In this document: positions 1 to 64,000 of the stretch, one piece after another
Layout of the letters: each line of letters begins with the position of its first letter
How positions within the stretch are numbered: position 1 is the first letter of the stretch
From: an uncultured bacterium
GTDB lineage: Bacteria > Omnitrophota > Omnitrophia > Omnitrophales > Abzuiibacteriaceae
Direction of reading: 5' to 3'
Assembly (NCBI GenBank): GCA_964387845.1
Contig: CAYLXA010000001.1
Span: 288,001-352,000, forward strand
DNA: 64,000 bases
The notes under the pieces: model-generated
The model's database searches: none
The model's input: the letters and a program-made list of their open reading frames with translations, nothing else
Told to the model about the DNA's origin: nothing
Made by a program: the position numbers and the translations under genes

Positions 1-823
1 CCTTGACGGTAAGTTGCAGAAAAATTTTCTTACCTAAGAACAGCTCGATGTCTTCACGCGCATTTTTGCCGATGAGTTTAATCATTTTTCCGCCCTGCCC
101 GACCAGAATACCCTTCTGCGAATCCCGTTCCACAAAAATGGTCGCTTCAATGACTGCCAACTTTTCACTTTTTTCCTGAAAACTATCGATTTCTACCGCC
201 ACCGAATAAGGAACTTCCTGGCTTGCCAGGCGGAAAATCTTTTCGCGGATCATTTCGGTCGCAATGAAACGCTCTGTATGGTTCGATGCCTGGTCTTCGG
301 GAAAATAAAGCGGGTGTTCCGGCAAAATTTCAAATGTCTTTTCCAAAAGTTCCGGAAGATTGTCGCGGTGCATCGCCGAAACAGGAAAAAGCGCTTCGAA
401 CTTAAAGAGTTTGTGATAACAATCCAAAACCGGCAAGAGTTCAGGCTTTGCAACCGTATCGACCTTGTTGACCAATAAAAAAACGGGTTTAGCTAATTTT
501 TGGATCGTTTTCCCGATTTCTGTTTCTTCTTTTCCGGGAATTTGCGGGAACACCATCCAGTAGATAATGTCGGTTTCCAAAAACGATTTTTGCGCGTCCT
601 TCACCATCCGTTCTCCGTAGGCATCTTTGGGCTGATGAAGCCCGGGCGTATCGAGAAAAACAATCTGGCCGCGCGGTTCGGTCAAAATACCGCGCACGGT
701 TTGGCGGGTTGTTTGAGGTTTCGGAGAAACCGCCGCAAGCTTGGTACCGACCAATCGGTTGAGCAAGGTTGATTTTCCGACATTCGGCCTTCCAACGATC
801 GTGACAAATCCGGCTTTGCTCAT
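1..823 (-). CDS. era: GTPase Era (C-terminal part runs off the window start)
   Basis: Minus-strand translation from ATG at 823..821 gives MSKAGFVTIVGRPNVGKSTLLNRLVG...FLDTPGLH...LLVNKVD, i.e. G1/G3/G4 GTPase motifs followed by a KH-domain-like region. The ORF stays open to position 1. Confidence 0.85.
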   Translation of the reverse strand, partial: MSKAGFVTIVGRPNVGKSTLLNRLVGTKLAAVSPKPQTTRQTVRGILTEPRGQIVFLDTPGLHQPKDAYGERMVKDAQKSFLETDIIYWMVFPQIPGKEETEIGKTIQKLAKPVFLLVNKVDTVAKPELLPVLDCYHKLFKFEALFPVSAMHRDNLPELLEKTFEILPEHPLYFPEDQASNHTERFIATEMIREKIFRLASQEVPYSVAVEIDSFQEKSEKLAVIEATIFVERDSQKGILVGQGGKMIKLIGKNAREDIELFLGKKIFLQLTVK

Positions 824-826
824 ACT

Positions 827-2047
827 CTATAAGGCAGGGTTTTTACTGGATGACTTTTGAGACTGCTGCGAAAACCGGTCCACCAGTTGTTTTAGAAGAT
901 CCGCAGGTTTTGCTTCAGCCTTTCCGCCGGTTACAAATTTTTCAACCTGTTTCAATGAATCGGCGTTGAGGCGGTCAATGGATTTATCGAGCTTTTCATG
1001 AGCTGATGTGAAAAATGAATTTGCAAGCTCCTGCTTCAAATCAAACGAGGGATCTCCCAGGTTCCCGGATACCGAAAAATCAAACTCGAAGGGCTTGTCA
1101 TTCATCAGCGTAAAAAATTGTGACAGTGTTTTTCTTGAAAATCCAAACACAATTTCATCCGCTTTTTTGCCGTTCGTTTCTGGAATTACCACGTTCCTTA
1201 ATTTAATTTGATTATCGATCTTCAACTGATTATTTTCGCAGTAGAAGACAGAGTCAATATCTGTAAAACCGCCGGCAATCCCTGCCTGTGTCGGAACCGA
1301 GTTCAGCGAATTCACATCGCGCAGTGCAATATTTTGAAAACTGCTCTTTATTTTAAAATTTTTGTTATTCGAAAGGAAGATGCCGGTCCCCGAAATTCGA
1401 ATTTTACCTTCTTCTCGCCCGGTTAATTTCGAACTTAAATAAAATGAGGTGGTTGCTGGGCTGTTCGGCCGAGGCGGATAATTAAATTCTGAAAATGAGA
1501 AATCGATGTCCCGGAATACCCATTCCCTCTGCTCCGGCAGTGCATTGTGATTTAGATGACGGACGGTCCCGCTTTTAATAGAAAAATGCTGAATCGCATA
1601 ACGCTGAAAAAATTCGAACTTCCCAATCCGGATCTGAGGCCTGAAAAGCTGCTTAAACCGGTGCCCCAATACATCGGAATTTAAATTACCTCTCGGATCC
1701 CGCTCCAAATTCAAAACCGGGTTGATCAGACGGACTTCTTCTACGATAAATTCATTCGCCAGAAAACTCGTAAAGCTCAGATTAATTTCGAGGCGCTTAA
1801 TCGAAAGAAAGATCCGCTCCCGGGAGCCGGGCACATTACCCACTTCGAGCCCCTCCAGCCACACAGTTGCATTTAAGAAGTTAATGCCTCCCCTCTCGAC
1901 ACTCGTCGGAACGCCCAACAATGTTTTTCCGTTCTTTTCTACCATCGAGGGGATAAGAATTTGAGAAGCCAGATGAGCAGAGCTCAAGAGGATAATAAGC
2001 AATAAAACAGCGATGATAATAACAAGATGTGACTTTCTAAGCGGCAT
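827..2047 (-). CDS. membrane-anchored hypothetical protein (possibly AsmA-like)
   Basis: 406-aa ORF with an N-terminal hydrophobic anchor (LVIIIAVLLLIILLSSA) and a beta-rich periplasmic-looking remainder. Its stop lies 3 nt from the era start. No recognisable motif. Confidence 0.4.
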   Translation of the reverse strand: MPLRKSHLVIIIAVLLLIILLSSAHLASQILIPSMVEKNGKTLLGVPTSVERGGINFLNATVWLEGLEVGNVPGSRERIFLSIKRLEINLSFTSFLANEFIVEEVRLINPVLNLERDPRGNLNSDVLGHRFKQLFRPQIRIGKFEFFQRYAIQHFSIKSGTVRHLNHNALPEQREWVFRDIDFSFSEFNYPPRPNSPATTSFYLSSKLTGREEGKIRISGTGIFLSNNKNFKIKSSFQNIALRDVNSLNSVPTQAGIAGGFTDIDSVFYCENNQLKIDNQIKLRNVVIPETNGKKADEIVFGFSRKTLSQFFTLMNDKPFEFDFSVSGNLGDPSFDLKQELANSFFTSAHEKLDKSIDRLNADSLKQVEKFVTGGKAEAKPADLLKQLVDRFSQQSQKSSSKNPAL

Positions 2048-2092
2048 AGCGAGTCAGATTACTAAAAAATCTCTCCCATTTCAAGAAAGCTC

Positions 2093-3769
2093 TTACTCCC
2101 GTTCTTGCCTTACTTTGCTGCTCACCTGAAACTGCATGTAGCGGCCGAGCATCAATCTGGTTTGAGCATCCAAAGCCGGCAGCGCCAAAAGCGTAGCCAA
2201 AATGACCGGCAAGAAGAAAAATTGAAGGATAAAAGTCAGATTTTTAAACCTCGAAACATGCGAAGGCCGTTTTGGTAAAAGCAAGAAGCTGATCGCGAGC
2301 GTCACGATCACCGACAAGCCCGCCATTTGAAAAATCATAGCCGAAATTTTCGGTAAATTATAAGAAATGACGGAAAGGCCGTATTCTCTTCCGCCCCAAA
2401 TAACGGGCAGCCAGCCAAATAAACTGATGATTAATCCCCAAGTTGCCCATGAAACGTGGTTCTCGAGCATTTTGAGCCCGTGCGTGATTTTCACGGAAAG
2501 CGGAATCCTGGGATTCTGCGCAAAGCCTTCCATAATCATCGGAAAGTTTTCAATCCCCCAGGCCCATCGGCGTTTTTGTTTGTAAATTTTGATAAACGTA
2601 TCGAACCAATTTTCACCGACAATAATGCTCATGGAAAGTGTCACATTCAGCGGCACTGTTTTATAGTGCCCGTCAAAATGCAGGAAACACCGCCAAAAAA
2701 TTGCCGAATCATCGGAAATCATGTCTACAGGCCAATAATTCACATCAACCAGCGTTTGAAAATTCATACTGTGACTTGAAAATGTAACCAAATGGTCCGG
2801 ATCCGCCGATTCAATCAGCTGGCCGAACGAAGAACCGGTATCCATCATGCGCGCAAACGCCGGGACTTCCCAGACATTGTTGTGATAAACCGGGATCGGC
2901 TGAAAACTGCACCGCATCCTGTCTTCGCGGATTAGAAAATGATACGTAAGAGACGAAAAATATTCTTTTGTGACACAAGTATCCGCATCAAAACAGGAAA
3001 TGAGGACATTTTGCAATGGGATTTTCTGTTTTTCCAAAAACTCCTTTACCCTTTTCGCAGCCCAGCTCGCATTGGCACCTTTGACAGGCGTTTCACCGGG
3101 CAAACCATCCGGATGAAAGGTCACGAGAAAATTAAAAAACACGCTGGTATAGGATTTATAAAGTTCTTCGGCCTTTAATTTCGCGCCTTCGCCTTCGCGA
3201 TCTTCGAATGCCACCACCACAATCATCCGGTCAAGCGGATAGTTAGCATTCCGTATAGAATTTAAAGTATCTTTAAGGACACGCATATCTTCCCGAAACG
3301 CCGGCAGGATAACAGCGTGATAAATTAAGCCGTAATCCGGAATTTCGGTTTTTGCCCGCACGAGCCGCTCGACACGGTGCAGGTATTCCGTCTGAGACCT
3401 GAATTTGCGGACTAGTTTGATTTTATTCTCGGAGCGGTGGAGTTTTTTGATTTCCTGATAAAGCCCGTTCAATCTTTCTTTAATCTTTGTTTCAAACTCA
3501 CTCAAATTCATGAGTTCTTTGCACCGCATTTGCCAATCCGTATCCCGCTCCTGGTCCAAAATCGAGTAAGACAACACGATTAACGTTGTCATATAAAATA
3601 AGCGGAACACCCAAAATAAATTAAACAACAAAACCAGAATTGCGCCCGCGATGGGTTTGGCAGCAGCTGTGGCTATAAAAAGAATGAGCAGGCTCCAGCT
3701 GATAAGGCCTGGGACAATCTCGAAAATGCGCCGAAAAAGGTAACTTTTTTTAGTAAGTGATTCTGTCAT
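2093..3769 (-). CDS. processive family-2 glycosyltransferase (cellulose/chitin/hyaluronan synthase-like), polytopic membrane protein
   Basis: QKRRWAWG (QxxRW processivity motif), acidic DxD-type motifs, and TM helices at both the N and C termini. The start is placed at ATG 3769 (MTESLTKK) because the longer ORF would overlap the upstream gene. Confidence 0.7.
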   Translation of the reverse strand: MTESLTKKSYLFRRIFEIVPGLISWSLLILFIATAAAKPIAGAILVLLFNLFWVFRLFYMTTLIVLSYSILDQERDTDWQMRCKELMNLSEFETKIKERLNGLYQEIKKLHRSENKIKLVRKFRSQTEYLHRVERLVRAKTEIPDYGLIYHAVILPAFREDMRVLKDTLNSIRNANYPLDRMIVVVAFEDREGEGAKLKAEELYKSYTSVFFNFLVTFHPDGLPGETPVKGANASWAAKRVKEFLEKQKIPLQNVLISCFDADTCVTKEYFSSLTYHFLIREDRMRCSFQPIPVYHNNVWEVPAFARMMDTGSSFGQLIESADPDHLVTFSSHSMNFQTLVDVNYWPVDMISDDSAIFWRCFLHFDGHYKTVPLNVTLSMSIIVGENWFDTFIKIYKQKRRWAWGIENFPMIMEGFAQNPRIPLSVKITHGLKMLENHVSWATWGLIISLFGWLPVIWGGREYGLSVISYNLPKISAMIFQMAGLSVIVTLAISFLLLPKRPSHVSRFKNLTFILQFFFLPVILATLLALPALDAQTRLMLGRYMQFQVSSKVRQERE

Positions 3770-3782
3770 TTTGTGGCCAACA

Positions 3783-5270
3783 CTAATCCAAAGAAATTTG
3801 AACCGGTGAATGATAGGGTTTTGTAAATTTAATTGAAAACGGAAAAAGCGACGGCTCCAACAATTCGGCTTCGCAGATTTGCGTACGCTCATCGGAATCA
3901 CAGCCGGTCCAATATATTCTGCCGCTTAGCTCGTCCAAATGAATGGACAGCTCATCACCCGCCCAATGTTCGGCGATTGTTTGGCTCGAAACCGAATTGC
4001 CGGTTGTAAAATTCATTTCGATCAGTTCGATCGTCTTAGCGGTTGCCATGACCGCATATTTTCCCTGCCGGATCATCTGCGCAAACAAGATCGGGCGGTC
4101 ACTCTTCCAAATCAACCTTTTCTGCGGGCCCTCCTCAAAAAAACTGTCCCGCTTTCCCGCCGTTTGCAGGTCAAGCAGCCAAAGCTCTTTTGATTTCCAA
4201 AAGAGCAGCTGCTCGAGCCCGGGCATCAACCTGACCGATTTGACATCCTCATCAATAAAATAAGGCAGCCGGTTCATGAGAAGCTTGCCATCCTCCGAAA
4301 GCCAAAACATGGTGCCTTTCTCGGTCATGAAAACCCGGTACGGTTCAAAATCCTCGTCTCCGAAAAAAAACCTTTTGAATCCTTGATTCGGAAATAAATT
4401 GACGATTTTCTTTCCCTCCAAGTCAGCGGAAAAAAGATCCTGTCCGGAATCAAATCCGTAAATTTTGTCGCCGATCACTTCAAAAGAAAGAACCTTGCTG
4501 ATGAGCCCCGTTTTGTGGGAGCGGCTCCCGAGATCGATTAGATCAATCCGATCTCCGTTCAGGCAAAATAACTTTTCGGAATCATTCGGATGAAAGCGCG
4601 CGTTGGAAACCGGATCCTGAGTAAATTTTGATAGAAAAACCGGCAAGGCGTCCTCCGAAACCGTGCTGGCGACATACTCTGTCCGGGAACCGCTTTGAAA
4701 CCCGATCAATACCCTTTTTTCATCTGCTGACGAACTAATTTCGACTGAATTTACTTTTGAATCCTTTTCTTCAAACTCAACAACCGGAAAGGACTTTTTC
4801 TTTTTAACGTCATGCGCCAGAATCGTTACTTTATTGCGAGCTTGGTGAACAAGAAATAAATACTTGTCGTCGTCTGAGGGCAGAAAAGCGTTGACAGGAA
4901 AAATGGTGGATTTTGATTGATGTAACTCTTTTGGTATCAATAAGATATGCTCAATCCGAGTTACCTCCTCCTGCCGCACTTCGAGATCGCGGCTCCAAGA
5001 TTGATAATCTTTACGCACAACTTCAACATGATACCGTCCGGGCCTTAAACCCGAAATTGCCGCGGGGCTTTTCCCACGATAATGGTGGTCAACTAAAATA
5101 TCCGAAGATTTAGGCTCCGACACAACCGAGATGATTCCTGTTTTCACAAAATTTTTTGAAACAGGATCAAACACAAAACCGAGCGAATAAAGAGCGAGGA
5201 CGGGCGCAGTAAGAAAATAAAGAATGATAAACAGCCAAAAAATGACTTTGCGTAGTGTGCTGAGTCTCAT
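3783..5270 (-). CDS. secreted or membrane-anchored PEGA-domain protein with a beta-propeller-like C-terminal region
   Basis: N-terminal signal anchor (VIFWLFIILYFLTAPVLA) and a PEGA-like stretch (RPGRYHVEVVRKDYQSWSRDLEV). It sits immediately upstream of the GT2 gene and is probably co-transcribed with it. Confidence 0.45.
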   Translation of the reverse strand: MRLSTLRKVIFWLFIILYFLTAPVLALYSLGFVFDPVSKNFVKTGIISVVSEPKSSDILVDHHYRGKSPAAISGLRPGRYHVEVVRKDYQSWSRDLEVRQEEVTRIEHILLIPKELHQSKSTIFPVNAFLPSDDDKYLFLVHQARNKVTILAHDVKKKKSFPVVEFEEKDSKVNSVEISSSADEKRVLIGFQSGSRTEYVASTVSEDALPVFLSKFTQDPVSNARFHPNDSEKLFCLNGDRIDLIDLGSRSHKTGLISKVLSFEVIGDKIYGFDSGQDLFSADLEGKKIVNLFPNQGFKRFFFGDEDFEPYRVFMTEKGTMFWLSEDGKLLMNRLPYFIDEDVKSVRLMPGLEQLLFWKSKELWLLDLQTAGKRDSFFEEGPQKRLIWKSDRPILFAQMIRQGKYAVMATAKTIELIEMNFTTGNSVSSQTIAEHWAGDELSIHLDELSGRIYWTGCDSDERTQICEAELLEPSLFPFSIKFTKPYHSPVQISLD

Positions 5271-5285
5271 ATCTTAGGAAAATCT

Positions 5286-5999
5286 TTACGATTTTTTCTC
5301 AAGCCAACGGAACAATTGGGAAAAAAACTGCACGTACCGGTGACCGACTTCCATCGCCGACTGCTTCGTCACTTGCTGCTTAATGCGTTTCTCGCCCCAA
5401 TCCACCATTCCTCCGCACCAATGCGGCGCAATGTCGCTTGTCCATGCTCCGGTTTTTCCCTTCCCGAAACTTCCGAACACAAGAAGCGGCGCTTTCTTTC
5501 CGGACACTTTCTCAACAAGCTGTAGAATGATTTTCACATTTTTTTTCGGAATCACTTGATTATAGCCAATAATCACCGGACTGACTTTGAGCGGAATATT
5601 TTTTAAAACTGCGTGGGCGTTGACTTTTCTAAAATAAGCGCCGCTTGCAAGCTGGCGCCGGTCATCTCCCCTTTTGCAGAAAACGGGCAGCGCTTTTTCA
5701 ATGGGCGTTTTCCGGTAACCGCCATCCAAACCCGTAAAAGACCCCCACCCGCCAATCATGAGCAATCCGGTACCGCGCGAAACTTGGCTTACGATTTTCT
5801 TCATAACAGCCGGCGACAGGTTCTTTCGCGAATAATCACTGATGATAATCAGAGAAAAAGTTCTGGCGAGTACGGCGGCTGATACTTTTTTGCCGGGCGG
5901 AACATGAATGACGGAACGCTTCATGCGTTTTGCAATACCCAACAAATAACGTGCGTTGTGCTCAGCAGGGCCGTCGCCCAAATAAAGATACGGTTTCAT
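5286..5999 (-). CDS. class I glutamine amidotransferase-like (ThuA/DJ-1 superfamily) domain protein, function unknown
   Basis: 237-aa ORF with a GATase1-like core (GLLMIGGWGSF...APLLVFGSFGKGKTG). Its start overlaps the upstream stop (TAATG). Confidence 0.4.
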   Translation of the reverse strand: MKPYLYLGDGPAEHNARYLLGIAKRMKRSVIHVPPGKKVSAAVLARTFSLIIISDYSRKNLSPAVMKKIVSQVSRGTGLLMIGGWGSFTGLDGGYRKTPIEKALPVFCKRGDDRRQLASGAYFRKVNAHAVLKNIPLKVSPVIIGYNQVIPKKNVKIILQLVEKVSGKKAPLLVFGSFGKGKTGAWTSDIAPHWCGGMVDWGEKRIKQQVTKQSAMEVGHRYVQFFSQLFRWLEKKS

Positions 6000-6802
6000 T
6001 ATTTATCGTATCCCAATTTTTTAAATGAAAGTTTCAGGATTTGTATCACGGTAGAGCGAGGAACTAATTTCTCAACATAATAAAGCGCCCGATTCCACAA
6101 ACCGGTGATGACACTGGCCGTACGGCGGCGTGCAATCGCGCGAAACGCTTCCTCCACAACCTCCTCGGCAGTCTGTGACGGCCGTTTATCAAGCGGATGA
6201 TGCTCGTAACCGGCTGCCTCTCCAAAATTGGTTTCGGTCCTGCCGGGGCATACATTAATAATTTGAATGCCCTTTTCCGAAAATTCGGACGCAACGGCTT
6301 CTGAAAACGACGTCACAAAAGCCTTTGATGCTGCATAAACTGAAAAGTAAGGCATCGGTTGAAAACCGGCCGTTGAAGAGACGTTGATGATCATTCCGTG
6401 CTTTTGACTCACCATGCCGGGTAAAAACAAATGCGTGAGCGCCACGAGCGCTTTGACGTTCACATCCACCATCTCTAACTGGCGCTCGAGATCTAGTCTT
6501 GTAAAACTACCGATTGCGCCAAAGCCGGCATTGTTGACGAGGCAGTCAATCACGATTCCGCCGCCTCGGATTTCTTCATAAATCTTGCGGTACAAATTGT
6601 CATGAGACAGATCGGCGGGCAAAACAACGGTTTTGATCTGATGTTTTTGTTCGAGGACACGCGCAATGGCCGTTAACTTGTCTTCAGAACGAGCCAGCAA
6701 AACGATGTTCCAACCTTCTTTGGCAAACCGCTCGGCAAACGCCTTTCCGATTCCGGATGATGCACCGGTGATCAGAGCCCATTTATTCTGTTTGGTGATC
6801 AT
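5999..6802 (-). CDS. SDR-family short-chain dehydrogenase/reductase
   Basis: TGASSGIG Rossmann motif, NNAG, and the YxxxK catalytic pair (YAASKAF). The start is placed at the internal ATG 6802 (MITKQNKWALITGASSGIG). Confidence 0.8.
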   Translation of the reverse strand: MITKQNKWALITGASSGIGKAFAERFAKEGWNIVLLARSEDKLTAIARVLEQKHQIKTVVLPADLSHDNLYRKIYEEIRGGGIVIDCLVNNAGFGAIGSFTRLDLERQLEMVDVNVKALVALTHLFLPGMVSQKHGMIINVSSTAGFQPMPYFSVYAASKAFVTSFSEAVASEFSEKGIQIINVCPGRTETNFGEAAGYEHHPLDKRPSQTAEEVVEEAFRAIARRRTASVITGLWNRALYYVEKLVPRSTVIQILKLSFKKLGYDK

Positions 6803-6851
6803 AGCCGGTATTATAACACTTAAAAAAGCAAAAACCCTTGGCAATTTCTCG

Positions 6852-6968
6852 CCAAGGGTTTGTGAATCAAATGGAAAAACAGGGTCAGGTGCCAAGGGTC
6901 ATGGGTCAAGGCACAAATGAACGGTTACTCTTGCCTTGACCCTTGCTACTTGCCCCTTGACCCTAAGA
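6852..6968. repeat. cluster of CCTTGACCC / GGGTCAAGG palindromic units, including an 11-bp-stem hairpin (gggtcaaggca ... tgccttgaccc)
   Basis: ccaagggtc, gggtcaaggc and ccttgaccc (twice) are visible between the nrdJ stop and the SDR start. Confidence 0.4.
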
Positions 6969-9900
6969 TCAGGAACAACCGATGCTATTGCCGCAGTTCA
7001 AACATTTATAGCAGGAGCCGTTGCGGACAGTAATATGGCCGCAACCGTTGCAAACCGGTGCATCTCCCATCATGTGCGCCAAATGGTCGCTTAATACGGA
7101 CACGCCCCCTTTGGCTTCTGCTTCTTCCTGCACGCCACCGCCGGTTGACGTATGTGCTACCGACACAGCCGCAACTGCGGTTTGTTTCGCCGAAGAAACC
7201 GGCTCTTGCGGAATCTTTTTTGCTTCAGCGGCTTTTGCCTTTTCGATTTTTTTCTGCTTCGGCGCCTCCGTAATGGCTTCAGCATCCGTCGGGCGGTGGA
7301 TGAAATCGGTACGGCCGAGATATTCCATGCCAAGCACGCGGAACACATAGTCGATCACGGAAGTCGAGAACTTAATATTCGGATGATCCACAGGCCCTTG
7401 CGGCTCAAAGCGCGTGAAGGTAAACACATCCACGAACTCTTTCAGCGGAACTCCGTATTGAAGCCCGAGTGAAATTGAAATCGCAAAGCAGTTCATGAGA
7501 CTTCTGAACGCCGCACCTTCTTTGTGCATATCGATAAAGATTTCGCCCAACGCACCATCCTCATATTCCCCGGTGCGCAGATAAACTTTGTGGCCGGCAA
7601 CTTTGGCTTCCTGCGTAAATCCGGCGCGCTTTTTCGGCAAACGGCGCCTTGAGGGAGCTGCCACCACCGCTTCAACTTCTGCTTTCTTATCGGAATCTTT
7701 GGAATCACCGGTATTGGAACTTAAAGGCTGAGACGCTTTGCAGCCGTCGCGGTAAAGCGCGATGGCCTTCAAACCCAGCTTCCAACCTTCCATATAAATG
7801 TTGTAAATATCCTGTTCGGTTGATTCGTTCGGGATATTGACCGTCTTCGAGATCGCGCCCGAAATAAACGGCTGCGCGGCGGCCATCATGCGGATATGAG
7901 CCATCGGAGCAATAAAACGTTGGCCGTACTTGCCGCACTTATTGGCGCAATCAAACACCGCAAGATGTTCATTCTTCAAATGCGGTGCGCCTTCAACCGT
8001 CATGGTTCCGCAAACCACACGGCCGGCTTCTTCGATCTCAGCTTTCGAGAAACCAAACGCTTCAAGGAGACTAAATCCCGGCGTTTGATATTGCTCCGGC
8101 TTAAATCCAAGGCGTTTCAAAGTATCTTCTCCGAGAATCCAGGAAGCAAACCCATCTTTAAGTTCGAAAATAAACGGAAGCGCGTTTTCTACCTTTTCCA
8201 AATCTTCTTTGGTCAGGCCCTTATTCAAAAGCGCGGATTCGTTCACCCACGGCGAGGTTTTGAGTGAATTGGTTCCGAGCACATATTCAATGATTTCCTT
8301 AGACTCCACTTCGTTGTAGCCAAGATGCTTGAGCGCGGACGGCACGGATTGATTGACGATTTTGAAATAACCGCCGCCTGCGAGCTTTTTGAATTTCACC
8401 AGCGCGAAATCAGGCTCAATGCCGGTTGTGTCGCAATCCATCAAAAGGCCGATGGTGCCGGTCGGCGCAATCACAGTGGCTTGCGCGTTGCGGTAACCAT
8501 AACGCTTTCCGAAATTCACCGCATCGTTCCAATCTTCTTCCGCGGCTTTGAGTAGATAGGAAGGACACTTTTCAGCGCTAATGGCTTTCACGGCAGCGCG
8601 GTGTTTTTCCATCACACGCAAAGTCGGTTCCTGATTTTTTGCGTAACCGGGGAAAGCACCTTTGTGTTGTGCGATTTCGGCGGATACACGGTAACCATGG
8701 CCGGTCAAAATCGCCGTGAGCGCTCCGCAGATCGCAAAACCTTCTTCGCTGTCATACGGAATGCCGTTGACCATCAAAAGCGTTCCGAGATTCGCATAAC
8801 CAAGGCCGAGCGGGCGGTAATCATGGCTGTTCTGGGCAATCTTTTGTGTCGGATAAGATGAGAAATCCACCAGGATTTCCTGCGCGGTAATCAAAATGCG
8901 GATGGCGTGGCGATAACTTTCCACATCCACTGAACCATCTTCATTCAAGAATTTCATCAAGTTGATGGACGACAGGTTGCAGGCTGTATCATCCAAAAAC
9001 ATGTATTCCGAACAAGGATTGGAAGCGTTGATTTTGTCCGTGTTAGACGATGTGTGCCAATCATTGATCGTGGTATCAAATTGAACACCCGGATCCGCGC
9101 ATTCCCAAGCTGAATGGCAGATTTGGTTAAAAAGCTTGCGGGCATCTAGACTTTCGCAAACTTCGCCGGTCGTGCGGAAACGTGTTTCCCATTTTCCGCC
9201 TTCGACAACGGCTTTCATAAACTCATCCGGAACGCGGACGGAATTATTAGAATTTTGGCCGGAAACCGTACGATACGCTTCTCCGTTGAAATCAGCCGGG
9301 TAACCTGCGGCAATTAAAGCGCGGACTTTTCTTTCTTCCTTTTCCTTCCAATTAATGAAGTCGACAATTTCGGGATGGTCCATATCGAGGCAAACCATCT
9401 TGGCCGCACGGCGTGTGGTACCGCCGGATTTCGTGGCGCCCGCGCCGCGATCAAGGACTTCTAAAAATGACATGAGGCCGGATGAAGTACCGCCGCCTGA
9501 AAGTTTTTCCTGACGGCCGCGGAGTTTTGAAAAGTTGGTTCCCGTTCCGGAGCCGTATTTGAAAAGGCGCGCTTCGGCTTTCACCAAATCAAAAATGGAC
9601 ATCAAATCATCGCCGACAGATTGGATAAAGCAAGCGGAGCATTGCGGATGAGAATAAGCGTCTGTGGTCCTTTCAACTGTTCCTGTTTTCGGATTCCAGA
9701 ACCAATTGCCGCCGCTTCCTTTAATACCATATTCATGGTAGAGGCCGCAGTTGAACCATACGGGAGAATTGAAGGCCGCTTTTTGCGTCACGAGGAGATG
9801 GGTAAGCTCCATTTCAAATGCTTCGGCATCTTCCGGAGTGGCAAAATAATTTCCGAGCTCTTCACCTGCGCGGCGGATTGTGTGCGCAATACGCTTCACC

Positions 9901-10238
9901 ACTTGCCGAACGCTGGTTTCGCCGCCGACGCTCGTAACACCGGCCTTCCGGAAATATTTTGAAACCACAATGTCCGTCGCAAGCTGCGTCCAAGACTTTG
10001 GAATTTCGGCGTCTTCCATTTTAAACACAACAGAACCATCGGGATTGCTGATCACAGATTTGCGGCGGTCCCACTCAATCTGATCGAAAGGATGAACGCC
10101 TTCTTGCGTGAATCTGCGCGCAATATGAATCCCTTCACGCGAACTAACACCGGCACCGGCAGAAAAATGTGCTTTTCCGTTTGATCCTGCTTCAGCCGAT
10201 TTATTCGCTTGTTTGGTTTTTTGTGTTTTTGCTGACAT
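6969..10238 (-). CDS. nrdJ: adenosylcobalamin-dependent (class II) ribonucleotide reductase
   Basis: 1089-aa ORF with a Cys-rich C terminus ([27 protein letters not shown]) typical of NrdJ and the RNR catalytic core. A strong SD GGAGG sits 8 nt upstream of the ATG. Confidence 0.9.
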
Positions 10239-10299
10239 TATGAATTCCTCCGTTATCGAATCCTTAAGCTACCTTACTAAGCCGCTTAGGAGCTTTATT

Positions 10300-10346
10300 G
10301 TAGCATATATAGTGTTCTTTTAGAACTTCTCTACCATATCTAGTGC
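10300..10346. promoter_or_regulatory. candidate tandem NrdR boxes in the nrdJ leader
   Basis: gtagcATATATAGTGTt (12/16 match to the NrdR consensus acaCwAtATaTwGtgt) and taCcATATcTAGTGcc (11/16). Their centres are about 31 bp apart, the spacing usually seen for NrdR operators. Confidence 0.3.
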
Positions 10347-10504
10347 CCGTAATGGACAATTCGGCACTCTTGGATTTTACTTAAGCTTATTTTTCTCCCT
10401 TTTTCGCTATCTGAATTAGTTGTTCTTTAGGCTAGATGTATTTGGACCTGGTTGACCCACAAAATTCACGATGGACTTTGTAAATAAACTGACAGGAAGT
10501 CAGG

Positions 10505-10551
10505 AAAAAAAACGACTGAACCGGGCTCTCTTTAAGAGCCTGGTTCAGTCG
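10505..10551 (-). terminator. rho-independent terminator of mnmE
   Basis: 17-bp stem cgactgaaccgggctct / agagcctggttcagtcg with one mismatch, followed on the minus strand by a U8 tract (A8 on the plus strand, 10505-10512). Confidence 0.7.
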
Positions 10552-10760
10552 CTTCATTTCACTGTTGGATGTTTCGAACAAGCATTAATTATGATTCCGT
10601 TACTTTCATCCGCGACTCTGCGATTTTGATCGCTCATCGCTTCCAATCGTTCATTGAATTTTTCATCAAAGAACTTTAACTGCCGAGTGAAGAGAATTTT
10701 ATGCGAGAAATAATTCAGTGTCAACAACAAAAATATTTTTTTTTAAAATCTCGCACAAAA

Positions 10761-12137
10761 TTATTTTCCGATACAAAATTCCTTGAAAATGACATCCAAA
10801 AGGTCTTCACTGTAGATCTCGCCGATGATCTCACGCAATGCATCCAGCGCAAGTTTTAAGTCCATCGTAACAATTTCGAGAGATTCCTGCCTTCCGAATG
10901 ATTCCCTGCTCTTTTCCAGCGCTTCCAGAGACGTTTCAAGTGAACGTTTATGACGAAGCCGTATCAAAGAAGCCGATTCTTTGGCAACGCCGTTCTGCCA
11001 CACCGCTGATACGACACTTTTCTCCAGTTCTTCGAAGCCAAATTTTGTTTTTGCCGAAACCAGGCATGCTTTTTGACCCTTTACAAAGTTCTTTTCTAAT
11101 GTTTTTTCTAAAAGATCGGCTTTATTGATGACATGAATGACGGATTTTCCCTCCAACTCGGAGCGAATCTTCTGATCTTCCGAAGTGACGCCGGCCGGTG
11201 CATCGGTGACAAACAAAAAGAGGTCGCCAGCTTCTATATATTGGCGCGATCTTTGAAGCGCAGCTTGCTGCAAGGGATCACTGCTTTCCCAAAAACCAGC
11301 CGTATCAACCAGGCGGATAGGAATTCCGTCTAGTTCGATCATTTCTTCAAGCGTATCACGCGTTGTGCCCGGAATATCAGACACAATGGCCCGGTCACGG
11401 TCGAGAAACGCATTCAGGAGCGACGACTTACCCACGTTCGGCCTTCCTATAATTACCGCCAGGACGCCTTCCCGCAGGATTTCGCCCTTCGTAAAGGACC
11501 CAATGAGTGATTTCATCCGGTTTGCGGTTGATTCGTAAAGATCGAGAAAGGCTTTGTTCTCATAAATCTCCAAATTTTCATCCGGAAAGTCGAGATAAGC
11601 CTCCATATGCGCGTACATTTTCATTAGGCCGTCTTTGATCCCATGAATTTCTCGGGAAAGCGAGCCTCCGAGCTGATCCATGGCGGCCTTCAACGCACGA
11701 TCCGTCTTGGCTTGAATCGCATCCAGCACGGCTTCAGCTTGCGTAAGGTCAAGCCGGCCGTTCAAGAACGCGCGCTTTGTGAATTCGCCGCGCTCAGCCA
11801 TGCGCGCACCGGCTTTGAGTACCGCATCCAGAATCCGGTGCAAAGATACCGCGCCGCCGTGCGCGCTAATCTCGACCACATCTTCCTTGGTGTATGAATT
11901 CGGCGCCCGAAAAACACTCGCCAGCACCTCATCCAGCGTTTCGTGATTTGAATCCGTGATCACGCCGTGCCGGATGGTGTGCGTTTTGGCGGAAGCAAGC
12001 GGCCGGCCGTGTTTGGATCTAAAAATTTTATCCGCGATTTGGATTGCGTCTTTTCCGCTGAGGCGGATCATGCCGATTCCGCCTTCACCGGCCGGTGTTG
12101 AAATCGCTGCAATCGTATCTTCTGAATTGATTATCAT
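10761..12137 (-). CDS. mnmE: tRNA modification GTPase MnmE (TrmE)
   Basis: GTPase motifs (GRPNVGKSS, DTAG, NKAD) and the characteristic C-terminal CIGK. Confidence 0.9.
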   Translation of the reverse strand: MIINSEDTIAAISTPAGEGGIGMIRLSGKDAIQIADKIFRSKHGRPLASAKTHTIRHGVITDSNHETLDEVLASVFRAPNSYTKEDVVEISAHGGAVSLHRILDAVLKAGARMAERGEFTKRAFLNGRLDLTQAEAVLDAIQAKTDRALKAAMDQLGGSLSREIHGIKDGLMKMYAHMEAYLDFPDENLEIYENKAFLDLYESTANRMKSLIGSFTKGEILREGVLAVIIGRPNVGKSSLLNAFLDRDRAIVSDIPGTTRDTLEEMIELDGIPIRLVDTAGFWESSDPLQQAALQRSRQYIEAGDLFLFVTDAPAGVTSEDQKIRSELEGKSVIHVINKADLLEKTLEKNFVKGQKACLVSAKTKFGFEELEKSVVSAVWQNGVAKESASLIRLRHKRSLETSLEALEKSRESFGRQESLEIVTMDLKLALDALREIIGEIYSEDLLDVIFKEFCIGK

Positions 12138-12139
12138 AG

Positions 12140-12205
12140 TTTTAAGTCGTAAGTGGTAAGGGCTAAGTTATTCGATCGCTTAACACTTACCACTTATCAC
12201 TTATC
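12140..12205. repeat. GTAAGT-heptad hairpin element, copy 1 (family i)
   Basis: aagtcgtaagtggtaag ... cttaccacttatcactta: tandem (N)GTAAGT units followed by their inverted complement. It fills the whole mnmE-folC gap and overlaps the folC stop. Confidence 0.55.
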
Positions 12206-13529
12206 CCTTCTTCAATTGTTCGCTCGCTTCTGCGACAAGAAATAACGATCCGGTAATCACCGTGATTGCATTCCGGTCACTGAGCCGCTTTGAATATTCC
12301 AAGGCTTCTTTTATATTTTCAGCCGGGATCATCAAATCAAAATATGCTTTGCCGGCTTCCATCATGACTTTCAAATCCTGCGCTCTCGGCTGATCAGCTT
12401 TTGTGAGAATGACTAGCTGCGCAACACCGGCCAAAGCACCGAGCATTGATTTTAAATCTTTTTCCCGTGAGGCGCCAAAGATAACCTGGATTTTCTTTCT
12501 TGGCAATAAGCGCCTGATGTTTCGGGCTAATGCGCTCATGGAAGCATCGTTATGAGCGCCATCCAAGATAAACATGCGGCCCTTCTTATTAATCACTTCA
12601 AAACGGCCGGGCCATTTAGCCGATAAAAGACCTGTTTTTATCTGAGATTGGGATATTCCGAGACCCATTTGACGGTTTAAAACATGAATACCGGCTAAAG
12701 CCGTTGCAGCGTTTTCTGTTTGAATATCGCCGATCAAGTGTATTCGGCAACGTGCCAGCTTGATTTTCTTCATACTGAAATCAAACACAGAGCCATTAAT
12801 ATCCATCCGGCGAATTCGAGCTTGGAAATCCGTGCCCGAAAAGATACCCTTCACGCCAAGCGTGCGGCATCTTTTTTGAAGTACTGATTTTGCTTCAGAT
12901 GTTTGTTTCGACGATACAAACGGCGTGTTGCGCCGGATGATCATGGATTTGTCTTTCGCGATTTTGGCAATGGTGCTGCCCAGATGCTCCTGATGATCCA
13001 AACTGATCGGCATCATCACCGACAAATTCGGATGAACGATGGTCGTTGCGTCAAGCCGTCCGCCCATTCCGACCTCGAGAACCGCCCAATCAATTTTTTG
13101 CTCCGCAAAATATAAAAAAGCAATCAGTGTTGAAATTTCAAAAAATGTGATGGGTTCAAGCAATTTAATCTCGCGGCGTCTTTTCTCGATGGTCCTTTTT
13201 ACTTTCGATACCAGCTTCGCGAGTTCCGATTTTGATATCATTTTCCCGTTAACGCGGATCCGCTCGCGAAAATCAATCAAGTGCGGCGATGTGTACATCC
13301 CGGCTTTGAATCCGGCAGATTGGAGAATCGATTGAAAAAAGACAGCGGCCGAACCTTTTCCCTTTGTTCCGCCGATTAAAATGGACGGATACTTTTTCTC
13401 GGGATTGCCGAACCAGCGCGCAAGCACACGCATCCGCTCGATGTTGAGCTCGCGTTTGTATTCGAAATGCGACACTTTCTCGAGGTTAAAGAAGGAATAA
13501 AGATACTGAAGCGCCGAAGCGTAGGTCAT
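12201..13529 (-). CDS. folC: folylpolyglutamate synthase / dihydrofolate synthase
   Basis: Mur-ligase-family P-loop GTKGKGS with FolC-like N- and C-terminal domains. Confidence 0.85.
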   Translation of the reverse strand: MTYASALQYLYSFFNLEKVSHFEYKRELNIERMRVLARWFGNPEKKYPSILIGGTKGKGSAAVFFQSILQSAGFKAGMYTSPHLIDFRERIRVNGKMISKSELAKLVSKVKRTIEKRRREIKLLEPITFFEISTLIAFLYFAEQKIDWAVLEVGMGGRLDATTIVHPNLSVMMPISLDHQEHLGSTIAKIAKDKSMIIRRNTPFVSSKQTSEAKSVLQKRCRTLGVKGIFSGTDFQARIRRMDINGSVFDFSMKKIKLARCRIHLIGDIQTENAATALAGIHVLNRQMGLGISQSQIKTGLLSAKWPGRFEVINKKGRMFILDGAHNDASMSALARNIRRLLPRKKIQVIFGASREKDLKSMLGALAGVAQLVILTKADQPRAQDLKVMMEAGKAYFDLMIPAENIKEALEYSKRLSDRNAITVITGSLFLVAEASEQLKKG

Positions 13530-13541
13530 GGAAAGCGGGGT

Positions 13542-15104
13542 TTAATGTTTGAAATGACGTTCGCCGGTAAAAACCATGGCAATGCCGTAATGATCGCAGG
13601 CCGCGATAACTTCCGAATCTTTAATCGAGCCGCCCGGCTGAATGATGGCACGGATACCGTTCTGATGGGCGACTTCGATATTATCCGGCATCGGGAAAAA
13701 CGCATCACTCGCAAGCATGCTTCCGCGCGACCATGATTTTGCTTTTTCGCAGGCCAATTTGACGGCATCGACCCGGGACGTCAAGCCGCCGCCGATTCCC
13801 ACGGTCTGCGTTCCGCGCACAAGCACAATCGCGTTTGACTTCGTGACTTTGACGCAGCGCCAAGCAAAAAGCAGAGATGCCAATTCTTCTTTCGACGGCT
13901 TTGATTTCGTAACGGTTTTCAAATTTTTATTCAGCCTGGCTAAATGATGGTCAATCGGGTCGTCTCGGTCCTGCAGCAAAACGCCGCTTTTCACGTACCT
14001 CAAATCATACGGCCCGATGTGGCGAAACTCTGGCACTTCAATAACGCGGAGATTTTTACGCTCCTGGAATATTTTGAGTGCTTCTTTTGAAATTTTAGGC
14101 GCAACAACGACTTCGAAGAAAGTAAGTTTGGCAAAAAGCATCCGCGCAGCAGCGGCCGTCACTGGCTGATTGACGCCCACAATACCGCCGAACGCCGAAA
14201 GCGGATCGCAATCGACAGCCTGCGCAATCGCAGTTTCCAGATCCTGATTCACGGAAATGCCGGAAGGATTGTTGTGCTTCACCACACACGCCGCGGTTTC
14301 TTTGAATTCGCGCATGATGTCGACCGTTGCATCGATATCAAGAATATTGTTATATGAAAGTTCTTTGCCCTGAAATTGAGTAAACGAAAATTTGGGCGCC
14401 GAATCAAGCCGCGTGTAAAGCGCCGCGCGCTGGTGCGGATTTTCGCCGTACCTGAGCGTGGCGGATTTCTTAAACGGAACGCTCAAAAATTCAGGCAGGC
14501 CTTCTTCTTTCACAAATTGCTTTTCAAGATAATGCGCAATGGCATGATCATAAGCCGATGTATGCTGAAACGCTTTCAGAGCAAGTTTCTCTAGCGTTTC
14601 TGCCGATAATTTTCCGCCGTTCTTCTGCAATTCTTCAGCCAACACTGTGTAATCCGCTGCATCGGTAACGACCGCAACCGATTCGTGATTCTTCGCCGCC
14701 GAACGGATCATCGCCGGGCCGCCGATGTCGATATTTTCAATAGCTTCGGCCAGTTTCACCTTCGGATTTTTGACCGTTTCCTGGAACGGATAAAGATTGA
14801 TGACCACCATATCGATCGGCTGAATGCCGTGCTGTTTGGCTTGTTTGGCGTGCGATTTAAGGGAACGCCGGAATAAAATGCCGCCGTGAACTTTGGGGTG
14901 AAGGGTTTTGACGCGCCCGTCCATCATTTCAGGAAAGCCGGTAAGATCCGAGATATTTTTAACCTTGAGACGCGCTTTCTTGAGCGCCGCCTCCGTACCG
15001 CCGGTTGAAATCAACTCAACGCCTAATTTGGCAAGCGTTTTTGCGAAATCCACGACGCCGGTTTTATCGGATACGCTGATGAGTGCGCGTTTAATTTTTG
15101 CCAT
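13542..15104 (-). CDS. purH: bifunctional AICAR transformylase / IMP cyclohydrolase
   Basis: 520-aa ORF with an MGS-like N-terminal domain (MAKIKRALISVSDKTGVVDFAK) and an AICARFT domain. Confidence 0.9.
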   Translation of the reverse strand: MAKIKRALISVSDKTGVVDFAKTLAKLGVELISTGGTEAALKKARLKVKNISDLTGFPEMMDGRVKTLHPKVHGGILFRRSLKSHAKQAKQHGIQPIDMVVINLYPFQETVKNPKVKLAEAIENIDIGGPAMIRSAAKNHESVAVVTDAADYTVLAEELQKNGGKLSAETLEKLALKAFQHTSAYDHAIAHYLEKQFVKEEGLPEFLSVPFKKSATLRYGENPHQRAALYTRLDSAPKFSFTQFQGKELSYNNILDIDATVDIMREFKETAACVVKHNNPSGISVNQDLETAIAQAVDCDPLSAFGGIVGVNQPVTAAAARMLFAKLTFFEVVVAPKISKEALKIFQERKNLRVIEVPEFRHIGPYDLRYVKSGVLLQDRDDPIDHHLARLNKNLKTVTKSKPSKEELASLLFAWRCVKVTKSNAIVLVRGTQTVGIGGGLTSRVDAVKLACEKAKSWSRGSMLASDAFFPMPDNIEVAHQNGIRAIIQPGGSIKDSEVIAACDHYGIAMVFTGERHFKH

Positions 15105-15117
15105 TTTTGTTTCCTAA

Positions 15118-15212
15118 TTCCCTCTCCCTTTGGGAGAGGGCTAGGGTGAGGGATTTCTATAAATCCCACCACCCTCATCCTAACCTTCTCCCTCTAAAGA
15201 GGGAGAAGGGAT
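15118..15212. repeat. nested palindromic element, family ii (CCCTCTCCC-N3-GGGAGAGGG / GGGTGAGGG), copy A
   Basis: ccctctccctttgggagagggctagggtgaggg ... ccaccctcatcc ... cttctccctctaaagagggagaagg. It overlaps the 3' end of the PabC-like gene, whose C terminus reads PSPSLEGEG. Confidence 0.55.
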
Positions 15213-15989
15213 AAATCGTTTCATTAACCTGCTTGTTATAACGCCCGGAATTTCCGTGCCGATTTGACGGCCATCGAGCGACCGCACCGGCACGATGATA
15301 CCTGTTGAATTGGTTAAAAAGGCTTCATCCGCATTAAATACATCGTGACGCGTTAAGAAGGATTCTTCCGCCGAAATACCCAATTCGAGCGCATATTTTA
15401 ACACAAAACGGCGGACGACTCCATTCAGGATTCCGGCTGTGGGAGGCGTTTTCAACGCGCCTTCCTTCACCATGAAGAAGTTCCAGACTCCGGCCTCGCG
15501 TACATACCCGTCTGGCCCCAGATAAATCCGGTCAAACGAATCGGTACAATCTAAAAAAGCAAGCAGCCCATTGACCAGATCGCCTGATTTTGCTTCCGGC
15601 GGAACGCTGTTTGAGAGGTTGCGCCTCACAGCGGAAGTTTTAAGATCAACGCCTTCCCGATAAATCTTTTCGGGATAAGAGCGCACGGATACGATCGTGA
15701 AAATATTTTTCTCCGAAACAGCCAGACGAATTGAATGGTTTGGATTTTCTTTGGCGATTTCGGCAAGTTCTTTTTCAATCCGTTCACGTTCGGTGGGAAC
15801 TTCAATCCCTGAAGTTTTTGCGGATTCAAACAAACGGTCCAAATGTTCATTCAAATGCAGAATTTTACCGCTCCGGGATTGCATGGTTTCGAAAACGTTT
15901 AATCCAAGCTCCGCCGGCGATATTATAGGAAGCTCTGCCGGTTTTATCTGTTTTCCGTTGATAAAGAGAAGCATATCCGTAAGTGACAT
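15180..15989 (-). CDS. pabC: class IV (branched-chain / D-amino-acid type) aminotransferase-fold enzyme, probably aminodeoxychorismate lyase
   Basis: Fold-type IV PLP enzyme, 269 aa from ATG 15989 (the ORF track uses a TTG at 16007). pabB and folC in the same region support a PabC assignment. Confidence 0.55.
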   Translation of the reverse strand: MSLTDMLLFINGKQIKPAELPIISPAELGLNVFETMQSRSGKILHLNEHLDRLFESAKTSGIEVPTERERIEKELAEIAKENPNHSIRLAVSEKNIFTIVSVRSYPEKIYREGVDLKTSAVRRNLSNSVPPEAKSGDLVNGLLAFLDCTDSFDRIYLGPDGYVREAGVWNFFMVKEGALKTPPTAGILNGVVRRFVLKYALELGISAEESFLTRHDVFNADEAFLTNSTGIIVPVRSLDGRQIGTEIPGVITSRLMKRFIPSPSLEGEG

Positions 15990-16030
15990 GGGAAAAGTAT
16001 AAAGCAAAAAAACAGGGCTGACTATTCGGA

Positions 16031-19000
16031 TTATGCGGAGTAGAAAACCTGCATTTGCGCGCGGAACTTGCCGACCAAATATGCCGCGGCTGATAATACA
16101 TGGTCCACAAACGCTTGGTTCCAGATTATGACCTTGTCTGCGATTTTTTCAAGAAATGGAACGGCAACCGCGTCATCTGAAACACCGATAATGGCCATGG
16201 AAAGACCGAGATTTCTAAGTTCGGCGCGCGCCTTGTGGTAATCCTCAACGGGAACAATCCTATTTTTTGGATTTGCAATGGTTGCATTAATCTCGTCGAT
16301 GACGCGAAGCTCTGCGCGGTTTGTCACGATCACCATGTAAGAACCGTAAACATCCGAAAGATTCCGGCCAACCACAGCCAGACTTCCCTTTTCGCCGAAG
16401 AAAGCGTTACGCGTAAACACTTTCCCTTCCCGCATCTCTGATCGATTTTGAAGTGCTGTAACAATCTGATTGTCAAAACTGCGAGCGTTTGACACAATCC
16501 GGCGCATTTCGCTTCTCGCTACCGGTGCAATCTCAGTTTGCAAATCTCGGAATAACGGATTTTCTTTGACTTCAACTCTTCCTTTAGCAATGGTTTTTTC
16601 AGTCTTTGCAATGACGCGGAAATTAAAAACTGTTTCACCCGAAACTTCGGACTGCACCTTGGCCATAATTAGCGGGAGCCCCAAAACTTCGCTTTGCACC
16701 TTGTCTCCGATTTCAGTATTATTGAAAGCATCTGCTTGATTTAGAATCGACTTTTCAATCGCGCTTTGAAAATCGATTGGTTTGATTTTTTGAAGGCTTT
16801 CCGGCAGCAATTCCTTGTTAATTTCGCCTTCCAAATGAATACTGACATCATAACGGCTTCCAATTGTCTTTTGAGCGATTGTAAAATTCCGGTGTTCGCT
16901 TGTTAGCGATTTGACGCCCGCCTGCTCATAAAATTGAGCATCAATAACGGGAACCTCGCGGTCTGCGATCTCTTCTAAAATCCGGACCGCGCGATGAATA
17001 TATTTAGCGTGCCGGAAACTTCTTCGCTCATTTTCGCTCAGAGTCAAACTCCTGTTTTTCATCTGCAATTCCGAATACCAGCGCCGGAATAACTTCATAA
17101 TTTGAATCAGCGAAAGCGGCTGGTTAGCGCCGAGCGGATTGGATGAATTTTGTTCGTAAATTCTATTAATATCTGTCTCGCTTTGAGCTGTCCAGCTTGA
17201 TTTTTCCTGATTTAAAACCGCTTTAAGTACCGGAATATAAAAACCTGTGTCACGCTCAATCCACCAATTAAGCACATAAAGAGCGGCGAAGCGCGCAGAT
17301 TGGCGCAGCATATCCGGATTAAAGTTTTTAGGCGCTACTTCAATGAGCGGTTTCCATTCATCAACCGGAATAACCGGTTCAGCTAAGTATTGAAGCAGTG
17401 TTTCGAGGCCAACCTCATTTCCTTTTCCAAGCTCATCGGCTCTTGTCTTCCGGATTGTAAAATTAGGATGCGACAAATTTCTAAGAAGTTTTTGCACCGA
17501 ACGCAGTTCTGATTTTTGGCTGCCGGCATCAGGCCCAGGCATCGGCTCTGTCAATTTTTGGAAACGTTCGGCCAATTCGGTTTCTGAGATTTTAAACATT
17601 TCGTCAACAAACGCTTCGGAACCGCCAAGCTCCCCTCCGTCTTCTCCGAATAAACGGACTTCGACTAACTCATGAAACGCAACGGCAAATCTTTCGGCCG
17701 ATATCCTTTCTTCATCCGTTTTGAATTCAAACTGAAAAGCGAGACGCGTATCCTTAACCGCTTCAAGCGTCATCAAGGCCATCGGATTATCCGCTTCGAT
17801 CCATTCAGCACTCCCTTTGTTCAGATTTTTGATCTTAACAGAAACATTTTTTGCTAGGGCGGCTTGCGCCATTTCGACAATGAACATCGCTGGACTCGCA
17901 TGGACACCTTGCCGGTTCTTGACCGTAACATTGATCTCAATGCTGTTACTTTCCCCTTCCCGCAATTCCGACATGTTTCTATCAGTCGGCGTTACGGACT
18001 TTTTATATTCATTAATCTGATGATCGAGAAAAGCTTCGTAACTATCAATGGCCTGGCTTGTTTGCGCCAACCACTCTTCTTCTTCTTTCAATAATAGGCC
18101 ATGTTCTTCTTTCATTCCCTTCAAAGCAGACTTTGCTTTTCGAAGCTCTGGTAATATTCTGAGATAATAATCGTTCGCTTCCGCGGCTAGAGAATTGCCT
18201 CGATCCGAAACTGACAAAATAAAGCTGCTGAAACGATTCAACAAAACTTCCGTGCGGCTCAATAAAATCTTAATTCTGAGCTGCTGTTCATCCAAAGCGA
18301 TTCGCCTCGGTTTGATAAGAGAATAATAAAGGAGCGCTCCGACTCCTATGCCTATCGCGCCCGCTGAAATACCGATAACGGTATAATTTCGTAATTCAGA
18401 ACGATGTTTAGGCGGACGGGGAAAACTTTGAAAAGGCCCCCTGCGCGCAGCGCGGACAGCCTGAATTCTCGCCGTCACTTCTTCAATAGTATCTAAGTCA
18501 CCGGCTAATTCTGCGTTATGAAGCTCGACTTCCAATCTTGCCAAATCCGTCGAGTGATGCGATTGGTCTACAGCAAACGGAAGCTCGATCGGCTCCTCAT
18601 TTTCCAAATCATTGCGCAGTTCCGAACGGACACCGGATTTTTCGCGAGGCGGCTGTTCAGATTTCGGCGGAACCGGGATCCATCCTTCCCACCGGCGGTA
18701 AACATGCGTAGGCCGCGTCCCTACTTCATTGGAAATATTTTTACCGCGCACGCCATGAACCTGATGGGCTTCATCACGCCGTAAAACTTCGGCTCTTTGT
18801 GCACGAAAATAATCATCCGTAAAATGAGTGATTTCGCCGGTTTTTAAGCCCGCGCGGCGCCAGTCAATGTGCCCTTCGGGATGAACAACACGCATATCTT
18901 TCTTCAGTACCTGCAAAGCTCCGGAAAATGCGGCGTGATTAAACAAAATAACTGTTTTCCCGCGATACTGCTCGTTCATGCGTTTCCAAAAAGCGGCGGC

Positions 19001-22000
19001 GCGGATGATTAAATGGGCAAAACTTTCGCCATGCTCAGGTTTCGCCAAAACACTCCACTTTTGATAACTTCGCGCGGCCTTGAATTGTTCCCGGCCAAAC
19101 TGCGCCTTAATTTGCTCATTGGTGAGCCCTTCCCATTCGCCTTGAAAAATTTCTTTTGTATCGGGATCAATCATCACTTTCAGTTCAATTCCTAATTTTT
19201 CACGTACCAACCGGATAAATGGTTCTGCCGTATCCCGCACACGCCCAAGCGGATTAATGATCACCACAAACTGATCCGGATTTGCTGTGATTTGGTCTTT
19301 AAACTTTTCAAATAATTTTTCAGCGTCAGCTTGCGCTTGCACGCGCCCTTTTGGCGTCAACTGCGCGCCTTCGTTATCCATACCGCTTCCCTGAAACCTC
19401 TTTCTCCCTGTTCTTAGCCCTTCCGCAATGATGTGAGTTTCTCCGTGGCGGATAACGTAAAGATCCAGATCAAGCGCCGGTGGGAAATAAGGCTCTTTAT
19501 AAAAAAGCTGCCCGGTCGATTGATTGACCCAAAAACCCATTTGTTGCAATGTTTCGGAAACATTTTTTCGCAATTCCACCCTCGCCTTCATTAATAAATC
19601 CGGCTGTATTGCACTGGTCGGAACCACAAGTTTGCCGTTTTCCCAATAGACCAGCGCACTCAAAAACTGGAACATGACCGGATCATGTTTTCTCACAAAA
19701 TCAGGGTCAAGCCAGTAAAGAGACTGGGCTTCAAAGAAAAACTCTCGCGCAGAAACAATGCTGTATCGGCTCAAAAACTGCGTTTCAATTTCTTCTTGAG
19801 AATAATCAAGCACCTGCTTCTTTTTCCCAAATTGCCTTTCAAGTGCCTGCAGCCTAGTCTCATAAATCCGTTTTGCAATCTGATAAACTGCTGTTTTATC
19901 GTGTGGAATGTTCACAATAGAGAGTGGTAAATTTTTATTCGCAAAATGCTCTAAGCGCTCAAAGTTAATCGGCAGCGCATACTGATTATGCTCAACGAGC
20001 GTTTCCGCAAGTTCGTGAGTCAGGAGCCGTTCTAAATAAGTAAAGTCCTTATCCCTCACCTTCAAAAATTCATCGCTCACTGGCCCGTCATAGGAGATCG
20101 GATGATCGCCCGCATAAAGTGAAAGAAAGATCGATTTAACATTGGACAGCACAGGATGAAGGGAGTGATAGGTAACGCCTCCCAAATGATCTCCGTTGCG
20201 TCTTACGATAGAACGCGCAATAAATACTTGGGCATTGAGCATTTTAAAAAGCGGTGCAATTGCAATGCCGGCCCTATGGCTTTCAAGGAAATGATTGAGC
20301 TGGCCATATAACTTACGCGCTAATCTCCAGTCGGTTTCACTGTTTAATCCATGCAATACATCAGTCCGAATATGTGCAGAAGAGCCTTGTAGATAACCCA
20401 AAACAATTTGACGCAATTCCGCCCTTGCCCCCTTTGAAGAAACATTTTCATGATCCGCTGGGGCCGAGGGGCTTTCTTGTAGTTCTTGCAAAATTAATAT
20501 CACTTCGTCCGGAAGTCCTAATGCGCTTAAAGCATCCTTGGCGCTTTCGAGCTGATGAAAACTGAAATGATCCGCAAATCTTTCTGCGCGAGACTTATTT
20601 CCCAGCAACCCTGTCAAAAATGGGATAGCCAACTCACGAAAATGAATGCACCATGGCTCCGCTTGAAGAATCCGGTTGGTCAGATAAAGCAGTTTTTTAA
20701 GCTGTTTAAACGATAAATCGCTATCTTGAAGCGCGGCACGGATTGCGTCATGGCCTGCATCCAACAACATAGTCTTAGGGGCAGCACTTTCCGCTTCGGA
20801 ATTCCTGAGCTCGGAACGTATGGCTCTAGATTTAATAGCAACGCTGCCGAGATACACATTGCCGCTCTGGTGATAAAGAAGCGGGTTTTCGTGGCCATCC
20901 ATGCTGATAACGTCTCCATCCGCGATATCACGGCCGGCGATGAGCCAAAGATGCTTTTCCGGCTGGAACACCATGTCCGGAACGCCATAAACGGCCGAAA
21001 TGCCTTCTTTCTGCGCCAGCGTTTCCGCATGCACTGAAATGGTCTTCGCTAAAATATGAACCCCTTTTGGAATCCGGTTAATCATTTCGGGATTCACTCT
21101 GTCCAAGATCAAAATAACGCCGTCAACATCCGCTCGGGGATGAGAAACAAGTTCGCCCAAAAGCTTTTCCGCTGCTTCTATCGAATTAGCCGCCAAACCG
21201 CGAATCGCACCGCCGCTCACGCCATGGCCGCGCGCAATCGGCTGATTGTCAGTCGAGTCGGCAAATTCCGGATATTGATCCGTCACAAAATCATCATTGC
21301 TTTGGACAATCCATATCTTTCCGCGCTCAATCGTGAATTCAAACTGCTGGTTGTAACGGAAAATGTTCTTGAGCTTACGCGCGTACTCGAACACTTGTGC
21401 GTAAAGCTCCGGCTGCAATGCTTCAAATGTTTGTTCATCCGGCCGGATTCGCTCACCATTTCCGATTAAAATGTAATTTTGGCCGGCACGGCTCATCAAT
21501 TGATCGCCGATCGAGTGAAACCGAAATTTACCTTGGAGCACGTCATGGCCGTCCGGAAGTGTTCTCAAAACTGCGTGCCCCGCGCCTGAAATTTTCCCGT
21601 CATCAGTCGGCTTTAAATTTCCGAAAACGCCTTTCTGCAGAATAACGACCGTTCCCCACTCTTGCGAAATCTGATGCCGTGTACGATACGCGCGTGCCTC
21701 TTCGGAGTCCCACGATGCATAAACCGCTTCGACTGCCATCATGACCTGATCCATCATGTCGTTTGGAATTATTTTGCCGTGCCGCGCCACGATTGCTTTG
21801 CACTGTTCCACCACTGCCTTCATGCCGTCTGCCGACAAATCTTCCTTTTCTTTAACATTCAAAACCTGCTCAAATTCCGCCTCAGGAATACCGAGCACAT
21901 TGATCGAAAATGACCGGATAAATTCCGCGTAGGTGTCATACGCAAACCACGCATCGCCGCTTTTTTGGGCAAGCGCTTCGGCTTCCGCGTCGTTCATGCC

Positions 22001-25000
22001 CACATTCGACACAGTAGCCAAAAGGCCGGGCAGCATGAAAGCAGAACCGCTTCGCGCGTACAAAATAAGCTTGAGGTCGGGATACTCGGAGTAGCGTTTG
22101 AGCCGTTCGATTTCGGCTGCGATTTTTTGACGGAATTCGTCCGACCTGAAAATGTCGGGTTTCGTCACTAACTTGGCGCTCAAGATGACACCCGGCGGTA
22201 CGGGAATCCTCTCGTGCGTCATGCGGATCAAGTTCAGGCCCTTTTTGCTCCAAAGCGAGAGAAGTTCCGGCCGTTCATCCGTTTCATTTTCGCCAAACCG
22301 GTACAAATGTTGCTCGAAATCATCCGGCCTTTCCGCGCCGGCATCCTCACGGATGGCTTCGTCCTGGCCTTGCGAAAGCGCAGAAGCGAGAACAGCATCA
22401 AATTTCATGAGCGCGCGGTCAAATGCCGTCGCGCCGGAATTCCGGATCAGCTCATCAATCACCGCGGCTTCAAGTCTCTCTTTTCCTTCAGGCGGAAAGT
22501 CATAAATTTGATAAGTCTGATCATCCTCTGTTTTGGTTTTGATTTTAAAGAGGCTGGTATGTTCGCGCCATAATTTTGCCAGATCGTGATAACCAACTTC
22601 ATCCAAGCTGTATTGCATGGCCGCGCGCATGGTGTTATTTAGTTGCCGGGTAATTTTGTGGACTTCGGCCTCAAGCGTGTGGACCAAATCGTAGAGCTGC
22701 GACGCCTTAATGCTGCCCGAATCAAGCTCAACCATCAATTGATCAAAATCGACACCACCCAGCCCTGAAGCCTGAATAAACCGGCCGAGCGCAATGAGAT
22801 TGGGCAATTCGCGCCGCAAATCGTCTACAGAATTTATTTTTTCAATCTTTTCCTGGACGTGAGCAATCTTTTCCGAAGCTAAAATCGATAATTTCTCGCT
22901 CATTTCAACCAACGTGCGTAAATCATATAGATAATCACCTTCTTCATGCATATCGTTCCACTCCTGGTCTATATCATCCGCATCCTCATCGGCCGAATCT
23001 TCGCCGTCCCGCCCAATGCTCTTCTCTGCCTGTCCCAATACTTTTTTCTGATTTTCCTCTCCGGAAAGCAAAAACTCTTTAAGATCATTTTGCACTTTCA
23101 CGATGGCGGAGAAAATGGCCGCATGATCATCAGAATCGATCAACATAAGCAGCCGATCGTAATCCTCCCGCATAAACCGGGTAATGGCCGTCATTTTCTT
23201 TTTCAAGTACCCACCGTCACGCAGATCTTCAGTTTCTCCTTTTAAGAAAGGAACGATCGTCGCGACGCGAGTTCCGAAATGATCCGCAAAAGCCAAATAA
23301 AGTTGAGTCATTAATTGAACGCGTTCATAGTCAATCTCGGACACATCTTCATCCCGGTTCGCTTCTTCATAAATCGCGACTACTTCACGCTCCGGAATGT
23401 CCAGGATTTCATCCAGAAAAGCCTCCGGATCGCTTTTGCTGATTTTCCCTTTGGCCGCAAGCGCTTTGACAAAACGGTTCAAGAGTTTTGAATAAGTTTG
23501 AAGAGTCGCTGGATTGAAATCTTTTGTCATATCATCCCGCAGCAGAGTCCAGTTGCTTTCCTTTAAAATAGACTCATCAAGCGTCAACCAATAAGCAAGA
23601 ACTCTTCTCGTATTCTCAAAGTCACTTCTATTCAAGTTTCGATGAATACCGTCTCTAAAATGGCTGAACCATCCGCGGCCAAACTCGCCGGGATAAGAGG
23701 CATTATTATCAAGCCGTCTTGAATAGCTGATAATACGGTCCTGCGAATTATCCGTAGAGACGCCGCCCTTGCGTTCGGCTTCGATGACTTTCATTAAATA
23801 AAAATAGGCCGCTCGGGCGTTTGGTTGATGGAGCAAATACAAGGACATCTGCGGATACTCTATGCGCTTTCTGCCTTCGCTTGGAATATCACGCACAAGG
23901 CCTTGGGCTGCCACAAAAGCAGCGGCAAGCGGATCCGCCGGTGAAACGCTCAGCAAGATAGAAATCAGTTCCCTGAAAAATTCGTGGCCTATGGTTCGGA
24001 GGTGCAGCAGAAGGTGAATCAGTTTACCCAAGTCGTCAGGACTTGCTTGGCGGAAAGTTGCTTCTAAATCATGGTGGATATCAGCTTTGATGTAATGCTC
24101 ATTAAAGTAAGCGGCTGCCAACTCAAGAAAAATCCGGTTCTCTTCCGGCGAATTTGTTTTAGAGAGGTAAATCGGAATCAAATGCTCTTTAAAGAAAGCA
24201 TCCGTCATTCTATAGCGGTCGGGCGACATCGCGCTCGACACGTACCACAAGTAGCTCTGTTTCTTATCCAGCGGTAAATCTGCTTTTAAAATAAACTCGC
24301 GAATCAAATTCTGCAGATGCTCTTTAGAATTTTTTTTAAGTAGGTCGATAATCGCCTCTTTCCTCGCCCCGACGGCTTGATTTTGCTCAAACGACAGGTG
24401 CTTGCCGCCTCTTCCAAAACTTAGTTTCATGAGTGTTTGGTAATCGCGCAGCGCTTTTTCGAATTCTTTATAAGACATTGGGTTTGTACGACCGTCCGAC
24501 CTGAGCTCGGAACGTTTTTGGGCAGTAAGTGTTTTTAAATTCGGAAAAAGTGTGCGGAACGGTTCGCCGAAAAAGAGGCGGCGTCGGACAGCCTCTTTGC
24601 GGCGATGAATAAATGCGGCTTGAGTCGGAAAAATAAGATGCCTCGGCAGAGGAGCGTATTTTAAATAAACAGGAGCTGATGTATTGATACCAACATTTAA
24701 TTCCGGGTCTTGCAAATTCGGCAGCGGAAGCGTGAGCACCGCATCCCGCAGAGGATTTTTACTGCGGTCACCGATTGTGCGAATCAGCATGCTGGCTTGA
24801 ACCTCGCTTACATCCCACGGTGAACGGAATCCCAGCCGAACCCAGTCAGATTCATTACGCGATAAAACTTCCGCGACCAGTTTTTCTATTTTTTCATTCG
24901 AAATTTTTCGGCCCGTTTCAACACCGTTCTGATCCAGTTCGGGAACATCGGTCAGCATCCGGCTTAGATATTCCGTCATGGATTGTTTTCCGGTGCGGCG

Positions 25001-28000
25001 TTTTGTATCGTCCGGCCAAAATCTGGCGCCATACTTCAGTGAGAATATTTTTACGCCCAGATCTGTGGATCTGTAACCAAACTTCCAATCATGAACGTCT
25101 TGATCCAGCATGACCGATAAGGCCCATAGCATCAAATTTCGATACGTGAAACCCGGATAAGACTGCGAGAATTTTCGTGTAGACGGCGGTATATCGGCCA
25201 AACGTTCTTCGGGCCATGCCGATACAACACTAATGAACCGCTTGACATAATCGGCCAGCAGCTCGTTGTCCGAGGGTTTCTTGATTTCTTTCCCGTCAAA
25301 TTCCTCAATATGAAGACCGGTCGGACGCAGATGTATGACTTGCGTCAAGCCCAATGTCCAGTAAGCGTAAAATAAATCCTCTAAACCACCCGCAAGCAGA
25401 TGATCCAGACGGCCTGCAAATTTTTCAAATTCGTCCAGGTCTTTGAAATAGGGATCGATTAACGTTGCCAAAAATTGGTTGAGGTTGCCGAATTTCTTGT
25501 CAAGGCCCCGGTTTTCCCATTCCCGGCGCAATTCGACGCCGAGCTCGCGTAATTCCCTATTCGAAAATCCTTCGGGCAATACCTTGCTCCAATAAATGCG
25601 CCTGTCCTCTGAGCCGCTTCTGGGCCAAAACCGATTGGAGTCGTGCGGGCTCAATAGAAACGTCAGAGCTTCAAGGATATCGCCTTCCGTCAGACTGTCA
25701 TAAATCTTATTCGGAGAGCCCGCTTGATCCATCAAATCGCGAATCACATCCATAACTTGATCGACTTTTGAACGTTGGGTGACCGCGGCAGTTTGCCTAA
25801 GTTCCGAACGGTTTTTCAGAATTTGCCGCCGTTCTTCGAGCGTAAAAAATTGTTTTTCGTAAGCTCTTTTTGCGGCTTCCCGGATTTTTCTATTAAACCG
25901 GTCTAAATCAGTTATTTCCTTCTTTAAAAAATCAAGCCACTGTTTTGGTTCAATGGTCATTTCCCCGAAAAATTCGTCGCTCAAAAGCATCAACAGCTGC
26001 ACAAATGCGACTTTGTACAAAGGATCTTCCTGATCCAAGGCAGCCCGCATCGCATCTGATACCGGAAGTACCGGATTCAGATAAGGGAACAGGATTTGAG
26101 CCGGATAGGACGACCGGATTAATTCATTCAATTTAGCTTCTACTTCAAAGTAAGCATGGGCCAACAACCCCTGCTGATCGCCTTCATACCCGCCCAGCGC
26201 ATGAGCCAGCAAACTTCCGGGACGCAGGATAGCTTTCATCACATTAATCCAATAGAGCGATGTTGAGTAATCGTTTTCTCCCTTATAAAATTCGTTTGCA
26301 AACACATAGGCATCGGAATGGCTAAGTTCCTCCTCTAAAACTCCGCTCCGGTATAATTGTGCGACATACCCATAATCGCCCAAACTATAAAAATGCATTT
26401 GAATCCAATCTCGTAAGTAAGCGACGGGTGATTGATCAAAATTGGGAAATTGATACTGGCCCGTTTCATATAACTTTTTCAAATTTTGGTAATAATCAAA
26501 ATTTTCTATCGAAGGAACGTCGGTGCCTTCAATAATGACAATATGCCTGTCTTTCGCAAATGCACTTAGGTAACTGTCGCTCTTTCCGTCTCTCGATTTG
26601 AGGCGAACGGTGTAAACCGGAACAAACCGGCCTGCCGCAGAGCGCTGAGATTCCCTTTTGATAATTTTACCGACCAAGAGTCCGCTGCCGTTCACTATGT
26701 CCACGATCAGGCCACGTGGAATTAAAATATCGTCCGCGATTTTTGTTCCTATTTTTCCGATATCATAAATAGAAATCAAATCTTTGTGGCCAAATGAAAA
26801 AGCGGCATCAAAATCCGGTGAAAGAGGCCTGAGAACCTGGTTGAATGTTTCAACGGCCTCAAGACGGTTTAAGTCATTTAGACTGGCTTTTTCGACTAGG
26901 TACTTTAGCTTCGGCCAATAGCTCACCCAAAACCATTCCACAACATCAAAGCTGGGGCTATCCGGATTTAGGAGCCTAAACTCTCTGATTAAGTTGAGAA
27001 TTTGATTCGCCTGGCTGGTGTTGAGCGTGATCTTTCCGCGCAAAGCTTTGATAATGCCTTGCGCATTTAAATTTTGAGTTTCCAAAAATTCTTTCAGAAC
27101 ATCTACGGTAAAAAAGCGTTTAATATTTTTTACGCTTAATTTCGAAATGATGAGAGCATGCAGCGTTTGAACCGGATCCGTATTTACTGCTTGTGCCGTC
27201 TGATTGCGCAATTCAGAGCGGAGTAGCTCAGACTGCGGGGCAGCGGTTTGACCTTGCAACGGGATTTCCCAGAAATTGCGGGCGTTGCGGGCAGAATCGA
27301 AGAATGCTCTGGCTTTCGCACGGTTGCCTTTGGTTAACTCGAATAATCCAAAAATAATTGCGTAAGCTCTTTCCGTAAAGCTACGCGACTTTTTTAGCAC
27401 AAAGTCACGGGCCAGCCACCGGTAACGGAATGCGTCAAAATGATACTGAAAACCGGCTTCCGGATCGTGAATCTTTTTAATTGTATTGCGCGAGGCTCCC
27501 TGAGAGTAGTGCTGATCTAAATAATCGCGGCCGTAGTTGGTAATCCCTGCATAGATCTTCTTAAAGCCCGAACGCCGCGCGACATCTTGAAGAATCTGAA
27601 TCGCTTCCGGCATCAGTTCATCGAAATATTTTGCACCGTCATTGTTAAACTCGAAACTGTTGACCGTTAGTACCGGATCTCCATTGTCTTCCGATGCAAT
27701 CATCCACATCTGTGCCCGATGCTGATAGGCATCGCCTGAACCCTTGTGATCGATGTCCGCCAGGATAATTCCGTCGTCACTCAGGAGAGAGGGCAAAATC
27801 CAGGAGACAAAATGCTGCAGAGAAATACAATTTCCGATGGCTTCACTTGAAGTGAGAAAATCTATCGCGCCTTTCAGGGTCTTTTTGTCGTGAATTCTTA
27901 TTCGAATTCCCTTTTCTTTATTTTCGTAAACCCTGCCCTTCTCAAATTCAGAAACATTGATGCCGATTGCCTGCATTTTTTTCTCAATGGCTGAAACATG

Positions 28001-31000
28001 GCCTGTTTTGCGAAGTCTTTCTGACAAATAATCACGCAATCTTTTGTAATACAAAATTCCGGGCGCAATATTGAGCCGCGTGCTGATCAAAAAAGTTCCT
28101 GGCGCGATAATTCCCATCAAAATAAAAAACAAGGCAGCATTTGAAATGAGAGGATAAATGGTAAAAACGCCGAACCCGACCAGAAACGCGAAAGCGGTCG
28201 GCGCCACCCAAGCATAAATGGGCCTTGGCGGCTTTCTAAGGCCTTTCAAAATGCGTGGATTCATCGTGACAATGTCGAGAGCATCTGCAATGCTGATCCC
28301 GAGTGCGCGCCGCACTTTGGCAATTTCGGAAATTTTCATGCGGCTCAGGCGCGTGGCTTTCATAAATTTCTGAACCGCCATGAGTTTGTCAAAAGCGTCT
28401 TTTTTAAGACTGTCCCGCACCGCTTTGTCTTCGGAAAGCCTGCGCATAGCTTCTTGATTTGAGGCTGACCAGACTACGGCAATAACTTCTTCCGTTTTTT
28501 TCCGCTGGTCAGGCGAAAGTTTATCCAAAAACTTAAGCACATTGACGAGATCGCCGTCTTTAACGGACACGTTGTACAGAATTTCTTCAAAAAAGTACCG
28601 CAAATTCCGGTTTGGACTTGGAAAATATTCGAGCAACTTTTCAAGTTTCGCGATTGCGCGCGGAGGATAGCTCATTTTCTGCGCAACGGGATTTTCATTA
28701 ATTTCAGCGAGAATGGTTTCGATAAATTTTGGATATGCGCGGAGCTCGGATCGCTGCTCATCGGTTTTTTTTGCGATTGCCCTCCTTTCAGACTTATGCT
28801 GAAACCACCACATTCCTCCAAAAAGAAGCAGAAGCGGCGGGATCAAGGAAGCATTGTCCGTAAGCCAGGCAACGGGCCCGGTCACAACAAGAACAAGCGA
28901 GGCTGTAATTGCCTTAAGAAAATATTGTTTCCGGAACTTAAACCACCACGTTTTATACTGAGTCGGAAAAATCTTAACGCGGTTCGATGGTTGAATTAAA
29001 TCCGTTACATAACCAATCACTTCACCTTTTGGGAAAGCATACTCCAAAGGCTCGACCGGATACCCATAAACGTCTAAATATTGTTTTTGGGAAGGATCGG
29101 CATATTCGATCGATACAAGCTCGGGCTGTTTGCCGGATTTCTTAACATAATCGACAAGCCTCTTAGGCCCTTGATTGAGCGGATAAGCAAAATAAAGAAC
29201 TGATTTAAATCCGCATGCCCGGGCATAGTTCTCGATGATTTTTTGAATTCCCTTCGCCTTTGCATCAAAAATTCGCCCCTCCACACCGTCCACAAATAAA
29301 ATCGGCTGTTCTTTTCCGTCTTGATCCTTATAAATCGCGGCGGCGATTCTGGCCCGTACCCGGCGGCCTTCGCGCGTACGGAAATCAATCGCTGAAATAC
29401 TTTTGTTGTGCAAATAATTAAACGGGCCCAGCGCACCTTTTGTTCTCCGGTTTAATTTGTCAAGCCACGTGTTGCCGCGAAGCGACGCCGAAGAAAAGAA
29501 ATCCTTTTGATTGGTTAAATCAAACCACGGATCGCGCCGCCAAATCCGGGCTTCTACAATTGAGTCCGGTAAATTTCCCCAATCGTCAATCTTGGAGATA
29601 CTTTTCTGAAGGTATTGATTGGCCTTCGCGGCATTGGGGTTTACATATTGGCCCAGCTCTTGCAGCAACTTTTTTCCTTCCTCGACAGGCAATTCACCTC
29701 TTTTATTCCTGGCCAATTCTTCTTTGTGCGCATTGAAAAATTGAGTGACCGACTTCTTACCCTCCTTTAAATTGGGCGTGTACTGTCCGGGCTTAAACTG
29801 GCGGTCTTCGGTTGAACCCAAAAAATCCCTGAGTATTTTCTGGATAAACTCGGGGATGGTTTGATTTTCCGCGTCTTCGAATTCCCCTGCCGGTACTTTT
29901 TCAATATTATCCCCGCGAATTTGATAATAGACTTTGTAATCCGGATTATCCCAATTTTCGTTGATGCCGACCGATTTGAGACGCTCCATGGTTTGAATCG
30001 CTGCCTCGGTCTGGTCAAACCATTGCCGGTAACTTCGCCGCTTAAGCATGGAGGCCAGATCCAACGCGGAAATTGTTTTCCACGAAAAAATGAACATTCG
30101 TTTCGCAAATACCGCCAAAATGTAAACCAAGGCTGTGAAACCTGACGCCACAAACAAGCTTTCAATCCATCCTGCGGGATCAGAATTGTTGATCATTTCC
30201 CTAATATTTAAGCTTGCTAAATTTCCATCCATCCAAAAAGAAATAGCGGAATAGAAAATTGTGAGCGCTGCGCGTTGAACCGAAGCATAGAAATATCCAA
30301 TAACGCCAGTGAAGGAAACCGCGAGAAGATGCAGCCACGGGTTCTGAATGAGCGCCGTACGGGCGTGCGCAATCCGTGCGCGTTCTAATTTTTCTTCGTT
30401 AATTTTGTTCAAGTCAATCTTTAAACTTTTAAACTTTTTCCACAAAAATTTCAGCTCCGGGAAACCGTCTTTCTCCATCCGCTCGTCGATTTCGGCAATG
30501 GTGAGATCTGAATTCTCACGCAGTTCACTGGCTGCCTTTGGATTTTTGCTTTTTCCGTTTCCGGAAAAAGCGTTGCGCGTCAGAACACCGATCGTTTTAA
30601 ACACCAGCGCGGTGTTATAAAGTGCCGACCGGTCCCGGATATCGTTTAACTCCAGCTCTATGTCATGCGTGTCCATGCCAAACTTTCCGGTTCCGATACC
30701 CCGCTTTAGAGCGCTTGAGCTGAGAAAACCCGGCTTGGTGTGATGTAAAACACTTTCGATATAATTTTGATCAACTTCCAAAGGTAAGCGCGGCCTTGGC
30801 CCAAACCATTGCATGTCACCGCGGACAATCGACAAGAGCTGCGGAAGCTCATCAAGCCCCGTTCTGCGCAAAAACCATTCGTAAGGCGTAATGCTTTCAT
30901 CTGAAATGTTGAAATCAAGTTTCATGGTTTTAATTTTTCGTATCACAATCGTCTTGCCCTGAAAACCGATTCGCTCTTGAATAAAAAACATGGGGCCGCT

Positions 31001-33958
31001 TGTGATAATTTTCCGGATAAAGGCAAGCAAATAAACCAGCGGAAGAGTTAAAACCCACAAAACGAGCGCTGTGATTCTCCCTGCCGCCTCGGACAGATCA
31101 GGTTTCTTTGCCGCGGGAAGCGATAAAGCATTGGTTTCCTTCAAGCGCAATTCCGAGCGCGCTTTATCGATGTCGTTCGATTGAGAAGCCGAAGTCGGTA
31201 TTTCTCCGGTTGGGTGATTGCTGCTTACCGCATTTGCTTTTCCTTTTGAATGCAAATAAAAGGTGCCGACGGCGGATGTTAAATGTCCCAATCCGGCCAG
31301 AAGCACAACCTCGTTTGAATCTTTTCTGGATCCAAGATACGCGGTTTCTGCCATAAAAGATCCTCTGTCTTTTGCTTTGTCGTTGGGATGTGTCAAATAA
31401 TCAGGGGCGAATAACTGGTGCGACTCGATAGATTTCAACCATTTGGTAAAAAGCAGAATGAGAGAAACCACAAGAAACCACGGTGCAAAAAATGCAGCTA
31501 TTAAACTATCCCGAAGCGAATCCCCATGATCAAATATTTCACTGCCAACCTGCAATTTGTAAAGCAGGCGAAAATTTCGCTCGTGAAAAAATGGGATGCC
31601 TTCTCTCGCTAAGAAATAAGATAACTCCCGTACTTTTTTCTTGTTTAGCAGCATAAATTCAGAACCATGCACAATGCCAATCACATGAAAAGTACGCCCG
31701 CCGATTTTGACCATCTTACCGGAAAAACCAAAGCGTTCCGCAATCGGCGAATCTTGAAATTGCGCCATGGTTTCAGAAGCCGCCTTTCGCCAAATTGGAG
31801 TAGCGAAGTCTGAAAATACTCGGCGGTGATAACCGATATTTTTGCCTAAAAGACCGGCTTTTTTAAATTTCTGAAACAATTCGATGGGTTTTGATGATTC
31901 AATCATCCAAGTTCCGATAGTCCTTTCTGAAATTTTTAATTCACCCGCTCGATCCCAAAATTGTTTCTCAGACGGGTAACGTAAAACATTGATCAATAGC
32001 GGGAGGATAAACTTTTGAACAAAATCAGCGTAGGTAAAATTGAAACTTAAGAGAACCACATTCGCCAAAAGCCACGTGATAAAAATACTAATGGGAAAGC
32101 CAAACCGTGAAAGACTTAGCTGCATAAGTGCCTGTTTAATGCTTGATAAAAAATGAGCTGCGAGTGGATAGGTTTTGGGGAATAGAAGCATTAAAATCAA
32201 GGATCCCGACATTGCGGCTATCCCGTAAAATAAAAATGGAATAGCTTTCATCCCGATTTTTAATAGATGCTTCCGCTTTGCATCCGGGCTCCCGTTCTTG
32301 AGTCTAGATTCAGCATGAATGACATCCCCGGTTACCCGCAATTCCGACCGAGGCGCGGTTGGCGACAAGTGCAATTCCGAGCGCGGCTCTGCGCTTGCGG
32401 CAAACTCGTCAGGAATGACCGGCGATTCCAATAAGATATCCGATACATAATCGGCAGCAGTGCGGCGAACAACCGGGTCGGAATCACCAGCAGCAATAGC
32501 CATAACGGAAACAGCGCGCCAGTCGTGGTGGCGCGTTTGGTACAAGTAATCAAGTAAATTCAGAAGTTTGATTTTAAATTTTTGGAGATGCGGGTTTGGG
32601 GTGCTTGATCCCGATTGAAGTTCCAGAGCTTCTGAAAATGTGGCAAACAAAATATCGGGCGATACTTCATACAAAGAAAATTTTGAGTCGTAAGCCAGCA
32701 AATGTTCAATTCGGTCGATGATTGCAAAATTTCCACTTTGATATGCATTATAGAAATTGATCATGATTTGGCCCGCAACAATTCGCTGAACTAATTTTGA
32801 AACTTCCCCGCCCGTTACTTTAAAATAATATTTTTTTCTGGCTTTGAGCCCATCCAATTCGAATAACTCCCGCAGATTTTCTTCCACTTCCCTCTTGATT
32901 CTTTCAAATTCTATCCTTTTTTCAGAAAGAACATCTTCGAGCGGTTTTTGAGCGGCTTCCAAATTTTCCGTGGCTGGTATTTTCAGCTTTGGTTCTTTTT
33001 GGCCGGGCTGAGTAGAAAACTGAGAACACCCGACCGAAGCTAGTCCGATTAAAGAGAACAACTGAATCAATTTCAATATTTTGAATGCGCGCAGCTCTGA
33101 GGATTGAGATATTTTTGTGTAAACTTGAAAACTGGAGGAGCTATCCGGATGGATCTTGACTGTAACGCGTGAAAAATCGGGAGATGAAAAATAAGGCATC
33201 AATTCATGCTCAACGCCATAGTTGACCAATTTTCCGCCGGCTTTGAGATTTCTTTTGATCGTACTGGCTAGCCGCGCACGATTAGCTGTGCCATAACTAT
33301 AATAATAGACAATATCAGCTTGCTGCAAAAGCGCGGTCCAGCGCGTGTCATTAAAATCTCCGCGCAAAAATTCTACTTGGCCTTTTTTGATAATCCCGCG
33401 CTCCTCGGCCACAGAAAGTAACCGGAGACTGTCTGCGTAGAGATCCGGATCATATTCGATGCCGGTGATTTTTAAATTCGGATAACGGTGAGCAAGCATC
33501 AATGCATAAGCGCCCTGGCCATGGCCCAAGTCCACCATGGTAACCGGCTGGTCATGCGGGATCGGAAATTTTTCGACCGTTGCATTTATCGAATCAAGCC
33601 GGGTCTGTAGGTGAACGCCTTTTTCCGTGCGCCGGAGCTGAGCTGAGCTAAAATCAACTCCGGAATTTCGGAACAAAAGGCCGAGCACTTCCCTTGGATC
33701 CCTGGCCAATTCGACTGCTCGCAATTCCGAGCGCGGCTGAGTGTTTAATTTAACTGTGCCGCGGGCGATGGTGGGTAAATCCAGATCCAGAATACCGCCA
33801 TGCTGATTGGCTAAGCGATGGACTCCGACGGTGGTGAAATTATTTTTGAAGGATTCCGCGATCACAGACGAATCGCCGTAAGCGATCGTGCTGGTAACTG
33901 AAAAGGTAAGGACAAGTGTCAGAGCAACACTTTTTAAAAGATATGAGTTTAACTTCAC
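16031..33958 (-). CDS. giant 5975-aa composite ORF, possibly a polyprotein: signal peptide, SAM-MTase, lipoprotein, tentatively TraB/GumN-like membrane module, PglC-type phosphoglycosyl transferase, several unknown membrane/soluble modules, PPDK-like dikinase, histidine phosphatase, HPr-like domain and HEAT-like module, separated by about 21 R-S-E-L-R motifs
   Basis: A single uninterrupted reading frame starts at ATG 33958 (MKLNSYLLKSVALTLVLTFSVTSTIAYG, signal-peptide-like) and ends at TAA 16031. Domain calls come from motifs read directly in the translation, listed under the sub-features below. Confidence 0.7.
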   Translation of the reverse strand: MKLNSYLLKSVALTLVLTFSVTSTIAYGDSSVIAESFKNNFTTVGVHRLANQHGGILDLDLPTIARGTVKLNTQPRSELRAVELARDPREVLGLLFRNSGVDFSSAQLRRTEKGVHLQTRLDSINATVEKFPIPHDQPVTMVDLGHGQGAYALMLAHRYPNLKITGIEYDPDLYADSLRLLSVAEERGIIKKGQVEFLRGDFNDTRWTALLQQADIVYYYSYGTANRARLASTIKRNLKAGGKLVNYGVEHELMPYFSSPDFSRVTVKIHPDSSSSFQVYTKISQSSELRAFKILKLIQLFSLIGLASVGCSQFSTQPGQKEPKLKIPATENLEAAQKPLEDVLSEKRIEFERIKREVEENLRELFELDGLKARKKYYFKVTGGEVSKLVQRIVAGQIMINFYNAYQSGNFAIIDRIEHLLAYDSKFSLYEVSPDILFATFSEALELQSGSSTPNPHLQKFKIKLLNLLDYLYQTRHHDWRAVSVMAIAAGDSDPVVRRTAADYVSDILLESPVIPDEFAASAEPRSELHLSPTAPRSELRVTGDVIHAESRLKNGSPDAKRKHLLKIGMKAIPFLFYGIAAMSGSLILMLLFPKTYPLAAHFLSSIKQALMQLSLSRFGFPISIFITWLLANVVLLSFNFTYADFVQKFILPLLINVLRYPSEKQFWDRAGELKISERTIGTWMIESSKPIELFQKFKKAGLLGKNIGYHRRVFSDFATPIWRKAASETMAQFQDSPIAERFGFSGKMVKIGGRTFHVIGIVHGSEFMLLNKKKVRELSYFLAREGIPFFHERNFRLLYKLQVGSEIFDHGDSLRDSLIAAFFAPWFLVVSLILLFTKWLKSIESHQLFAPDYLTHPNDKAKDRGSFMAETAYLGSRKDSNEVVLLAGLGHLTSAVGTFYLHSKGKANAVSSNHPTGEIPTSASQSNDIDKARSELRLKETNALSLPAAKKPDLSEAAGRITALVLWVLTLPLVYLLAFIRKIITSGPMFFIQERIGFQGKTIVIRKIKTMKLDFNISDESITPYEWFLRRTGLDELPQLLSIVRGDMQWFGPRPRLPLEVDQNYIESVLHHTKPGFLSSSALKRGIGTGKFGMDTHDIELELNDIRDRSALYNTALVFKTIGVLTRNAFSGNGKSKNPKAASELRENSDLTIAEIDERMEKDGFPELKFLWKKFKSLKIDLNKINEEKLERARIAHARTALIQNPWLHLLAVSFTGVIGYFYASVQRAALTIFYSAISFWMDGNLASLNIREMINNSDPAGWIESLFVASGFTALVYILAVFAKRMFIFSWKTISALDLASMLKRRSYRQWFDQTEAAIQTMERLKSVGINENWDNPDYKVYYQIRGDNIEKVPAGEFEDAENQTIPEFIQKILRDFLGSTEDRQFKPGQYTPNLKEGKKSVTQFFNAHKEELARNKRGELPVEEGKKLLQELGQYVNPNAAKANQYLQKSISKIDDWGNLPDSIVEARIWRRDPWFDLTNQKDFFSSASLRGNTWLDKLNRRTKGALGPFNYLHNKSISAIDFRTREGRRVRARIAAAIYKDQDGKEQPILFVDGVEGRIFDAKAKGIQKIIENYARACGFKSVLYFAYPLNQGPKRLVDYVKKSGKQPELVSIEYADPSQKQYLDVYGYPVEPLEYAFPKGEVIGYVTDLIQPSNRVKIFPTQYKTWWFKFRKQYFLKAITASLVLVVTGPVAWLTDNASLIPPLLLLFGGMWWFQHKSERRAIAKKTDEQRSELRAYPKFIETILAEINENPVAQKMSYPPRAIAKLEKLLEYFPSPNRNLRYFFEEILYNVSVKDGDLVNVLKFLDKLSPDQRKKTEEVIAVVWSASNQEAMRRLSEDKAVRDSLKKDAFDKLMAVQKFMKATRLSRMKISEIAKVRRALGISIADALDIVTMNPRILKGLRKPPRPIYAWVAPTAFAFLVGFGVFTIYPLISNAALFFILMGIIAPGTFLISTRLNIAPGILYYKRLRDYLSERLRKTGHVSAIEKKMQAIGINVSEFEKGRVYENKEKGIRIRIHDKKTLKGAIDFLTSSEAIGNCISLQHFVSWILPSLLSDDGIILADIDHKGSGDAYQHRAQMWMIASEDNGDPVLTVNSFEFNNDGAKYFDELMPEAIQILQDVARRSGFKKIYAGITNYGRDYLDQHYSQGASRNTIKKIHDPEAGFQYHFDAFRYRWLARDFVLKKSRSFTERAYAIIFGLFELTKGNRAKARAFFDSARNARNFWEIPLQGQTAAPQSELLRSELRNQTAQAVNTDPVQTLHALIISKLSVKNIKRFFTVDVLKEFLETQNLNAQGIIKALRGKITLNTSQANQILNLIREFRLLNPDSPSFDVVEWFWVSYWPKLKYLVEKASLNDLNRLEAVETFNQVLRPLSPDFDAAFSFGHKDLISIYDIGKIGTKIADDILIPRGLIVDIVNGSGLLVGKIIKRESQRSAAGRFVPVYTVRLKSRDGKSDSYLSAFAKDRHIVIIEGTDVPSIENFDYYQNLKKLYETGQYQFPNFDQSPVAYLRDWIQMHFYSLGDYGYVAQLYRSGVLEEELSHSDAYVFANEFYKGENDYSTSLYWINVMKAILRPGSLLAHALGGYEGDQQGLLAHAYFEVEAKLNELIRSSYPAQILFPYLNPVLPVSDAMRAALDQEDPLYKVAFVQLLMLLSDEFFGEMTIEPKQWLDFLKKEITDLDRFNRKIREAAKRAYEKQFFTLEERRQILKNRSELRQTAAVTQRSKVDQVMDVIRDLMDQAGSPNKIYDSLTEGDILEALTFLLSPHDSNRFWPRSGSEDRRIYWSKVLPEGFSNRELRELGVELRREWENRGLDKKFGNLNQFLATLIDPYFKDLDEFEKFAGRLDHLLAGGLEDLFYAYWTLGLTQVIHLRPTGLHIEEFDGKEIKKPSDNELLADYVKRFISVVSAWPEERLADIPPSTRKFSQSYPGFTYRNLMLWALSVMLDQDVHDWKFGYRSTDLGVKIFSLKYGARFWPDDTKRRTGKQSMTEYLSRMLTDVPELDQNGVETGRKISNEKIEKLVAEVLSRNESDWVRLGFRSPWDVSEVQASMLIRTIGDRSKNPLRDAVLTLPLPNLQDPELNVGINTSAPVYLKYAPLPRHLIFPTQAAFIHRRKEAVRRRLFFGEPFRTLFPNLKTLTAQKRSELRSDGRTNPMSYKEFEKALRDYQTLMKLSFGRGGKHLSFEQNQAVGARKEAIIDLLKKNSKEHLQNLIREFILKADLPLDKKQSYLWYVSSAMSPDRYRMTDAFFKEHLIPIYLSKTNSPEENRIFLELAAAYFNEHYIKADIHHDLEATFRQASPDDLGKLIHLLLHLRTIGHEFFRELISILLSVSPADPLAAAFVAAQGLVRDIPSEGRKRIEYPQMSLYLLHQPNARAAYFYLMKVIEAERKGGVSTDNSQDRIISYSRRLDNNASYPGEFGRGWFSHFRDGIHRNLNRSDFENTRRVLAYWLTLDESILKESNWTLLRDDMTKDFNPATLQTYSKLLNRFVKALAAKGKISKSDPEAFLDEILDIPEREVVAIYEEANRDEDVSEIDYERVQLMTQLYLAFADHFGTRVATIVPFLKGETEDLRDGGYLKKKMTAITRFMREDYDRLLMLIDSDDHAAIFSAIVKVQNDLKEFLLSGEENQKKVLGQAEKSIGRDGEDSADEDADDIDQEWNDMHEEGDYLYDLRTLVEMSEKLSILASEKIAHVQEKIEKINSVDDLRRELPNLIALGRFIQASGLGGVDFDQLMVELDSGSIKASQLYDLVHTLEAEVHKITRQLNNTMRAAMQYSLDEVGYHDLAKLWREHTSLFKIKTKTEDDQTYQIYDFPPEGKERLEAAVIDELIRNSGATAFDRALMKFDAVLASALSQGQDEAIREDAGAERPDDFEQHLYRFGENETDERPELLSLWSKKGLNLIRMTHERIPVPPGVILSAKLVTKPDIFRSDEFRQKIAAEIERLKRYSEYPDLKLILYARSGSAFMLPGLLATVSNVGMNDAEAEALAQKSGDAWFAYDTYAEFIRSFSINVLGIPEAEFEQVLNVKEKEDLSADGMKAVVEQCKAIVARHGKIIPNDMMDQVMMAVEAVYASWDSEEARAYRTRHQISQEWGTVVILQKGVFGNLKPTDDGKISGAGHAVLRTLPDGHDVLQGKFRFHSIGDQLMSRAGQNYILIGNGERIRPDEQTFEALQPELYAQVFEYARKLKNIFRYNQQFEFTIERGKIWIVQSNDDFVTDQYPEFADSTDNQPIARGHGVSGGAIRGLAANSIEAAEKLLGELVSHPRADVDGVILILDRVNPEMINRIPKGVHILAKTISVHAETLAQKEGISAVYGVPDMVFQPEKHLWLIAGRDIADGDVISMDGHENPLLYHQSGNVYLGSVAIKSRAIRSELRNSEAESAAPKTMLLDAGHDAIRAALQDSDLSFKQLKKLLYLTNRILQAEPWCIHFRELAIPFLTGLLGNKSRAERFADHFSFHQLESAKDALSALGLPDEVILILQELQESPSAPADHENVSSKGARAELRQIVLGYLQGSSAHIRTDVLHGLNSETDWRLARKLYGQLNHFLESHRAGIAIAPLFKMLNAQVFIARSIVRRNGDHLGGVTYHSLHPVLSNVKSIFLSLYAGDHPISYDGPVSDEFLKVRDKDFTYLERLLTHELAETLVEHNQYALPINFERLEHFANKNLPLSIVNIPHDKTAVYQIAKRIYETRLQALERQFGKKKQVLDYSQEEIETQFLSRYSIVSAREFFFEAQSLYWLDPDFVRKHDPVMFQFLSALVYWENGKLVVPTSAIQPDLLMKARVELRKNVSETLQQMGFWVNQSTGQLFYKEPYFPPALDLDLYVIRHGETHIIAEGLRTGRKRFQGSGMDNEGAQLTPKGRVQAQADAEKLFEKFKDQITANPDQFVVIINPLGRVRDTAEPFIRLVREKLGIELKVMIDPDTKEIFQGEWEGLTNEQIKAQFGREQFKAARSYQKWSVLAKPEHGESFAHLIIRAAAFWKRMNEQYRGKTVILFNHAAFSGALQVLKKDMRVVHPEGHIDWRRAGLKTGEITHFTDDYFRAQRAEVLRRDEAHQVHGVRGKNISNEVGTRPTHVYRRWEGWIPVPPKSEQPPREKSGVRSELRNDLENEEPIELPFAVDQSHHSTDLARLEVELHNAELAGDLDTIEEVTARIQAVRAARRGPFQSFPRPPKHRSELRNYTVIGISAGAIGIGVGALLYYSLIKPRRIALDEQQLRIKILLSRTEVLLNRFSSFILSVSDRGNSLAAEANDYYLRILPELRKAKSALKGMKEEHGLLLKEEEEWLAQTSQAIDSYEAFLDHQINEYKKSVTPTDRNMSELREGESNSIEINVTVKNRQGVHASPAMFIVEMAQAALAKNVSVKIKNLNKGSAEWIEADNPMALMTLEAVKDTRLAFQFEFKTDEERISAERFAVAFHELVEVRLFGEDGGELGGSEAFVDEMFKISETELAERFQKLTEPMPGPDAGSQKSELRSVQKLLRNLSHPNFTIRKTRADELGKGNEVGLETLLQYLAEPVIPVDEWKPLIEVAPKNFNPDMLRQSARFAALYVLNWWIERDTGFYIPVLKAVLNQEKSSWTAQSETDINRIYEQNSSNPLGANQPLSLIQIMKLFRRWYSELQMKNRSLTLSENERRSFRHAKYIHRAVRILEEIADREVPVIDAQFYEQAGVKSLTSEHRNFTIAQKTIGSRYDVSIHLEGEINKELLPESLQKIKPIDFQSAIEKSILNQADAFNNTEIGDKVQSEVLGLPLIMAKVQSEVSGETVFNFRVIAKTEKTIAKGRVEVKENPLFRDLQTEIAPVARSEMRRIVSNARSFDNQIVTALQNRSEMREGKVFTRNAFFGEKGSLAVVGRNLSDVYGSYMVIVTNRAELRVIDEINATIANPKNRIVPVEDYHKARAELRNLGLSMAIIGVSDDAVAVPFLEKIADKVIIWNQAFVDHVLSAAAYLVGKFRAQMQVFYSA
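17701..17950 (-). other. HPr-like phosphocarrier domain
   Basis: IEINVTVKNRQGVHASPAMFIVEMAQ resembles the HPr active site GLHTRPA (the His-15 region). NPMALMTLEAVKDTRLAFQFE resembles the HPr Ser-46 region. Bounded by MSELR and KSELR. Confidence 0.5.
18622..19573 (-). other. histidine phosphatase (phosphoglycerate-mutase-like, branch 1) module
   Basis: LYVIRHGETHIIAEG (the RHG catalytic motif), verified on the DNA at about 19440-19470. Bounded by KARVELR and VRSELR. Confidence 0.6.
20810..22274 (-). other. pyruvate-phosphate-dikinase / PEP-synthase-like ATP-grasp nucleotide-binding domain plus phosphohistidine swivel domain; no PEP-binding TIM barrel found
   Basis: KKGLNLIRMTHERIPVPPGVILSAK and YARSGSAFMLPGLLATVSNVGMND match the PPDK_N motifs GGKGANL...PVPPGF and VRSSAxxEDMPGMMDTVLNLGLND. 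KTISVHAETLAQKEGISAVYG matches the PEP-utilizer mobile-domain phosphohistidine motif. GTNDL was not found. Confidence 0.65.
30526..31150 (-). other. PglC/WbaP-type polyprenyl-phosphate phosphoglycosyl transferase (Bac_transf) module, aa ~937-1144
   Basis: N-terminal re-entrant helix ITALVLWVLTLPLVYLLAFIRK and the signature LRRTGLDELPQLLSIVRGDMQWFGPRPRLP. The roughly 200-aa size equals a free-standing PglC. Flanked by ARSELR and AASELR. Confidence 0.75.
31162..32340 (-). other. polytopic membrane module with a TraB/GumN-like motif (tentative), aa ~540-932 of the giant ORF
   Basis: GGRTFHVIGIVHGSEF resembles the TraB/GumN/Tiki G-T-x-H motif. Several TM segments. Bounded by RSELR on both sides. 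Confidence 0.3.
33103..33721 (-). other. class I SAM-dependent methyltransferase module of the giant ORF (aa ~80-285)
   Basis: VDLGHGQGAYALMLAHRYPNLKITGIEYDP (motif I plus an acidic residue at the end of beta2) and ADIVYYY. Bounded by PRSELR upstream and SSELR downstream. Confidence 0.6.
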
Positions 33959-34062
33959 AGTTTGAGCGAGCTGCCTTTCAAAATCGGGAATGGATAGATA
34001 ATATCACAGATAAACTGATTTTCAAGTATAAGAGGGTTTTAATATAAAATAAGAAGATATAT

Positions 34063-34082
34063 ATAGAACTAATAAGTTCTAT
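34063..34082. promoter_or_regulatory. perfect palindrome ATAGAACT-AATA-AGTTCTAT in the AT-rich 126-bp region between the pabB-like stop and the giant-ORF start
   Basis: Seen directly. Possibly an operator for the giant gene or a weak terminator for the upstream gene. Confidence 0.25.
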
Positions 34083-34084
34083 TA

Positions 34085-35578
34085 TTATCTGTTGGAAAGG
34101 GCTTCGACAAGCGCTTTTCCCTTGTGAAGCGTCTCTTGATACTCTGCGGCGGGTTTTGAATCATGCACAATACCGGCGCCGACTTGGAAGTAACCCTTTT
34201 GCTGATTAATCACGATTGTGCGGATCACAATGTTGAGATCCAGATCACCATCAAAACCAAAATAGCCAATGGAGCCGGTATAAATCCCGCGTTTGAAAGG
34301 TTCCAGCTCTTCGATAATTTCCATACAGCGAATCTTTGGGCATCCCGTGATAGTTCCGCCCGGGAACATCGCGCGTACCAAATCAAATTGATCCGCATCA
34401 TCACGAAGCTCGCCCTTTACGTTTGAGACAATGTGCACAACGTGTGAATATTCCTCAAGCGCCATCATCTCGCTCACGCGCACCGTGTGCGGCTTGCACA
34501 CGCGCCCCAAATCATTGCGTTCCAGATCTACTAGCATAATGTGCTCGGCGCGCTCTTTATCATTTGAGATAAGTTCACTGCGCAGTTTCTGATTTTGCAC
34601 TGCCGTTTTCCCGCGCGGCCGGGTCCCTGCAATCGGGCGCGTTTCGCACGCACTTCCCCGCTTTTTGATGAGGCGCTCCGGCGAAGAGCTAATCACCTGC
34701 AAATCGCCGAGACGAAAGAAACTGGAAAAAGGTGACGGATTGATATCCCGCAAACGTTCATAGAGTTTCTCAGAACTTCCTGAGAAATCAAACGAGAACC
34801 GCTGTGAAAGATTGGCTTGATAAATATCGCCTGCCTCTATGTAATCTTTGCCTTTTTTGACAATCGCTTCGAATTTTGATTTTTGAATATCAGATTTAAA
34901 ATTCTGAATTTGTATTTGTCCATTTTGATAAAGCGTTTGATTGAGTTTCGAGAGAGTCTCTTGAATCCAATTTTGACTTTCACTTAGCTGATCCTCAAAA
35001 CTCTTTCTCTCGGAAGGCATTAAATTGCTGATGAGATAAATCGCTTTCTTTGATTCATCGTAAGCGATCAAATTTCGGATGAATAGGAAAACAGCTTCAT
35101 CCAGTTTTTGGTCATTCTTCGCCCGGTTGGGCAGGCGTTCAAAATCCCACGCCAAATCATAGGAAAAATAACCAACCGCGCCGCCTAAAAATTCAGGGCC
35201 GGCGTTCCATTTTCTTCCGCGATAAGTTTTAAAGAGCTTGCGCATTTCCAGAAGAAAATCACCGCGTTTTTTTACGACCCTCACCCTGCCCTCTCCCTCA
35301 GGGAGAGGGAAACGCGAAGCGTGGGTGAGGGATTTTTCGATCGAAATATTTTTACCCTGCTTTCGCAAGATTAAAAACGGGTCGCTGGCCATATAGGAAA
35401 ATGTACCGGTTTTCTGGTGAAAGCGCGCGCTATCCAGGATAAACGAATTTTCGGAAGACTGGATCCTGCGGAAAGTTTCCCAGGAACTCAACGAAGCGGG
35501 GATTTTTTGGATCAGCGGAACAATGAAGCCTTTTTGGAAATATTTTCGAAGTGTCGTGATGGGCAGAACGTTATTCAT
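34085..35578 (-). CDS. pabB: chorismate-binding enzyme, aminodeoxychorismate synthase component I (PabB) / anthranilate synthase component I family
   Basis: C-terminal chorismate-binding signature (PIAGTRPRG...ERAEHIMLVDLERNDLGRV...GGTITGCPK). Assigned PabB-like because pabC-like and folC genes are nearby and no trpG/trpD is present. Confidence 0.65.
   Translation of the reverse strand: MNNVLPITTLRKYFQKGFIVPLIQKIPASLSSWETFRRIQSSENSFILDSARFHQKTGTFSYMASDPFLILRKQGKNISIEKSLTHASRFPLPEGEGRVRVVKKRGDFLLEMRKLFKTYRGRKWNAGPEFLGGAVGYFSYDLAWDFERLPNRAKNDQKLDEAVFLFIRNLIAYDESKKAIYLISNLMPSERKSFEDQLSESQNWIQETLSKLNQTLYQNGQIQIQNFKSDIQKSKFEAIVKKGKDYIEAGDIYQANLSQRFSFDFSGSSEKLYERLRDINPSPFSSFFRLGDLQVISSSPERLIKKRGSACETRPIAGTRPRGKTAVQNQKLRSELISNDKERAEHIMLVDLERNDLGRVCKPHTVRVSEMMALEEYSHVVHIVSNVKGELRDDADQFDLVRAMFPGGTITGCPKIRCMEIIEELEPFKRGIYTGSIGYFGFDGDLDLNIVIRTIVINQQKGYFQVGAGIVHDSKPAAEYQETLHKGKALVEALSNR
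35278..35331. repeat. family ii nested palindromic element, copy B, inside the pabB-like coding frame
   Basis: ccctcaccctgccctctccctcagggagagggaaacgcgaagcgtgggtgaggg. It is translated in frame as FPLPEGEGRVRVV near aa 85-100. Confidence 0.5.
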
Positions 35579-36887
35579 GCCGGTACATCAAAAACCCTGA
35601 GCCCAACTTCGGGTAAAAATAAGTAGACTTTTGCGGCATCAATTCTCCCGAAGCGCAAATAGCCTGCATCACTTTGGCTTCAATCGGCGGCACAATCACA
35701 GCCGCGTCAAACTTCTTGGAGCGTACGCCTTCGAGTGCCTCATCCGAAAAGCGCGTGTATTCGAGAAAATGCTCGAGATTTTTATCATCAACACCAAGAT
35801 GTTTCAAAACCAAATGTGAAACCTGCGCGACTTCAAGCCGGTACCAAATGTCGGGTTTTCCGGCCGGCATCTCCGCGCGTGCTTTTTGAATGTCTTTGAT
35901 TTTAAATAAAATCGATTCACCGGGAAAACAAACCGCGAAAGCGTCCCTGATTTTTCCCTGCGCGAGTTCTTTTACTTCCGTCTCGGAAATTTTTCTCGAG
36001 TCAAATAAGGGCGAAAGGATTTGCGACAATTCTGACGCGCTTACTTTTTTGATGTTCTTGAGCTGCCGATGGATGGGAAAAATTAAAAGCCCTTCATCTT
36101 CCAATTCCACAAGCCCCATTAAGCAATAATCGGAAGGCTGCAAGCTGCCAGCTTCAGGCTTCAAGCTTGAAGTTTGCAATTTGGAGCCTGCAGCTTGAAG
36201 CTTGCGGCTTGCGGCTTGTTCTTGGCTATAGCGCAAAGCGGTTTCATAACGGTGATGGCCATCCGCGATTAAAACCTGCTTATCGGAAAACATTTTTGAA
36301 ATCTGCGTTTTGTCGGATGAATCCGAAACCGCCCAAAGTTTGTGCGCTTCACCGTCAGAAAATTTAAATTCGTATAACGGTTTTTGTTTCTCAAATTTCT
36401 TTCTCAGTTCCTGGGCGGTTCTTTCAGAATCTTGATAAAGCCCATAAACCGGCGAAATGTTGGTTTTGATTGCTGAGAGCAGCTTGAACCGATCTTCCTT
36501 CGGGCCGGAATGCGTTTTTTCGTGCGGCAAAATCACTTTTGATTCAAAAGGCTCCACTTGAAACAGACCAAAAATCACGACGCGCGTCTTGATGCGGCCC
36601 GATTCTGGGTCTTTGAAGATGGTTTCGTAAAGATAAAAACTCTCTTTTGTGTCTTTTTCGAGAATTTGCTTCCTCAGCCATTCGTTCAGAAATTCAGAAG
36701 CTTTTTGATATTTCACACTCGCATCTTCTTTACCGTATTCGATACGAATGATGTTGTAGGGACTTTTACCGTAAAGCGCTTCCTGCTCGGCAGGTGAAAT
36801 AATATCGTAAGGCGGAGCAACCACTTGATCCATTTTGACGGACCCGGAATTGTAACGCAGTGCGCGGAAAGGTTTGATAATAGCCAT
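35571..36887 (-). CDS. DUF1015-family protein
   Basis: Conserved PHEKTHSGP and ADGHHRYETA motifs. Contains a low-complexity palindromic insert at 36136-36212. Confidence 0.55.
   Translation of the reverse strand: MAIIKPFRALRYNSGSVKMDQVVAPPYDIISPAEQEALYGKSPYNIIRIEYGKEDASVKYQKASEFLNEWLRKQILEKDTKESFYLYETIFKDPESGRIKTRVVIFGLFQVEPFESKVILPHEKTHSGPKEDRFKLLSAIKTNISPVYGLYQDSERTAQELRKKFEKQKPLYEFKFSDGEAHKLWAVSDSSDKTQISKMFSDKQVLIADGHHRYETALRYSQEQAASRKLQAAGSKLQTSSLKPEAGSLQPSDYCLMGLVELEDEGLLIFPIHRQLKNIKKVSASELSQILSPLFDSRKISETEVKELAQGKIRDAFAVCFPGESILFKIKDIQKARAEMPAGKPDIWYRLEVAQVSHLVLKHLGVDDKNLEHFLEYTRFSDEALEGVRSKKFDAAVIVPPIEAKVMQAICASGELMPQKSTYFYPKLGSGFLMYRHE
36136..36212. repeat. palindromic low-complexity insert (GCTTCAAGCTTGAAGC and similar) inside the DUF1015 coding frame
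   Basis: gctgcaagctgccagcttcaggcttcaagcttgaagtttgcaatttggagcctgcagcttgaagcttgcggcttgcggcttg, translated in frame as KLQAAGSKLQTSSLKPEAGSLQ. Confidence 0.45.
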
Positions 36888-36976
36888 ATTAACGTAAATT
36901 CAAATCTCAAATTTCAAAATAATTTTGATATTTGAAATTTGAATTTGTTTTGAGATTTGATATTTGAATTTTGAAA
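36888..36976. repeat. AT-rich array of ATTTGAAAT / TTTCAAAT direct and inverted repeats
   Basis: aaatctcaaatttcaaaataattttgatatttgaaatttgaatttgttttgagatttgatatttgaattttgaaatt. The region fills the gap between the tRNA-binding-protein stop and the DUF1015 start. Confidence 0.45.
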
Positions 36977-37321
36977 TTACTTAACAATTGCTCCAGACGG
37001 TAAATCTTTTTCGGGAGTTAGAAATGCGAGACTTGAATCCGTGCTTGCGGCCAGCAGCATGCCTTGTGATTCAACGCCGCGGATCACGGCCGGAGCCAGA
37101 TTTTTCACCACCACGATTTTTTTACCGACCAGCTCTTCAGGTTTATAGAATTGTTTAATACCGGCCACGATGGTCCGTTGCTCATCGGCAATCTTAATCC
37201 TCAAAACCCACAAACGGTCGGCGTTGGGATGCGGCTCCACTGCCAGGATTTCGGCCACCCGCAGCTCCAGCTTCTTAAAATCATCGTATGTAATGGTTTC
37301 AGTCGTCATTTGAGCCGCCAT
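36977..37321 (-). CDS. tRNA-binding (EMAP/Trbp111/CsaA-type OB-fold) domain protein
   Basis: MAAQMTTETITYDDFKKLELRVAEILAVEPHPNADRLWVLRIKIADEQRTIVAGI...NLAPAVIRGVESQGMLLAAS. Start set at internal ATG 37321; the longer N-terminal extension crosses repeat DNA. Confidence 0.65.
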   Translation of the reverse strand: MAAQMTTETITYDDFKKLELRVAEILAVEPHPNADRLWVLRIKIADEQRTIVAGIKQFYKPEELVGKKIVVVKNLAPAVIRGVESQGMLLAASTDSSLAFLTPEKDLPSGAIVK

Positions 37322-37361
37322 TCTATCACTAACCAAATAACGGTGGCAAGAAGGCTTCTCT

Positions 37362-37515
37362 AGCAGTATGGGATATCTCTTCCGGCACCAGCAGTTCGCA
37401 AGCTCCTGCGGCTTGCGCCTGCCTGCGCGCTCGCCCGTTGAACCCGCCGAAAAGCATGGCGGGGCCAAGCTTCAACGGGCTCCGCGAGCTGCCTTTAGAG
37501 ATATCCCATACTGCT
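37362..37515. mobile_element. MITE-like element with perfect 19-bp terminal inverted repeats (AGCAGTATGGGATATCTCT ... AGAGATATCCCATACTGCT) flanking a 116-bp GC-rich core
   Basis: The inverted repeats are read directly at 37362-37380 and 37497-37515. A large structured 5'-leader hairpin is the alternative interpretation. Confidence 0.3.
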
Positions 37516-37599
37516 TTACTTTAATAGCGGAAAACAGAAAATCGTTAAAGCTTACCTTCGGAGGGAATAATTTGCCGAATGCGGCTCACGGAACCACGA

Positions 37600-37690
37600 G
37601 GAGCTAGGCCCCCCGACTCTATTTCGCAAAGCGAGACAGCGGGGGTCCGAGTGGTGAGTGCGCAGGCGGCTTGACGCCGCAGCCCGTCAC
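37600..37690. repeat. family iii element (ggCCCCCc...TTCGCAAAGCGAG.CAGCGGGGGTC...GCGCAGGCGG), copy 1
   Basis: About 65 nt are near-identical to 40964-41028. An inner TCGC-AAA-GCGA hairpin is nested inside a C5/G5 stem. Confidence 0.5.
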
Positions 37691-37987
37691 CTACATTGAA
37701 TTTCCTATTGAAGGTGAGGGCTGTCCCAATTCACCTATGAATAAACGTCTTAAGGCTTTAATGATAATTGGGACTGGAACGGCCGAAGTGCCGGTGCCGG
37801 CAGACAATCCTTGCCGGTGCTTAATAAAGATGGAAAACTAGTTTATTGTTGTAAGTTATTATAAATAAATGACTTATGGAATATAGTTTTTCTTGTCAGG
37901 TAGCGAAAAAATGATAGAATATCGGTCTCATTTTTGACTTTGTATCCGCGAATGTGGCCCTCAGTAAGCGTCTAAAGGGAGAGAAAA

Positions 37988-39097
37988 TTGGGAAAGATTA
38001 AAATAGCAGTCGTCGGTGTCGGGAATTGCTGCGCTTCCCTGGTCCAGGGAATCGAGTTCTACCGCCATCAAAACGGCACCATTGCCAAGAGCCGTGAGCA
38101 TCTGGGTTTGATGCATTATAACCTAGGCGGCTACTTACCGGAAGACATCGAAATCGTCGCTGCGTTTGATATCGATAAACGTAAGGTCGGTGAACGCCTT
38201 GATGTCGCGCTAAAAGCCAAGCCCAATAATGTGCTCGAGCTTTTCGGCGATATTCCCCGCAGCCGTGTCGTGGTTCAAATGGGAACCGTGTTGGATGGGT
38301 ATTCGGAACACATGTCAGAATATCCTGTTGATCGCACATTTGTCCTCGCGAAACAAAAACCTGCCAATGTAGAACGCGTTCTGAAAGAGAGCGGCGCTGA
38401 AATTCTTTTGAATTATTTACCGGTTGGATCCGAGGAAGCCACACAATTCTACGCGGAAGCTTGCCTCAAAACGGGCGTGAGCTTCATTAATTGCATGCCT
38501 TCCTTTATTGTTTCAGATCCCAAATGGTCAAAGCGTTTTGAAGATAAGCGAATTCCCGTGATTGGCGATGATATTAAGGCTCAGCTGGGTGCTACAATTG
38601 TTCACCGCACGCTTGCGAAATTGTTTGCAGACCGCGGCGTCAAGATTGACCGCACCTATCAATTAAATACCGGCGGCAACACTGACTTTTTGAATATGCT
38701 CAACCGCAAACGCCTGGCATCCAAGCGCATTTCAAAGACGGAAGCCGTCCAAAGCCAGCTCGAAATTCCGCTGGATGAGGAAAATATTCACATCGGGCCT
38801 TCGGATTATGTCGCGTGGCAGAACGACAACAAAGTTTGTTATTTGCGCATGGAAGGCCGCGGATTTGCCGGTTTCCCGGTGAATGTCGAACTCAGGCTTT
38901 CTGTGGAAGATTCCCCCAATAGCGCCGGTGTCGCGATCGATGCGATCCGCTGCTGCAAGCTCGCGCGTGAACGCAATATCGGCGGGCCGCTCGTTTCAAT
39001 TTCAGCTTACGCGATGAAACATCCGCCGAAACAACTTCCCGATACCCAAGCCCGTGAACTCGTCGAAAAGTTCATCCAAGGCACTTGCCAGCGCTAA
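37988..39097 (+). CDS. ino1: myo-inositol-1-phosphate synthase (inositol-3-phosphate synthase), short bacterial/archaeal type
   Basis: 369-aa ORF, IAVVGVGNCCASLVQG Rossmann N terminus, MIPS-family core. The only plus-strand gene in the window. Confidence 0.8.
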   Translation: MGKIKIAVVGVGNCCASLVQGIEFYRHQNGTIAKSREHLGLMHYNLGGYLPEDIEIVAAFDIDKRKVGERLDVALKAKPNNVLELFGDIPRSRVVVQMGTVLDGYSEHMSEYPVDRTFVLAKQKPANVERVLKESGAEILLNYLPVGSEEATQFYAEACLKTGVSFINCMPSFIVSDPKWSKRFEDKRIPVIGDDIKAQLGATIVHRTLAKLFADRGVKIDRTYQLNTGGNTDFLNMLNRKRLASKRISKTEAVQSQLEIPLDEENIHIGPSDYVAWQNDNKVCYLRMEGRGFAGFPVNVELRLSVEDSPNSAGVAIDAIRCCKLARERNIGGPLVSISAYAMKHPPKQLPDTQARELVEKFIQGTCQR

Positions 39098-39175
39098 CCC
39101 GTCATTGCGAGGCGCTTAAATTGTCGCCGAAGCAATCTACGTTTTAAGCTTTGAAGAAGCCCTTCGCTCAGTGAA
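39098..39175. repeat. family iv element (CCGTCATTGCGAGGCGC ... CGCCGAAGCAATCT), copy 1
   Basis: ccgtcattgcgaggcgcttaaattgtcgccgaagcaatctacgtt closely matches the reverse complement of 46660-46703. Confidence 0.5.
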
Positions 39176-39377
39176 TTCAACGTGAGAAATCTATTTGCTT
39201 AGGCATTGGAACACCTTCCACCGTTCCTACAATACTTAACGCTGTAGGCCGTCGGCTTTCCAACGCCTTCACACATGATTTCTCTCTCACGAATTCAATT
39301 CGCTTCGGCGCTTCTTCAAAGCTTTCCGCGCCACCCGCATCTAAATCCTAAGGCCGCAAATTGCGACCTTAGAATTT

Positions 39378-39917
39378 CTACCCAATCTTCCCGGGCCGAT
39401 GCGGATCCATCTCAAAACCAATCGCATCCGTAGTCGGCGGCGCCAAAAGCGGCCTAATCATTTTGAACAATCTCTGCAAAGCTCTGTCGTGATCGAGCAG
39501 AACCTTCTCAATTTCATCCAATCGTCCGTGCAGAATTTGATTCAGGTTGAAAACTTCTCTCAATCTCACAAAAGCACGGATCACGTAAACGCTCATACGG
39601 ACAGCTCGGTCACTGTTTAAAATGTTGGCTGCCATTAACGCCCCGTGTTCTGTGAAAGCAAAAGGAAGATACCGATCGCCACCCCGACCCTCTTTCTTTG
39701 AGGTCACAATCTGTGACCTCAAAAATTCTGCTTCCTCCAGAGTAAGCTGAAACATGAAATCTGCCGGAAAACGGCTTCGGTTACGTTTGACAGCTTGATT
39801 GAATGCTTTTGTGCTCACCCCATAAAGCTCCGCTAAGTCACGGTCAAGAATAACGCTCTGACTCCGGATGATGAGAACACGATTTTCTACAGCTAATTTA
39901 GGACCTCTTTTAGACAT
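39378..39917 (-). CDS. ORF6N (KilA-N-related) DNA-binding domain protein
   Basis: VLIIRSQSVILDRDLAELYGVSTKAFNQAVKRNRSRFPADFMFQLTLEE...GRGGDRYLPFAFTEHGALMAANILNSDRAV is typical of the ORF6N domain. The gene lies in an AT-rich stretch. Confidence 0.55.
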   Translation of the reverse strand: MSKRGPKLAVENRVLIIRSQSVILDRDLAELYGVSTKAFNQAVKRNRSRFPADFMFQLTLEEAEFLRSQIVTSKKEGRGGDRYLPFAFTEHGALMAANILNSDRAVRMSVYVIRAFVRLREVFNLNQILHGRLDEIEKVLLDHDRALQRLFKMIRPLLAPPTTDAIGFEMDPHRPGKIG

Positions 39918-40070
39918 GAAACACCCCTCTTATTGGTTTTAAATGGAGGGGGGATTTTAATTTTGTTTTTTACTGCGGGAGATATGGAATTATATATAAC
40001 TTTTACGATTAATCAACACTCAACTTCTAGCCTGTCCCCTTAGAAGGTGCCTGGCACTTTTTTTATGAGA

Positions 40071-40739
40071 TCAAATGACCCCTTTCATTAATGTTTCTTT
40101 AACTTTCTTGGCATTTTTTAGTCCTTCGTCAATCAAAGAAATAAAATACTCAATTTCTCCATTTAAAGTACTAGGATAAAAATCTCCAACCCGACAGCAT
40201 CCTTCACAAATTCCATCCATAGCTTGAACGTAAGCGGTTTCAGCAAATGTAAGCCATTCACGCGTTTCATTCCATGTTTCCTTCCCATCATGAGTACGCC
40301 AGGGGAAATTATGAACACGTTGAATATTCCGATGAGGATTTATCTTGTCACTAATATCTTTTATTTTTTCCTCGTACTCATCAAAATGAGATAAAAACTC
40401 TTTTCGTTGTTGTTTTAACCTATCTTTTGAGAAAGTCTGTCTTTCTAATTTTAGTTCAATATTTTCTTCTGAAACTTCTTTGCTTTTTTGCATTAAATTC
40501 CATAAACTAGCTTCACTAGAACGACCAAAAATCTTTCCTAAAGCGAGAATGTACTTTGTTTCCAAAGCATCTCGAATAAAGCTGAATAAGCCACCAAATT
40601 CTCGTTCAAATCCTTCTGATTGAACAAGCCCGTTATTCCATTTGAATAATAAAGCATGGAAAATGTTAGCCTCGCAAAGATCTCTGCTTACACAGGTTTC
40701 TATTACCTTCAGTGAATCTTGAACTTCATCCATCATCAA
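40071..40739 (-). CDS. hypothetical protein; possible HEPN-like candidate (R-x5-H in PHRNIQRVH), partner of the ORF6N gene
   Basis: 222-aa ORF, noticeably more AT-rich than its neighbours. No confident motif. Confidence 0.4.
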   Translation of the reverse strand: MMMDEVQDSLKVIETCVSRDLCEANIFHALLFKWNNGLVQSEGFEREFGGLFSFIRDALETKYILALGKIFGRSSEASLWNLMQKSKEVSEENIELKLERQTFSKDRLKQQRKEFLSHFDEYEEKIKDISDKINPHRNIQRVHNFPWRTHDGKETWNETREWLTFAETAYVQAMDGICEGCCRVGDFYPSTLNGEIEYFISLIDEGLKNAKKVKETLMKGVI

Positions 40740-40832
40740 CCTCCAATAAATTCATGATTCTGTACCAATTATAAAAGCATTCATATTTTATGCCCCCAAT
40801 TCGCAGAAGACAACCTGGTTCTCGAAATAGAA

Positions 40833-40908
40833 CGCCCTCACCCCCTCCGGGCCTAAGGCCCGATAGGGCCGGAGGCTCACCCTACCCCTCTCCCAAAGGG
40901 AGAGGGAA
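40833..40908. repeat. family ii nested palindromic element, copy C
   Basis: gccctcaccccctccgggcctaaggcccgatagggccggaggctcaccctacccctctcccaaagggagaggg. Confidence 0.5.
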
Positions 40909-40959
40909 AAACAAAGGAAGAATCTGGCTTTGTGGAGGCGGCTCTCGGAATCCTTCAGA

Positions 40960-41070
40960 GCTTGGTCCCCCACCGTTTTGTTTCGCAAAGCGAGGCAGCG
41001 GGGGTCTGAAGGATGAGAGCGCAGGCGGTCGAGCCCGCGGGAGGCGAGAACCGCCGGCGCCGGAACAAAG
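40960..41070. repeat. family iii element, copy 2, followed by further GC-rich palindromes
   Basis: ggtcccccaccgttttgtttcgcaaagcgaggcagcgggggtctgaaggatgagagcgcaggcgg. The spurious 94-aa plus-strand ORF 40790-41074 translates repeat DNA. Confidence 0.5.
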
Positions 41071-41081
41071 CTAGATTCTGA

Positions 41082-41963
41082 CTAAATTAGTGCTAATCCG
41101 ATTAATTTGTAAATAAGGCGCGCGACGAGGAAATTGGGGGCGTGAAGCTTTTCTATCGGTGATAATTCCATGACATCAAAACCAACAATTTTTCGTGACT
41201 TGGCGATTTCCCTAAAAAGCGCCATGGCTTCATGCCACAAAAGACCGTTGGGTTCCGGTGTTCCGGTTGCGGGCATAATCGAAGGGTCAAAACCATCTAC
41301 ATCGATCGTAATATAAACTTCATCCGTTAAATTGGTCAGCGCGGTGTGAATCCAATCTTGAATTGCCATCTTTTTGATTTCGTGCGCGTATAAAATGTTT
41401 ACGTTTTGCTTCTTGGCGACCCTGATTTGATCCGGTGAAATGCTGCGGATACCGACTTGCGAAAGCGGGCACTTTCCTGCAATGCGCGCCGCAATTGAGG
41501 CGTGCGAATAAGGCGTTCCCTCATAAGAATCGCGCAAATCCGCGTGAGCGTCGATCTGCAGAACGGACATTTTGGGATATTTCTTCAAGTGTGATTTGAT
41601 TAACGCGCTTGAAATAGAATGTTCACCGCCGATTCCGACCAGGAATTTATTTTCCGAGAGAATTTCATCCGATCGCTTTTCCAATCTTTCGATAAATTGC
41701 TTCGGGTCTTTTTCCTTTGCGGCAGGTTTGAAGCTTGGAAGTGTCGCAATCGATACCTTTTTACATGTTTCAACACCCAATTCCTCATCGTAATACTCCA
41801 CATAACGAGAAGCATCAATAACAGCTTTGGGGCCGCGGGATGTGCCTTTTCCGTAAGAGACCGTTCCTTCATAAGGAACCGGCAAAACAGCAACTTTGGA
41901 TTTGGTGTAAGCGGGTTCGGGATCCTGGCCTAAAAAGTTAAATGGGGCTTTTTCGTGCTGCAT
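41082..41963 (-). CDS. speB: agmatinase (ureohydrolase family)
   Basis: Mn-binding motifs GGEHSIS, DAHADL and SIDVDGFDP. Confidence 0.85.
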   Translation of the reverse strand: MQHEKAPFNFLGQDPEPAYTKSKVAVLPVPYEGTVSYGKGTSRGPKAVIDASRYVEYYDEELGVETCKKVSIATLPSFKPAAKEKDPKQFIERLEKRSDEILSENKFLVGIGGEHSISSALIKSHLKKYPKMSVLQIDAHADLRDSYEGTPYSHASIAARIAGKCPLSQVGIRSISPDQIRVAKKQNVNILYAHEIKKMAIQDWIHTALTNLTDEVYITIDVDGFDPSIMPATGTPEPNGLLWHEAMALFREIAKSRKIVGFDVMELSPIEKLHAPNFLVARLIYKLIGLALI

Positions 41964-42013
41964 AGGTAATCCTTCGAGAAACTCAGGATGAGTGGGTCAG
42001 CAAGCTGACCTCC

Positions 42014-42559
42014 TCACACGATAAAAACGCAGGAAGCGAGAACGGTGGTCCAGCGGCCGTCTTTATCGCCTTCGGCGCTTTGCGTCACTTCCGTGGTACG
42101 GACGATTTGATTTGAAATTTTCCAGATTTCGCGCTTAGCGTCGTAACTAGAATCCGGATCAAACTTCACACCGGAGACCGTTGCCAACATTTCAGCCGCC
42201 AAGTCTTCGGCATAATCGCCCGTTTTTTTATCCGTCCAGCCGTAAGCGTGATGTTCTGACAAATAGCCGTGCTGGTTCGAGTCTTTTGGAATCGCAATGC
42301 CGACACTGGCTGAAATCAACCTGTTGGGCTCGTTCGTTGCATTGTCGCTCATCACGCAAAACACGATTTGGCCGGCTGAAAGATACTTCAAACCTTCTTT
42401 GCTCGGAATGATTTTGCAGTTGGGTGGGAAAATGCTCGATACTTTTACCAAATTATAGTTCGCAATACCGGCATCGCGCAGCGCAAGCTCAAAGCTGGCC
42501 AATTTTTCAAGATGAATGCCGACGCCTTTCGTCATAAAACATTTTTTGGGTAGAATCAC
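42014..42559 (-). CDS. pdaD: pyruvoyl-dependent arginine decarboxylase
   Basis: 181-aa ORF; N terminus and the self-cleavage-region pattern (FFMTKGVG...SSIFPP) are typical of PdaD. Confidence 0.8.
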   Translation of the reverse strand: MILPKKCFMTKGVGIHLEKLASFELALRDAGIANYNLVKVSSIFPPNCKIIPSKEGLKYLSAGQIVFCVMSDNATNEPNRLISASVGIAIPKDSNQHGYLSEHHAYGWTDKKTGDYAEDLAAEMLATVSGVKFDPDSSYDAKREIWKISNQIVRTTEVTQSAEGDKDGRWTTVLASCVFIV

Positions 42560-42575
42560 GTTCGAGTCTCCTTAA

Positions 42576-43955
42576 TTAACGGTCCACAATATCGTCTGAA
42601 GCAACAATCGGAATCAAGCCGCCGTTCTGCATAATGTTAATCACAGTTTCATCGCCAAGTTTTGAAATACCGCCTGCGTATTTCCAATCAAACACAAAAG
42701 CGCCGACGCTCACGCGGCGATAAACCATCTCGAGTTTGTTATTCACGATGGCCGGAACGGTCATTTTGGGAACGCTCACATATTCCTGAATGATCCAATT
42801 GTTCTTGAGCGCCTTGTCGATCGCGGCGTTCCAATCTTCATCGCGTGTTTCGGCGCCGATCACGACATCGCCCCGGTTTCCGTAGCCGATGGTGGGTTTT
42901 AAAACCAAAGAATCCTTTTCATCTTTCAAAAAATCAATCAAATAGCTTTTCCGCCTGCCGTAAAAACGTTCGGCATCCGACACCTGGCGCGTCCACGGCA
43001 GATGATTTTGCTTAAACTCATTTTCTTTGTCCGTGAAATAACGGTCGTAATCGGGATTCGTTAAAATAGATATCAAGGCACGGCTCGAGGCGAGGCGCGA
43101 CCTTAAAGGATTAACCATGCACACCGCACGTTCACGGTAAGCCTTCAGAAAATCTTGGATTTCATCGGCTTTTTCGGCGAGCTCATGACAAACGACGCGG
43201 CGGTATACCAAATCAACCCTGAAATTACCATGATAAAGCTTTCCGGTCTTGAATTTAAGCTCTCTGGGGTCTGCAATGGTTGCCTTGTAGCCTTTGGACT
43301 CAAAAAATGCCTTTAGGATCTCAAATTCGGGGCGCGTGCGGACCGATTTCCAATCCACAATCGCAATATTGGGCGTCTCAAATCCGCCGAATTCCTCATA
43401 AGCGCTTAAAAGTGCCGAGAGAAGTCTCTCGAAGCGCTCTTCTTTCTTAAAATGAAACTCGGCAAAAAAATCTTTCAAATCCGGTGTTTCAAAAATGATT
43501 TTCTCAAGCTCATTGGCATAAGCCGTACCGGCCGGCGCATCGCAGTTGAGCTGAATAAACTTGAGTGCTTCGCCTTCTAAGAATCCATCCAGACGCATCA
43601 TCACGACATTGCGTGAATAACCGGGATCGATTTTGATTAATTCCTGGATTTCCGGCGTGTAGCGAAAGTGCTCCGCCACCACGGGATCCGTAAAATAAAG
43701 GTTGGTTGCTTTGTTGACAATGGAAAGAAAACTATCGGAAACCGTCCGAAGAATTTTTTCCTGCTTGGCCGTAATAAAATGCGGCTTCAGGAAAGCCGGA
43801 ACGATGAAGCGGCCGTACTTGATATTCTGCTTTTTGAGCTCTTCCTGGAAATGATTGATGGCTTTCGGGAAACTCTTTTCATGCGCCATCACGAATTGAT
43901 CGAAGGCGTAATCGATGCTTTTATTGGAATCAATGGATGAAGGTGTCCACGCCAT
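42576..43955 (-). CDS. ATP-grasp-like ligase, glutathionylspermidine-synthase / YgiC-like family (tentative); context suggests polyamine conjugation
   Basis: 459 aa with no decisive motif. The call rests on size, pattern and adjacency to pdaD-speB. Confidence 0.35.
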   Translation of the reverse strand: MAWTPSSIDSNKSIDYAFDQFVMAHEKSFPKAINHFQEELKKQNIKYGRFIVPAFLKPHFITAKQEKILRTVSDSFLSIVNKATNLYFTDPVVAEHFRYTPEIQELIKIDPGYSRNVVMMRLDGFLEGEALKFIQLNCDAPAGTAYANELEKIIFETPDLKDFFAEFHFKKEERFERLLSALLSAYEEFGGFETPNIAIVDWKSVRTRPEFEILKAFFESKGYKATIADPRELKFKTGKLYHGNFRVDLVYRRVVCHELAEKADEIQDFLKAYRERAVCMVNPLRSRLASSRALISILTNPDYDRYFTDKENEFKQNHLPWTRQVSDAERFYGRRKSYLIDFLKDEKDSLVLKPTIGYGNRGDVVIGAETRDEDWNAAIDKALKNNWIIQEYVSVPKMTVPAIVNNKLEMVYRRVSVGAFVFDWKYAGGISKLGDETVINIMQNGGLIPIVASDDIVDR

Positions 43956-43958
43956 AGG

Positions 43959-44852
43959 TTATTTCTTTACCAGAATACCCGCTTCCTCAAGACGTTTCTG
44001 CATTGTATTGCCGATTTCGGCCGGGCTGTCTGCAACCGGAATTCCGAGTCCGCGCAACGTCTTGATTTTGTCAGCCGCAGTGCCGCTTCCTCCTGAAATA
44101 ATAGCACCTGCGTGGCCCATCCGCTTTCCGGGCGGTGCCGTTTGACCGGCTATAAAGGCAACGACCGGTTTTTTCATCTTTTTATTAATAAATTCTGCGG
44201 CCTTCTCCTCCGCCTCACCGCCGATTTCACCGATCATGAGCACGGCCTGCGTGCCGGGATCTTTCTCGAAAAGTTCGAGGCAATCAATAAAATTGGTTCC
44301 CAAAACAGGGTCTCCGCCGATTCCGATACAAGTCGATTGCCCAATACCGAGATTCGTGAGCTGCCAAACTGCTTCATAAGTGAGCGTTCCGCTGCGCGAA
44401 ACAACGCCGACAGCCCCGGCTTTATGAATATAGCCCGGCATAATGCCGATTTTGCAAGCACCCGGCGTGATGACACCCGGACAATTCGGTCCGATTAAAC
44501 GTACAGGCTTGCCCGCGAGTTTCTTTTTGACTTCGATCATATCTAATGTCGGAATGCCTTCTGTGATACACACCACAAGGCGAATTCCGCCGTCGGCAGC
44601 TTCTAAAATCGCGTCTTTGGCAAATTTTGCGGGAACATAAATAACACTCGCATCGGCTTTGGTGGCTTGAACGGCGTCTTTGACGGAATTAAAAACAGGA
44701 ATTTCATCAACCTTCTGGCCGCCTTTTCCGGGCGTGACGCCGCCGACAACTTTGGTGCCGTATTCCACCATCTGCTTAGCATGAAACGCGCCGTGCGTAC
44801 CGGTAATGCCCTGCACAATCACGCGCGTTTCGGAATTGACTAAAATAGACAT
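43959..44852 (-). CDS. sucD: succinyl-CoA synthetase alpha subunit
   Basis: [45 protein letters not shown] and the phosphohistidine-loop region. Confidence 0.9.
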
Positions 44853-46021
44853 TACTTCTTCCCTTGTGACGCCGCGACCACTTTTTTGGCAGCGTCCGTT
44901 AAATTTTCTGCGAGTGAAATATTGAGGCCCGAGCTCTTTAAAATCGCGAGGCCTTCTTTAACATTGGTGCCTTCGAGGCGAACGACAAGCGGCACTTTGA
45001 TCTGCACTTGCTTCGCCGCAGCCACGATTCCTTGCGCCACCACATCGCATTTCATGATCCCGCCAAAAATATTGACCAAAATGGCTTTTACATTCGGGTC
45101 CTGCAGGATGATTTTAAAAGCGGCCGATACTTTATCAACGCTCGCGCCGCCGCCCACGTCTAAAAAATTTGCCGGCTCTCCGCCGTGCAGCTTGATAAGA
45201 TCCATCGTCGCCATCGCAAGCCCGGCGCCGTTCACCATGCAGCCGATATTGCCGTCGAGGCCGACATAACTAAGATCAAATTTTTTAGCTTCCACTTCCC
45301 GTGCATCTTCTTGAGATGTGTCGCGCATTTCGGCAATTTCCGGATGCCGGAAAAGCGCATTATCATCGAAAACTGCTTTCGAATCGACGATAAACACATC
45401 GCCGCTTTCTAAAACGCCGAGCGGATTAATTTCCAGAAGAGAAATGTCCTTTTTAACAAACACCTGCGACAAAACCGAAATGATTTTGGCGATCTGCTTT
45501 TTCTGTGCTTCCGTTAGAGATGCTTTTTGAATCAGCTTCAAAGCATCGGCTTCCTTAACACCCGCCGCCGGATCAAAATGAAGCTTCATGATTTTATCCG
45601 GATGCGTTTTGGCGACTTCTTCTATGTCCATACCGCCCATTTCCGAAAAAACCACACACGGAAGTTCTTTTTCGCGATCCATCACGGCCGCCAAATAAAG
45701 TTCTTTTTTAAGAATACTCGCAGATTCTAATAATACAGAATTGATTGGCTGGCCCTTTCCGGCAGTCTGATATGTCACCAGCGATTTTCCGATAAGAGAC
45801 TGGGAAAACTCGAAAGCTTCTTTCACAGTCTTCACGATTTTAACGCCGCCGGCTTTTCCGCGGCCGCCGGCATGGACTTGGGCCTTCACAACCAGCGGCA
45901 ATTTGCCGATCGCGGCAATGTCGTTTTCCGACAAAGTGTCTTTGGTAAACACTTTCCCGGTCGGGACCGGAAGCCCTTCGGCTCTAAAAATTTCTTTGGC
46001 TTGATATTCGTGTACTTTCAT
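44852..46021 (-). CDS. sucC: succinyl-CoA synthetase beta subunit
   Basis: ATP-grasp N terminus [12 protein letters not shown]...[16 protein letters not shown] and C-terminal CoA-ligase domain. Stop and start overlap with sucD. Confidence 0.9.
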
Positions 46022-46029
46022 TTTTTATC

Positions 46030-46120
46030 CAGTGTTAAGTTGTAAGTGATAAGTTTTAAGTTATTCAATTACTTACCACTTATAACTTATCACTTACCAC
46101 TATGTTACAAACTTACAAAA
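46030..46120. repeat. GTAAGT-heptad hairpin element, copy 2 (family i)
   Basis: gttaagttgtaagtgataagttttaagtt ... acttaccacttataacttatcacttaccac ... acttac. It fills the sucC-start to gamma-CA-stop gap. Confidence 0.55.
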
Positions 46121-46620
46121 CGTCCCCGCGCGTGTTCCGCTGCAAGCTGAGCGTACCGCTTGGCCCATTCGATCTGGCCTTTGACTTCTTTCTTGGTCAA
46201 TTTCCGCTTAAATTTAGCCGGCATTCCAAGATATAAACTCTCAGGTTTTACCTTCATCCCTTCCGTCACAAGCGCTCCGGCGCCCACGAGTGCGCCTTCG
46301 CCAATCACCGCGTCATTTAAAATAATCGCGCCCATTCCGATCAAGGCGCCCGATTTTACCGTACACGCATGCAAAATCACATTGTGCCCAACCACGCAAT
46401 AATCACCCACGTAACAGCCGCGCTCGCGCTCTAAATGTACGAGCGAGAGATCCTGAATGTTTGTGTATTTACCGATCACAATTTCATTAATGTCGCCGCG
46501 CAGCACCACGCCGGGCCAGATATTGGCATAATCCTTGAGCGTCACGCGCCCGATCACTTGCGCAGACGGATGAACCCAGACATTCTTCCCGAGTTTCGGC
46601 TTATAAGTAAAAGTCGTCAT
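46105..46620 (-). CDS. gamma-carbonic-anhydrase-like hexapeptide-repeat (left-handed beta-helix) protein
   Basis: Hexapeptide repeats and a His triad pattern (VHPSAQVIG...IGKYTNIQDLSLVH...VGHNVILHAC). Start at ATG 46620 (MTTFTYKPK). Confidence 0.7.
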   Translation of the reverse strand: MTTFTYKPKLGKNVWVHPSAQVIGRVTLKDYANIWPGVVLRGDINEIVIGKYTNIQDLSLVHLERERGCYVGDYCVVGHNVILHACTVKSGALIGMGAIILNDAVIGEGALVGAGALVTEGMKVKPESLYLGMPAKFKRKLTKKEVKGQIEWAKRYAQLAAEHARGRFVSL

Positions 46621-46703
46621 TGCGAGACATAGTGATTGGTGTCGAAGCAATCTACGTTCTGAGATTGCTTCGGCGAAGTTTTCAAAGCGCCTCGCAATGA
46701 CGG
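46615..46703. repeat. family iv element, copy 2 (complete palindromic version)
   Basis: gtcattgcgagacatagtgattggtgtcgaagcaatctacgttctgagattgcttcggcgaagttttcaaagcgcctcgcaatgacgg. Outer inverted repeat GTCATTGCGAG / CTCGCAATGAC; inner inverted repeat GAAGCAATC / GATTGCTTC. Confidence 0.5.
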
Positions 46704-46711
46704 TATTTGCA

Positions 46712-47461
46712 TTATTTCTTCAAAAAATCCAATAGATTGACCGTGATCTGGCGGTTGACTTCGGCAATCGAAGTGACGAGCGGAATCTGCTTTGGGCAGG
46801 CCTTCACACAATTCTGCGCATTCCCACAATCTTCAATGCCGCCTTTTTCCATCAAAGCTTCTAAACGTTCTTTTTTCAGCACGGCGCCGGTCGGATGCGC
46901 ATTGAACAGCCTGACTTGGCTGATCACGGCAGCACCGACAAAATCCGAGCGGTCGTTAATCTGCGGACAAACTTCCATGCAGCAGCCGCAGGCAATACAG
47001 CGCGACAGTTCATAATTTTCGAGCGCTTGCTCGGGCTGAATCCGGGGCCCCGGCCCAAGCGCATAAGTTCCGTCAATCGGAACCCAGGTTTTTGTGCGTT
47101 TCAAACTTTTAAAAATGCGGCTTCGGTCGACCGCCAAATCACGCACGACCGGGAATTTGGTCATCGGTTCAATTGTGATTTCATCGCCCAAATGATCGAC
47201 GAGCGTTGAGCACGCCTGCCTGACTTTTCCGTTAATCACCATCGTGCACGTGCCGCACACTTCTTCAAGGCAGCTGGCTTCCCAGGTAATGACCGATGTT
47301 GCGCGGCCGTCAAAAGTTTTTGGATTTTTACGCAGATCCTGGAGGCACGTGATGATATTCATGTACGGGCGGTACTTGATTTTATACTCTTCCCAATACG
47401 GTTTCGTATTCGGCCCGTCCTGGCGCTTGATTTTGATTTTAATCGAATCAAATTTTGCCAT
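46712..47461 (-). CDS. sdhB: succinate dehydrogenase / fumarate reductase iron-sulfur subunit
   Basis: Cys clusters for 2Fe-2S, 4Fe-4S and 3Fe-4S (CGTCTMVING, CIACGCCMEVCP, CGNAQNCVKACP). Confidence 0.85.
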   Translation of the reverse strand: MAKFDSIKIKIKRQDGPNTKPYWEEYKIKYRPYMNIITCLQDLRKNPKTFDGRATSVITWEASCLEEVCGTCTMVINGKVRQACSTLVDHLGDEITIEPMTKFPVVRDLAVDRSRIFKSLKRTKTWVPIDGTYALGPGPRIQPEQALENYELSRCIACGCCMEVCPQINDRSDFVGAAVISQVRLFNAHPTGAVLKKERLEALMEKGGIEDCGNAQNCVKACPKQIPLVTSIAEVNRQITVNLLDFLKK

Positions 47462-49200
47462 TAATATTTCCGCTCTCGCGGCTCATAAAGTGATGTGTCT
47501 ACTTTTTCGTAACTTAATTCCGGAGCGTCCAGTTTATATTTTGCGATCGTGGTCTTGAGAAAATCTTTGTCGTTCCGGTCCGGAAATTCCGGCTTGTAAT
47601 GCGCGCCGCGGCTTTCATTGCGCTTTAAAGCGCCGATCGTGATCACGCGCGCAAGCTGAAGCATGTTGATCAGTTCCCGTGTAAACACAAGCGGCTGATT
47701 GGCCCAGTTTGACATGTCATGAATATTAACGTCATTTGTACGCTCAATCAGTTCAACTAATTTTTTATCCGTTTCCTCAAGCGTTTTGTTGACCCGGACA
47801 ACCGTCACATTATCCGTCATCACCTTTGCCATTTCTTCCCACAGCTGGTAAGGATTTTCTTTGCCGCGCGAGCGCATGACTTTTTCATTTAAATCTTTTT
47901 GCCTACTGACTTCCTCATCAAAAATTTTCTGGCTCGACGATTCAGAACTTTGCTCGAGCCCGCCCACATATTTCACAGCTGTTGTGGCCGCCACCGCGCC
48001 GCCATAAATGCACGACAACAAGGAATTTGCTCCGAGCCGGTTAGCGCCGTGATATTGATAATCGCACTCACCCGCCGCCAAAATACCTTTTACGTTTGTC
48101 ATGTGCTCGTCGTCGATATACATGCCGCCCATCGTGTAATGAACTGAGGGAAACACGCGCATCGGAACTTTGCGCGGATCGTCACCGACAAATTTTTCAT
48201 AAATTTCAATCACGCCGCCCAGTTTCGCTTCCAATGATTTGCGATCGAGATGCGAAATATCGAGATAGACGACATCTTTTCCGTCTAATCCGAGTTTCTG
48301 CTCACGGCAAACTTTGAAAATGGCGCGGCTTGCAATGTCGCGCGGCACGAGATTGCCGTATTTGGGATACATTTCTTCGAGAAAATACCAGGGTTTTCCA
48401 TTTTTATAAGTCCACACGCGCCCGCCTTCGCCGCGGATCGCCTCCGACATCAACCGGTTTTTATCTTCACCCGGAATCGCGGTCGGATGAACTTGAATGA
48501 ATTCGCCGTTTGCGTACCAAACACCTTGCTCAAAGAGCGCGCCCGCCGCGGAACCTGTGCAGATTGTAGAGTTGGTGCTGCGCCCATAAATCATCCCCAC
48601 GCCGCCCGTGGCCATCACAACCGCATCCGCGCGGAAAGCTTTGAGTTCGAGTGAAGCGAGATTGATCGCCGTAATTCCGCGCGCTACTTTTTGATCATCC
48701 AGAACAGCCGATAGAAATTCCCAGCCTTCATAGCGCGTGATAAGTCCGTCGGATTCAAAACGGCGGGTTTGTTCGTCGAGCGCGTAAAGCAGCTGTTGTC
48801 CTGTGGTGGCGCCTGCAAAAGCCGTCCGGTGAAACCGTGTGCCGCCGAAACGGCGGAAATCCAGCATGCCTTCGGCCGTCCGGTTAAACGGAACACCCAT
48901 CCGGTCAAACATGTGAACAATGCCGGGCGCTGCTTCGCACATGCCGAGCACAAGTTTTTGGTTTGCCAAAAAGTCGCCGCCGAAAATGGTTTCCTCAAAA
49001 TGAATGCGCGGCGAGTCGCCTTCACCTTTTGTATTGATAGAAGCATTGATGCCGCCTTGCGCGCATACAGAATGCGATCTTCGGCACGGAATAATGGAAA
49101 AAATATCAACCGCGAGGCCTTGCTCGGCCAGCTTTACGGCCGTCATCAGTCCCGCAAGACCGCCGCCAACTACGATGTATTTACCTTTCGCAACGCCCAT
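47461..49200 (-). CDS. sdhA: succinate dehydrogenase / fumarate reductase flavoprotein subunit
   Basis: FAD-binding N terminus VVGGGLAGLMTA, covalent-FAD His region (RSHSVCAQGGINA), and active-site HYTMGG. Confidence 0.9.
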   Translation of the reverse strand: MGVAKGKYIVVGGGLAGLMTAVKLAEQGLAVDIFSIIPCRRSHSVCAQGGINASINTKGEGDSPRIHFEETIFGGDFLANQKLVLGMCEAAPGIVHMFDRMGVPFNRTAEGMLDFRRFGGTRFHRTAFAGATTGQQLLYALDEQTRRFESDGLITRYEGWEFLSAVLDDQKVARGITAINLASLELKAFRADAVVMATGGVGMIYGRSTNSTICTGSAAGALFEQGVWYANGEFIQVHPTAIPGEDKNRLMSEAIRGEGGRVWTYKNGKPWYFLEEMYPKYGNLVPRDIASRAIFKVCREQKLGLDGKDVVYLDISHLDRKSLEAKLGGVIEIYEKFVGDDPRKVPMRVFPSVHYTMGGMYIDDEHMTNVKGILAAGECDYQYHGANRLGANSLLSCIYGGAVAATTAVKYVGGLEQSSESSSQKIFDEEVSRQKDLNEKVMRSRGKENPYQLWEEMAKVMTDNVTVVRVNKTLEETDKKLVELIERTNDVNIHDMSNWANQPLVFTRELINMLQLARVITIGALKRNESRGAHYKPEFPDRNDKDFLKTTIAKYKLDAPELSYEKVDTSLYEPRERKY

Positions 49201-49815
49201 TTAGACTCTCACTAAGTGAATCAGCGAACTGAGGCCCATCGTGAAAACAATTACGCCAAGAAGCGCGGAAAACACGGCTGAGACTCTTTGTGATTTTGGC
49301 CCGACCGTAATGCCCCAGCTGATTGCAAATCCCCAAAGGCCGTTTGCAAAATGGAAACACACGGCAGCAAGACCAACGATGTAAAACCAAAATGTAAACG
49401 GATTCGCCATAAGTTCCTGCATCCGCGCAAAACTCACTTCCGTTCCGTAAAGCGCGTGCATAATGCGTGTTTCATAAACGTGGTACAAAATATAGGCAAA
49501 CGTAATCAAGCCCGTCCAGCGCTGAAGTACATAGAGAAAATTTTTTGTGTTCGGATAAGACGACAGGTTGGATTTTCCGCTAAACCAGACGTAGAAACCG
49601 TAACCGGCATGATACAAAATCGGAAGCGCGATAAAGATGATTTCAAGTGCAACCACAAACGGCAAACTTTGCAGGAATTCGATTTTTTCGTTGTAAGCTT
49701 CCGGGCCTTGTGTAATGAAGGAATTCGTGAACATGTGCTCCAGCAAAAAAGCGCCGATCGGAAATACGCCGGAAAGCGAGTGGAGCCTTCTAAGCCAGAA
49801 TGAGGATTTAGACAT
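49201..49815 (-). CDS. sdhC: succinate dehydrogenase cytochrome b558 membrane subunit (single large anchor, type B)
   Basis: 204 aa, five predicted TM helices with conserved His residues. Directly upstream of sdhA. Confidence 0.7.
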   Translation of the reverse strand: MSKSSFWLRRLHSLSGVFPIGAFLLEHMFTNSFITQGPEAYNEKIEFLQSLPFVVALEIIFIALPILYHAGYGFYVWFSGKSNLSSYPNTKNFLYVLQRWTGLITFAYILYHVYETRIMHALYGTEVSFARMQELMANPFTFWFYIVGLAAVCFHFANGLWGFAISWGITVGPKSQRVSAVFSALLGVIVFTMGLSSLIHLVRV

Positions 49816-49818
49816 TTT

Positions 49819-49908
49819 TCAGTCGTAAGTTGTAAGTGGTAAGTCGTAAGTTAATAAAATGGTAAGTTTTTGCTTCTTACTTACCACTTATCACTTACGA
49901 CTTACAAC
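49819..49908. repeat. GTAAGT-heptad hairpin element, copy 3 (family i)
   Basis: cgtaagttgtaagtggtaagtcgtaagtt ... cttacttaccacttatcacttacgacttacaac. Spans sdhC start to mdh stop. Confidence 0.55.
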
Positions 49909-50831
49909 TGGAGTTTACCGATACTTTCTTTCACATGCGCAACCGACTTTTGAAGCGCTGCTTGATCAGCGGCAGAAATTTTAAGCTCGATCACTTTTCG
50001 GACGCCGCTTTTATCCAAACTCACCGGAACACCGCAATAAGTACCGGAAATTCCGTATTCACCGTTCAAAAGTACGCAGCACGGCAAAATTCGGCCTGAG
50101 TCATTCAAAATTGCTTCGACCATTGCAACTGCCGAACTTGACGGCGCATAATACGCGCTGCCTGTTTTAAGCAAATTCACAATTTCGATTCCGCCGTCGC
50201 GCGTGCGCTGATTAATTGCATCGATTCTTTCTTTCTTGATGAGCTGTGTAATCGGAACGCCGTTCACGGTCGAGAAATCAGGGACCGGAACCATCGAATC
50301 GCCGTGGCCGCCCAACACCATCGCGCGAACGTCTTTCGGTGATACTTTGAGTTCTTCGGCAATAAAATACGCATAACGCGAGGAATCCAGAACGCCCGCC
50401 ATACCGATCACGCGCTTTGAATCAAACCCTGATTTCTTCCACGCCAGATAAGCCATGACATCCAGCGGGTTTGTGACAATAACGAGAATTGCTTTTGGAG
50501 AATATTTGACAATTTCGGTGACGATACCGCCCACGATTTCGGCGTTTTTGGCCTGCAAATCATCACGGCTCATGCCGGGCTTTCGGGCGAGGCCTGCTGT
50601 GATCACAACGACGTCAGAATCTTTTGTATCAGCGTAGGAATTGGTGCCGACGATTTTGGTATCGAATTGCTCGAATGAGGAAGATTCCATCATATCAAGC
50701 GCTTTTCCCTGCGGCATTCCTTCAACCACATCGACTAAAACGACATCCGCCAATTCTTTTTCAAGGATTCTTTGAGCGCAAGTGGCTCCGACGAAACCTG
50801 CTCCGACTACGGTCACTTTTGAACGATTCAT
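49902..50831 (-). CDS. mdh: malate dehydrogenase (LDH-like family)
   Basis: KVTVVGAGFVGATCAQ Rossmann motif, catalytic His/Arg pattern, 309 aa. Confidence 0.85.
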   Translation of the reverse strand: MNRSKVTVVGAGFVGATCAQRILEKELADVVLVDVVEGMPQGKALDMMESSSFEQFDTKIVGTNSYADTKDSDVVVITAGLARKPGMSRDDLQAKNAEIVGGIVTEIVKYSPKAILVIVTNPLDVMAYLAWKKSGFDSKRVIGMAGVLDSSRYAYFIAEELKVSPKDVRAMVLGGHGDSMVPVPDFSTVNGVPITQLIKKERIDAINQRTRDGGIEIVNLLKTGSAYYAPSSSAVAMVEAILNDSGRILPCCVLLNGEYGISGTYCGVPVSLDKSGVRKVIELKISAADQAALQKSVAHVKESIGKLQL

Positions 50832-50950
50832 ATAGACTCCAAGCTTAAAAGATGAGAAGAAACGCGTAAGCCAATATTATCTGTTATTTTGAAAAACATG
50901 CAAGAAGTTTTAGGTGTAGTAATTACGAGAAACAAAAGCAGAAATACAAA

Positions 50951-52150
50951 TTAACGGCCGGCGGCGAGAAGTAAATATCTTTGAAGATCGATCGGGTGCT
51001 GGCTGATGAGATTGTCCCACTGGCGGTGCGCGATTTCAAACTGTGCGCGGGCATCTTTCATTTTCTGGTGCGCCATTTCGTGAAAATCGTGCGAACGTTT
51101 ATCCCACTCATTGCGAATTACTTTTTGATATTCCATCGCGGCGCGCTCCCAAGTCACCAAACTGTGACGCAAATCTTCATAACGCTGCCGGAACACTTCG
51201 AAAACCGGCACCAACCCGTGATGATGCTCCGCGGTTTTTAAAAGATCGTGGGTTCTCTGATGTTCCGCCGCCAAACGCGCATGCAAAATCTGAAACCGAG
51301 AAACCGTTCTTAAATCATGCGTCAGCCCGACACGGCTTAAAAACGCGATCACCCATTTGCTCGGATCCCATTGATACCAACGAACGCCGTTGCGGTAATC
51401 CGACGGAAAACGGTGATGAAAATTGTGATAGCCTTCTCCGTAAGTCATCATCGCCACAAACCAATGGTCCTTCGCGGTTGCGTAAATATCGTACGTCGCC
51501 TTTCCGAACATGTGGCAGACAGAATTAATGCAGAACGTTGAATGATAAACAATTGTGATTCTGGCGCAAACCGCGAAAATAAACGCGCCGAGCGCGTGTC
51601 CTGTCATGGCGCCGATTGCAATGGGTAGTAAAATTCCGGATGTAAACGCCCAAAGTAAGAAATATTTGTGCTGATGCATCACGAGCTTGGATTTCTGAAG
51701 GTCTTTGACGTTATCAAAATTGTATTGGTGATGCCAGAAAATCAGCCAGCCGATGTGCGCGTAGAAAAAACCTTTTTTAATGCTGTAAGGGTCGTCATCC
51801 GTGTCCACATATTGATGATGATCGCGGTGCTGAGAAGCCCATTTGAGTGCCGATTGCTCGAAAGCGGCGGAACCAAAGAAGAGAAGTAAAAACTGAATAA
51901 TCGGATTTGCTTTGTAAGTCACATGGGCGAAAAGCCGGTGATAGCCAACCGTAATGCCTAAACCGCTGACCACCATATAAAAGGCAAACAGCCAAATTTC
52001 GGGCGCTGAAATACCATACTTATAGATGTAAATCGGTGCACCAATTAAGGTTACAAGCATCGTAATGGCGAAGAATATAATATTCTCCCAGACGTAACCC
52101 TTGGTGAGTTTGGCTTTCGGTGTCTCTTGCTTCATAGGATAAGTAGCCAT
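50951..52150 (-). CDS. acyl-CoA / acyl-lipid delta-9 fatty acid desaturase (membrane di-iron)
   Basis: Three His boxes: HRLFAH, HRDHHQY, HNFHHRFP. Confidence 0.8.
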   Translation of the reverse strand: MATYPMKQETPKAKLTKGYVWENIIFFAITMLVTLIGAPIYIYKYGISAPEIWLFAFYMVVSGLGITVGYHRLFAHVTYKANPIIQFLLLFFGSAAFEQSALKWASQHRDHHQYVDTDDDPYSIKKGFFYAHIGWLIFWHHQYNFDNVKDLQKSKLVMHQHKYFLLWAFTSGILLPIAIGAMTGHALGAFIFAVCARITIVYHSTFCINSVCHMFGKATYDIYATAKDHWFVAMMTYGEGYHNFHHRFPSDYRNGVRWYQWDPSKWVIAFLSRVGLTHDLRTVSRFQILHARLAAEHQRTHDLLKTAEHHHGLVPVFEVFRQRYEDLRHSLVTWERAAMEYQKVIRNEWDKRSHDFHEMAHQKMKDARAQFEIAHRQWDNLISQHPIDLQRYLLLAAGR

Positions 52151-52202
52151 ATTATCCAGTTTATCGGTCAGGATTGCAAGTTTTTTAGAAAAAAGACGGT
52201 TT

Positions 52203-54938
52203 TTAACCTGTGCTTTTCATGCCAAAAGCAATGCCATTTAGGGCTAATAAAAGCACGTCTTTTATCTGATTCTGGCGGACAGCACTTTGGTTTGTGCTCT
52301 TTTTTGATTCTTCTAAAAACCGGACTTGAAGAAAATTCAAGGGATCAACGTACGGATTCCGCAAACGAATTGACTCTTTGAGAACCGGATGAAACCCCAA
52401 TAAGTCGTCTTGCCCGGTAATTTCAAGAATTTGATCACAGCTCCGCGCATACTCTTCTTTGATCCGGCCGAAAATCTCAGACCGCACGGCCTCGGAATCC
52501 ACCAAAGCAGAATACCGTTCGGCAATATACATATCCGCTTTTGCGAGAGATACGCGCGCATTGTCAATCAACATATGAAAAAAGGGCCATTTTTGGTACA
52601 TTTCGCGAAGTTCGGCCAAACCTTTTTTGCCTGACTGCTTGATCTCCGCTTCAAGTGCATAGCCGATCCCATACCAGGCCGGTAAAATAAACCTCGACTG
52701 AACCCAGCTGAATACCCACGGAATCGCGCGCAGATCTTGAAATTCCCGCGAACGCTTGCGCGATGCCGGCCGTGAGCCGATCTGCGCAATCCCAAAAAGC
52801 TGAATAGGTGTTGCGGAATAAAAGAATTCTTTAAAACCGGGCGAATCAAAAACCAAATCGCGATAAAATCTGAGCGATGTTTGGCATAGTTCTTCCATCT
52901 TTTTCTCCCATTCGGCAATTTTACGGCTTCTTGCCCATTCATGCTTGCCGACTAAATTGGTCCAAATGACGGCAGTCGCCAGCTGCTCCAAATTTCTTTG
53001 CGCAATCATCAGGTTGGCATACTTCTGCGAAACGACTTCGCCCTGCTCCGTAATCCTGATCTTTCCGCCCACCGCCGCATACGGCTGCGCCAAAATGGCT
53101 TTATGCGACTGTCCGCCTCCGCGGTCGATGGTGCCGCCTTTGCCGTGGAAAAACCGGACGGCGACATTAAATTTCTCGGCCATTTCGACCATCCGCTTCT
53201 GTGCAAGGTACAACTTCCAATTCGCCGCAAAATATCCGCCGTCTTTGTTGCTATCCGAATAGCCGAACATGATTTCCTGCAAATTGCCTTGGCTTTGCAC
53301 ATAGGAACGGTAAAGCGGAAGTGAAAAAAGTTTTTGCATAATCAAATGAGCTTCTGCTAGCGATTCGATTTTTTCAAAAAGCGGCACAATCGCCAGACAG
53401 CTTTCAACGACTTTTTTGCCTTTAACTTTGATTAAGCCCGCACGAACCGCCAAATACATAAACCCAAGAATATCTTCGGGCTTTTCAGCCATGCTTAATA
53501 AATAATTCTTCACATAAGAGCGGCCCATTTTTTCCTGAATTTCTTTGATGAGCTCAAGCTGCCGGATGATATCTTTGGATTCGGCGGATAGCCGGCGCGC
53601 TTTTTTAAACTGCGCGTTTTTCTTCGTGATTGCGCCAATCAATTGCCCGGCGGTTGGTTCAAATCCGAAAAGCTCCTTGACCGCATGCATGATTTTCCGG
53701 CTGTCGTCCCGGAAATCCAAAGCGGCCAAATGAAAACCGAATACGCGCACCTGGCAAATTAAATTTTCTAAATCACCCGCCACCGCAAACCGGCCTTTGT
53801 TCTTCTGCAGACTTTCTTGAATAATCAAAAGATCCGCCAAGAATTCATCCGGCGATTGATACTGAACGGATTTTTGCTGATACGTGTTTGAAAGTTTTCG
53901 GTGAATAAAAGAAAGTTTTTTTCGATAGAGTTCGCTCGACTCATATTTGTCGAGTTCGGAAGCCAACTTGGGCATCAAGCGGCGGTCGTTGGCAAGCGAA
54001 GCCAAAAAGGAACGCCCGGCGCCGATCATTTGGTCTGATTGGCTGAATTTCAGCATCAGCGCTTCGCAAGCGTTCAGGTAGAGCGTAAAAATAAGCTCTC
54101 GGTGGCGCCTTGCGGTTTCTTCGGTCACCTGGCAAGTCACATTGGGATTACCGTCGCGGTCGGCACCGACCCAGGAGCCAAAACGCACCAGCGGCAAATC
54201 GCTGATTTTTCCCGTTGATTCATAAAATTCATCATGACTTTTTTGAACGATTCGATGAAAAGCCGGAATCAGGGGGAAAATGGTTTTCTCAAAGAAAAAG
54301 AGAGTTTGGTCCACTTCATCCAAAACCGAAACTTTTTTCGTGCGGGTTGGTTTTGTCTGCCATAAAATTTCGAGCAATTCCTTGATCTTTAATGTATGAG
54401 TTTCCTTTTCGAAATTGGTAGCGTCCGGGTGATTGATTTGAGACAAGCTCGACGCGATTTCTAGAATATGGCTCAGAATGGTCCGCCGTTTGACTTCGGT
54501 CGGGTGCGCCGTTAAAACCAATTCGATATCCAAGCGATTGACAAGCCGGCTGACTTTTCGCTCGGAAATTTTTCGCTTAGACAAATCATGAAATAGTTTC
54601 CGGACCGACATATGCTGCAGCTGATTGTGCTTATCATATGCGCGTAGGCGGCGGATTCTTTCTGCTTCTTCGGCGATATTCGCGAGCTGAAAATAAATGG
54701 TGAATGCGCGCGCGATTTTGTACGCTTCCGGCACACTGAGTGATTGAATCAGCCGCCTTTTTTTGGCAATGAACGCCGGCGCATGGCTCTTCCGGATTTG
54801 CTTCGCAAAATGCCGGATTTTCTCGATCTTATTTAATAACGCAACCCCCTCCTGATCCCGGATCACATCGCCCAGAATTTTTCCGAGAAACCGGACATCC
54901 TGCCGCAATAGACTGTTTGACATGTTTTTATTTCTCAT
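52203..54938 (-). CDS. ppc: phosphoenolpyruvate carboxylase
   Basis: 911 aa; N terminus LRQDVRFLGKILGDVI, VFSWVQSRFILPAWYG and a Gly-rich C terminus match PEPC signatures. Confidence 0.9.
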   Translation of the reverse strand: MRNKNMSNSLLRQDVRFLGKILGDVIRDQEGVALLNKIEKIRHFAKQIRKSHAPAFIAKKRRLIQSLSVPEAYKIARAFTIYFQLANIAEEAERIRRLRAYDKHNQLQHMSVRKLFHDLSKRKISERKVSRLVNRLDIELVLTAHPTEVKRRTILSHILEIASSLSQINHPDATNFEKETHTLKIKELLEILWQTKPTRTKKVSVLDEVDQTLFFFEKTIFPLIPAFHRIVQKSHDEFYESTGKISDLPLVRFGSWVGADRDGNPNVTCQVTEETARRHRELIFTLYLNACEALMLKFSQSDQMIGAGRSFLASLANDRRLMPKLASELDKYESSELYRKKLSFIHRKLSNTYQQKSVQYQSPDEFLADLLIIQESLQKNKGRFAVAGDLENLICQVRVFGFHLAALDFRDDSRKIMHAVKELFGFEPTAGQLIGAITKKNAQFKKARRLSAESKDIIRQLELIKEIQEKMGRSYVKNYLLSMAEKPEDILGFMYLAVRAGLIKVKGKKVVESCLAIVPLFEKIESLAEAHLIMQKLFSLPLYRSYVQSQGNLQEIMFGYSDSNKDGGYFAANWKLYLAQKRMVEMAEKFNVAVRFFHGKGGTIDRGGGQSHKAILAQPYAAVGGKIRITEQGEVVSQKYANLMIAQRNLEQLATAVIWTNLVGKHEWARSRKIAEWEKKMEELCQTSLRFYRDLVFDSPGFKEFFYSATPIQLFGIAQIGSRPASRKRSREFQDLRAIPWVFSWVQSRFILPAWYGIGYALEAEIKQSGKKGLAELREMYQKWPFFHMLIDNARVSLAKADMYIAERYSALVDSEAVRSEIFGRIKEEYARSCDQILEITGQDDLLGFHPVLKESIRLRNPYVDPLNFLQVRFLEESKKSTNQSAVRQNQIKDVLLLALNGIAFGMKSTG

Positions 54939-56035
54939 AGATTAATCTTTGAACTTGGCTTGATTGAACGAATAAACAAAATGAAGATCGTCACGACTGT
55001 AATGGGTATTATAAATGCAAACATGATAGAACTAAAGATCGGCAGAGCGTCGTGTTGTGTCGATTGAAAAAGCAAATAACAAACATACGACACATAATAG
55101 CCGAAGAAAAGAGTCCCTTCCCATCTGGCAATCAAATGACCCGTAAAAAAAATGGGAAAGCAAGCAACAGATACTGCCACCATGACAGGTATGTCAAAAT
55201 TAAGCGCTGCTTTCGAAACTTGAATCCCCTCCGGAGCGAGCACAGCGGTTAAACCCACGACGGCAAGGATGTTATAAATATTCGAACCAACGATATTTCC
55301 TACCGCGATGTCACGCTCACCCCGCAATGTAGCAACAATAGATGTAGCGATTTCAGGCAAGCCGGTGCCAATCGCGACAACCGTGAGGCCTATCACGAGC
55401 TCGCTGATTCCAAAAAGTCTGGCAATCTGAACCGAACCATCCACAAACCATTTCGCCCCTAAAATTACGGCCAACAAACTTACAGCAATCCAGAGCAGCT
55501 TGGAAAAAATTATGGCTTTCTTGCTGTGGCTTGATGCTCTTTTTCCAAATTCCTTTTCATATTCCTCTTTGACTTGCCCAGCTTCTTTCTTGCTCATTTT
55601 TACGACAAACCAGGTATACAAAAAGATACCAGAAATCAGCAAAATACCGTCGAAACGGCCGATCGTTCCGTCCCATGCGGCAGCAAACAAAACACAAGAC
55701 ACCAGAATCATAACGGGAACATCCCAGCGCACAATCTGCTGAGCTACAAATAACGGAGCAATCATGGCGCAAGTCCCTAGAATTAGCAGCACATTCGATA
55801 TATTGCTTCCCACTACATTGCCGAGCGAAATATCAGATTGGCCGGAAAACCCGGTTTGAAGGCTCACAATGAGTTCGGGTGTGCTAGTTCCGTAAGCAAC
55901 CACCGTTAAACCAACCAACAAAGGCGAGATTCCCAATCGAACGGCAAGTTGCGATGAATGACGAACCAAAAGCTCAGCCCCTACAATGAGCAATCCAAGT
56001 CCGCCGCTTAAATAAAACCATGTTACGGCATTCAT
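54935..56035 (-). CDS. Ca2+/Na+ antiporter (CaCA family, YrbG-like)
   Basis: Two alpha-repeat regions (GNVVGSNISNVLLILG and GNIVGSNIYNILAVVG). ATGA overlap with ppc. Confidence 0.75.
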   Translation of the reverse strand: MNAVTWFYLSGGLGLLIVGAELLVRHSSQLAVRLGISPLLVGLTVVAYGTSTPELIVSLQTGFSGQSDISLGNVVGSNISNVLLILGTCAMIAPLFVAQQIVRWDVPVMILVSCVLFAAAWDGTIGRFDGILLISGIFLYTWFVVKMSKKEAGQVKEEYEKEFGKRASSHSKKAIIFSKLLWIAVSLLAVILGAKWFVDGSVQIARLFGISELVIGLTVVAIGTGLPEIATSIVATLRGERDIAVGNIVGSNIYNILAVVGLTAVLAPEGIQVSKAALNFDIPVMVAVSVACFPIFFTGHLIARWEGTLFFGYYVSYVCYLLFQSTQHDALPIFSSIMFAFIIPITVVTIFILFIRSIKPSSKINL

Positions 56036-56038
56036 TAT

Positions 56039-57157
56039 TTATTTGCTCAATTTCGCGGCGGGAGGAGAAGAAGAAAGCCAGATAACAGCCGCAATGAAGA
56101 ACCCGGTCAAGAGCAAATTCAAGGCAAGGCTCATGCCGGCCAGTGCAATGGCAGAGCCGCTAATCCCGTAGCTTAAAGCAACCAATAAAACACCTGCACC
56201 GACTTCGCCGCGAGGGAACATCGCAACGCTTACCGCGATTCGCTCGCGGAGAGTTGCTTCTTTGCCGTAACAAAATATCGGAAAACATTTGCCCACATTT
56301 GAGAGCACCGTTAAAAGCAGGACATGGATCACGGCCATTCCGATTGTGATTTCTCCAAGCTGAACTTTGGGAAGCGAACACCCGACCAAAAACATGAAAC
56401 CCGCTTTAATCGTCGGATCCACCATCGATTCTATTTGCTGAGGCAAAGTTTGGCGCGAAGCAGCTTGCGGCGCATGATGATGGCCTGCATGAGGATGATA
56501 CAAAACACAACCCAGCACGAATGCCGGCAAAAGCACCTCAAGATGAACTCCGGCTACAATTTCTACAAGAGAGCAAATGGCTACTATAATGATCGAATAC
56601 AACAAAATCCAAAGATTGCCCACCGGGAATTTCAAACTATGCAAATACCGGTAAGCCAGAACCAAAAGAATGACAATAACGACTATGATCGCACCGAGTT
56701 CGGGTTTTGCGCCGACAATCATGATTTTCAGCGGAATCATTAACAAAATAGTATCTAAGTCATCAAAAATTGCCAATATTCGGACTTTTCGGAAGATCCA
56801 AGTCGCACCAAGACCTGCAGCTAATAACATCGTAAACAAAACGCCGGCTGAAGTTGGTGCCGCAAAACGCCCCGCCAGTAGAGATTCTTGCCAATCCATT
56901 CCAAAAATATATACAAAATATGCCGCGCAAAAAATCCATGGAAAAGCAGCGGCCGTGGCGGCAACCAAATAATCTGTGGCGTAGGATTTGAGATTATTTT
57001 TATCAATTGTAAATTCAAGCCCTACTTGAATCATGATGTAGGCCAGACAGGTCATCGTTACCGCGTATAACAGCCCCTGAACTTTGGCCAAATCAAGGAA
57101 TTGAGATATGCCCATCCCTAATACAAGTAATAGGCTGAAAATAAAAACTTTCTTCAT
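56039..57157 (-). CDS. cation:proton antiporter family membrane protein
   Basis: 372 aa, about 11 TM helices, CPA-like core. Confidence 0.55.
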   Translation of the reverse strand: MKKVFIFSLLLVLGMGISQFLDLAKVQGLLYAVTMTCLAYIMIQVGLEFTIDKNNLKSYATDYLVAATAAAFPWIFCAAYFVYIFGMDWQESLLAGRFAAPTSAGVLFTMLLAAGLGATWIFRKVRILAIFDDLDTILLMIPLKIMIVGAKPELGAIIVVIVILLVLAYRYLHSLKFPVGNLWILLYSIIIVAICSLVEIVAGVHLEVLLPAFVLGCVLYHPHAGHHHAPQAASRQTLPQQIESMVDPTIKAGFMFLVGCSLPKVQLGEITIGMAVIHVLLLTVLSNVGKCFPIFCYGKEATLRERIAVSVAMFPRGEVGAGVLLVALSYGISGSAIALAGMSLALNLLLTGFFIAAVIWLSSSPPAAKLSK

Positions 57158-57253
57158 TGTTACCCTGTCATGATTTTTAGATTACCACGGCACAAGCCGC
57201 ACAATTTATCAAATGCGCGGCGCGTCGTTACTAAAGCAAGCTTCTCAAAAAAT

Positions 57254-59038
57254 CTACGAACGAACTTTATGATAGCGGCTTCTTAATAGCAAGAGAAAAG
57301 CAACATCTGCCGCTACCACGGCGGAAACATACCCCACACCACCGCCGCCAAAACCATAACTATGAAGCCCGGCCGCTAAGACAAAATTCACGCCGTACCA
57401 GGCCATGATCACCGTCAAAAAGCAGACCGCGCACCAAAACGCGGTCGCGAATGAATCCAGCCAGCCGGCAGTTCGCCCATGCATAACCGCCAAATACGCA
57501 AGTAACGCAATCAAAGCCCAGGTTTCCTTCGGATCCCAGCCCCAAAACCGGCCCCATGAATAATTCGCCCAAACGCCGCCCAGGATTGTTCCGGCAGCGA
57601 GCAAAATAAGCCCAATTTGAAGCGAACGATAAAGAAAAGTAATAAGCTCATCTAACGTTTTATTATTTTTTTTCTTAAAAGCATAGTGAAACACAACCAC
57701 ATGCGCGACACCCCAATTGAGCAAAAACGCACCATAGCCGAGCGTAATCGTCAGCACATGAACTGTGAGCCAAAAATTGCTGCGCAAAACGGGAACCAAA
57801 GGCGAAATCGACTGGTCCAAAACCGCCGGTAAATTTTCGCTGATCAAGAGCGCCAGAATGGATACGGACGCTGCGATCATCGGAATCAAATAGGACCTGT
57901 AAAAAGCAAAAAGAATGAGCGAGAAAAGCACAACACTCCACGACACCCAAATGACTGACTCATACATGTTCGTCACGGGCGGACGCCCGGCGATTAAACA
58001 ACGCAGCACAAAACCCAACGTATGAACCGCAAAAGCCGCGGTAAAAAATGAGAAAGCGATTTTATTGGCGCGTTTTTTATTTCTCAGTGTCAGCCAGATC
58101 AGAAGGCTGCCTAAATAAATTGCCCATGCCGTATGAAACGGGCGAAATTTGAGATAGAAAAGCTCGTAATGAATCAACGTCCGGTCGATGATGATGTCGC
58201 GCGATTCCAGTAATTTTGTAAGCGCATTGGCGAAAAATGAAGCAGATACGCCGGCCATTTCGATTTTTTCATCCCGCAAGCGGCCGAGGAGAAATGAAAG
58301 TGAGTTACTCGCTTCCTTCACATTCGCCGCGGGATACATGGTTTCCAAAATGGAAATACCGTGATCGCTCGCAAGCCCCTCAAGCGGAACCCACCCCGCC
58401 TGTGGATCATCGGGATGCGGAATAAAGCCCGGCATTTCTCCGCGCCCGATAGCCTGAAACAGACGCGCTCTGCTTCCGAGTTCAATCATTGCCTTTTCGT
58501 ATTCGTTTAGTTTTTCTTTTCTGTCCTGCTTAGCCCTTACTTCACCTGTTCTTGCCGTAAAATTCAAATCGGCGAGAACAAGAGAAGGTGCGATTCTATT
58601 GTTTTCCAGATCCGCGGAGAAATCCTTTCGTAACTCGGGATTTGAAACAGGTAAAATAGCCTTCGCGCTCCAAATATCGGGGGCCGCAATCCATCGCCAC
58701 ACCAGTTCGGTTGGCTCCATTTTTTGAAAATGTGTTTTGCCGGTCATATAGAGGACGATTTCTTTCGCGAAACTCTCAAACGGCTTGACGCGGCCGCCCT
58801 GCTGAACCGGAATTCCACCCAAAACTTCGTGCGCATTACCTTCGGATTGATTGGCAAAGGATTGGGGCGAGAAAAACATCGCCAAGAGAATGACTAAAGA
58901 AAGACTGACAATAAATTTACAATACACCCCCTCACCCTTTCCCTCTCCCTGAGGGAGAGGGGAATTGTTTAACTCACTCCCTCTCCCGCTTGCGGGAGAG
59001 GGCTGGGGTGAGGGTTGATTATTTAGAAATTGTCTCAT
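57254..59038 (-). CDS. ccsA: cytochrome c biogenesis protein CcsA (system II heme-handling WWD-domain protein) with a long N-terminal periplasmic domain
   Basis: WGRFWGWDPKETWALI (WWD motif) and conserved His residues. ATG 59038 overlaps the ccsB stop (TAATG) but would translate a palindromic repeat as MRQFLNNQPSPQPSPASGRGSELNNSPLPQGEGKGEG. An in-frame GTG at 58927 would instead start directly at a signal peptide (VYCKFIVSLSLVILLAMFFSPQSFA). Confidence 0.75.
   Translation of the reverse strand: MRQFLNNQPSPQPSPASGRGSELNNSPLPQGEGKGEGVYCKFIVSLSLVILLAMFFSPQSFANQSEGNAHEVLGGIPVQQGGRVKPFESFAKEIVLYMTGKTHFQKMEPTELVWRWIAAPDIWSAKAILPVSNPELRKDFSADLENNRIAPSLVLADLNFTARTGEVRAKQDRKEKLNEYEKAMIELGSRARLFQAIGRGEMPGFIPHPDDPQAGWVPLEGLASDHGISILETMYPAANVKEASNSLSFLLGRLRDEKIEMAGVSASFFANALTKLLESRDIIIDRTLIHYELFYLKFRPFHTAWAIYLGSLLIWLTLRNKKRANKIAFSFFTAAFAVHTLGFVLRCLIAGRPPVTNMYESVIWVSWSVVLFSLILFAFYRSYLIPMIAASVSILALLISENLPAVLDQSISPLVPVLRSNFWLTVHVLTITLGYGAFLLNWGVAHVVVFHYAFKKKNNKTLDELITFLYRSLQIGLILLAAGTILGGVWANYSWGRFWGWDPKETWALIALLAYLAVMHGRTAGWLDSFATAFWCAVCFLTVIMAWYGVNFVLAAGLHSYGFGGGGVGYVSAVVAADVAFLLLLRSRYHKVRS
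58927..59006. repeat. family ii nested palindromic element, copy D (two inner CCCTCTCCC/GGGAGAGGG palindromes inside a CCCTCACCC/GGGTGAGGG outer pair)
   Basis: ccctcaccctttccctctccctgagggagaggggaattgtttaactcactccctctcccgcttgcgggagagggctggggtgaggg. Confidence 0.55.
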
Positions 59039-60798
59039 TAGATTTTCCTCATTTTGGGGTCACTGGTCTTAAGCGTCGAATATTGTTTTAAATAGAATAA
59101 CAAAATAATTCCGACTATCATCACAATCGAACCCGCATATTTAACCGGGATACCGGGGTCGCGCGCAACTGTAAAGACGGAAATATCCGGCTCGCCGGGC
59201 GTCACTTGATACGCAGATTGATACACTTTGAAACTACGATGAACGAGCGGTTCATTCATCTGAATCAATTGATCGCGGCTGATTCCCTTCGCTACGTCTT
59301 TCAAAGTGACCTGGCTTTTGAAACTGGCGGGCCGGTTGGTGCCGGGATCCGTATCCATTAAAAAATCATTCAATTGAATCGTGAAGCCCAGCGGTTGCGT
59401 CTCAAGCCCATAAACAAAGTGCCAATCATGGCCGCCTAACTGAGTCCGTTCAACCTGGCCCTGCCGAAGCCATAAATTTTGAGATTCATTTCCGTCCGAT
59501 AGTTCGATTTGAATGACGCGAGTTGCGCCTGTGCGCTCTGAAGCGAGAGGAATCGGAGAAAATGAACGTTCTACTTCGGCATGATGATAAAAAGCATCAA
59601 CACTGAATTTAAAATCCATCCATCCGGTTTCAATTTGTTTGCCGATTTCGACAATGCCGTCCGTAAGCAAATCGCCCTTTTTAACTTGATAGCGCGGTAA
59701 ACCGTCCGGATTATAAATGAACCGAAGTTCGTTCTTTGAAGCCGCTTGATCCGCTTGGCCGGCCATTTTCATCGCAATCCGCATTCCGGAAGCGCTTGGC
59801 GCCATGCCATGCACAGTCGGAAAATCGGGAAAATTCGCGAAAATGGTATGCTGTTCGTTCAATCCATCGCCTTCCAAGATCAATTCCACCGCGGGGTTCC
59901 GCCACTCCTTGGAACGGTCAATCAATTTGTTTTGATCTACAATCGCATCACGCAAAATACGGTTGAGCTTAGCGCGGATTTTAGTGCCTTGAAGCGTAAA
60001 TGATTTTGGTTTGTCGGATTCCTTGATCGGAACCTGAATGATTTTACCCGATTTGAGCATAAATTCTAAATGCGCAAATTCATCTCCCGATTTTTTCTTC
60101 GGTTTCTCGATGTCAATCGGTTGGCGCGCAAAATGAATGACGGCGGCACCCATGGCTAGCTGATTTTTTTCGGGATTATCCAAGAAAAGCCAATCGTTGG
60201 TTTGCGCCATCGATCCGGATAGTGAAAATTGAATGGCGGGAGACCCTTTGGCGGATTCTTTGACAGATTCTCCCAAAACCGCTTTCGGGAAATCCTGCAA
60301 AACATGGATCTGAACGGAGCTTTTCGGCTTCAATTCCAATTTCCGGCGCCCGGACCACGGAAACACGCTTGGTTTATAATGCATGACAAAATGTTCTTTC
60401 AAATCGGGAGAGAAAATTTCAAGTATCGGATTCGCCAAAGTCATACGGCTTTCGGAATCGCCTTCCTGAATCGACACCTGCCCTTCAATCCCGAAACGCT
60501 GCGTGATCAAAGAACCAATGAGAATCAAGATGATTCCGAGATGGGTCAAAAGAAAACCGATGTGCTGCTTGCGCCACGGCCAACGGCTGATTGCGGATGC
60601 GGCTAAATTAATCGCCAGTAAAACCAAAACAATCGAAAACCAAGGAGTATAATAAATCAAGCGCTGGGCGGCTTCCGCACCGTGATACGACTCGATGAAG
60701 GTGCCGGCAGCCACAATAATCGCGACAGTTACAATAAGCAGAACCGCGCACCAAAGCGAAGCAAAAAATTTGAATAGGTCGGACAATAGATGATTCAT
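59038..60798 (-). CDS. ccsB: cytochrome c biogenesis protein CcsB / ResB
   Basis: 586 aa, N-terminal TM helices, large periplasmic domain, C-terminal TM; ResB family pattern. Immediately upstream of ccsA. Confidence 0.8.
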   Translation of the reverse strand: MNHLLSDLFKFFASLWCAVLLIVTVAIIVAAGTFIESYHGAEAAQRLIYYTPWFSIVLVLLAINLAASAISRWPWRKQHIGFLLTHLGIILILIGSLITQRFGIEGQVSIQEGDSESRMTLANPILEIFSPDLKEHFVMHYKPSVFPWSGRRKLELKPKSSVQIHVLQDFPKAVLGESVKESAKGSPAIQFSLSGSMAQTNDWLFLDNPEKNQLAMGAAVIHFARQPIDIEKPKKKSGDEFAHLEFMLKSGKIIQVPIKESDKPKSFTLQGTKIRAKLNRILRDAIVDQNKLIDRSKEWRNPAVELILEGDGLNEQHTIFANFPDFPTVHGMAPSASGMRIAMKMAGQADQAASKNELRFIYNPDGLPRYQVKKGDLLTDGIVEIGKQIETGWMDFKFSVDAFYHHAEVERSFSPIPLASERTGATRVIQIELSDGNESQNLWLRQGQVERTQLGGHDWHFVYGLETQPLGFTIQLNDFLMDTDPGTNRPASFKSQVTLKDVAKGISRDQLIQMNEPLVHRSFKVYQSAYQVTPGEPDISVFTVARDPGIPVKYAGSIVMIVGIILLFYLKQYSTLKTSDPKMRKI

Positions 60799-60898
60799 AA
60801 CAGTTTAAGATAAGGGGTAATTATACATGATTGGCATAGCACACGTCATTAGAAACCGAAATTAGTTTAAGCGGGAATTAATTAGACTGATTGAAGAA

Positions 60899-62986
60899 TC
60901 AGCCCCAAGCCAAGCTGATTTCGCAGGAAATTAAATGCGCAATGTAATCGCCAAATTCGGCGTTGGAATTGGCAAGATAGTAATAAAGTCCGTATTTTGG
61001 CTCAACAGTTACTTTTTCATTCACATTCCATTTCAAGCCCGCTTCCAAATCCAGTTTCCGATAATCAGATCCGATCGGCAAGCCTCTGGCAGTAAAATCA
61101 TTAAAATTATCAGCACGGGCATATTGCACCGATTGAATAAACGAAACATTTTCTTTCGGCATGTAGCTCGTACTCAATGTCCACGTATCCACATTCGCGT
61201 TAAAACCCGGCAGGTTACCGCTTAATGCGCCGGCGGCCGGAGTATTGGTGTTTGACATAAGCTTTGAATAGGAGCCCAGAATCATTACATTTTCAACGGG
61301 TTGCGATGTAAAATCAAAAATAAAATTATTTGAGGTTGTTTCCGTATCAACGCCTGCTAAATTTTCAATGTTCGTCCTGTAATTTGTATCGCGCCCGATA
61401 AACCGAAAAGACGGCTGAAGATATTTGGTTAATGTCAATGCCAACCTCATCATGAATTCATTAATATAGGTGTGCTGGCTGTCAAAAAATGCAGATTTTG
61501 AAACTCCTGATGAAACAGTTTCGTAAATATCATCGTAATCCGTCATTTTAAGAGTCCTTCGAAAATGCGAAGTAATCCGCACAAATGAAAACGGCGCTGC
61601 GTGCCCGCCTAAAGTCATCACGCCACGCTGGATGTTTGTAATCGTTTCGCGAATAAAAACTTCACTTGCACTCGCCCCCGACTGTCCGCCAACGCTATCC
61701 CGATTTTCAGACATCGGTAACCGGTCTTGTTCTAATTCCAATTCTGTATAAATAGCCGTCCGCGGAATCGCCGTAAATCTGGCCGTAATCCCTTGTCCCC
61801 ACCTGAAACCGCTCATACGCGTATCGCTGACGTCAAATCGGTTAATGCGATTATCGGGCGGATCTGTGGTCTCAACGTTATAAGTAGACTCTCCGCGGCG
61901 ATTTAAAAATTCTGACTTAACCTTTGCGCCGATATTGAACCATTTTGTGACCAGGGCCATCATATTAGCAACCCAGGTGTTGGAATGAAAATGGTTGGTT
62001 GCGATATTGCCAAAACGGTTTTCAGCATTTGCAAATGAACGCGGATTACCATTTTCGTCAAACTCTCGGATATCTTCCCATTCTTTGTTATGGATTTGTG
62101 CATATCGATACCCAGCCGAAGTGTACACTTTGTCCTTTAAAAACCACTTCGCGATTCCAAATATTGAGCTGAAAGTGTGTGCTTCCGGCTTTTGCTGCTG
62201 CTTTCTAATTAATTTATTACCAGCCGTAGCATCAGAGTCAGCGCCAAAATATTTCTCGACGCGTGTGTTATCGGATTTCACAATTTCAAATTTTTGCTCG
62301 CTTTTAAGTTCATAACCTTTAACGGTATGGTCGACTTTCAAGCCAAACGTATCCGCCACTTCGCTCACATCCTGATAGGAAGGCGCTATTTTCCGCGTCA
62401 CACCGCTCTGAACCACGTCTCCCCATGTTAATCTGGATTTTGCACCATTTTTAAATTCGCGCTCATACCCAATCATTACTTTTGGAAAATCCGGTATATC
62501 CAGCTCCGCTTCAACGCCGAAATGGCCGATGTCCAGTTCTAAATCTTTAACCGCGTCGCCAACCCGGAGTGTGTAGTCGCCCCGCGTTAGATTAAACGGA
62601 TGATAAACACCGCCCGTCCGGTCATAATATTTCCGGAACTCTTGGTAATCAAATTTGATTTGTCCCACTTCTTTTTTCTTGATGATGACAACGCCTTCGT
62701 AATCATTGTCCGCGGGGATTGCCTTGCCTTCCATTTTTACCGTAATATCATTCGGAAGCCTGTAAAAAGAATAAAATTCCTCAACGCCTGCGGCGTAATT
62801 GTTGCTCTTCCAATGATGCGCTCTGAATTTATCGGCTTCCCCGTCCACAAAAATATAACGGACCGGAAGAGGTGTGATATCAAGATGATTTTCTGAATTA
62901 TTTTCCGAAGCTGCGTATAGAGATTGAGTGACGGCCAAAGAGACATACGCTAAAACGAATATTAACTTCCAATATGAGCGTCTCAT
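60899..62986 (-). CDS. large predicted outer-membrane beta-barrel protein (about 695 aa) with signal peptide
   Basis: Start at ATG 62986 (MRRSYWKLIFVLAYVSLAVTQSLYA, SD GGAGG upstream). Alternating amphipathic beta-strand pattern with abundant aromatic residues. Follows the multiheme cytochrome gene after a 10-nt gap. Confidence 0.55.
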   Translation of the reverse strand: MRRSYWKLIFVLAYVSLAVTQSLYAASENNSENHLDITPLPVRYIFVDGEADKFRAHHWKSNNYAAGVEEFYSFYRLPNDITVKMEGKAIPADNDYEGVVIIKKKEVGQIKFDYQEFRKYYDRTGGVYHPFNLTRGDYTLRVGDAVKDLELDIGHFGVEAELDIPDFPKVMIGYEREFKNGAKSRLTWGDVVQSGVTRKIAPSYQDVSEVADTFGLKVDHTVKGYELKSEQKFEIVKSDNTRVEKYFGADSDATAGNKLIRKQQQKPEAHTFSSIFGIAKWFLKDKVYTSAGYRYAQIHNKEWEDIREFDENGNPRSFANAENRFGNIATNHFHSNTWVANMMALVTKWFNIGAKVKSEFLNRRGESTYNVETTDPPDNRINRFDVSDTRMSGFRWGQGITARFTAIPRTAIYTELELEQDRLPMSENRDSVGGQSGASASEVFIRETITNIQRGVMTLGGHAAPFSFVRITSHFRRTLKMTDYDDIYETVSSGVSKSAFFDSQHTYINEFMMRLALTLTKYLQPSFRFIGRDTNYRTNIENLAGVDTETTSNNFIFDFTSQPVENVMILGSYSKLMSNTNTPAAGALSGNLPGFNANVDTWTLSTSYMPKENVSFIQSVQYARADNFNDFTARGLPIGSDYRKLDLEAGLKWNVNEKVTVEPKYGLYYYLANSNAEFGDYIAHLISCEISLAWG

Positions 62987-62996
62987 GACGGCCTCC

Positions 62997-63779
62997 TTAA
63001 TATCGAAGATGATCGTCAAAATTGGAACCATGAACCGCCGTGTGGCACTTCGCGCTGAAGCAAGTGCCTTGCGCAAGGCGCGTAGCATGATTAGAACTTC
63101 CGATGAACGGAAAATTATCTTGTGTATGACAACGTAAACATAAATTACTGTCGCGGGCAATCAGCATTTTGTCAGTAATCGAGCCATGAACTTGATGACA
63201 TGTCGTGCAGCCTTCGCGCAGCGCTTCATGCTCCCACACAAACGGGCCGCGTTGTTCTTTATGACATTTAAAGCATGCTTCGTTGACATCTTCCATGGTT
63301 GTGGATGACCATGGCCTGACTTCCGGTCCGTGCGGACTATGGCAGTCCGAACAACTCATCTTTCCTTCGAGCACGGGATGGTGGTGCGGAAGATTAAATT
63401 CTACTTTTTTATCGGTATGACACGCAAAACAGACGGACGGATCTTTTCTGGGATTAATGATTTTCTTATCTTGGCTGGATTCTTTTAACTTATCATCCAT
63501 ATCGACATGTAGACTTCCGGGGCCATGACAAAGCTCGCAGCCTTGTACCGCCATATCTTTTCCGGGAATGCTGATACGGGAATGGGTCGAAAGTTCAAAC
63601 TCTTTGACTTCTTTTTCATGGCAAGCGGCGCAAGTATCCATACCGACATACTCCGCGCCTTCTATGTTATGAACTTCGAGAACTTTTTGGAGGGCTTCTT
63701 CGTCGTATTTGCAAGAAGTGACACTGAGAACGAGGGATAATACCGCAAAACTAACAAAAATGCTGGCTTTTTGATTCAT
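62997..63779 (-). CDS. multiheme c-type cytochrome lipoprotein (7 CxxCH plus 1 CX4CH heme-binding motifs)
   Basis: Signal peptide with lipobox (LSVTSC). Motifs CAACH, CELCH, CFACH, CSDCH, CFKCH, CTTCH, CLRCH and CFSAKCH. Confidence 0.8.
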   Translation of the reverse strand: MNQKASIFVSFAVLSLVLSVTSCKYDEEALQKVLEVHNIEGAEYVGMDTCAACHEKEVKEFELSTHSRISIPGKDMAVQGCELCHGPGSLHVDMDDKLKESSQDKKIINPRKDPSVCFACHTDKKVEFNLPHHHPVLEGKMSCSDCHSPHGPEVRPWSSTTMEDVNEACFKCHKEQRGPFVWEHEALREGCTTCHQVHGSITDKMLIARDSNLCLRCHTQDNFPFIGSSNHATRLAQGTCFSAKCHTAVHGSNFDDHLRY

Positions 63780-63885
63780 GCTAGCGGTTTATGATTTGTG
63801 TTTGCGTACGAATTATATTGTTTTATTAAGAAATGACAATCGCTTTTATGGCAGTGAAATTATCGACATTTCCTGAAAAACTTTA

Positions 63886-63901
63886 TGTGACATCTGTCAC
63901 T
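63886..63901. promoter_or_regulatory. CRP/FNR-family-like site TGTGA-N6-TCACt upstream of the cytochrome gene
   Basis: tgtgacatctgtcact, about 107 bp upstream of the cytochrome ATG. One mismatch to TGTGA-N6-TCACA. Confidence 0.3.
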
Positions 63902-63912
63902 TAAATTGACGT

Positions 63913-64000
63913 TTATGCAGGGCCGCCGGTATGGCAATCCATGCACGATATTTCTTTCCATGATTCTTGATCGCCGTCGGGATGCTTAAATTCCAGCCCA
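63913..64000 (-). CDS. C-terminal end of another c-type cytochrome (partial, continues past the window end)
   Basis: The minus-strand frame reads ...GLEFKHPDGDQESWKEISCMDCHTGGPA* with a CMDCH heme motif; stop TAA at 63913-63915. Confidence 0.5.
   Translation of the reverse strand, partial: GLEFKHPDGDQESWKEISCMDCHTGGPA

What the first reader, a model, noticed from the sequence alone, without database searches (positions are those of the whole stretch)
16031..33958. Pentapeptide R-S-E-L-R recurs about 21 times across the giant ORF, at module boundaries, encoded by varied codons
The translation shows RSELR or close variants (RAELR, RVELR, RSEMR, KSELR, MSELR, SSELR, ASELR, RSELH) at approximately aa 76, 286, 523, 536, 932, 1144, 1736, 2241/2246 (tandem QSELLRSELR), 2718, 3151, 4383, 4514, 4795, 5113, 5188, 5331, 5484, 5817, 5841, 5883 and 5913.

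Chance expectation for one pentapeptide in 6 kaa is far below 1.

The DNA at these sites uses different codons (CGTTCCGAGCTCAGG, GCGCTCGGAATTGCG, TCAGAGCTGCGC, AGTGAACTGCGT, CGTTCGGAACTTAGG, TCCGAGCTCCGC). This points to selection on the peptide, not spread of a DNA repeat.

The motifs bracket units that are complete stand-alone proteins elsewhere. For example, the PglC-like module lies exactly between ARSELR and AASELR. The motif was not seen in other proteins in the window.

The most economical reading is a recognition or cleavage site, for example for an Arg-specific protease, as in gingipain polyprotein processing. That would make this a bacterial polyprotein.
Basis: seen in the sequence. 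Interest (0 to 1): 0.92.

Follow-up and report, generated by a model that had tools for sequence, protein, structure and literature searches.

The report
Junction motif punctuating giant multi-enzyme protein
A 5,975-residue bacterial protein made of many enzyme-like units has the five-residue tag R-S-E-L-R between the units, and thousands of giant, almost cysteine-free proteins of the phylum Omnitrophota carry the same tag, so it is probably a signal at which these proteins are recognised and perhaps cut into pieces.

Summary
Shuffles give 0.017, 0.21 and 0.27. The other 14,072 aa encoded in the window contain none. Codons at the sites vary like background usage, so selection acts on the peptide.

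The motif is not private to this gene. R-[S/A]-E-x-R is the most recurrent pentapeptide in giant Omnitrophota proteins, at 2.05 per kaa against 0.27 in flanking ORFs. These proteins hold about 0.13% Cys against about 1%. Most start with a signal peptide and a roughly 430-aa domain with a TIKI/TraB/RRSP-like hydrolase fold, and most end in a domain finishing [S/A]-A. That N-domain family has 8,637 cluster representatives. Homologous modules keep the motif at the same boundary. Some lineages use GASLG or SGFGA instead.

My best reading is a lineage-specific recognition site between modules, most likely a proteolytic processing site. Cleavage itself is untested. The window protein lacks the candidate protease domain, and no gingipain-like enzyme was found. 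I found no description of the motif or of the cysteine depletion in the papers I could search.

The parts
16031..33958 (-). Giant ORF of 5,975 aa with a GTG start. It is a multi-module, cysteine-poor protein (5 Cys, 0.08%).
   Evidence: An independent Logan assembly (SRR15237813) carries identical PurH, the same flanking genes and a giant ORF running off the contig end.
33878..33958 (-). N-terminal signal-peptide-like segment (aa 1-27, VKLNSYLLKSVALTLVLTFSVTSTIAYG).
   Evidence: Hydropathy peak at aa 7-25 and reading of the sequence. No dedicated predictor was run.
33719..33733 (-). RSELR at aa 76. It precedes the methyltransferase module.
   Evidence: It aligns with RSELR2983 of P0004.
33224..33535 (-). 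SAM-methyltransferase module core (aa 142-245; VDLGHGQG).
   Evidence: Pfam Methyltransf_25, E 2e-6.
33089..33103 (-). SSELR at aa 286. A lipoprotein-signal-like segment follows directly.
33026..33088 (-). Internal lipoprotein-signal-like segment (aa 291-311, AFKILKLIQLFSLIGLASVGC). It holds one of the protein's only 5 Cys.
32369..32383 (-). RSELH at aa 526, the first of a tandem pair.
32336..32350 (-). RSELR at aa 537.
31145..31159 (-). RSELR at aa 934, the N-terminal boundary of the PglC-like module.
   Evidence: It corresponds in position to AASLG5421 of P0003.
30581..31075 (-). PglC-like polyprenyl-phosphate glycosyl-phosphotransferase module (aa 962-1126; GLDELPQ retained).
   Evidence: Pfam Bac_transf, E 1.9e-27; PDB 8e37 PglC.
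30518..30532 (-). ASELR at aa 1143, the C-terminal boundary of the PglC-like module. Ser is encoded by AGT here.
28739..28753 (-). RSELR at aa 1736.
27206..27235 (-). Tandem QSELL-RSELR at aa 2242-2251.
25796..25810 (-). RSELR at aa 2717.
24500..24514 (-). RSELR at aa 3149.
20888..22312 (-). Pyruvate-phosphate-dikinase-like nucleotide-binding region plus PEP-utiliser mobile domain (aa about 3883-4357). The His of the mobile domain is retained (SVHAE).
   Evidence: NCBIfam TIGR01828, E 2e-62; PDB 2r82, E 2.5e-44; Pfam.
20804..20818 (-). RSELR at aa 4381, the C-terminal boundary of the PPDK-like module.
   Evidence: It aligns with RSEVR3034 of P0002.
20411..20425 (-). RAELR at aa 4512.
19568..19582 (-). 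RVELR at aa 4793. It precedes the histidine-phosphatase module.
18914..19462 (-). Histidine-phosphatase module (aa 4833-5015; RHGET retained).
   Evidence: Pfam His_Phos_1, E 3.8e-20.
18614..18628 (-). RSELR at aa 5111.
18389..18403 (-). RSELR at aa 5186. A membrane-helix-like segment (aa 5192-5210) follows 1 residue after it.
17960..17974 (-). MSELR at aa 5329. It ends 7 residues before the HPr domain.
17714..17938 (-). HPr-like phosphocarrier module (aa 5341-5415; GVHASPA retained).
   Evidence: Pfam PTS-HPr, E 8.5e-8.
17501..17515 (-). KSELR at aa 5482.
16034..16516 (-). C-terminal 161 aa. It begins with RSEMR5815, contains RSEMR5839, RAELR5881 and RAELR5911, and ends QVFYSA. It is probably a reduced copy of the family's C-terminal domain.
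   Evidence: The HMM match is not significant.

Best explanation
RSELR is this protein's version of R-[S/A]-E-x-R. That short linear signal marks the junctions between independently folding modules in a very large family of giant, signal-peptide-bearing, cysteine-excluded multi-enzyme proteins of Candidatus Omnitrophota.

The most likely role is a site-specific processing (cleavage) site. The long precursor would be cut into separate enzymes, membrane proteins and lipoproteins, which would make it a cellular polyprotein.

In most relatives the precursor starts with an exported domain of about 430 aa. It has a TIKI/TraB/RRSP-type hydrolase fold and a conserved D-x-H...E...H motif. This domain is the best candidate for the enzyme. 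The window protein lacks it, so it would have to be processed in trans by a paralogue encoded elsewhere in the genome.

- Shown: the motif's excess, its selection at the peptide level, its boundary position, its family-wide use, its positional conservation, and the fold of the N-domain.
- Inferred: that recognition means cleavage.
- More weakly inferred: that the N-domain is the enzyme.
For: 1. **Excess and exclusivity.** RSELR occurs 10 times against 0.017 expected, and not at all in 14,072 aa of neighbouring ORFs.
2. **Peptide-level selection.** Synonymous codons are mixed as in the background, including TCN/AGY Ser and CGN/AGR Arg.
3. **Family-wide use.**
   - In 80 Omnitrophota loci found through the N-domain, the top pentapeptides of 182,134 aa of tails are RSELR 101, RSEVR 78, RSEMR 68 and RSEAR 52.
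   - Density is 2.05 per kaa inside against 0.27 outside.
   - All 9 flanking ORFs with two or more motifs are further Cys-poor (0-0.23% Cys), same-strand ORFs of 462-3,186 aa, several cut by the locus end.
   - 131 of 134 further representatives have at least one motif.
4. **Linker context.** Flanks are enriched in P, S, G, Q, E and A. Median spacing is 290 aa, about one protein.
5. **Positional conservation.** 45-79% of strict sites are matched at the aligned position in homologues, against 4-5% at control positions. The window protein's sites 76 and 4381 align with motifs in P0004 and P0002. Site 934 lies at the same offset as a GASLG-type site in P0003.
6. **Concerted change of motif type between lineages.** GASLG occurs 15 times in P0003, [AS]GFGA 11 times in L011 and RPEA(R) 8 times in P0112. 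This points to one co-evolving reader of the sites.
7. **Modules look like former whole proteins.**
   - They keep catalytic motifs.
   - Membrane or signal-like segments occur within 40 aa after the motif in 15 of 433 sites and in none of 433 before it. Examples are a Tat-like signal with its Met (L065), a lipoprotein signal (L003) and the window's SSELR-AFKILK...SVGC.
8. **Candidate enzyme.**
   - The N-domain model has pLDDT 89.
   - D65-x-H67, E94/E95 and H379 sit at strand ends. RRSP's catalytic residues are E3900, H3902, E3930 and H4030, with the same 28-residue His-to-Glu spacing (PMC6254334).
   - The first motif lies 55-140 aa after the GGFH histidine in about 90% of 219 proteins.
Against: - No cleavage product has been observed, and all evidence is comparative.
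- The window protein has no N-domain, and no peptidase family is detectable in it or in the window.
- The N-domain follows a signal peptide and so should be outside the cytoplasm. Yet many modules (methyltransferase, HPr, PPDK-like, PglC) are cytoplasmic-type enzymes. An internal Tat or lipoprotein signal would need cleavage before export.
- L011 has an ordinary N-domain (48% identical to P0021) but a different junction motif. This weakens the link between the N-domain and site specificity.
- The AF2 model of a complete small member (P0016) gave no confident contact between a motif and the active site; the motif regions had low confidence.
- Some domain boundaries lack the motif, and four motif-like copies sit inside the probable C-terminal domain.
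- No conserved neighbouring gene, such as a protease or secretion system, was found around 80 loci.
Confidence: 0.5

Rival explanations
1. The motif is a recognition or docking site that is not cut. A partner such as a chaperone, a targeting factor, the family's own N- or C-terminal domain, or a scaffold would bind each linker, and the giant protein would work as one intact string of enzymes.
For: - Every comparative result (selection, linker position, lineage-specific switching, positional conservation) fits binding as well as cutting.
- Tandem copies less than 50 aa apart are common, 70 of 378 spacings, and would add avidity.
- Motif-like copies occur inside the C-terminal domain, and some relatives have one in the last helix.
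- The preprint on Omnitrophota long proteins treats them as intact membrane-anchored architectures.
Against: - Internal Tat-like and lipoprotein-like signal peptides directly after the motif would have no use in an uncut chain.
- No partner is known.
- The conserved N-domain has a hydrolase fold with a catalytic-type motif, not a peptide-binding fold.
Confidence: 0.25
2. The motif is a site of post-translational modification in the linkers, for example phosphorylation of the Ser or modification of the Arg or Glu, and regulates the modules.
For: - It is a short linear motif in exposed, P/S/G-rich linkers.
- The window protein carries phosphotransfer modules (HPr-like, PPDK-like, histidine phosphatase).
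Against: - Ser is replaced by Ala in 18% of 433 sites and by Pro in P0112, so Ser cannot be an obligatory acceptor.
- The alternative motifs GASLG and SGFGA share no modifiable residue with RSExR.
Confidence: 0.08
3. The motif is a non-functional scar of how the giant genes were assembled. It would be a remnant of a recombination or insertion site, or of fused gene ends, inherited by descent.
For: - Some sites share identical DNA: CGCTCGGAATTGC at aa 76, 526 and 934, and CGTTCCGAGCTCAGG at aa 3149 and 4381.
- Modules are clearly shuffled between proteins.
- Giant genes often lie in tandem.
- The window gene splits a pabB/pabC-type cluster.
Against: - Third-codon positions are randomised to background usage while four or five residues stay fixed. 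This includes six-fold-degenerate switches that need two steps.
- The motif persists across a phylum-wide family of thousands of divergent proteins.
- It is kept at aligned positions even in pairs below 40% identity. A neutral scar would have decayed.
Confidence: 0.05
4. The motif is a chance or compositional artefact of an Arg/Glu/Leu/Ser-rich protein.
For: R, S, E and L are all common in the protein, at 6.7-10.8% each.
Against: Composition-preserving shuffles give 0.017 RSELR against 10 observed, with a maximum of 1 in 2,000. There are none in 14,072 aa of neighbours with similar genome composition.
Confidence: 0.01

Closest known systems
Omnitrophota very long 'multi-enzyme metabolic cluster' proteins (Nielsen & Lui, bioRxiv 10.64898/2026.06.07.730766; West-Roberts et al., bioRxiv 10.1101/2023.11.21.568195)
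   Same: - Same phylum among the relatives found.
- Same architecture: many unrelated enzyme Pfams tiled along one polypeptide, with a signal peptide and/or membrane helices.
- Methyltransferase, sugar transferase and kinase-type content.
- Most such proteins are sequence singletons.
   Different: - Those studies catalogue proteins of at least 10,000 aa (Nielsen & Lui) or giant proteins, some above 85,000 aa (West-Roberts).
- West-Roberts states that information on cleavage points is lacking.
- Term searches of the two texts found no 'polyprotein' or 'linker' in West-Roberts, and no 'cleav', 'polyprotein', 'proteoly', 'linker', 'fusion', 'junction', 'motif' or 'cysteine' in Nielsen & Lui.
- The window protein is a smaller member (5,975 aa).
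MARTX toxins of Vibrio (multifunctional autoprocessing repeats-in-toxin)
   Same: - One giant secreted precursor with conserved ends and a variable array of effector enzymes in the middle.
- Effectors are released by a built-in protease that cuts in inter-effector linkers (established knowledge; PMC6254334, PMC6315884).
- One MARTX effector, RRSP, has the same fold as the Omnitrophota N-domain.
   Different: - No RTX or MARTX repeats and no cysteine protease domain (Peptidase_C80) were detected.
- MARTX linkers are cut after Leu, not at a fixed pentapeptide.
- MARTX toxins are exported by type I secretion without an N-terminal signal peptide.
- In MARTX the TIKI-like RRSP is cargo, not the processing enzyme.
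Viral polyproteins (picornavirus, flavivirus, potyvirus) with dedicated proteases
   Same: - A short conserved site recurs at the boundaries of functional units.
- The site's sequence co-varies with the lineage.
- Redundant or closely spaced sites occur that would release short spacer peptides.
   Different: - This is a cellular, chromosomal gene among housekeeping genes.
- Modules are ordinary metabolic or envelope enzymes.
- The protease has not been identified and cleavage has not been shown.
Gingipain (RgpA/Kgp) polyprotein processing in Porphyromonas
   Same: A bacterial multi-domain precursor processed at Arg or Lys residues between domains (established knowledge).
   Different: - No Peptidase_C25 or type IX secretion C-terminal domain was found.
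- Gingipain sites are single basic residues, not a conserved pentapeptide.
- Gingipain domains are adhesin and protease parts of one complex, not unrelated enzymes.
TIKI / TraB / PrgY / RRSP / erythromycin-esterase superfamily (for the N-domain of the relatives)
   Same: - An alpha/beta fold with the active site at strand ends.
- A conserved acidic-x-His, Glu and C-terminal His pattern.
- Tiki (Wnt) and RRSP (Ras/Rap1) are site-specific endopeptidases (PMC6254334).
- Tiki/TraB-family peptidases have been predicted as peptide-maturation enzymes in bacteria (PMC8939145).
   Different: - No sequence-level match to Pfam or NCBIfam models.
- A helical insertion of about 200 aa.
- Other members of the superfamily are esterases (Ere) or haem binders (ChaN), so protease activity cannot be assumed.

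Membership tests
Omnitrophota RSExR-punctuated, Cys-excluded giant protein family (defined here) | R-[S/A]-E-x-R recurs in the linkers between modules | tested here: met
   10 exact and 21 loose copies. The same motif ranks first in 80 related loci and occurs in 131 of 134 representatives.
Omnitrophota RSExR-punctuated, Cys-excluded giant protein family (defined here) | Strong cysteine depletion compared with neighbouring genes | tested here: met
   5 Cys in 5,975 aa (0.08%) against 1.14% in the other window ORFs. The family shows 0.13-0.14% against 0.98%.
Omnitrophota RSExR-punctuated, Cys-excluded giant protein family (defined here) | N-terminal signal peptide followed by the TIKI/TraB-like N-domain of about 430 aa (QDAH...EEG...GGFH) | tested here: not met
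   A signal-peptide-like N-terminus is present. However, hmmsearch with the N-domain profile finds nothing in any frame of the window (best E 0.89). Other motif-bearing giant ORFs without a visible N-domain exist next to N-domain genes.
Omnitrophota RSExR-punctuated, Cys-excluded giant protein family (defined here) | C-terminal domain of about 200 aa that starts at a motif and ends hydrophobic-x-x-[S/A]-A | tested here: inconclusive
   The protein ends QVFYSA, and its last 161 aa start at RSEMR and align loosely with the family domain. The profile match is not significant.
Omnitrophota RSExR-punctuated, Cys-excluded giant protein family (defined here) | Source organism belongs to Candidatus Omnitrophota | not testable with these tools
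All named relatives of its modules and architecture are Omnitrophota; one is Elusimicrobiota.
Proteolytically processed polyprotein | Several independent functional units in one ORF | tested here: met
   Methyltransferase, PglC-like, PPDK-like, histidine phosphatase and HPr-like units all retain catalytic motifs.
Proteolytically processed polyprotein | A conserved, selected site between the units | tested here: met
Proteolytically processed polyprotein | A cognate protease | tested here: inconclusive
   None in this protein or window. Relatives carry a TIKI/RRSP-fold N-domain with a catalytic-type motif. Its activity and specificity are unknown.
Proteolytically processed polyprotein | Mature cleavage products observed | not testable with these tools
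   This needs proteomics or biochemistry.
MARTX toxin | Glycine-rich RTX/MARTX repeats at both ends, and a cysteine protease domain | tested here: not met
   No such Pfam or NCBIfam hits anywhere in the 5,975 aa.
Gingipain-type polyprotein | Peptidase_C25 catalytic domain and a type IX secretion C-terminal domain | tested here: not met
   No hits.
TIKI/TraB/Ere superfamily (N-domain of relatives, not of the window protein) | TIKI-type alpha/beta fold | tested here: met
TIKI/TraB/Ere superfamily (N-domain of relatives, not of the window protein) | Conserved 2His/2-acidic catalytic motif | tested here: met
   D65, H67 and E94 are nearly invariant and E95 is invariant. GGFH379 is conserved in the alignment consensus and invariant in the four-sequence alignment. 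The His-to-Glu spacing of 28 matches RRSP H3902-E3930. Spatial clustering could not be checked because no coordinates were available.

The most novel reading that the evidence does not exclude
Omnitrophota would encode thousands of true cellular polyproteins. Each would be a Sec-targeted, cysteine-free precursor built as [TIKI-like endopeptidase]-[variable cargo enzymes]-[conserved C-domain ending in Ala-COOH]. It would be cut at a lineage-specific pentapeptide (RSExR, GASLG or SGFGA) into dozens of enzymes, lipoproteins and membrane proteins. The products might be released outside the cytoplasm or into host or prey cells, like a MARTX-type effector array built from metabolic enzymes. This would be a gene-expression and protein-delivery strategy so far associated with viruses and a few toxins, used here at the scale of a phylum.
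Probability: 0.35. Interest if true: 0.92.

Novelty: new variant of a known kind. Interest (0 to 1): 0.85.

Why it matters
Giant genes of Omnitrophota are an open puzzle. One of the two studies I could read asks whether the products act as one chain or are cut into pieces, and says that no cleavage points are known.

A conserved, selected, position-specific pentapeptide between modules gives concrete candidate cut or recognition sites. A candidate enzyme with a site-specific-endopeptidase fold comes with it. Together they turn that question into experiments that can be done directly: peptide cleavage assays, N-terminomics, and mutation of D-x-H/E/H.

The motif also has practical uses:
- It offers a rule for splitting these proteins for structure prediction and annotation.
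- Combined with the near-absence of cysteine, it gives a simple signature for finding family members that lack the N-domain, such as the window protein.

If cleavage is confirmed, this would be by far the largest known set of cellular polyproteins in bacteria.

Tried and rejected
- **Chance or composition.** Rejected by shuffles and by the window's other ORFs.
- **DNA repeat or recombination scar.** Rejected because synonymous positions are randomised while the residues are fixed, and because the motif persists across divergent homologues.
- **True orthologues of the window protein.** None exist among 5.8 billion proteins apart from the identical entry, so conservation had to be tested per module and on other family members. 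A second search with aa 4381-5975 returned nothing and was wasted.
- **The N-domain in the window.** Absent in all six frames.
- **A protease or secretion gene next to the giant gene.** There is no peptidase family in the window. Around 80 related loci there is no conserved neighbour: 160 Pfam families in 136 neighbouring ORFs, none found in more than 5 of them.
- **AF2 of a complete small family member (P0016), to see whether a motif docks in the N-domain active site.** The N-domain was modelled confidently but the rest scored below pLDDT 50, so the result was uninformative.
- **Profile match of the family C-domain to the window protein.** Not significant.
- **Organism name for the window.** Exact look-ups found only an unnamed Logan contig.
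- **Other.** A Foldseek search against AFDB was unavailable. Rfam and tRNA scans of the window found nothing. Literature searches for RSELR, and for polyprotein with Omnitrophota or Elusimicrobia, found nothing relevant.


Full report
**1. The observation**

The window has one very long ORF on the minus strand, 16031..33958, of 5,975 codons with a GTG start. Its translation contains:
- RSELR exactly 10 times;
- xSELR 14 times (14 of the 17 SEL tripeptides are followed by R);

Two thousand composition-preserving shuffles give means of 0.017, 0.21 and 0.27. The 34 other ORFs of the window (14,072 aa) contain none of the three patterns. Across the sites Ser uses five codons (including AGT), Leu five and the final Arg five (including AGG), in proportions close to the gene's overall usage. 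Residues are fixed while synonymous positions are randomised, so selection acts on the peptide. A DNA repeat or neutral scar is excluded.

**2. What the protein is**

Recognisable units:

| Unit | Residues |
|---|---|
| SAM methyltransferase | 142-245 |
| PglC-type phosphoglycosyl transferase | 962-1126 |
| Nucleotide-binding and mobile phospho-histidine domains of a pyruvate-phosphate-dikinase-like enzyme | about 3883-4357 |
| Histidine phosphatase | 4833-5015 |
| HPr-like domain | 5341-5415 |

- Each unit keeps its catalytic signature: VDLGHGQG, GLDELPQ, SVHAE, RHGET and GVHASPA.
- The rest has no family match.
- The N-terminus looks like a signal peptide, and there are about a dozen further hydrophobic segments.
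- The motif sits at unit boundaries. The PglC-like unit lies between RSELR934 and ASELR1143. MSELR5329 ends seven residues before the HPr domain. RSELR4381 closes the PPDK-like unit.
- SSELR286 is followed directly by AFKILKLIQLFSLIGLASVGC, which reads as a lipoprotein signal peptide and holds one of the protein's only five cysteines.

Two qualifications apply. No motif precedes the PPDK-like domain. The last four copies lie inside the final 161 residues, which look like one alpha/beta domain.

The protein has 0.08% Cys against 1.14% in its neighbours. An independent Logan assembly carries identical PurH, the same downstream genes and a giant ORF of at least 3,627 aa running off the contig end.

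**3. Relatives**

No orthologue exists among 5.8 billion clustered proteins. Single modules do hit other giant proteins: P0002 (4,445 aa), P0003 (7,365 aa, Omnitrophota), P0004 (3,395 aa) and P0005 (4,768 aa, Elusimicrobiota).
- P0004 has RSELR 12 times.
- P0002 has RSEVR or RSEMR.
- P0003 has [G/A][A/S]SLG 15 times instead.
- All four are cysteine-poor.

Where modules are homologous, the junction aligns:
- window RSELR76 with P0004 RSELR2983;
- window RSELR4381 with P0002 RSEVR3034;
- window RSELR934 at the same offset before the PglC module as AASLG5421 of P0003.

**4. A phylum-wide family**

P0002 to P0005 share a domain of about 430 aa after a signal peptide. Its invariant residues are QDxH, EG and GGxH, and it matches no Pfam or NCBIfam model.

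*GTDB species genomes (170 loci; the best 80 kept).*
- Those with a named phylum are nearly all Candidatus Omnitrophota, and several genomes hold multiple paralogues.
- The ORF headed by the domain is nearly always giant, at 2,000 to more than 3,800 aa. Most run off the 10-kb flank.
- Across 222,034 aa these ORFs hold 0.13% Cys and 2.05 R/K-[S/A]-E-x-R per kaa. In 137,723 aa of flanking ORFs the figures are 0.98% and 0.27.
- All 9 flanking ORFs with two or more motifs are further Cys-poor (0-0.23% Cys), same-strand ORFs of 462-3,186 aa, several cut by the locus end.
- An unbiased count ranks RSELR (101), RSEVR (78), RSEMR (68) and RSEAR (52) as the most recurrent pentapeptides.

*Motif anatomy (433 sites).*
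- The consensus is (A/S/P)-R-S(0.82)/A(0.18)-E-(L/V/M/A)-R-(S/T/A).
- Flanks are rich in P, S, G, Q and E.
- Median spacing is 290 aa, with a second mode below 50 aa.

*Family size.* A full HMMER scan of 1.84 billion representatives finds 8,637 proteins with the N-domain at E up to 1e-3 and 3,824 at E up to 1e-30. In the 150 best-scoring proteins listed, the domain is at the N-terminus, and lengths reach 7,652 aa. Among 134 of these, 131 have the motif, Cys is 0.14%, and 104 end in [S/A]-A.

*C-terminal domain.* Complete members share a C-terminal domain of about 190-210 aa. It begins right after a motif and ends hydrophobic-x-x-[S/A]-A. The window protein ends QVFYSA and aligns loosely, but without statistical support.

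*Other junction types.* A few lineages use [A/S]GFGA (L011, 11 sites) or RPEA(R) (P0112, 8 copies).

**5. Positional conservation**

Among homologous pairs within the family, a strict RSE[LVMI]R site is matched by a motif at the aligned position as follows:

| Identity of the aligned pair | Motif at the aligned position |
|---|---|
| 60-90% | 79% |
| 40-60% | 45% |
| below 40% | 52% |

Only 4-5% of random positions in the same alignments have a motif within 15 residues. The four fixed residues are more conserved than the 24 flanking residues: 0.77 against 0.52, 0.45 against 0.37 and 0.56 against 0.29.

**6. Clues to function**

- Membrane or signal-like segments occur within 40 residues after the motif at 15 of 433 sites, and never within 40 residues before it.
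- Examples are RAEVRQN-MTRRALVKGGFAAFALAMAGPLAALA in L065, a Tat-type signal that still has its Met, and AASLG-KGLKRLF...LTLVSC in L003, a lipoprotein signal.
- Such signals are expected at free N-termini, so they argue that the modules become separate chains.
- Because motif type switches as a set between lineages, a single co-evolving reader of all sites is implied.

*The candidate reader.*
- The N-domain folds confidently (pLDDT 89, pTM 0.82).
- RRSP is a site-specific endopeptidase whose catalysis needs E3900, H3902, E3930 and H4030 (PMC6254334).
- The N-domain has D65-x-H67, E94/E95 twenty-eight residues later, and H379. Each sits at the end of a strand.
- The first junction motif follows the GGFH histidine by 55-140 residues in about 90% of 219 proteins.
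- In the AF2 model of P0016, motifs flank a confident helical hairpin just after the domain.

**7. Weaknesses**

- Cleavage has not been observed.
- The window protein lacks the N-domain. No peptidase is detectable in it or in the window.
- The N-domain is predicted to be exported, while many modules are cytoplasmic-type enzymes.
- L011 has an ordinary N-domain but a different motif.
- AF2 gave no confident motif-to-active-site contact.
- No neighbouring gene is conserved.
- The near-absence of cysteine fits proteins that cross or sit outside the membrane. Envelope proteins in this window are also Cys-poor. This reading is an inference.

**8. Comparison and novelty**

- The architecture matches the 'multi-enzyme metabolic cluster' class of very long Omnitrophota proteins.
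- West-Roberts et al. speculated about post-translational cleavage but noted that cleavage points were unknown.
- Term searches of the two preprints found no mention of a polyprotein or linker in West-Roberts, and none of cleavage, a junction, a motif or cysteine in Nielsen & Lui. My other literature searches also found nothing relevant.
- In how they work, the closest systems are MARTX toxins and viral polyproteins. The defining parts of MARTX (RTX repeats, cysteine protease domain) and of gingipains (Peptidase_C25, type IX C-terminal domain) were looked for and not found.

I therefore class this as a new variant of a known kind: a polyprotein or multi-effector precursor with a dedicated junction signal. 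My confidence is graded:
- about 0.9 that the motif is a selected, family-wide inter-module recognition signal;
- about 0.5 that it is a cleavage site;
- about 0.3 that the TIKI-like N-domain is the enzyme.

Noticed in passing
window 12201-16007 and 34085-35578: The giant gene lies between a chorismate-binding PabB/TrpE-like gene and an aminotransferase-IV (PabC-like) gene. purH, a FolC-like Mur-ligase gene and mnmE follow. It looks as if the giant gene was inserted into a folate/purine gene cluster.
   Followed up: partly
window 16031-33958 and related loci L002-L081: These giant proteins are extremely depleted in cysteine: 0.08% here and 0.13-0.14% in the family, against about 1% in neighbouring ORFs. 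The Cys residues seen in a few members read by eye include catalytic-type or lipobox positions: GAPDH SCTTNC in P0002, radical-SAM CxxxCxxC in P0005 and SVGC311 here.
   Followed up: yes
C-termini of complete family members (L002-L077, P0002-P0004, P0016, P0025, P0032); window 16034-16051: Nearly all complete members end hydrophobic-x-x-[S/A]-A-COOH (104 of 134 representatives and almost all complete ORFs in the loci). The window protein ends QVFYSA. From my own knowledge, a non-polar Ala C-terminus recalls the tails recognised by ClpX or by tail-specific (Prc-type) proteases. This was not tested.
   Followed up: partly
L011:9713-20113, P0003, P0112, P0094: Other junction pentapeptides occur in otherwise similar giants: [A/S]GFGA (11 sites), [G/A][A/S]SLG (15 sites) and RPEA(R) (8 copies). 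P0094 repeats (A)LGWPS(D) 9 times, which may be a repeat domain rather than a junction.
   Followed up: partly
L065 (ORF residue 1073), L003 (ORF residue 569): Complete-looking Tat-type (MTRRALVKGG...ALA) and lipoprotein (KGLKRLF...LVSC) signal peptides lie inside giant ORFs, directly after a junction motif.
   Followed up: partly
L007:18748-21318, L055:17931-21491, L008:3-7742, L069:2-9559, L025:13250-18421: Giant Cys-poor ORFs often lie in tandem on the same strand. A second, more divergent N-domain subtype (HIQDAHVNxEAQRNIA...LEGASGE) heads some of them.
   Followed up: partly
L002:9330-9755: A retropepsin-like aspartyl protease ORF (Pfam Asp_protease_2, E 2.6e-12) lies directly upstream of one N-domain giant gene. 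The family is not among the 25 most frequent families in the 136 neighbouring ORFs scanned.
   Followed up: no
window 39378-40739: An ORF6N-domain gene and a HEPN AbiU2-like gene lie side by side. They may form a small defence or mobile islet among housekeeping genes.
   Followed up: no
window 60899-63160: A 753-aa ORF has no Pfam match and only 0.13% Cys. It lies next to a multihaem cytochrome gene (62997-63779, 6.5% Cys) and cytochrome c biogenesis genes.
   Followed up: no
P0016 residues 452-516 and equivalent regions of N-domain proteins: A conserved, confidently modelled helical hairpin of about 55 aa follows the N-domain and is flanked by junction motifs. This explains the modes at about 55 and about 110 residues in the distance from the GGFH histidine to the first motif.
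   Followed up: partly

Follow-up and report, generated by a model that had tools for sequence, protein, structure and literature searches.

The C-terminal quarter of the giant ORF in this window (the whole stretch of DNA analysed, 64 kb) was flagged as a phosphotransfer region, and the question it raises is whether its dikinase, histidine phosphatase and HPr-like domains form one pathway or are enzymes that merely share a reading frame. The ORF is genuine and the phosphotransfer observation is confirmed; every peptide string quoted in the sequence-only reading was found in the translation, at the residues named there. The product, a singleton protein in NCBI on a 409-kb contig, begins with an N-terminal signal peptide, contains ~10 hydrophobic helices and is divided into ~22 segments bounded by R-S-E-L-R-type pentapeptides (Table 1); MTase, Bac_transf, PPDK_N, His_Phos_1 and HPr domains are recognisable within it. 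Every relative at 45% identity or more comes from an Omnitrophota MAG, from which we infer that the host phylum is Omnitrophota. By its origin and its domain and TM content, the ORF encodes an Omnitrophota "multi-enzyme" giant protein, although its 5,975 aa fall far under the published thresholds of 10,000-30,000 aa. As in "Archaeovorin" and the other multi-enzyme giants, a single membrane-associated ORF is made up of many enzyme domains unrelated to each other; such proteins typically contain PPDK_N, methyltransferase, sugar-transferase, HAD and receiver domains (bioRxiv 10.1101/2023.11.21.568195; bioRxiv 10.64898/2026.06.07.730766).

Table 1. Features of the giant ORF and its phosphotransfer region (positions in the window).
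Feature	Residues (aa)	Position	Strand	Basis or remark
Giant ORF		16031..33958	(-)	5,975 aa; stop-free over 17.9 kb
RSELR		24500-24514	(-)	in or beside the finding
Dikinase unit	3154-4381	20816..24499	(-)	tblastn/blastp and multiple alignment
Helical N-terminal region of dikinase unit	3159-3889	22292..24484	(-)	conserved, all-helical
PPDK-type ATP-grasp nucleotide-binding domain	3887-4222	21293..22300	(-)	Pfam, NCBIfam, PDB alignments
Swivelling phosphohistidine domain	4279-4359	20882..21124	(-)	PDB alignment, 7-sequence profile
His4310 codon		21029-21031	(-)	putative swivel-domain catalytic His, in invariant S-V-H-A
RSELR closing dikinase unit		20804..20818	(-)	motif search
Two orphan modules	4387-4512 and 4518-4793	19580..20800	(-)	family not recognisable
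RAELR		20411-20425	(-)	in or beside the finding
RVELR		19568-19582	(-)	in or beside the finding
His_Phos_1 module	4799-5111	18626..19564	(-)	Pfam, NCBIfam, residue check
RSELR		18614-18628	(-)	in or beside the finding
70-aa module, then 138-aa module		17972..18610	(-)	sequence analysis
RSELR		18389-18403	(-)	in or beside the finding
Transmembrane helix opening 138-aa module	5192-5215	18314-18385	(-)	directly after RSELR; coiled coil next
MSELR		17960-17974	(-)	in or beside the finding
HPr/NPr-like phosphocarrier module	5335-5482 (domain 5341-5417)	17513..17956	(-)	Pfam, NCBIfam
His5353 codon		17900-17902	(-)	in G-V-H-A-S-P-A of HPr-like domain
KSELR		17501-17515	(-)	in or beside the finding

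Judged by sequence, residues 3887-4359 are a PPDK-type ATP-grasp domain followed by a swivelling phosphohistidine domain, in keeping with the PPDK_N-type and phosphohistidine motifs first noticed there. PPDK_N scores 44 bits (E=2e-11; gathering cutoff 27), and PDB PPDKs are matched at E=2e-47 by phmmer and at E=5e-62 by a seven-sequence profile. TIGR01828 (pyruvate,phosphate dikinase) gives 212 bits (E=1e-62), below its equivalog cutoff of 843, and covers profile positions 2-334 of 865 only. The swivel domain is sub-threshold in Pfam (PEP-utilizers, 15.4 bits vs a cutoff of 23.1); the seven-sequence profile matches the isolated PPDK central domain 2fm4 (E=3e-5). The two domains align colinearly with residues 7-338 and 422-504 of Clostridium symbiosum PPDK (1KBL/2R82), with "SVHAETLAQK" lying over "TSHAAVVARG". 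Over 94-99% of its length, the module shares ~30% identity with the N-terminal ~510 residues of true PPDKs, short and full-length alike; its best sequence matches are PPDKs, PEP synthase matching weakly, and by this measure the module is PPDK-derived.

The residues expected of a working enzyme are largely retained. His4310 aligns with C. symbiosum H455 within an S-V-H-A invariant in seven sequences, and the ATP-grasp domain keeps equivalents of K22, R92, E323 and Q335 (alignment to 2r82); all five are invariant across the seven sequences at an overall identity of 32-44%. It is this invariance, together with the full retention of catalytic residues in the phosphatase described below, that makes it highly improbable that the PPDK-like and HPr-like domains have lost catalysis and persist for structure or binding. 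Such degeneration would agree with the low scores of the HPr-like and swivel domains against curated models, with the loss of Arg17 and Ser46 from the HPr-like domain, and with two replacements in the dikinase: D321 is Q, at a position not conserved among relatives, and R337 is N, both here and in the seven-sequence alignment (S in the related locus L002). These two changes may alter the ATP chemistry of the dikinase; T453-S454 of the C. symbiosum enzyme is likewise replaced, by S-V.

The PEP/pyruvate TIM barrel of PPDK is absent from the giant ORF and from the whole 64 kb, which bears out the original remark that neither a barrel nor GTNDL could be seen. When a genuine 876-aa PPDK was used as a tblastn query, only query residues 4-510 matched; a custom HMM of the C-terminal domain, run with all filters off, gave no match in any of the six translated frames of the window; neither PEP-utilizers_N nor PEP-utilizers_C was found, and the ORF contains no G-x-N-D-L motif. 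Papers on Omnitrophota giants take PPDK domains as evidence of pyruvate/PEP interconversion (bioRxiv 10.1101/2023.11.21.568195; bioRxiv 10.64898/2026.06.07.730766), and the missing barrel argues against that role for the domain found here. A split PPDK, in which a barrel encoded at another place in the genome acts in trans to allow pyruvate/PEP interconversion, would fit the assumption of West-Roberts et al. The partner PEP-binding domain raised in the sequence-only reading was found nowhere in the window, but the giant ORF of the related locus L017 does carry a separate, motif-delimited PEP-utilizers_C module (26 bits vs a cutoff of 22.8) with the catalytic-type motifs GLVRTD, RTPD, MVE, GNNDL and FCGG. 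However, the compared ORFs of L013, L015, L018 and L019 also have no barrel, the dikinase unit ends ~25 residues beyond the swivel domain and thus lacks the second linker of PPDK, and N replaces R337 throughout the seven-sequence alignment, so that a split enzyme is improbable.

PPDKs without a barrel have been characterised: in Mycobacterium tuberculosis, VadK (Rv1127c) uses ATP/Mg to phosphorylate its own His422 and serves as a regulatory kinase (EMBO Rep 2026, PMC13400623). By analogy of architecture, VadK is the closest characterised analogue of the module, since both combine a PPDK-derived ATP-binding domain and a phosphohistidine domain and lack the PEP/pyruvate barrel. However, VadK is a free actinobacterial protein of ~490 aa, whereas the present module lies behind a ~730-aa helical domain in a giant ORF, is ~30% identical to PPDKs and carries R337N; the VadK-like short-PPDK model NF004531/PRK05878 gives 137 bits, below its cutoff of 456, so the module does not qualify as a VadK orthologue. 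The likeness to rifampin phosphotransferase (RPH) or glucan-water dikinase (GWD) proposed in the sequence-only reading is analogy only, and both types were rejected because the best matches are PPDKs and the domain order differs, each type having a dedicated substrate-binding domain before or between its catalytic domains (ATP-grasp, RIF-binding, His in RPH and CBM ... His, ATP-grasp in GWD vs helical domain, ATP-grasp, His here). The helical N-terminal domain is kept at 22-32% identity in six relatives; it matched nothing in Pfam, NCBIfam or PDB and no homologue in a database of 5.8e9 proteins, and its single-sequence AF2 model is all alpha at low confidence (pLDDT 49). Acceptor binding and a scaffold role are candidate functions.

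The two modules downstream were also recognised correctly from their motifs. The RHGE-type histidine phosphatase matches His_Phos_1 at 77 bits (E=2e-21; cutoff 21.7), and its R-H-R-E-H catalytic set is complete: R4837-H4838-G, the Arg in "PLGRVRDTA", the Glu in "GEWEG" and the second His in "LFNHAAF". By sequence it is a member of branch 1 of the histidine phosphatase superfamily, resembling CobC, PspA and PhoE-type enzymes in NCBIfam, with no SixA family among its matches. The HPr-like module scores 38.8 bits against PTS-HPr (PF00381; E=1e-9, cutoff 23) and 25.4 bits against TIGR01003, below the trusted cutoff of 47.9. Its GVHASPA aligns with GMHARPA of NPr, while Ser and Asn stand at the positions of Arg17 and Ser46. 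A low-confidence single-sequence AF2 model (pLDDT 58.5) has a beta-alpha-beta-beta-alpha-beta-alpha topology, and its best Foldseek matches are NPr 5t17 and HPr 3ihs (E=0.009-0.04). By sequence, the domain is a divergent HPr/NPr-like domain with the active His kept. Searches found no detectable homologues of either the phosphatase or the HPr-like module. The three phosphoryl-handling modules are independent, and, from their residues, all look catalytically competent.

Comparison with relatives shows these three to be separate and shuffled, with no conserved pathway. The dikinase unit (~1,170 residues, helical N-domain plus dikinase; aa ~3160-4379 here) is the only block common to 18 related Omnitrophota loci, and it is not accompanied there by the MTase, PglC, histidine phosphatase or HPr modules. 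Its adjoining modules, a methyltransferase among them, differ in every related species, and no relative pairs the dikinase with an HPr-like or His_Phos module. The proposal that the ORF encodes a fused pathway, in which the MTase, PglC-like phosphoglycosyl transferase, dikinase and phosphatase make a phosphorylated, methylated glycoconjugate or lipid, is not supported by this comparison. The ORF does combine Bac_transf (103 bits) and a SAM-methyltransferase with numerous TM helices, and glycan phosphorylation is within reach of this enzyme class, as glucan-water dikinases demonstrate (PMC13553574). However, the modules have no synteny in any relative, ~2,700 residues of orphan modules lie between PglC and the dikinase, and no carbohydrate-binding or glycan-related domain was detected in the dikinase unit with Pfam, NCBIfam or PDB profiles; an assembly line of this kind is considered improbable.

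The same variability favours an unlinked mosaic, in which the three enzymes are unrelated, act on different substrates and form no phosphorelay. Only the dikinase unit is conserved, the related giant ORFs lie in genomic contexts unrelated to each other, two orphan modules and a TM-anchored module intervene between the three domains, and proteins of this kind are reported in published surveys to be built from many Pfam families with no relation to each other. Against this, a single ORF enforces co-expression of its modules, and phosphoryl-handling or phosphoryl-accepting modules are found repeatedly directly after the unit: two canonical receiver modules in L017 (141 bits), a receiver-like module in the closest relative, L013 (55% identity; 30.1 bits), a weak HAD-like match in L005 and acetate kinase/Pta-like domains in L010. 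In the L017 giant ORF, neither HisKA nor HATPase_c scored at E<=0.001. The looser idea that the dikinase unit tends to lie near other phosphoryl-handling modules thus has some comparative support, because receiver domains follow the unit in two relatives. Receiver and HAD domains are, however, common in Omnitrophota giant proteins generally (bioRxiv 10.1101/2023.11.21.568195; bioRxiv 10.64898/2026.06.07.730766), and this adjacency may reflect base rates. On balance, a wholly unlinked mosaic appears somewhat less likely than the reading given next.

The reading that is tentatively preferred, from sequence and from the analogy with VadK, is that the unit might be an ATP-driven His~P donor to a non-PEP acceptor, possibly feeding a relay, with the modules released at R-S-E-L-R. 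The dikinase unit is a PPDK derivative that lost the PEP/pyruvate barrel and gained the conserved helical domain. As in PPDK and VadK, it would most likely charge His4310 with ATP and Mg, and the phosphoryl group would be handed to an acceptor other than pyruvate, either a protein (His5353 of the HPr-like module in this ORF or, in relatives, free-standing receiver domains) or a ligand bound to the helical N-domain. The His_Phos_1 module might hydrolyse a phospho-product or reset the relay. Such an arrangement recalls the PTS, in that the swivel His domain is homologous to the phosphohistidine domain of Enzyme I, and an HPr/NPr-like carrier with its active His shares the ORF with an enzyme of the histidine phosphatase superfamily. 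However, the donor here would be ATP, via the ATP-grasp domain, whereas that of the PTS is PEP; the phosphatase is CobC/PspA/PhoE-like, with none of the SixA family of a SixA-type reset among its matches, and no EII components of the PTS are present in the 64-kb window. Against a relay, PPDK swivel domains have no Enzyme I helical HPr-docking subdomain, the linker here, only ~55 residues from ATP-grasp to swivel domain, is too short for one, and the HPr-like domain is without Arg17.

The modules probably work as separate polypeptides, freed at the R-S-E-L-R boundaries; without release, the TM helix would place the HPr-like module and the ATP-dependent dikinase on opposite sides of the membrane. 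This boundary motif, which lies outside the original phosphotransfer question, is the most interesting result of the analysis. West-Roberts et al. 2023 (bioRxiv 10.1101/2023.11.21.568195) stated the cleavage points of Omnitrophota giant proteins to be unknown, and a repeated boundary motif does not appear by term in that paper or in bioRxiv 10.64898/2026.06.07.730766. R-S-E-L-R is a candidate cleavage site between modules. No peptidase family or processing protease domain was found in the giant ORF or the 64-kb window. MARTX toxins and viral polyproteins are modular polypeptides cut at conserved inter-module sites, and the giant ORF resembles them in its shuffled functional modules separated by a short conserved peptide; here, cleavage would be a candidate feature only. 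Some 20 R-S-E-L-R-type copies, with varied codons, bound the modules of the giant ORF, and strict sites number 16 against 0.16 expected from shuffling; elsewhere, the motif occurs only in the giant ORFs of four other Omnitrophota contigs. The sites coincide with the edges of homology blocks (homology of the dikinase unit begins ~8 residues after one RSELR and ends ~6 before the next), and what comes after them is a lipoprotein signal peptide or a TM anchor. Within each giant protein, the boundary peptide varies in concert.

Every recognisable module of the giant protein is bounded by RSELR-type sites, i.e., by ten exact copies of this pentapeptide together with the variants RAELR, RSEMR, RVELR, and K/M/S-SELR; about 20 sites divide the chain into about 22 segments. 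Most segments span 70-590 residues, with the 1,227-residue dikinase unit at one extreme and a few very short pieces at the C-terminus at the other. Matches to the strict pattern [RK][SA]E[LMIAV]R number 16 vs. 0.16 expected from shuffles, and the window's remaining ORFs and reading frames together hold one. The codons of the motif show synonymous variation at every position (e.g., CGC-TCG-GAA-TTG-CGA vs. CGT-TCC-GAG-CTC-AGG), and the motif is therefore conserved at the peptide level. For the same reason, a DNA-level feature (recombination scar, palindrome, or codon reassignment) was rejected, as was an internal start-site marker, because the sites are not followed by a Met or start pattern. 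Among related Omnitrophota loci carrying dikinase-unit homologues, the motif is also found in the giant ORFs of L013, the closest relative (11 sites), L017 (9), L018/L020 (10), and L019 (3), each with its own preference for particular variants, and is absent from the remaining relatives. The site marking the dikinase unit's N-boundary occupies the same position in the window and L013; in L017, L018, and L019, it opens the longer unit.

Segments past the sites open with features typical of N-termini, and the residues flanking the motif are small and polar. Signal peptides placed mid-protein, directly after sites, suggest that such segments would need free N-termini of their own. On the simplest reading, the motif is recognised by a factor acting in trans, most likely a protease, which would make it a candidate cleavage site. 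Neither the ORF nor the window yielded a protease; the window genes outside the giant ORF are housekeeping genes only, and no conserved protease gene neighbours the giant ORFs. A literature search for RSELR returned only an unrelated alginate-lyase motif, and term searches of the Omnitrophota giant-protein preprints (West-Roberts 2023; Nielsen & Lui 2026) did not retrieve the boundary motif. In their preprint, West-Roberts et al. explicitly leave open whether such proteins are cut into smaller products, "information about cleavage points" being wanting (10.1101/2023.11.21.568195). A strict pentapeptide provides concrete cut-site predictions and makes this question testable: it brackets homology blocks, is conserved as peptide rather than DNA, is shared by five giant ORFs whose source environments differ, and precedes lipoprotein signal peptides. 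The C-terminal ~160 residues (aa 5820-5975, window 16034-16501, minus strand) contain four motif copies 19-37 residues apart, and the pieces between them are too short for independent proteins. Several related giant ORFs likewise end in '...A-A' or '...S-A'.

Features of the giant ORF, its flanks, and related loci (aa, residues of the encoded protein)
Feature	Position	Strand	Remark
Giant ORF	16031-33958	-	17.9 kb, 5,975 aa
RSELR-type sites	aa 76, 286, 526, 537, 934, 1143, 1736, 2247, 2717, 3149, 4381 (window 16031-33958)	-	
RSELR-type sites, continued	aa 4512, 4793, 5111, 5186, 5329, 5482, 5815, 5839, 5881, 5911 (window 16031-33958)	-	
Lipoprotein-like signal peptide 'AFKILKLIQLFSLIGLASVGC'	aa 291-312 (window 33023-33088)	-	mid-protein, immediately after a site
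PglC N-terminal helix			after site at aa 934
Transmembrane anchor	aa 5192-5215		after a site
Chorismate-binding (PabB/TrpE-like) gene	34085-35578	-	flanks giant ORF
Class-IV aminotransferase (PabC-like) gene	15180-16007	-	other flank, then purH, folC, mnmE, class II ribonucleotide reductase
Giant ORFs with motif	L013:3479-15961; L017:572-17053; L018/L020:2645-15364; L019:15-8357		
L013, lipoprotein-type signal peptide '...AALISAIAIAAAVGGC'	aa 1589-1616 of giant ORF		immediately after a site
L013, receiver-like module			next but one after dikinase unit
L017, two canonical stand-alone receiver domains	aa 4261-4402, 4777-4917		straight after dikinase unit, each between RSExR sites
L005, HAD-like match			weak, below cutoff; similar motif in L002 by eye only
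L009, methyltransferase			far downstream of dikinase unit
L010, acetate-kinase-like and Pta-like domains, SNF2 helicase			

The region singled out by the sequence-only reading corresponds to residues ~3895-5419 of the giant-ORF protein. When the protein was cut at the pentapeptide and the pieces were run against Pfam, PPDK_N (44 bits), a sub-threshold PEP-utilizers swivel domain (15.4 bits), His_Phos_1 (77 bits), and PTS-HPr (38.8 bits) were recovered, with a SAM-methyltransferase and a Bac_transf/PglC-type domain upstream of the phosphotransfer modules. NCBIfam and PDB searches were concordant, and every sequence string quoted in that reading was found in the translated ORF, which confirms its observation of these domains. 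No paralogy was detected among the modules of the giant protein.

Residues 3880-4381 match the N-terminal ~510 residues of 876-aa PPDKs at ~30% identity across 94-99% of the module and are colinear with residues 7-338 and 422-504 of C. symbiosum PPDK (ATP-grasp and swivel domain, respectively), with His4310 aligned to the catalytic His455 ('KTISVHAETLAQK' over 'GGMTSHAAVVARG'). In this alignment, the equivalents of K22, R92, E323, and Q335 are kept, D321 is replaced by Q, and R337 by N; we take all six positions to be functionally important from the PPDK mutagenesis literature. A PEP/pyruvate barrel was not found: a real PPDK used as query matches the window only through its residues 4-510, and a custom C-terminal-domain HMM run with filters off gave no match in the ORF or window. 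As the TIGR01828 score also falls below the cutoff (212 vs. 843 bits), the module is, judged from these comparisons, not a PPDK or PEP synthase, yet clearly PPDK-derived, and the missing TIM barrel noted earlier holds for both ORF and window. For the helical region preceding it (aa 3154-3890), no relative was found in Pfam, NCBIfam, or PDB, and no homologue in a word-indexed database of 5.8e9 proteins; its single-sequence structure model is all-helical but unreliable (pLDDT 49).

Genome and metagenome scans recovered relatives at 18 loci (L005-L010 and L013-L024), with L002-L004 as additional fragments; the named relatives are all Candidatus Omnitrophota MAGs. In whole-protein comparison, only residues ~3160-4379, i.e., the ~730-residue helical region plus dikinase, are common to the giant protein and these loci. 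Homology in the seven-sequence alignment of the unit starts ~8 residues past the RSELR at 3149 and ends ~6 residues ahead of that at 4381. All seven sequences have N in place of R337 and share S-V-H-A, R-S-G-S-A-F, K-K-G, and the Mg-site E and Q without variation. The catalytic His of the dikinase lies within the invariant S-V-H-A, and those of RHG and GVHASPA are present in the downstream modules. In L008, the whole unit occurs twice in tandem (2140-5208 and 6742-9981) within one ORF of 3,395+ aa. L002 encodes adjacent modules as separate ORFs and has an in-frame TGA (787-789) within PPDK_N, aligned to the relatives' invariant Gly; possible explanations are a sequencing error, a pseudogene, and use of UGA=Gly (code 25) by that organism.

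All branch-1 catalytic residues are present in the phosphatase (R4837, H4838, Arg in 'GRVRDTA', Glu in 'GEWEG', and His in 'FNHAAF'), which is nearest to CobC, PspA, PhoE, and Rv2228c-type enzymes. For the HPr-like domain, E. coli NPr gives the best alignment; the active His is retained in 'GVHASPA', with Ser at the Arg17 position and Asn at the Ser46 position. Its single-sequence model, of low confidence (pLDDT 58.5), has HPr topology with NPr and HPr as top fold matches. No homologue of aa 4798-5482 was found by word-indexed search of 5.8e9 proteins, the HPr-like module gave only weak FPr-type HPr matches among 1.84e9 cluster representatives, and metagenome contigs scanned with the C-terminal 1,590 residues yielded no relatives. 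One candidate relative of the HPr module, P0105, was rejected as a low-complexity repeat artefact.

Modules downstream of the dikinase unit vary from locus to locus. Within the same or next ORF at L005, L009, L010, L017, and L013, neither an HPr nor a His_Phos_1 module was found. Because partners vary and these two modules are without detectable homologues, the combination of dikinase, phosphatase, and HPr-like modules is, among the loci compared, unique to this genome, and the fused pathway for a phosphorylated, methylated glycoconjugate or lipid proposed from sequence finds no comparative support, only the dikinase unit being common to relatives; the domain content stands, and the interpretation placed on it is supported in part. 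The recurrence of phosphoryl-accepting or -handling modules after the unit is suggestive, not decisive, since Omnitrophota giant proteins in general often contain receiver and HAD domains. The L017 giant ORF (572-17053, 5,494 aa) has a separate divergent PEP-utilizers_C barrel module (aa ~1300-1700), motif-complete (GLVRTD, GNNDL, FCGG) and ~2,100 residues upstream of its dikinase unit; neither HisKA nor HATPase_c scored in this ORF at E<=0.001.

With PPDK chemistry as the established basis and VadK as precedent, the dikinase unit would charge His4310 from ATP, and the phosphoryl group would then pass to a non-PEP acceptor, for which the candidates are HPr-like His5353, a receiver Asp in relatives, or a helical-domain ligand. 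Truncated PPDKs are already known as His kinases: VadK (Rv1127c) of M. tuberculosis, barrel-less like the dikinase module here, uses ATP/Mg to phosphorylate its own His422 and functions as a regulatory kinase (PMC13400623). Direct dikinase-to-HPr transfer is one candidate route; however, the dikinase has no Enzyme-I-type HPr-docking subdomain, Arg17 is absent from the HPr-like domain, and this module does not co-occur with the dikinase in any relative. A transmembrane helix separates the phosphatase from the HPr-like module; for all three modules to lie in one ATP-containing compartment, either the chain must be cut at the motif or this helix must stay out of the membrane. It is possible, although we hold it only tentatively, that a clade of Omnitrophota has polyproteins in which ~20 different proteins per chromosomal ORF, ranging from enzymes and lipoproteins to membrane anchors and signalling domains, would be released site-specifically at an R-S-E-[LMIAV]-R motif co-evolving within each genome, among them an ATP-grasp-driven, PPDK-derived His phosphodonor for stand-alone HPr-like or receiver modules. 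If true, this would be a phosphorelay without PEP and without a classical histidine kinase.

Enormous multi-enzyme ORFs with frequent PPDK_N have already been described in Omnitrophota, and the PPDK domains are read there as pyruvate/PEP enzymes (10.1101/2023.11.21.568195; 10.64898/2026.06.07.730766). Barrel-less, VadK-like PPDK domains would move their role from metabolism to phosphoryl signalling. Set against these sources, what appears to be new is the barrel-less, N-terminally extended dikinase unit, the placement of HPr-like or receiver modules beside it, and, above all, the boundary pentapeptide.

The giant ORF looks as if it had been inserted within a folate-related gene cluster, and related giant ORFs lie in unrelated contexts. 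Genes elsewhere in the window code for PEP carboxylase, malate dehydrogenase, succinate dehydrogenase/fumarate reductase, succinyl-CoA synthetase, polyamine enzymes, cytochrome c biogenesis proteins, and multihaem cytochromes; neither PTS components nor peptidases were found among the window genes. An ORF6N-domain gene adjoins an HEPN AbiU2-like gene (39378-40739, minus strand), possibly as a defence or toxin-antitoxin pair, and myo-inositol-1-phosphate synthase (37988-39097) is the sole sizeable plus-strand gene near them. A 753-aa ORF without a Pfam match (60899-63160, minus strand) overlaps the start of a multihaem cytochrome gene (62997-63779) and adjoins ResB/CcsA-type cytochrome c biogenesis genes.

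Follow-up and report, generated by a model that had tools for sequence, protein, structure and literature searches.

We identified a 5,975-aa ORF that strings together about 20 unrelated protein modules, separated by a short recurring junction motif, and in which several modules open, directly behind that motif, with what look like targeting signals of their own. In the reading we favor, to which we assign a probability of roughly 55%, this giant ORF encodes an operon-like polyprotein that is cut at its junction motifs and whose pieces are targeted separately.

A peptide-level motif separates the modules of the giant ORF

The giant ORF lies on the minus strand of the window (the whole stretch of 64,000 nucleotides that we analyzed). 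The features that define its layout are as follows:

33998..34025, minus strand: best sigma-70-like promoter match, just 5' of the giant ORF start (TTGAAA-16-TATTAT plus TG, 10/12 matches)
16031..33958, minus strand: giant ORF, 5,975 aa, about 20 unrelated modules with R[SA]E[LVM]R-type motifs between them
33875..33958, minus strand: Sec-type signal at the N-terminus of the giant ORF, VKLNSYLLKSVALTLVLTFSVTSTIAYG followed by DSS (hydrophobic aa 7-25; A-x-G site read by eye)
33719..33736, minus strand: junction motif PRSELR, aa 75-80
32336..32386, minus strand: double junction PRSELH-LSPTA-PRSELR, aa 525-541
18389..18406, minus strand: junction motif HRSELR, aa 5185-5190

The modules range from 11 to 1232 aa, with a median of 210. 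The ORF is chromosomal and surrounded by housekeeping genes, and one of its neighbors is aminotransferase-like; no record was found that exactly matched this neighbor or the relative P0004. A genetic-code artefact was rejected as its cause because all three stop codons are absent from the frame over 18 kb. Internal promoters and terminators were likewise rejected, as promoter-like (24 vs 22.4) and terminator-like (23 vs 24.7) sites within the ORF occur at chance level. The protein is also nearly cleared of cysteine, with 5 Cys in 5,975 aa compared with 1.14% Cys in the neighboring genes (P = 3e-23). A GTDB genome scan for a close orthologue returned relatives of a single module only (the PglC module described below), and two JGI metagenome scans returned none.

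The giant ORF has 15 copies of the motif R[SA]E[LVM]R, where composition alone predicts 0.05. Its core SELR occurs 14 times (0.21 expected), together with about eight variants, and is absent from the remaining real ORFs of the window. The motif copies use all six codons for Ser and most of those for Arg and Leu; the Leu codon is often TTG or CTG but can be CTC, CTT or TTA, and is replaced by ATG in SEMR variants. Because synonymous codons vary in this way, we conclude that R[SA]E[LVM]R is a protein-level motif, with selection acting on its amino acids. On the same grounds we rejected a repeat of DNA or RNA, and shared DNA was found in 4-5 copies only; near-identical DNA connects the double junction at aa 525-541 with the copies at aa 75-80 and aa 933-938.

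Targeting signals behind the motif

The initial annotation had pointed to targeting signals directly after RSELR-type motifs, and all three of the sequences it quoted are present, with small corrections of position. The modules concerned, and those that bear on their topology, are these:

33089..33718, minus strand: SAM-methyltransferase module, aa 81-290, with SSELR at its end (aa 286-290, 33089-33103); Methyltransf_25, E = 2.7e-9
33026..33088, minus strand: lipoprotein-type signal peptide AFKILKLIQLFSLIGLASVGC, aa 291-311, immediately after SSELR and followed by SQFSTQ
32387..33025, minus strand: body of the lipoprotein-like module, aa 312-524, orphan sequence
31145..32335, minus strand: orphan membrane module, aa 542-938, ending in ARSELR (31145-31162); TMs at 572-594 (the first, at +31), 618-643 and 816-841
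30518..31144, minus strand: complete small PglC-type phosphoglycosyl transferase, aa 939-1147, ending in ASELR (30518-30532); Bac_transf
20804..24499, minus strand: 1,232-aa module with a PPDK_N (ATP-grasp) domain, ending in IRSELR
18314..18385, minus strand: TM anchor YTVIGISAGAIGIGVGALLYYSLI, aa 5192-5215, a 24-aa hydrophobic stretch at +2 after HRSELR, followed by KPRR
17501..17959, minus strand: HPr (phosphocarrier) module, aa 5334-5486, starting 7 aa after MSELR; PTS-HPr, E = 1e-9

The segment after SSELR at aa 290 had been proposed as a lipoprotein signal, and its sequence fits one: with residue 291 as the first of the chain, AFKILKLIQLFSLIGLASVGC satisfies every clause of a PROSITE PS51257-type rule. 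Counted from A291, its n-region has Lys at positions 3 and 6 (the rule asks for K/R in the first 7), the six positions before the lipobox in LIQLFSLIGLA-SVG-C are uncharged, and the Cys stands at position 21 (rule 15-35). It is the sole PROSITE-type lipobox match in the 5,975 aa, and a match 15-35 aa after a motif position arose in just 26 of 20,000 shuffles. The -3 residue of the lipobox is Ser rather than the canonical Leu, which places it outside the strict [LVI] consensus and inside the PROSITE pattern; an equally loose box, SVTSC, occurs in the window's one ordinary lipoprotein candidate (62997-63779). The lipobox residue Cys311 is one of the only five Cys of the giant ORF.

A lipoprotein signal belongs at the N-terminus of a translated protein, whereas this one lies 290 aa inside the ORF. 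Judged from the sequence, it would become N-terminal only through cleavage at SSELR or through initiation at an in-frame TTG at 33076 (L295), and a start at that codon would yield MKLIQLFSLIGLASVGC, an ideal 17-aa lipoprotein signal. The module as a whole (aa 291-530) had no Pfam, NCBIfam or PDB-sequence match and no homologues, and the membrane module at aa 542-938 similarly had no family, homologue or PDB sequence match in Pfam, NCBIfam and PDB searches. As homologues of neither were detected, neither module could be aligned with standalone proteins.

The TM anchor reported after HRSELR was also found, at +2, with the end of the motif corrected from aa 5188 to aa 5190; it is the only hydrophobic segment from aa 3351 to the C-terminus. 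For the PglC-type helix reported after ARSELR at aa 937, a complete PglC module is indeed present, but the motif ends at aa 938 and the hydrophobic helix (aa 958-987, 30998-31087) starts about 20 aa after it. Residues 24-188 of this 209-aa module match positions 7-177 of the 179 in Pfam Bac_transf (PF02397; E = 2e-29), scoring 102.7 bits against a gathering cut-off of 27, and the module contains ITALVLWVLTLPLVYLLAFIRK and GLDELPQ, in which the mid-helix Pro, the basic residues and the Asp-Glu pair were read by eye against traits of the family. The re-entrant helix of PglC enters from the cytoplasmic face, and it works behind other domains in larger phosphoglycosyl transferases. PglC-like matches start far inside other giants (L002 at aa 857, L004 at 503, L005 at 3333 and L007 at 241) and at aa 287-368 of the ordinary 468-557-aa ORFs L012, L014 and L016. 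On these sequences, a free N-terminus is not a requirement of PglC, and the PglC case is weak support for new N-termini.

Taken by itself, the giant ORF has 11 hydrophobic segments, of which two begin no more than 5 aa behind a motif (P = 0.012) and four no more than 40 aa behind one (P = 0.03). Statistics from this single ORF are thus modest (P = 0.01-0.03), and the family-wide tests are much stronger.

The same pattern in related giant ORFs

We compared the giant ORF with 36 related giant ORFs carrying RSELR-type or [AG][ASQ]SLG motifs; the relatives that have a source name come from Omnitrophota or Elusimicrobiota (Elusimicrobia) MAGs. Across the family, the five-residue core of the motif is sharply defined over 191 sites and its flanks are unconserved. 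The motif falls into three classes, RSELR, [AG][ASQ]SLG and N[AS][AS]VL, and no recurring motif was found in a third branch of the family that lacks the R or G motif.

Of the 73 hydrophobic segments in the 36 ORFs, 27 begin in the 40 aa that follow a motif, where 6.2 ± 2.3 are expected, and none of 2000 permutations reached 27. Before the motif there is no such enrichment, with no hydrophobic segment within 20 aa (3.1 expected) and four within 40 aa (6.2 expected). Internal Tat-like (twin-arginine) signals follow the same rule: 9 of 13 lie within 50 aa after a motif, in intervals that make up 4.7% of the sequence (P = 7e-10). Some stand right behind it, as in aaslgM followed by DRRDFIKLAGAAAG and in srselrGNM followed by DRRKFLKVAG, and several Tat motifs in the relatives are directly preceded by M. 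In L005, NRRGFLKSLAV stands at +21 from nsavl, and SRRQMLKGLVLAGMALPFMTSRAYA, followed by DEP, at +10 from naavl. One relative has a Sec signal with an AxA site directly behind the motif (rselr, then LLRRAVFAAFTAAVMTMLAFFSSAEA, then QP).

The motifs also coincide with module boundaries, and the modules behave as whole proteins: PglC spans nearly its full profile, HPr opens 7 aa behind a motif, and the median module length is 210 aa. The methyltransferase, PglC and PPDK-like modules are found in other giants too, at equal distances to the flanking motifs despite differing motif class: the methyltransferase module is common to P0004 and P0030 with equal offsets, the PglC module has AASLG at its boundaries in P0003 and NAAVL in L005, and the C-terminal boundary of the PPDK-like module coincides with RSEVR in P0002. 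Bulky side chains are scarce directly after the motif: L/F/W/Y occupy +1 at 9 of 164 junctions, where 32 are expected, and at 4 of 140, where 27.5 are, and their frequency is lowest at precisely this position. Met is three-fold enriched there (9/164), which is consistent with relic start codons, although it is missing from about 95% of R-class junctions.

That post-motif modules carry N-terminal targeting signals of their own leads us to infer that new N-termini are made. The initial annotation went further, holding that internal signals only make sense with new N-termini. This is too strong for TM anchors; it stands for Tat signals, which come from the relatives and not from the 5,975-aa ORF, and largely for lipoproteins. 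It had also offered a choice between polyprotein processing and internal translation starts. New N-termini are supported by the family-wide signals, the boundaries and the depletion at +1, but initiation as the general mechanism is not, as discussed below.

The giant ORF shares with its relatives the junction motif, cargo modules with the same boundaries, the depletion of Cys and a C-terminal Ala, and because of these shared traits it probably works like the family proteins, although it lacks their N-terminal domain. Homology between its C-terminal tail and the family tail did not rise above shuffled controls. The N-terminal domain in question, of about 520 aa, heads most family members and matches the Tiki/TraB/ChaN/erythromycin-esterase superfamily (alignment A1), from which it differs by an insertion of about 300 aa of helical sequence. 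Its AF2 model has a mean pLDDT of 77, the residues invariant in a four-sequence alignment include Q84, D85, H87, E115, G116, R469, G493, G494 and H496, and its profile matches 9,539 clusters at 50% identity; Pfam gave only a faint ChaN match (E = 0.06).

Proposed processing, competing explanations and known systems

In the polyprotein reading, about 20 unrelated proteins (cytoplasmic enzymes, membrane proteins, one lipoprotein precursor and one N-terminally anchored protein) would be translated as one chain and cleaved at R-[S/A]-E-[L/V/M]-R within unconserved linkers, most likely directly after the final Arg. The cut would take place in the cytoplasm, and the protease acting on the giant ORF would probably be supplied in trans. 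Each freed piece would then behave as an ordinary protein: pieces without a signal would remain cytoplasmic, the piece starting at A291 is predicted to be exported and lipidated at Cys311, and the piece starting at N5191 is predicted to insert into the membrane through its N-terminal anchor. One post-motif residue, L939, would be destabilizing under the bacterial N-end rule, which counts against cleavage.

No protease was recognized in the giant ORF or the window, and none was seen beside the gene for the relative P0003. The Tiki/TraB-like domain of the relatives is only a candidate protease; it fits poorly with a cytoplasmic cut because it has its own Sec-type secretion signal, and an hmmsearch of the six-frame translation of the window found nothing resembling it. 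Separately, we rejected aa 542-938 as a TraB/Tiki-like protease: its resemblance consisted of IGIVHG, RGSFMAE and AGLGHL read by eye, hhalign against the family domain gave a non-significant probability of 0.2%, and the single-sequence AF2 model (pLDDT 45) was unusable.

The alternative that survives best, though we consider it improbable, is a single uncut multi-pass membrane protein, with the post-motif segments serving as start- or stop-transfer helices and the motifs as linkers or docking sites for partners. Neither TM anchors nor the PglC helix strictly need a free N-terminus, no protease has come to light, and Nielsen & Lui (10.64898/2026.06.07.730766) model Omnitrophota giants as single chains, assigning 94% of 916 long proteins a predicted TM or SP+TM topology; that study, however, suppressed internal signal-peptide calls as chunking artefacts. 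A single chain leaves unexplained why Tat, AxA-type and lipobox signals stand directly after motifs, why hydrophobic segments follow rather than precede them, and why L/F/W/Y are depleted at one specific position. It also runs into its own topology. The SAM methyltransferase sits behind the N-terminal signal of the giant ORF and ahead of its next hydrophobic segment, and exactly one TM separates HPr from the ATP-grasp and His-phosphatase modules. An uncleaved chain would therefore have impossible topologies, placing the methyltransferase, plus either the HPr or the ATP-grasp module, outside the cytoplasm.

Somewhat less probable still is that the signals are evolutionary relics, left undecayed when genes fused and the motif replaced stop, spacer and start, with nothing being cut or exported. 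The enrichment of Met at +1, the M directly before several Tat motifs and the TTG at L295 would all fit such a history, as would the near-identical DNA in four motif copies, which suggests that junctions formed recently. Against it, the arrangement is kept across deeply diverged proteins and three motif classes, and the motif core is under tight amino-acid selection while its synonymous codons are free. Non-functional hydrophobic signals in a soluble chain should moreover be purged, and the lipobox Cys is kept in an ORF nearly cleared of Cys.

Internal translation initiation on the long mRNA would make the new N-termini initiator residues, and the TTG at 33076 and the frequent TTG or CTG (or, in SEMR variants, ATG) at the motif Leu lend it some appeal. 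Shine-Dalgarno-like sites are rare in this genome, being present at just 10 of the 35 genes, and their absence from junctions is for that reason uninformative. Yet the scarcity of Met at +1 of R-class junctions speaks against it, at most junctions the nearest 40 aa contain no start codon preceded by a Shine-Dalgarno-like site, and the motif Leu codons include CTC, CTT and TTA. Initiation would explain neither a five-residue motif kept at the amino-acid level nor an 18-kb stop-free frame, and upstream modules would still carry all downstream sequence. As a general mechanism we therefore regard it as unlikely; only for the lipoprotein segment may the TTG at L295 offer such a route. Protease-free co-translational separation, by 2A-like peptide-bond skipping or by stop-free termination and re-initiation, would suit a peptide-level signal and the lack of a recognized protease, but it is very improbable given that the conserved core is merely 5 residues with unconserved upstream flanks, that the 2A elements described so far require about 18 residues with NPG/P at the end and are known to work on eukaryotic ribosomes only, and that three unrelated motif classes would each need skipping activity.

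More tentatively, and with somewhat less confidence than in the polyprotein reading of the giant ORF itself, the family may reflect a widespread bacterial strategy in which an operon's worth of proteins is made as one chain and cut at lineage-specific five-residue motifs by a co-evolving protease, maybe the Tiki/TraB-like domain. Motif-bounded cassettes would be shuffled between chains, and internal signals would serve as address labels for contents that may comprise cytoplasmic enzymes, regulators, membrane proteins, lipoproteins and both Sec and Tat substrates.

Omnitrophota giant proteins resemble the giant ORF in being multi-kiloresidue ORFs that mix methyltransferase, kinase, response-regulator, sugar-metabolism and TM content, and the field asks explicitly whether such giants stay intact or are cut into pieces. 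West-Roberts et al. 2023 (10.1101/2023.11.21.568195) speculated that Omnitrophota giants are cleaved, invoking C39 and S8 domains, with no information on the cleavage points; Nielsen & Lui 2026 (10.64898/2026.06.07.730766) present single-chain topologies, and 'cleav', 'motif' and 'linker' never occur in their text. In neither paper did we find a description of the junction motifs or of the signals behind them. A literature search on RSELR, on bacterial polyproteins and on Omnitrophota/Omnitrophica/Elusimicrobia polyproteins yielded nothing relevant, with RSELR appearing only as an alginate-lyase PL7 motif and within 'varSelRF'. The motifs and signals make the question directly testable, as they provide candidate cleavage sites and predicted product N-termini, for example a lipidated CSQFSTQ peptide, and they show where to divide such ORFs into modules before annotating them or predicting structures. 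Polyprotein processing, if confirmed, would be a way for cells, and not viruses alone, to express genes, in place of operon structure.

The closest parallels are the viral polyproteins of flaviviruses and pestiviruses, in which, as is proposed for the giant ORF, one ORF gives rise to many mature proteins. In both, the linkers contain short recurring motifs whose P1 is basic and whose P1' is small, and signals or anchors stand immediately downstream of cytosolic cleavage sites, which in the giant ORF are proposed ones, so that pieces would reach different compartments. Flavivirus polyproteins use their internal signal sequences co-translationally, whereas the Tat signals of the relatives need post-translational release. 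Unlike viral polyproteins, the giant ORF is bacterial and chromosomal, its modules are ordinary metabolic, signaling and envelope proteins, and it encodes no recognized protease. Among bacterial precursors, staphylococcal Atl and the Porphyromonas gingipain/HagA proteins also yield several mature proteins per ORF by endoproteolysis at recurring basic sites. There, 2-5 related extracellular pieces are released from a precursor that is first exported whole, while the giant ORF carries about 20 unrelated modules that appear bound for the cytoplasm, the membrane or the periplasm and bring a signal of their own if they need one. Multi-core RiPP precursors, for example the cyanobactin precursor PatE, likewise combine variable cassettes with fixed short protease recognition flanks, but their cassettes are 6-8-residue peptides without targeting signals, whereas the modules of the giant ORF are whole proteins.

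A recurrent motif in the giant ORF and its relatives

The giant ORF has ordinary chromosomal genes as neighbours (anthranilate/aminodeoxychorismate synthase-like, class IV aminotransferase, PurH and FolC-like ligase, and further MnmE, class II ribonucleotide reductase, PEP carboxylase, succinate dehydrogenase and cytochrome c biogenesis genes). Logan contig SRR15237813_36021, from an independent assembly, shares the giant-ORF 3' end and the genes downstream of it. Within the ORF, counts of promoter-like and terminator-like sites were not above chance.

16031-33958, minus strand: giant ORF, 5,975 codons, stop-free
34025-33998, minus strand: best promoter-like site of the giant ORF's strand, directly upstream of the ORF start

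Flanked by chorismate-binding (PabB/TrpE-like) and class IV aminotransferase (PabC/IlvE-like) genes (15180-16007, 34085-35578), with PurH and the FolC-like ligase downstream in the cluster, the giant ORF appears to have been inserted into a folate-related gene cluster.

The translation contains 14 exact SELR motifs, where composition predicts 0.21, and about eight near variants (SEMR, AELR, VELR, SELH); R[SA]E[LVM]R has 15 copies against 0.05 predicted. SELR is absent from all other real ORFs of the window. Motif codons vary between copies, with all six Ser codons in use and Leu encoded by TTG, CTG, CTC, CTT or TTA, so it is the peptide that is constrained rather than the DNA or RNA. Near-identical DNA (CGC TCG GAA TTG CG; similarity over at most 29 nt) is confined to the four copies in the first 940 residues and suggests recent duplication or recombination at junctions.

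33720-33737, 32370-32387, 32337-32354 and 31146-31163: the four motif copies similar in DNA; the remaining copies use other codons

A search with aa 1-4797 of the giant ORF returned only four distant proteins (3,395-7,365 aa), which come from Candidatus Omnitrophota or Elusimicrobia MAGs where source or cluster-member names are given; no close orthologues were found in the collections searched. All four start with a signal peptide and a common domain of ~520 aa. Relative P0004 carries 12 RSELR, P0002 has RSE[VM]R and P0003 a different recurrent motif, [GAS][AS]SLG. A profile of the N-terminal domain matched 9,539 cluster representatives; among the top 150, mostly 1,000-7,700 aa long, 36 proteins have at least four copies of an R-class (RSELR-type) or G-class motif, and these form our motif-bearing set. 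The R class has the core R-[SA]-E-[LVM]-R (191 sites) and the G class [AG]-[ASQ]-S-L-G (145 sites), both with unconserved flanks. An ORF of at least 6,813 aa from Candidatus Omnitrophota RA.bin146 (locus L005, JAKLFA010000005.1) has ten copies of a third class, [ET]N[AS][AS]VL, which is followed there by a PglC module and by two textbook Tat signals. Motif class tracks the tree of the N-terminal domain; for a third branch, no recurring motif was found.

Only 5 of the giant ORF's 5,975 residues are Cys (0.08%, versus 1.14% in the other 34 window ORFs, P = 3e-23), and its relatives are similarly poor (1 in 3,395, 4 in 4,445 and 0 in 7,376 aa). This depletion touches every module, cytoplasmic-type enzymes included, and may stem from exposure to an oxidising compartment or from export while unfolded. 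The ORF ends in ..FYSA (16034-16045), and a final Ala is found in 102 of 154 family proteins ('AA' 43, 'SA' 25, 'QA' 10), where it may mark the C-terminus for recognition or act as a degron. Homology between the giant ORF tail and the family tail was not above shuffled controls.

Targeting-type signals after the motifs

The initial annotation had placed export or anchor signals right after RSELR motifs, and in the giant ORF this observation was confirmed.

SSELR at aa 286-290, minus strand: followed directly by the lipoprotein-type signal AFKILKLIQLFSLIGLASVGC/SQFSTQPGQKEPK

Taken as an N-terminus, the segment from residue 291 gives the sole match in the giant ORF to a PROSITE PS51257-type lipoprotein rule, and shuffling produced a correctly placed match in 26 of 20,000 trials. 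The lipobox Cys is one of the ORF's five, and the Ser at -3 is non-canonical. The sole ordinary lipoprotein candidate in the window (62997-63779, minus strand; MNQKASIFVSFAVLSLVLSVTSC/KYDEE, box SVTSC), unusually Cys-rich with 17 Cys in 260 aa, shows that loose lipoboxes are in use in this genome. ARSELR ends at aa 938, and the PglC helix begins 20 residues further; HRSELR ends at aa 5190, and from +2 (+1 being the first residue after the motif) a 24-residue hydrophobic segment runs into KPRR. Hydrophobic segments of the giant ORF start within 5 aa after a motif in 2 of 11 cases (P = 0.012) and within 40 aa in 4 of 11 (P = 0.03), an enrichment that is real and modest.

The pattern holds well beyond this ORF. 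The 36 motif-bearing proteins have 73 hydrophobic segments past residue 60. Of these, 27 start within 40 aa after a motif (6.2 ± 2.3 expected; 27 was reached in 0 of 2000 permutations), including 14 that do so within 20 aa (3.1 expected). On the other side of motifs, ahead of them, none was found within 20 aa (3.1 expected) and four within 40 aa (6.2 expected). Sec-type examples in relatives are rselr/LLRRAVFAAFTAAVMTMLAFFSSAEA/QPKKK and rselr/ISKRKILIGVSLALLL. Internal twin-arginine signals, scanned for without regard to motifs, number 13; nine of them lie no more than 50 aa downstream of a motif (P = 7e-10), in windows that make up only 4.7% of the sequence; examples are aaslgM/DRRDFIKLAGAAAG, aaaslgM/DRRTFVKTCMAG and srselrGNM/DRRKFLKVAG. 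The L005 signals are NRRGFLKSLAV at +21 and SRRQMLKGLVLAGMALPFMTSRAYA/DEP at +10. Lipobox signals at internal positions are found in five proteins, the giant ORF among them. The Tat pathway uses an N-terminal signal and acts post-translationally on proteins already folded in the cytoplasm, so the Tat class in particular calls for module release.

Module cassettes, their borders and the position of a proposed cut

Splitting the giant ORF at its motifs gives 22 pieces, with a median length of 210 aa and a range of 11-1232 aa. Modules with a recognisable family look complete (SAM methyltransferase, PglC-type, PPDK_N/ATP-grasp, histidine phosphatase, HPr): the small PglC-type sugar-phosphate transferase spans profile positions 7-177 of 179, and HPr begins 7 residues past its motif. 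The methyltransferase lies 17 and 46 residues from its flanking motifs in the giant ORF, 12 and 51 in P0004 and 13 and 47 in the related giant P0030, the same spacing in all three proteins. The PglC module is bordered by RSELR in the giant ORF, AASLG in P0003 and NAAVL on both sides in L005, and the PPDK-like module ends at RSELR in the giant ORF and RSEVR in P0002. Between some motifs lie very short pieces (11, 24, 42 and 30 aa; 32336-32368 and 16214-16501, the latter aa 5820-5915), as in P0004 (95 and 32 aa), which may act as spacer peptides or be small products themselves.

Family-wide, L, F, W or Y stands at +1 in 9/164 (32 expected) and 4/140 (27.5 expected) cases, making +1 the profile minimum, and small residues are enriched there. 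These patterns fit a putative scissile bond right after the motif; the bias would come from a preferred P1' residue or from selection against N-degrons (N-end-rule destabilising residues).

Proposed processing of the chain and competing readings

The N-terminal signal (aa 7-25) precedes the SAM methyltransferase and the next hydrophobic segment (aa 291-312) follows it, so an uncleaved chain would leave the enzyme extracytoplasmic. Likewise, exactly one TM (aa 5192-5215) lies between the ATP-grasp and histidine-phosphatase modules and HPr, so an uncleaved chain would put them on opposite membrane sides. Both topologies of an intact chain would be impossible. The most likely mechanism, with a probability of roughly 0.55, is that a polyprotein is cut at the junction motifs and its pieces are then targeted separately. 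The polyprotein processing proposed in the initial annotation is upheld in part: the lipoprotein-type signal and the TM anchor are good examples of it and the pattern across the family is strong, but the third example, PglC, does not support it. No recognisable protease was found in the giant ORF or the 64-kb window. Separately, a TraB-like assignment of aa 542-938 failed every test made.

A single uncleaved membrane protein, as modelled in a 2026 preprint, is doubtful, as it leaves unexplained the Tat, AxA and lipobox signals, the asymmetry between positions after and before motifs, and the +1 bias. That the signals are relics of fused genes is distinctly unlikely. Relics would account for the three-fold enrichment of Met at +1, which is consistent with former start codons of separate genes, but not for persistence over three motif classes or the kept lipobox Cys. 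Internal translation initiation, the alternative offered at first, is unlikely in general given the codon evidence and the lack of Met at +1 in ~95% of R-class junctions. It may hold for the lipoprotein module only, where an in-frame TTG at 33076 (L295), four codons past SSELR, would yield MKLIQLFSLIGLASVGC. From this TTG the segment would be an ideal 17-residue lipoprotein signal, and the codon could be a relic start of a formerly separate gene or an internal initiation site. 2A-like skipping is improbable with a motif core of just five residues.

In the literature searched, we found nothing relevant on the motif or on bacterial polyproteins. Nielsen & Lui (10.64898/2026.06.07.730766) treat multi-enzyme giants as single chains with internal signal calls suppressed, and the words 'cleav', 'motif' and 'linker' are absent from their text. 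West-Roberts et al. (10.1101/2023.11.21.568195), who state that the cleavage points are unknown, speculate that Omnitrophota giants are cleaved.
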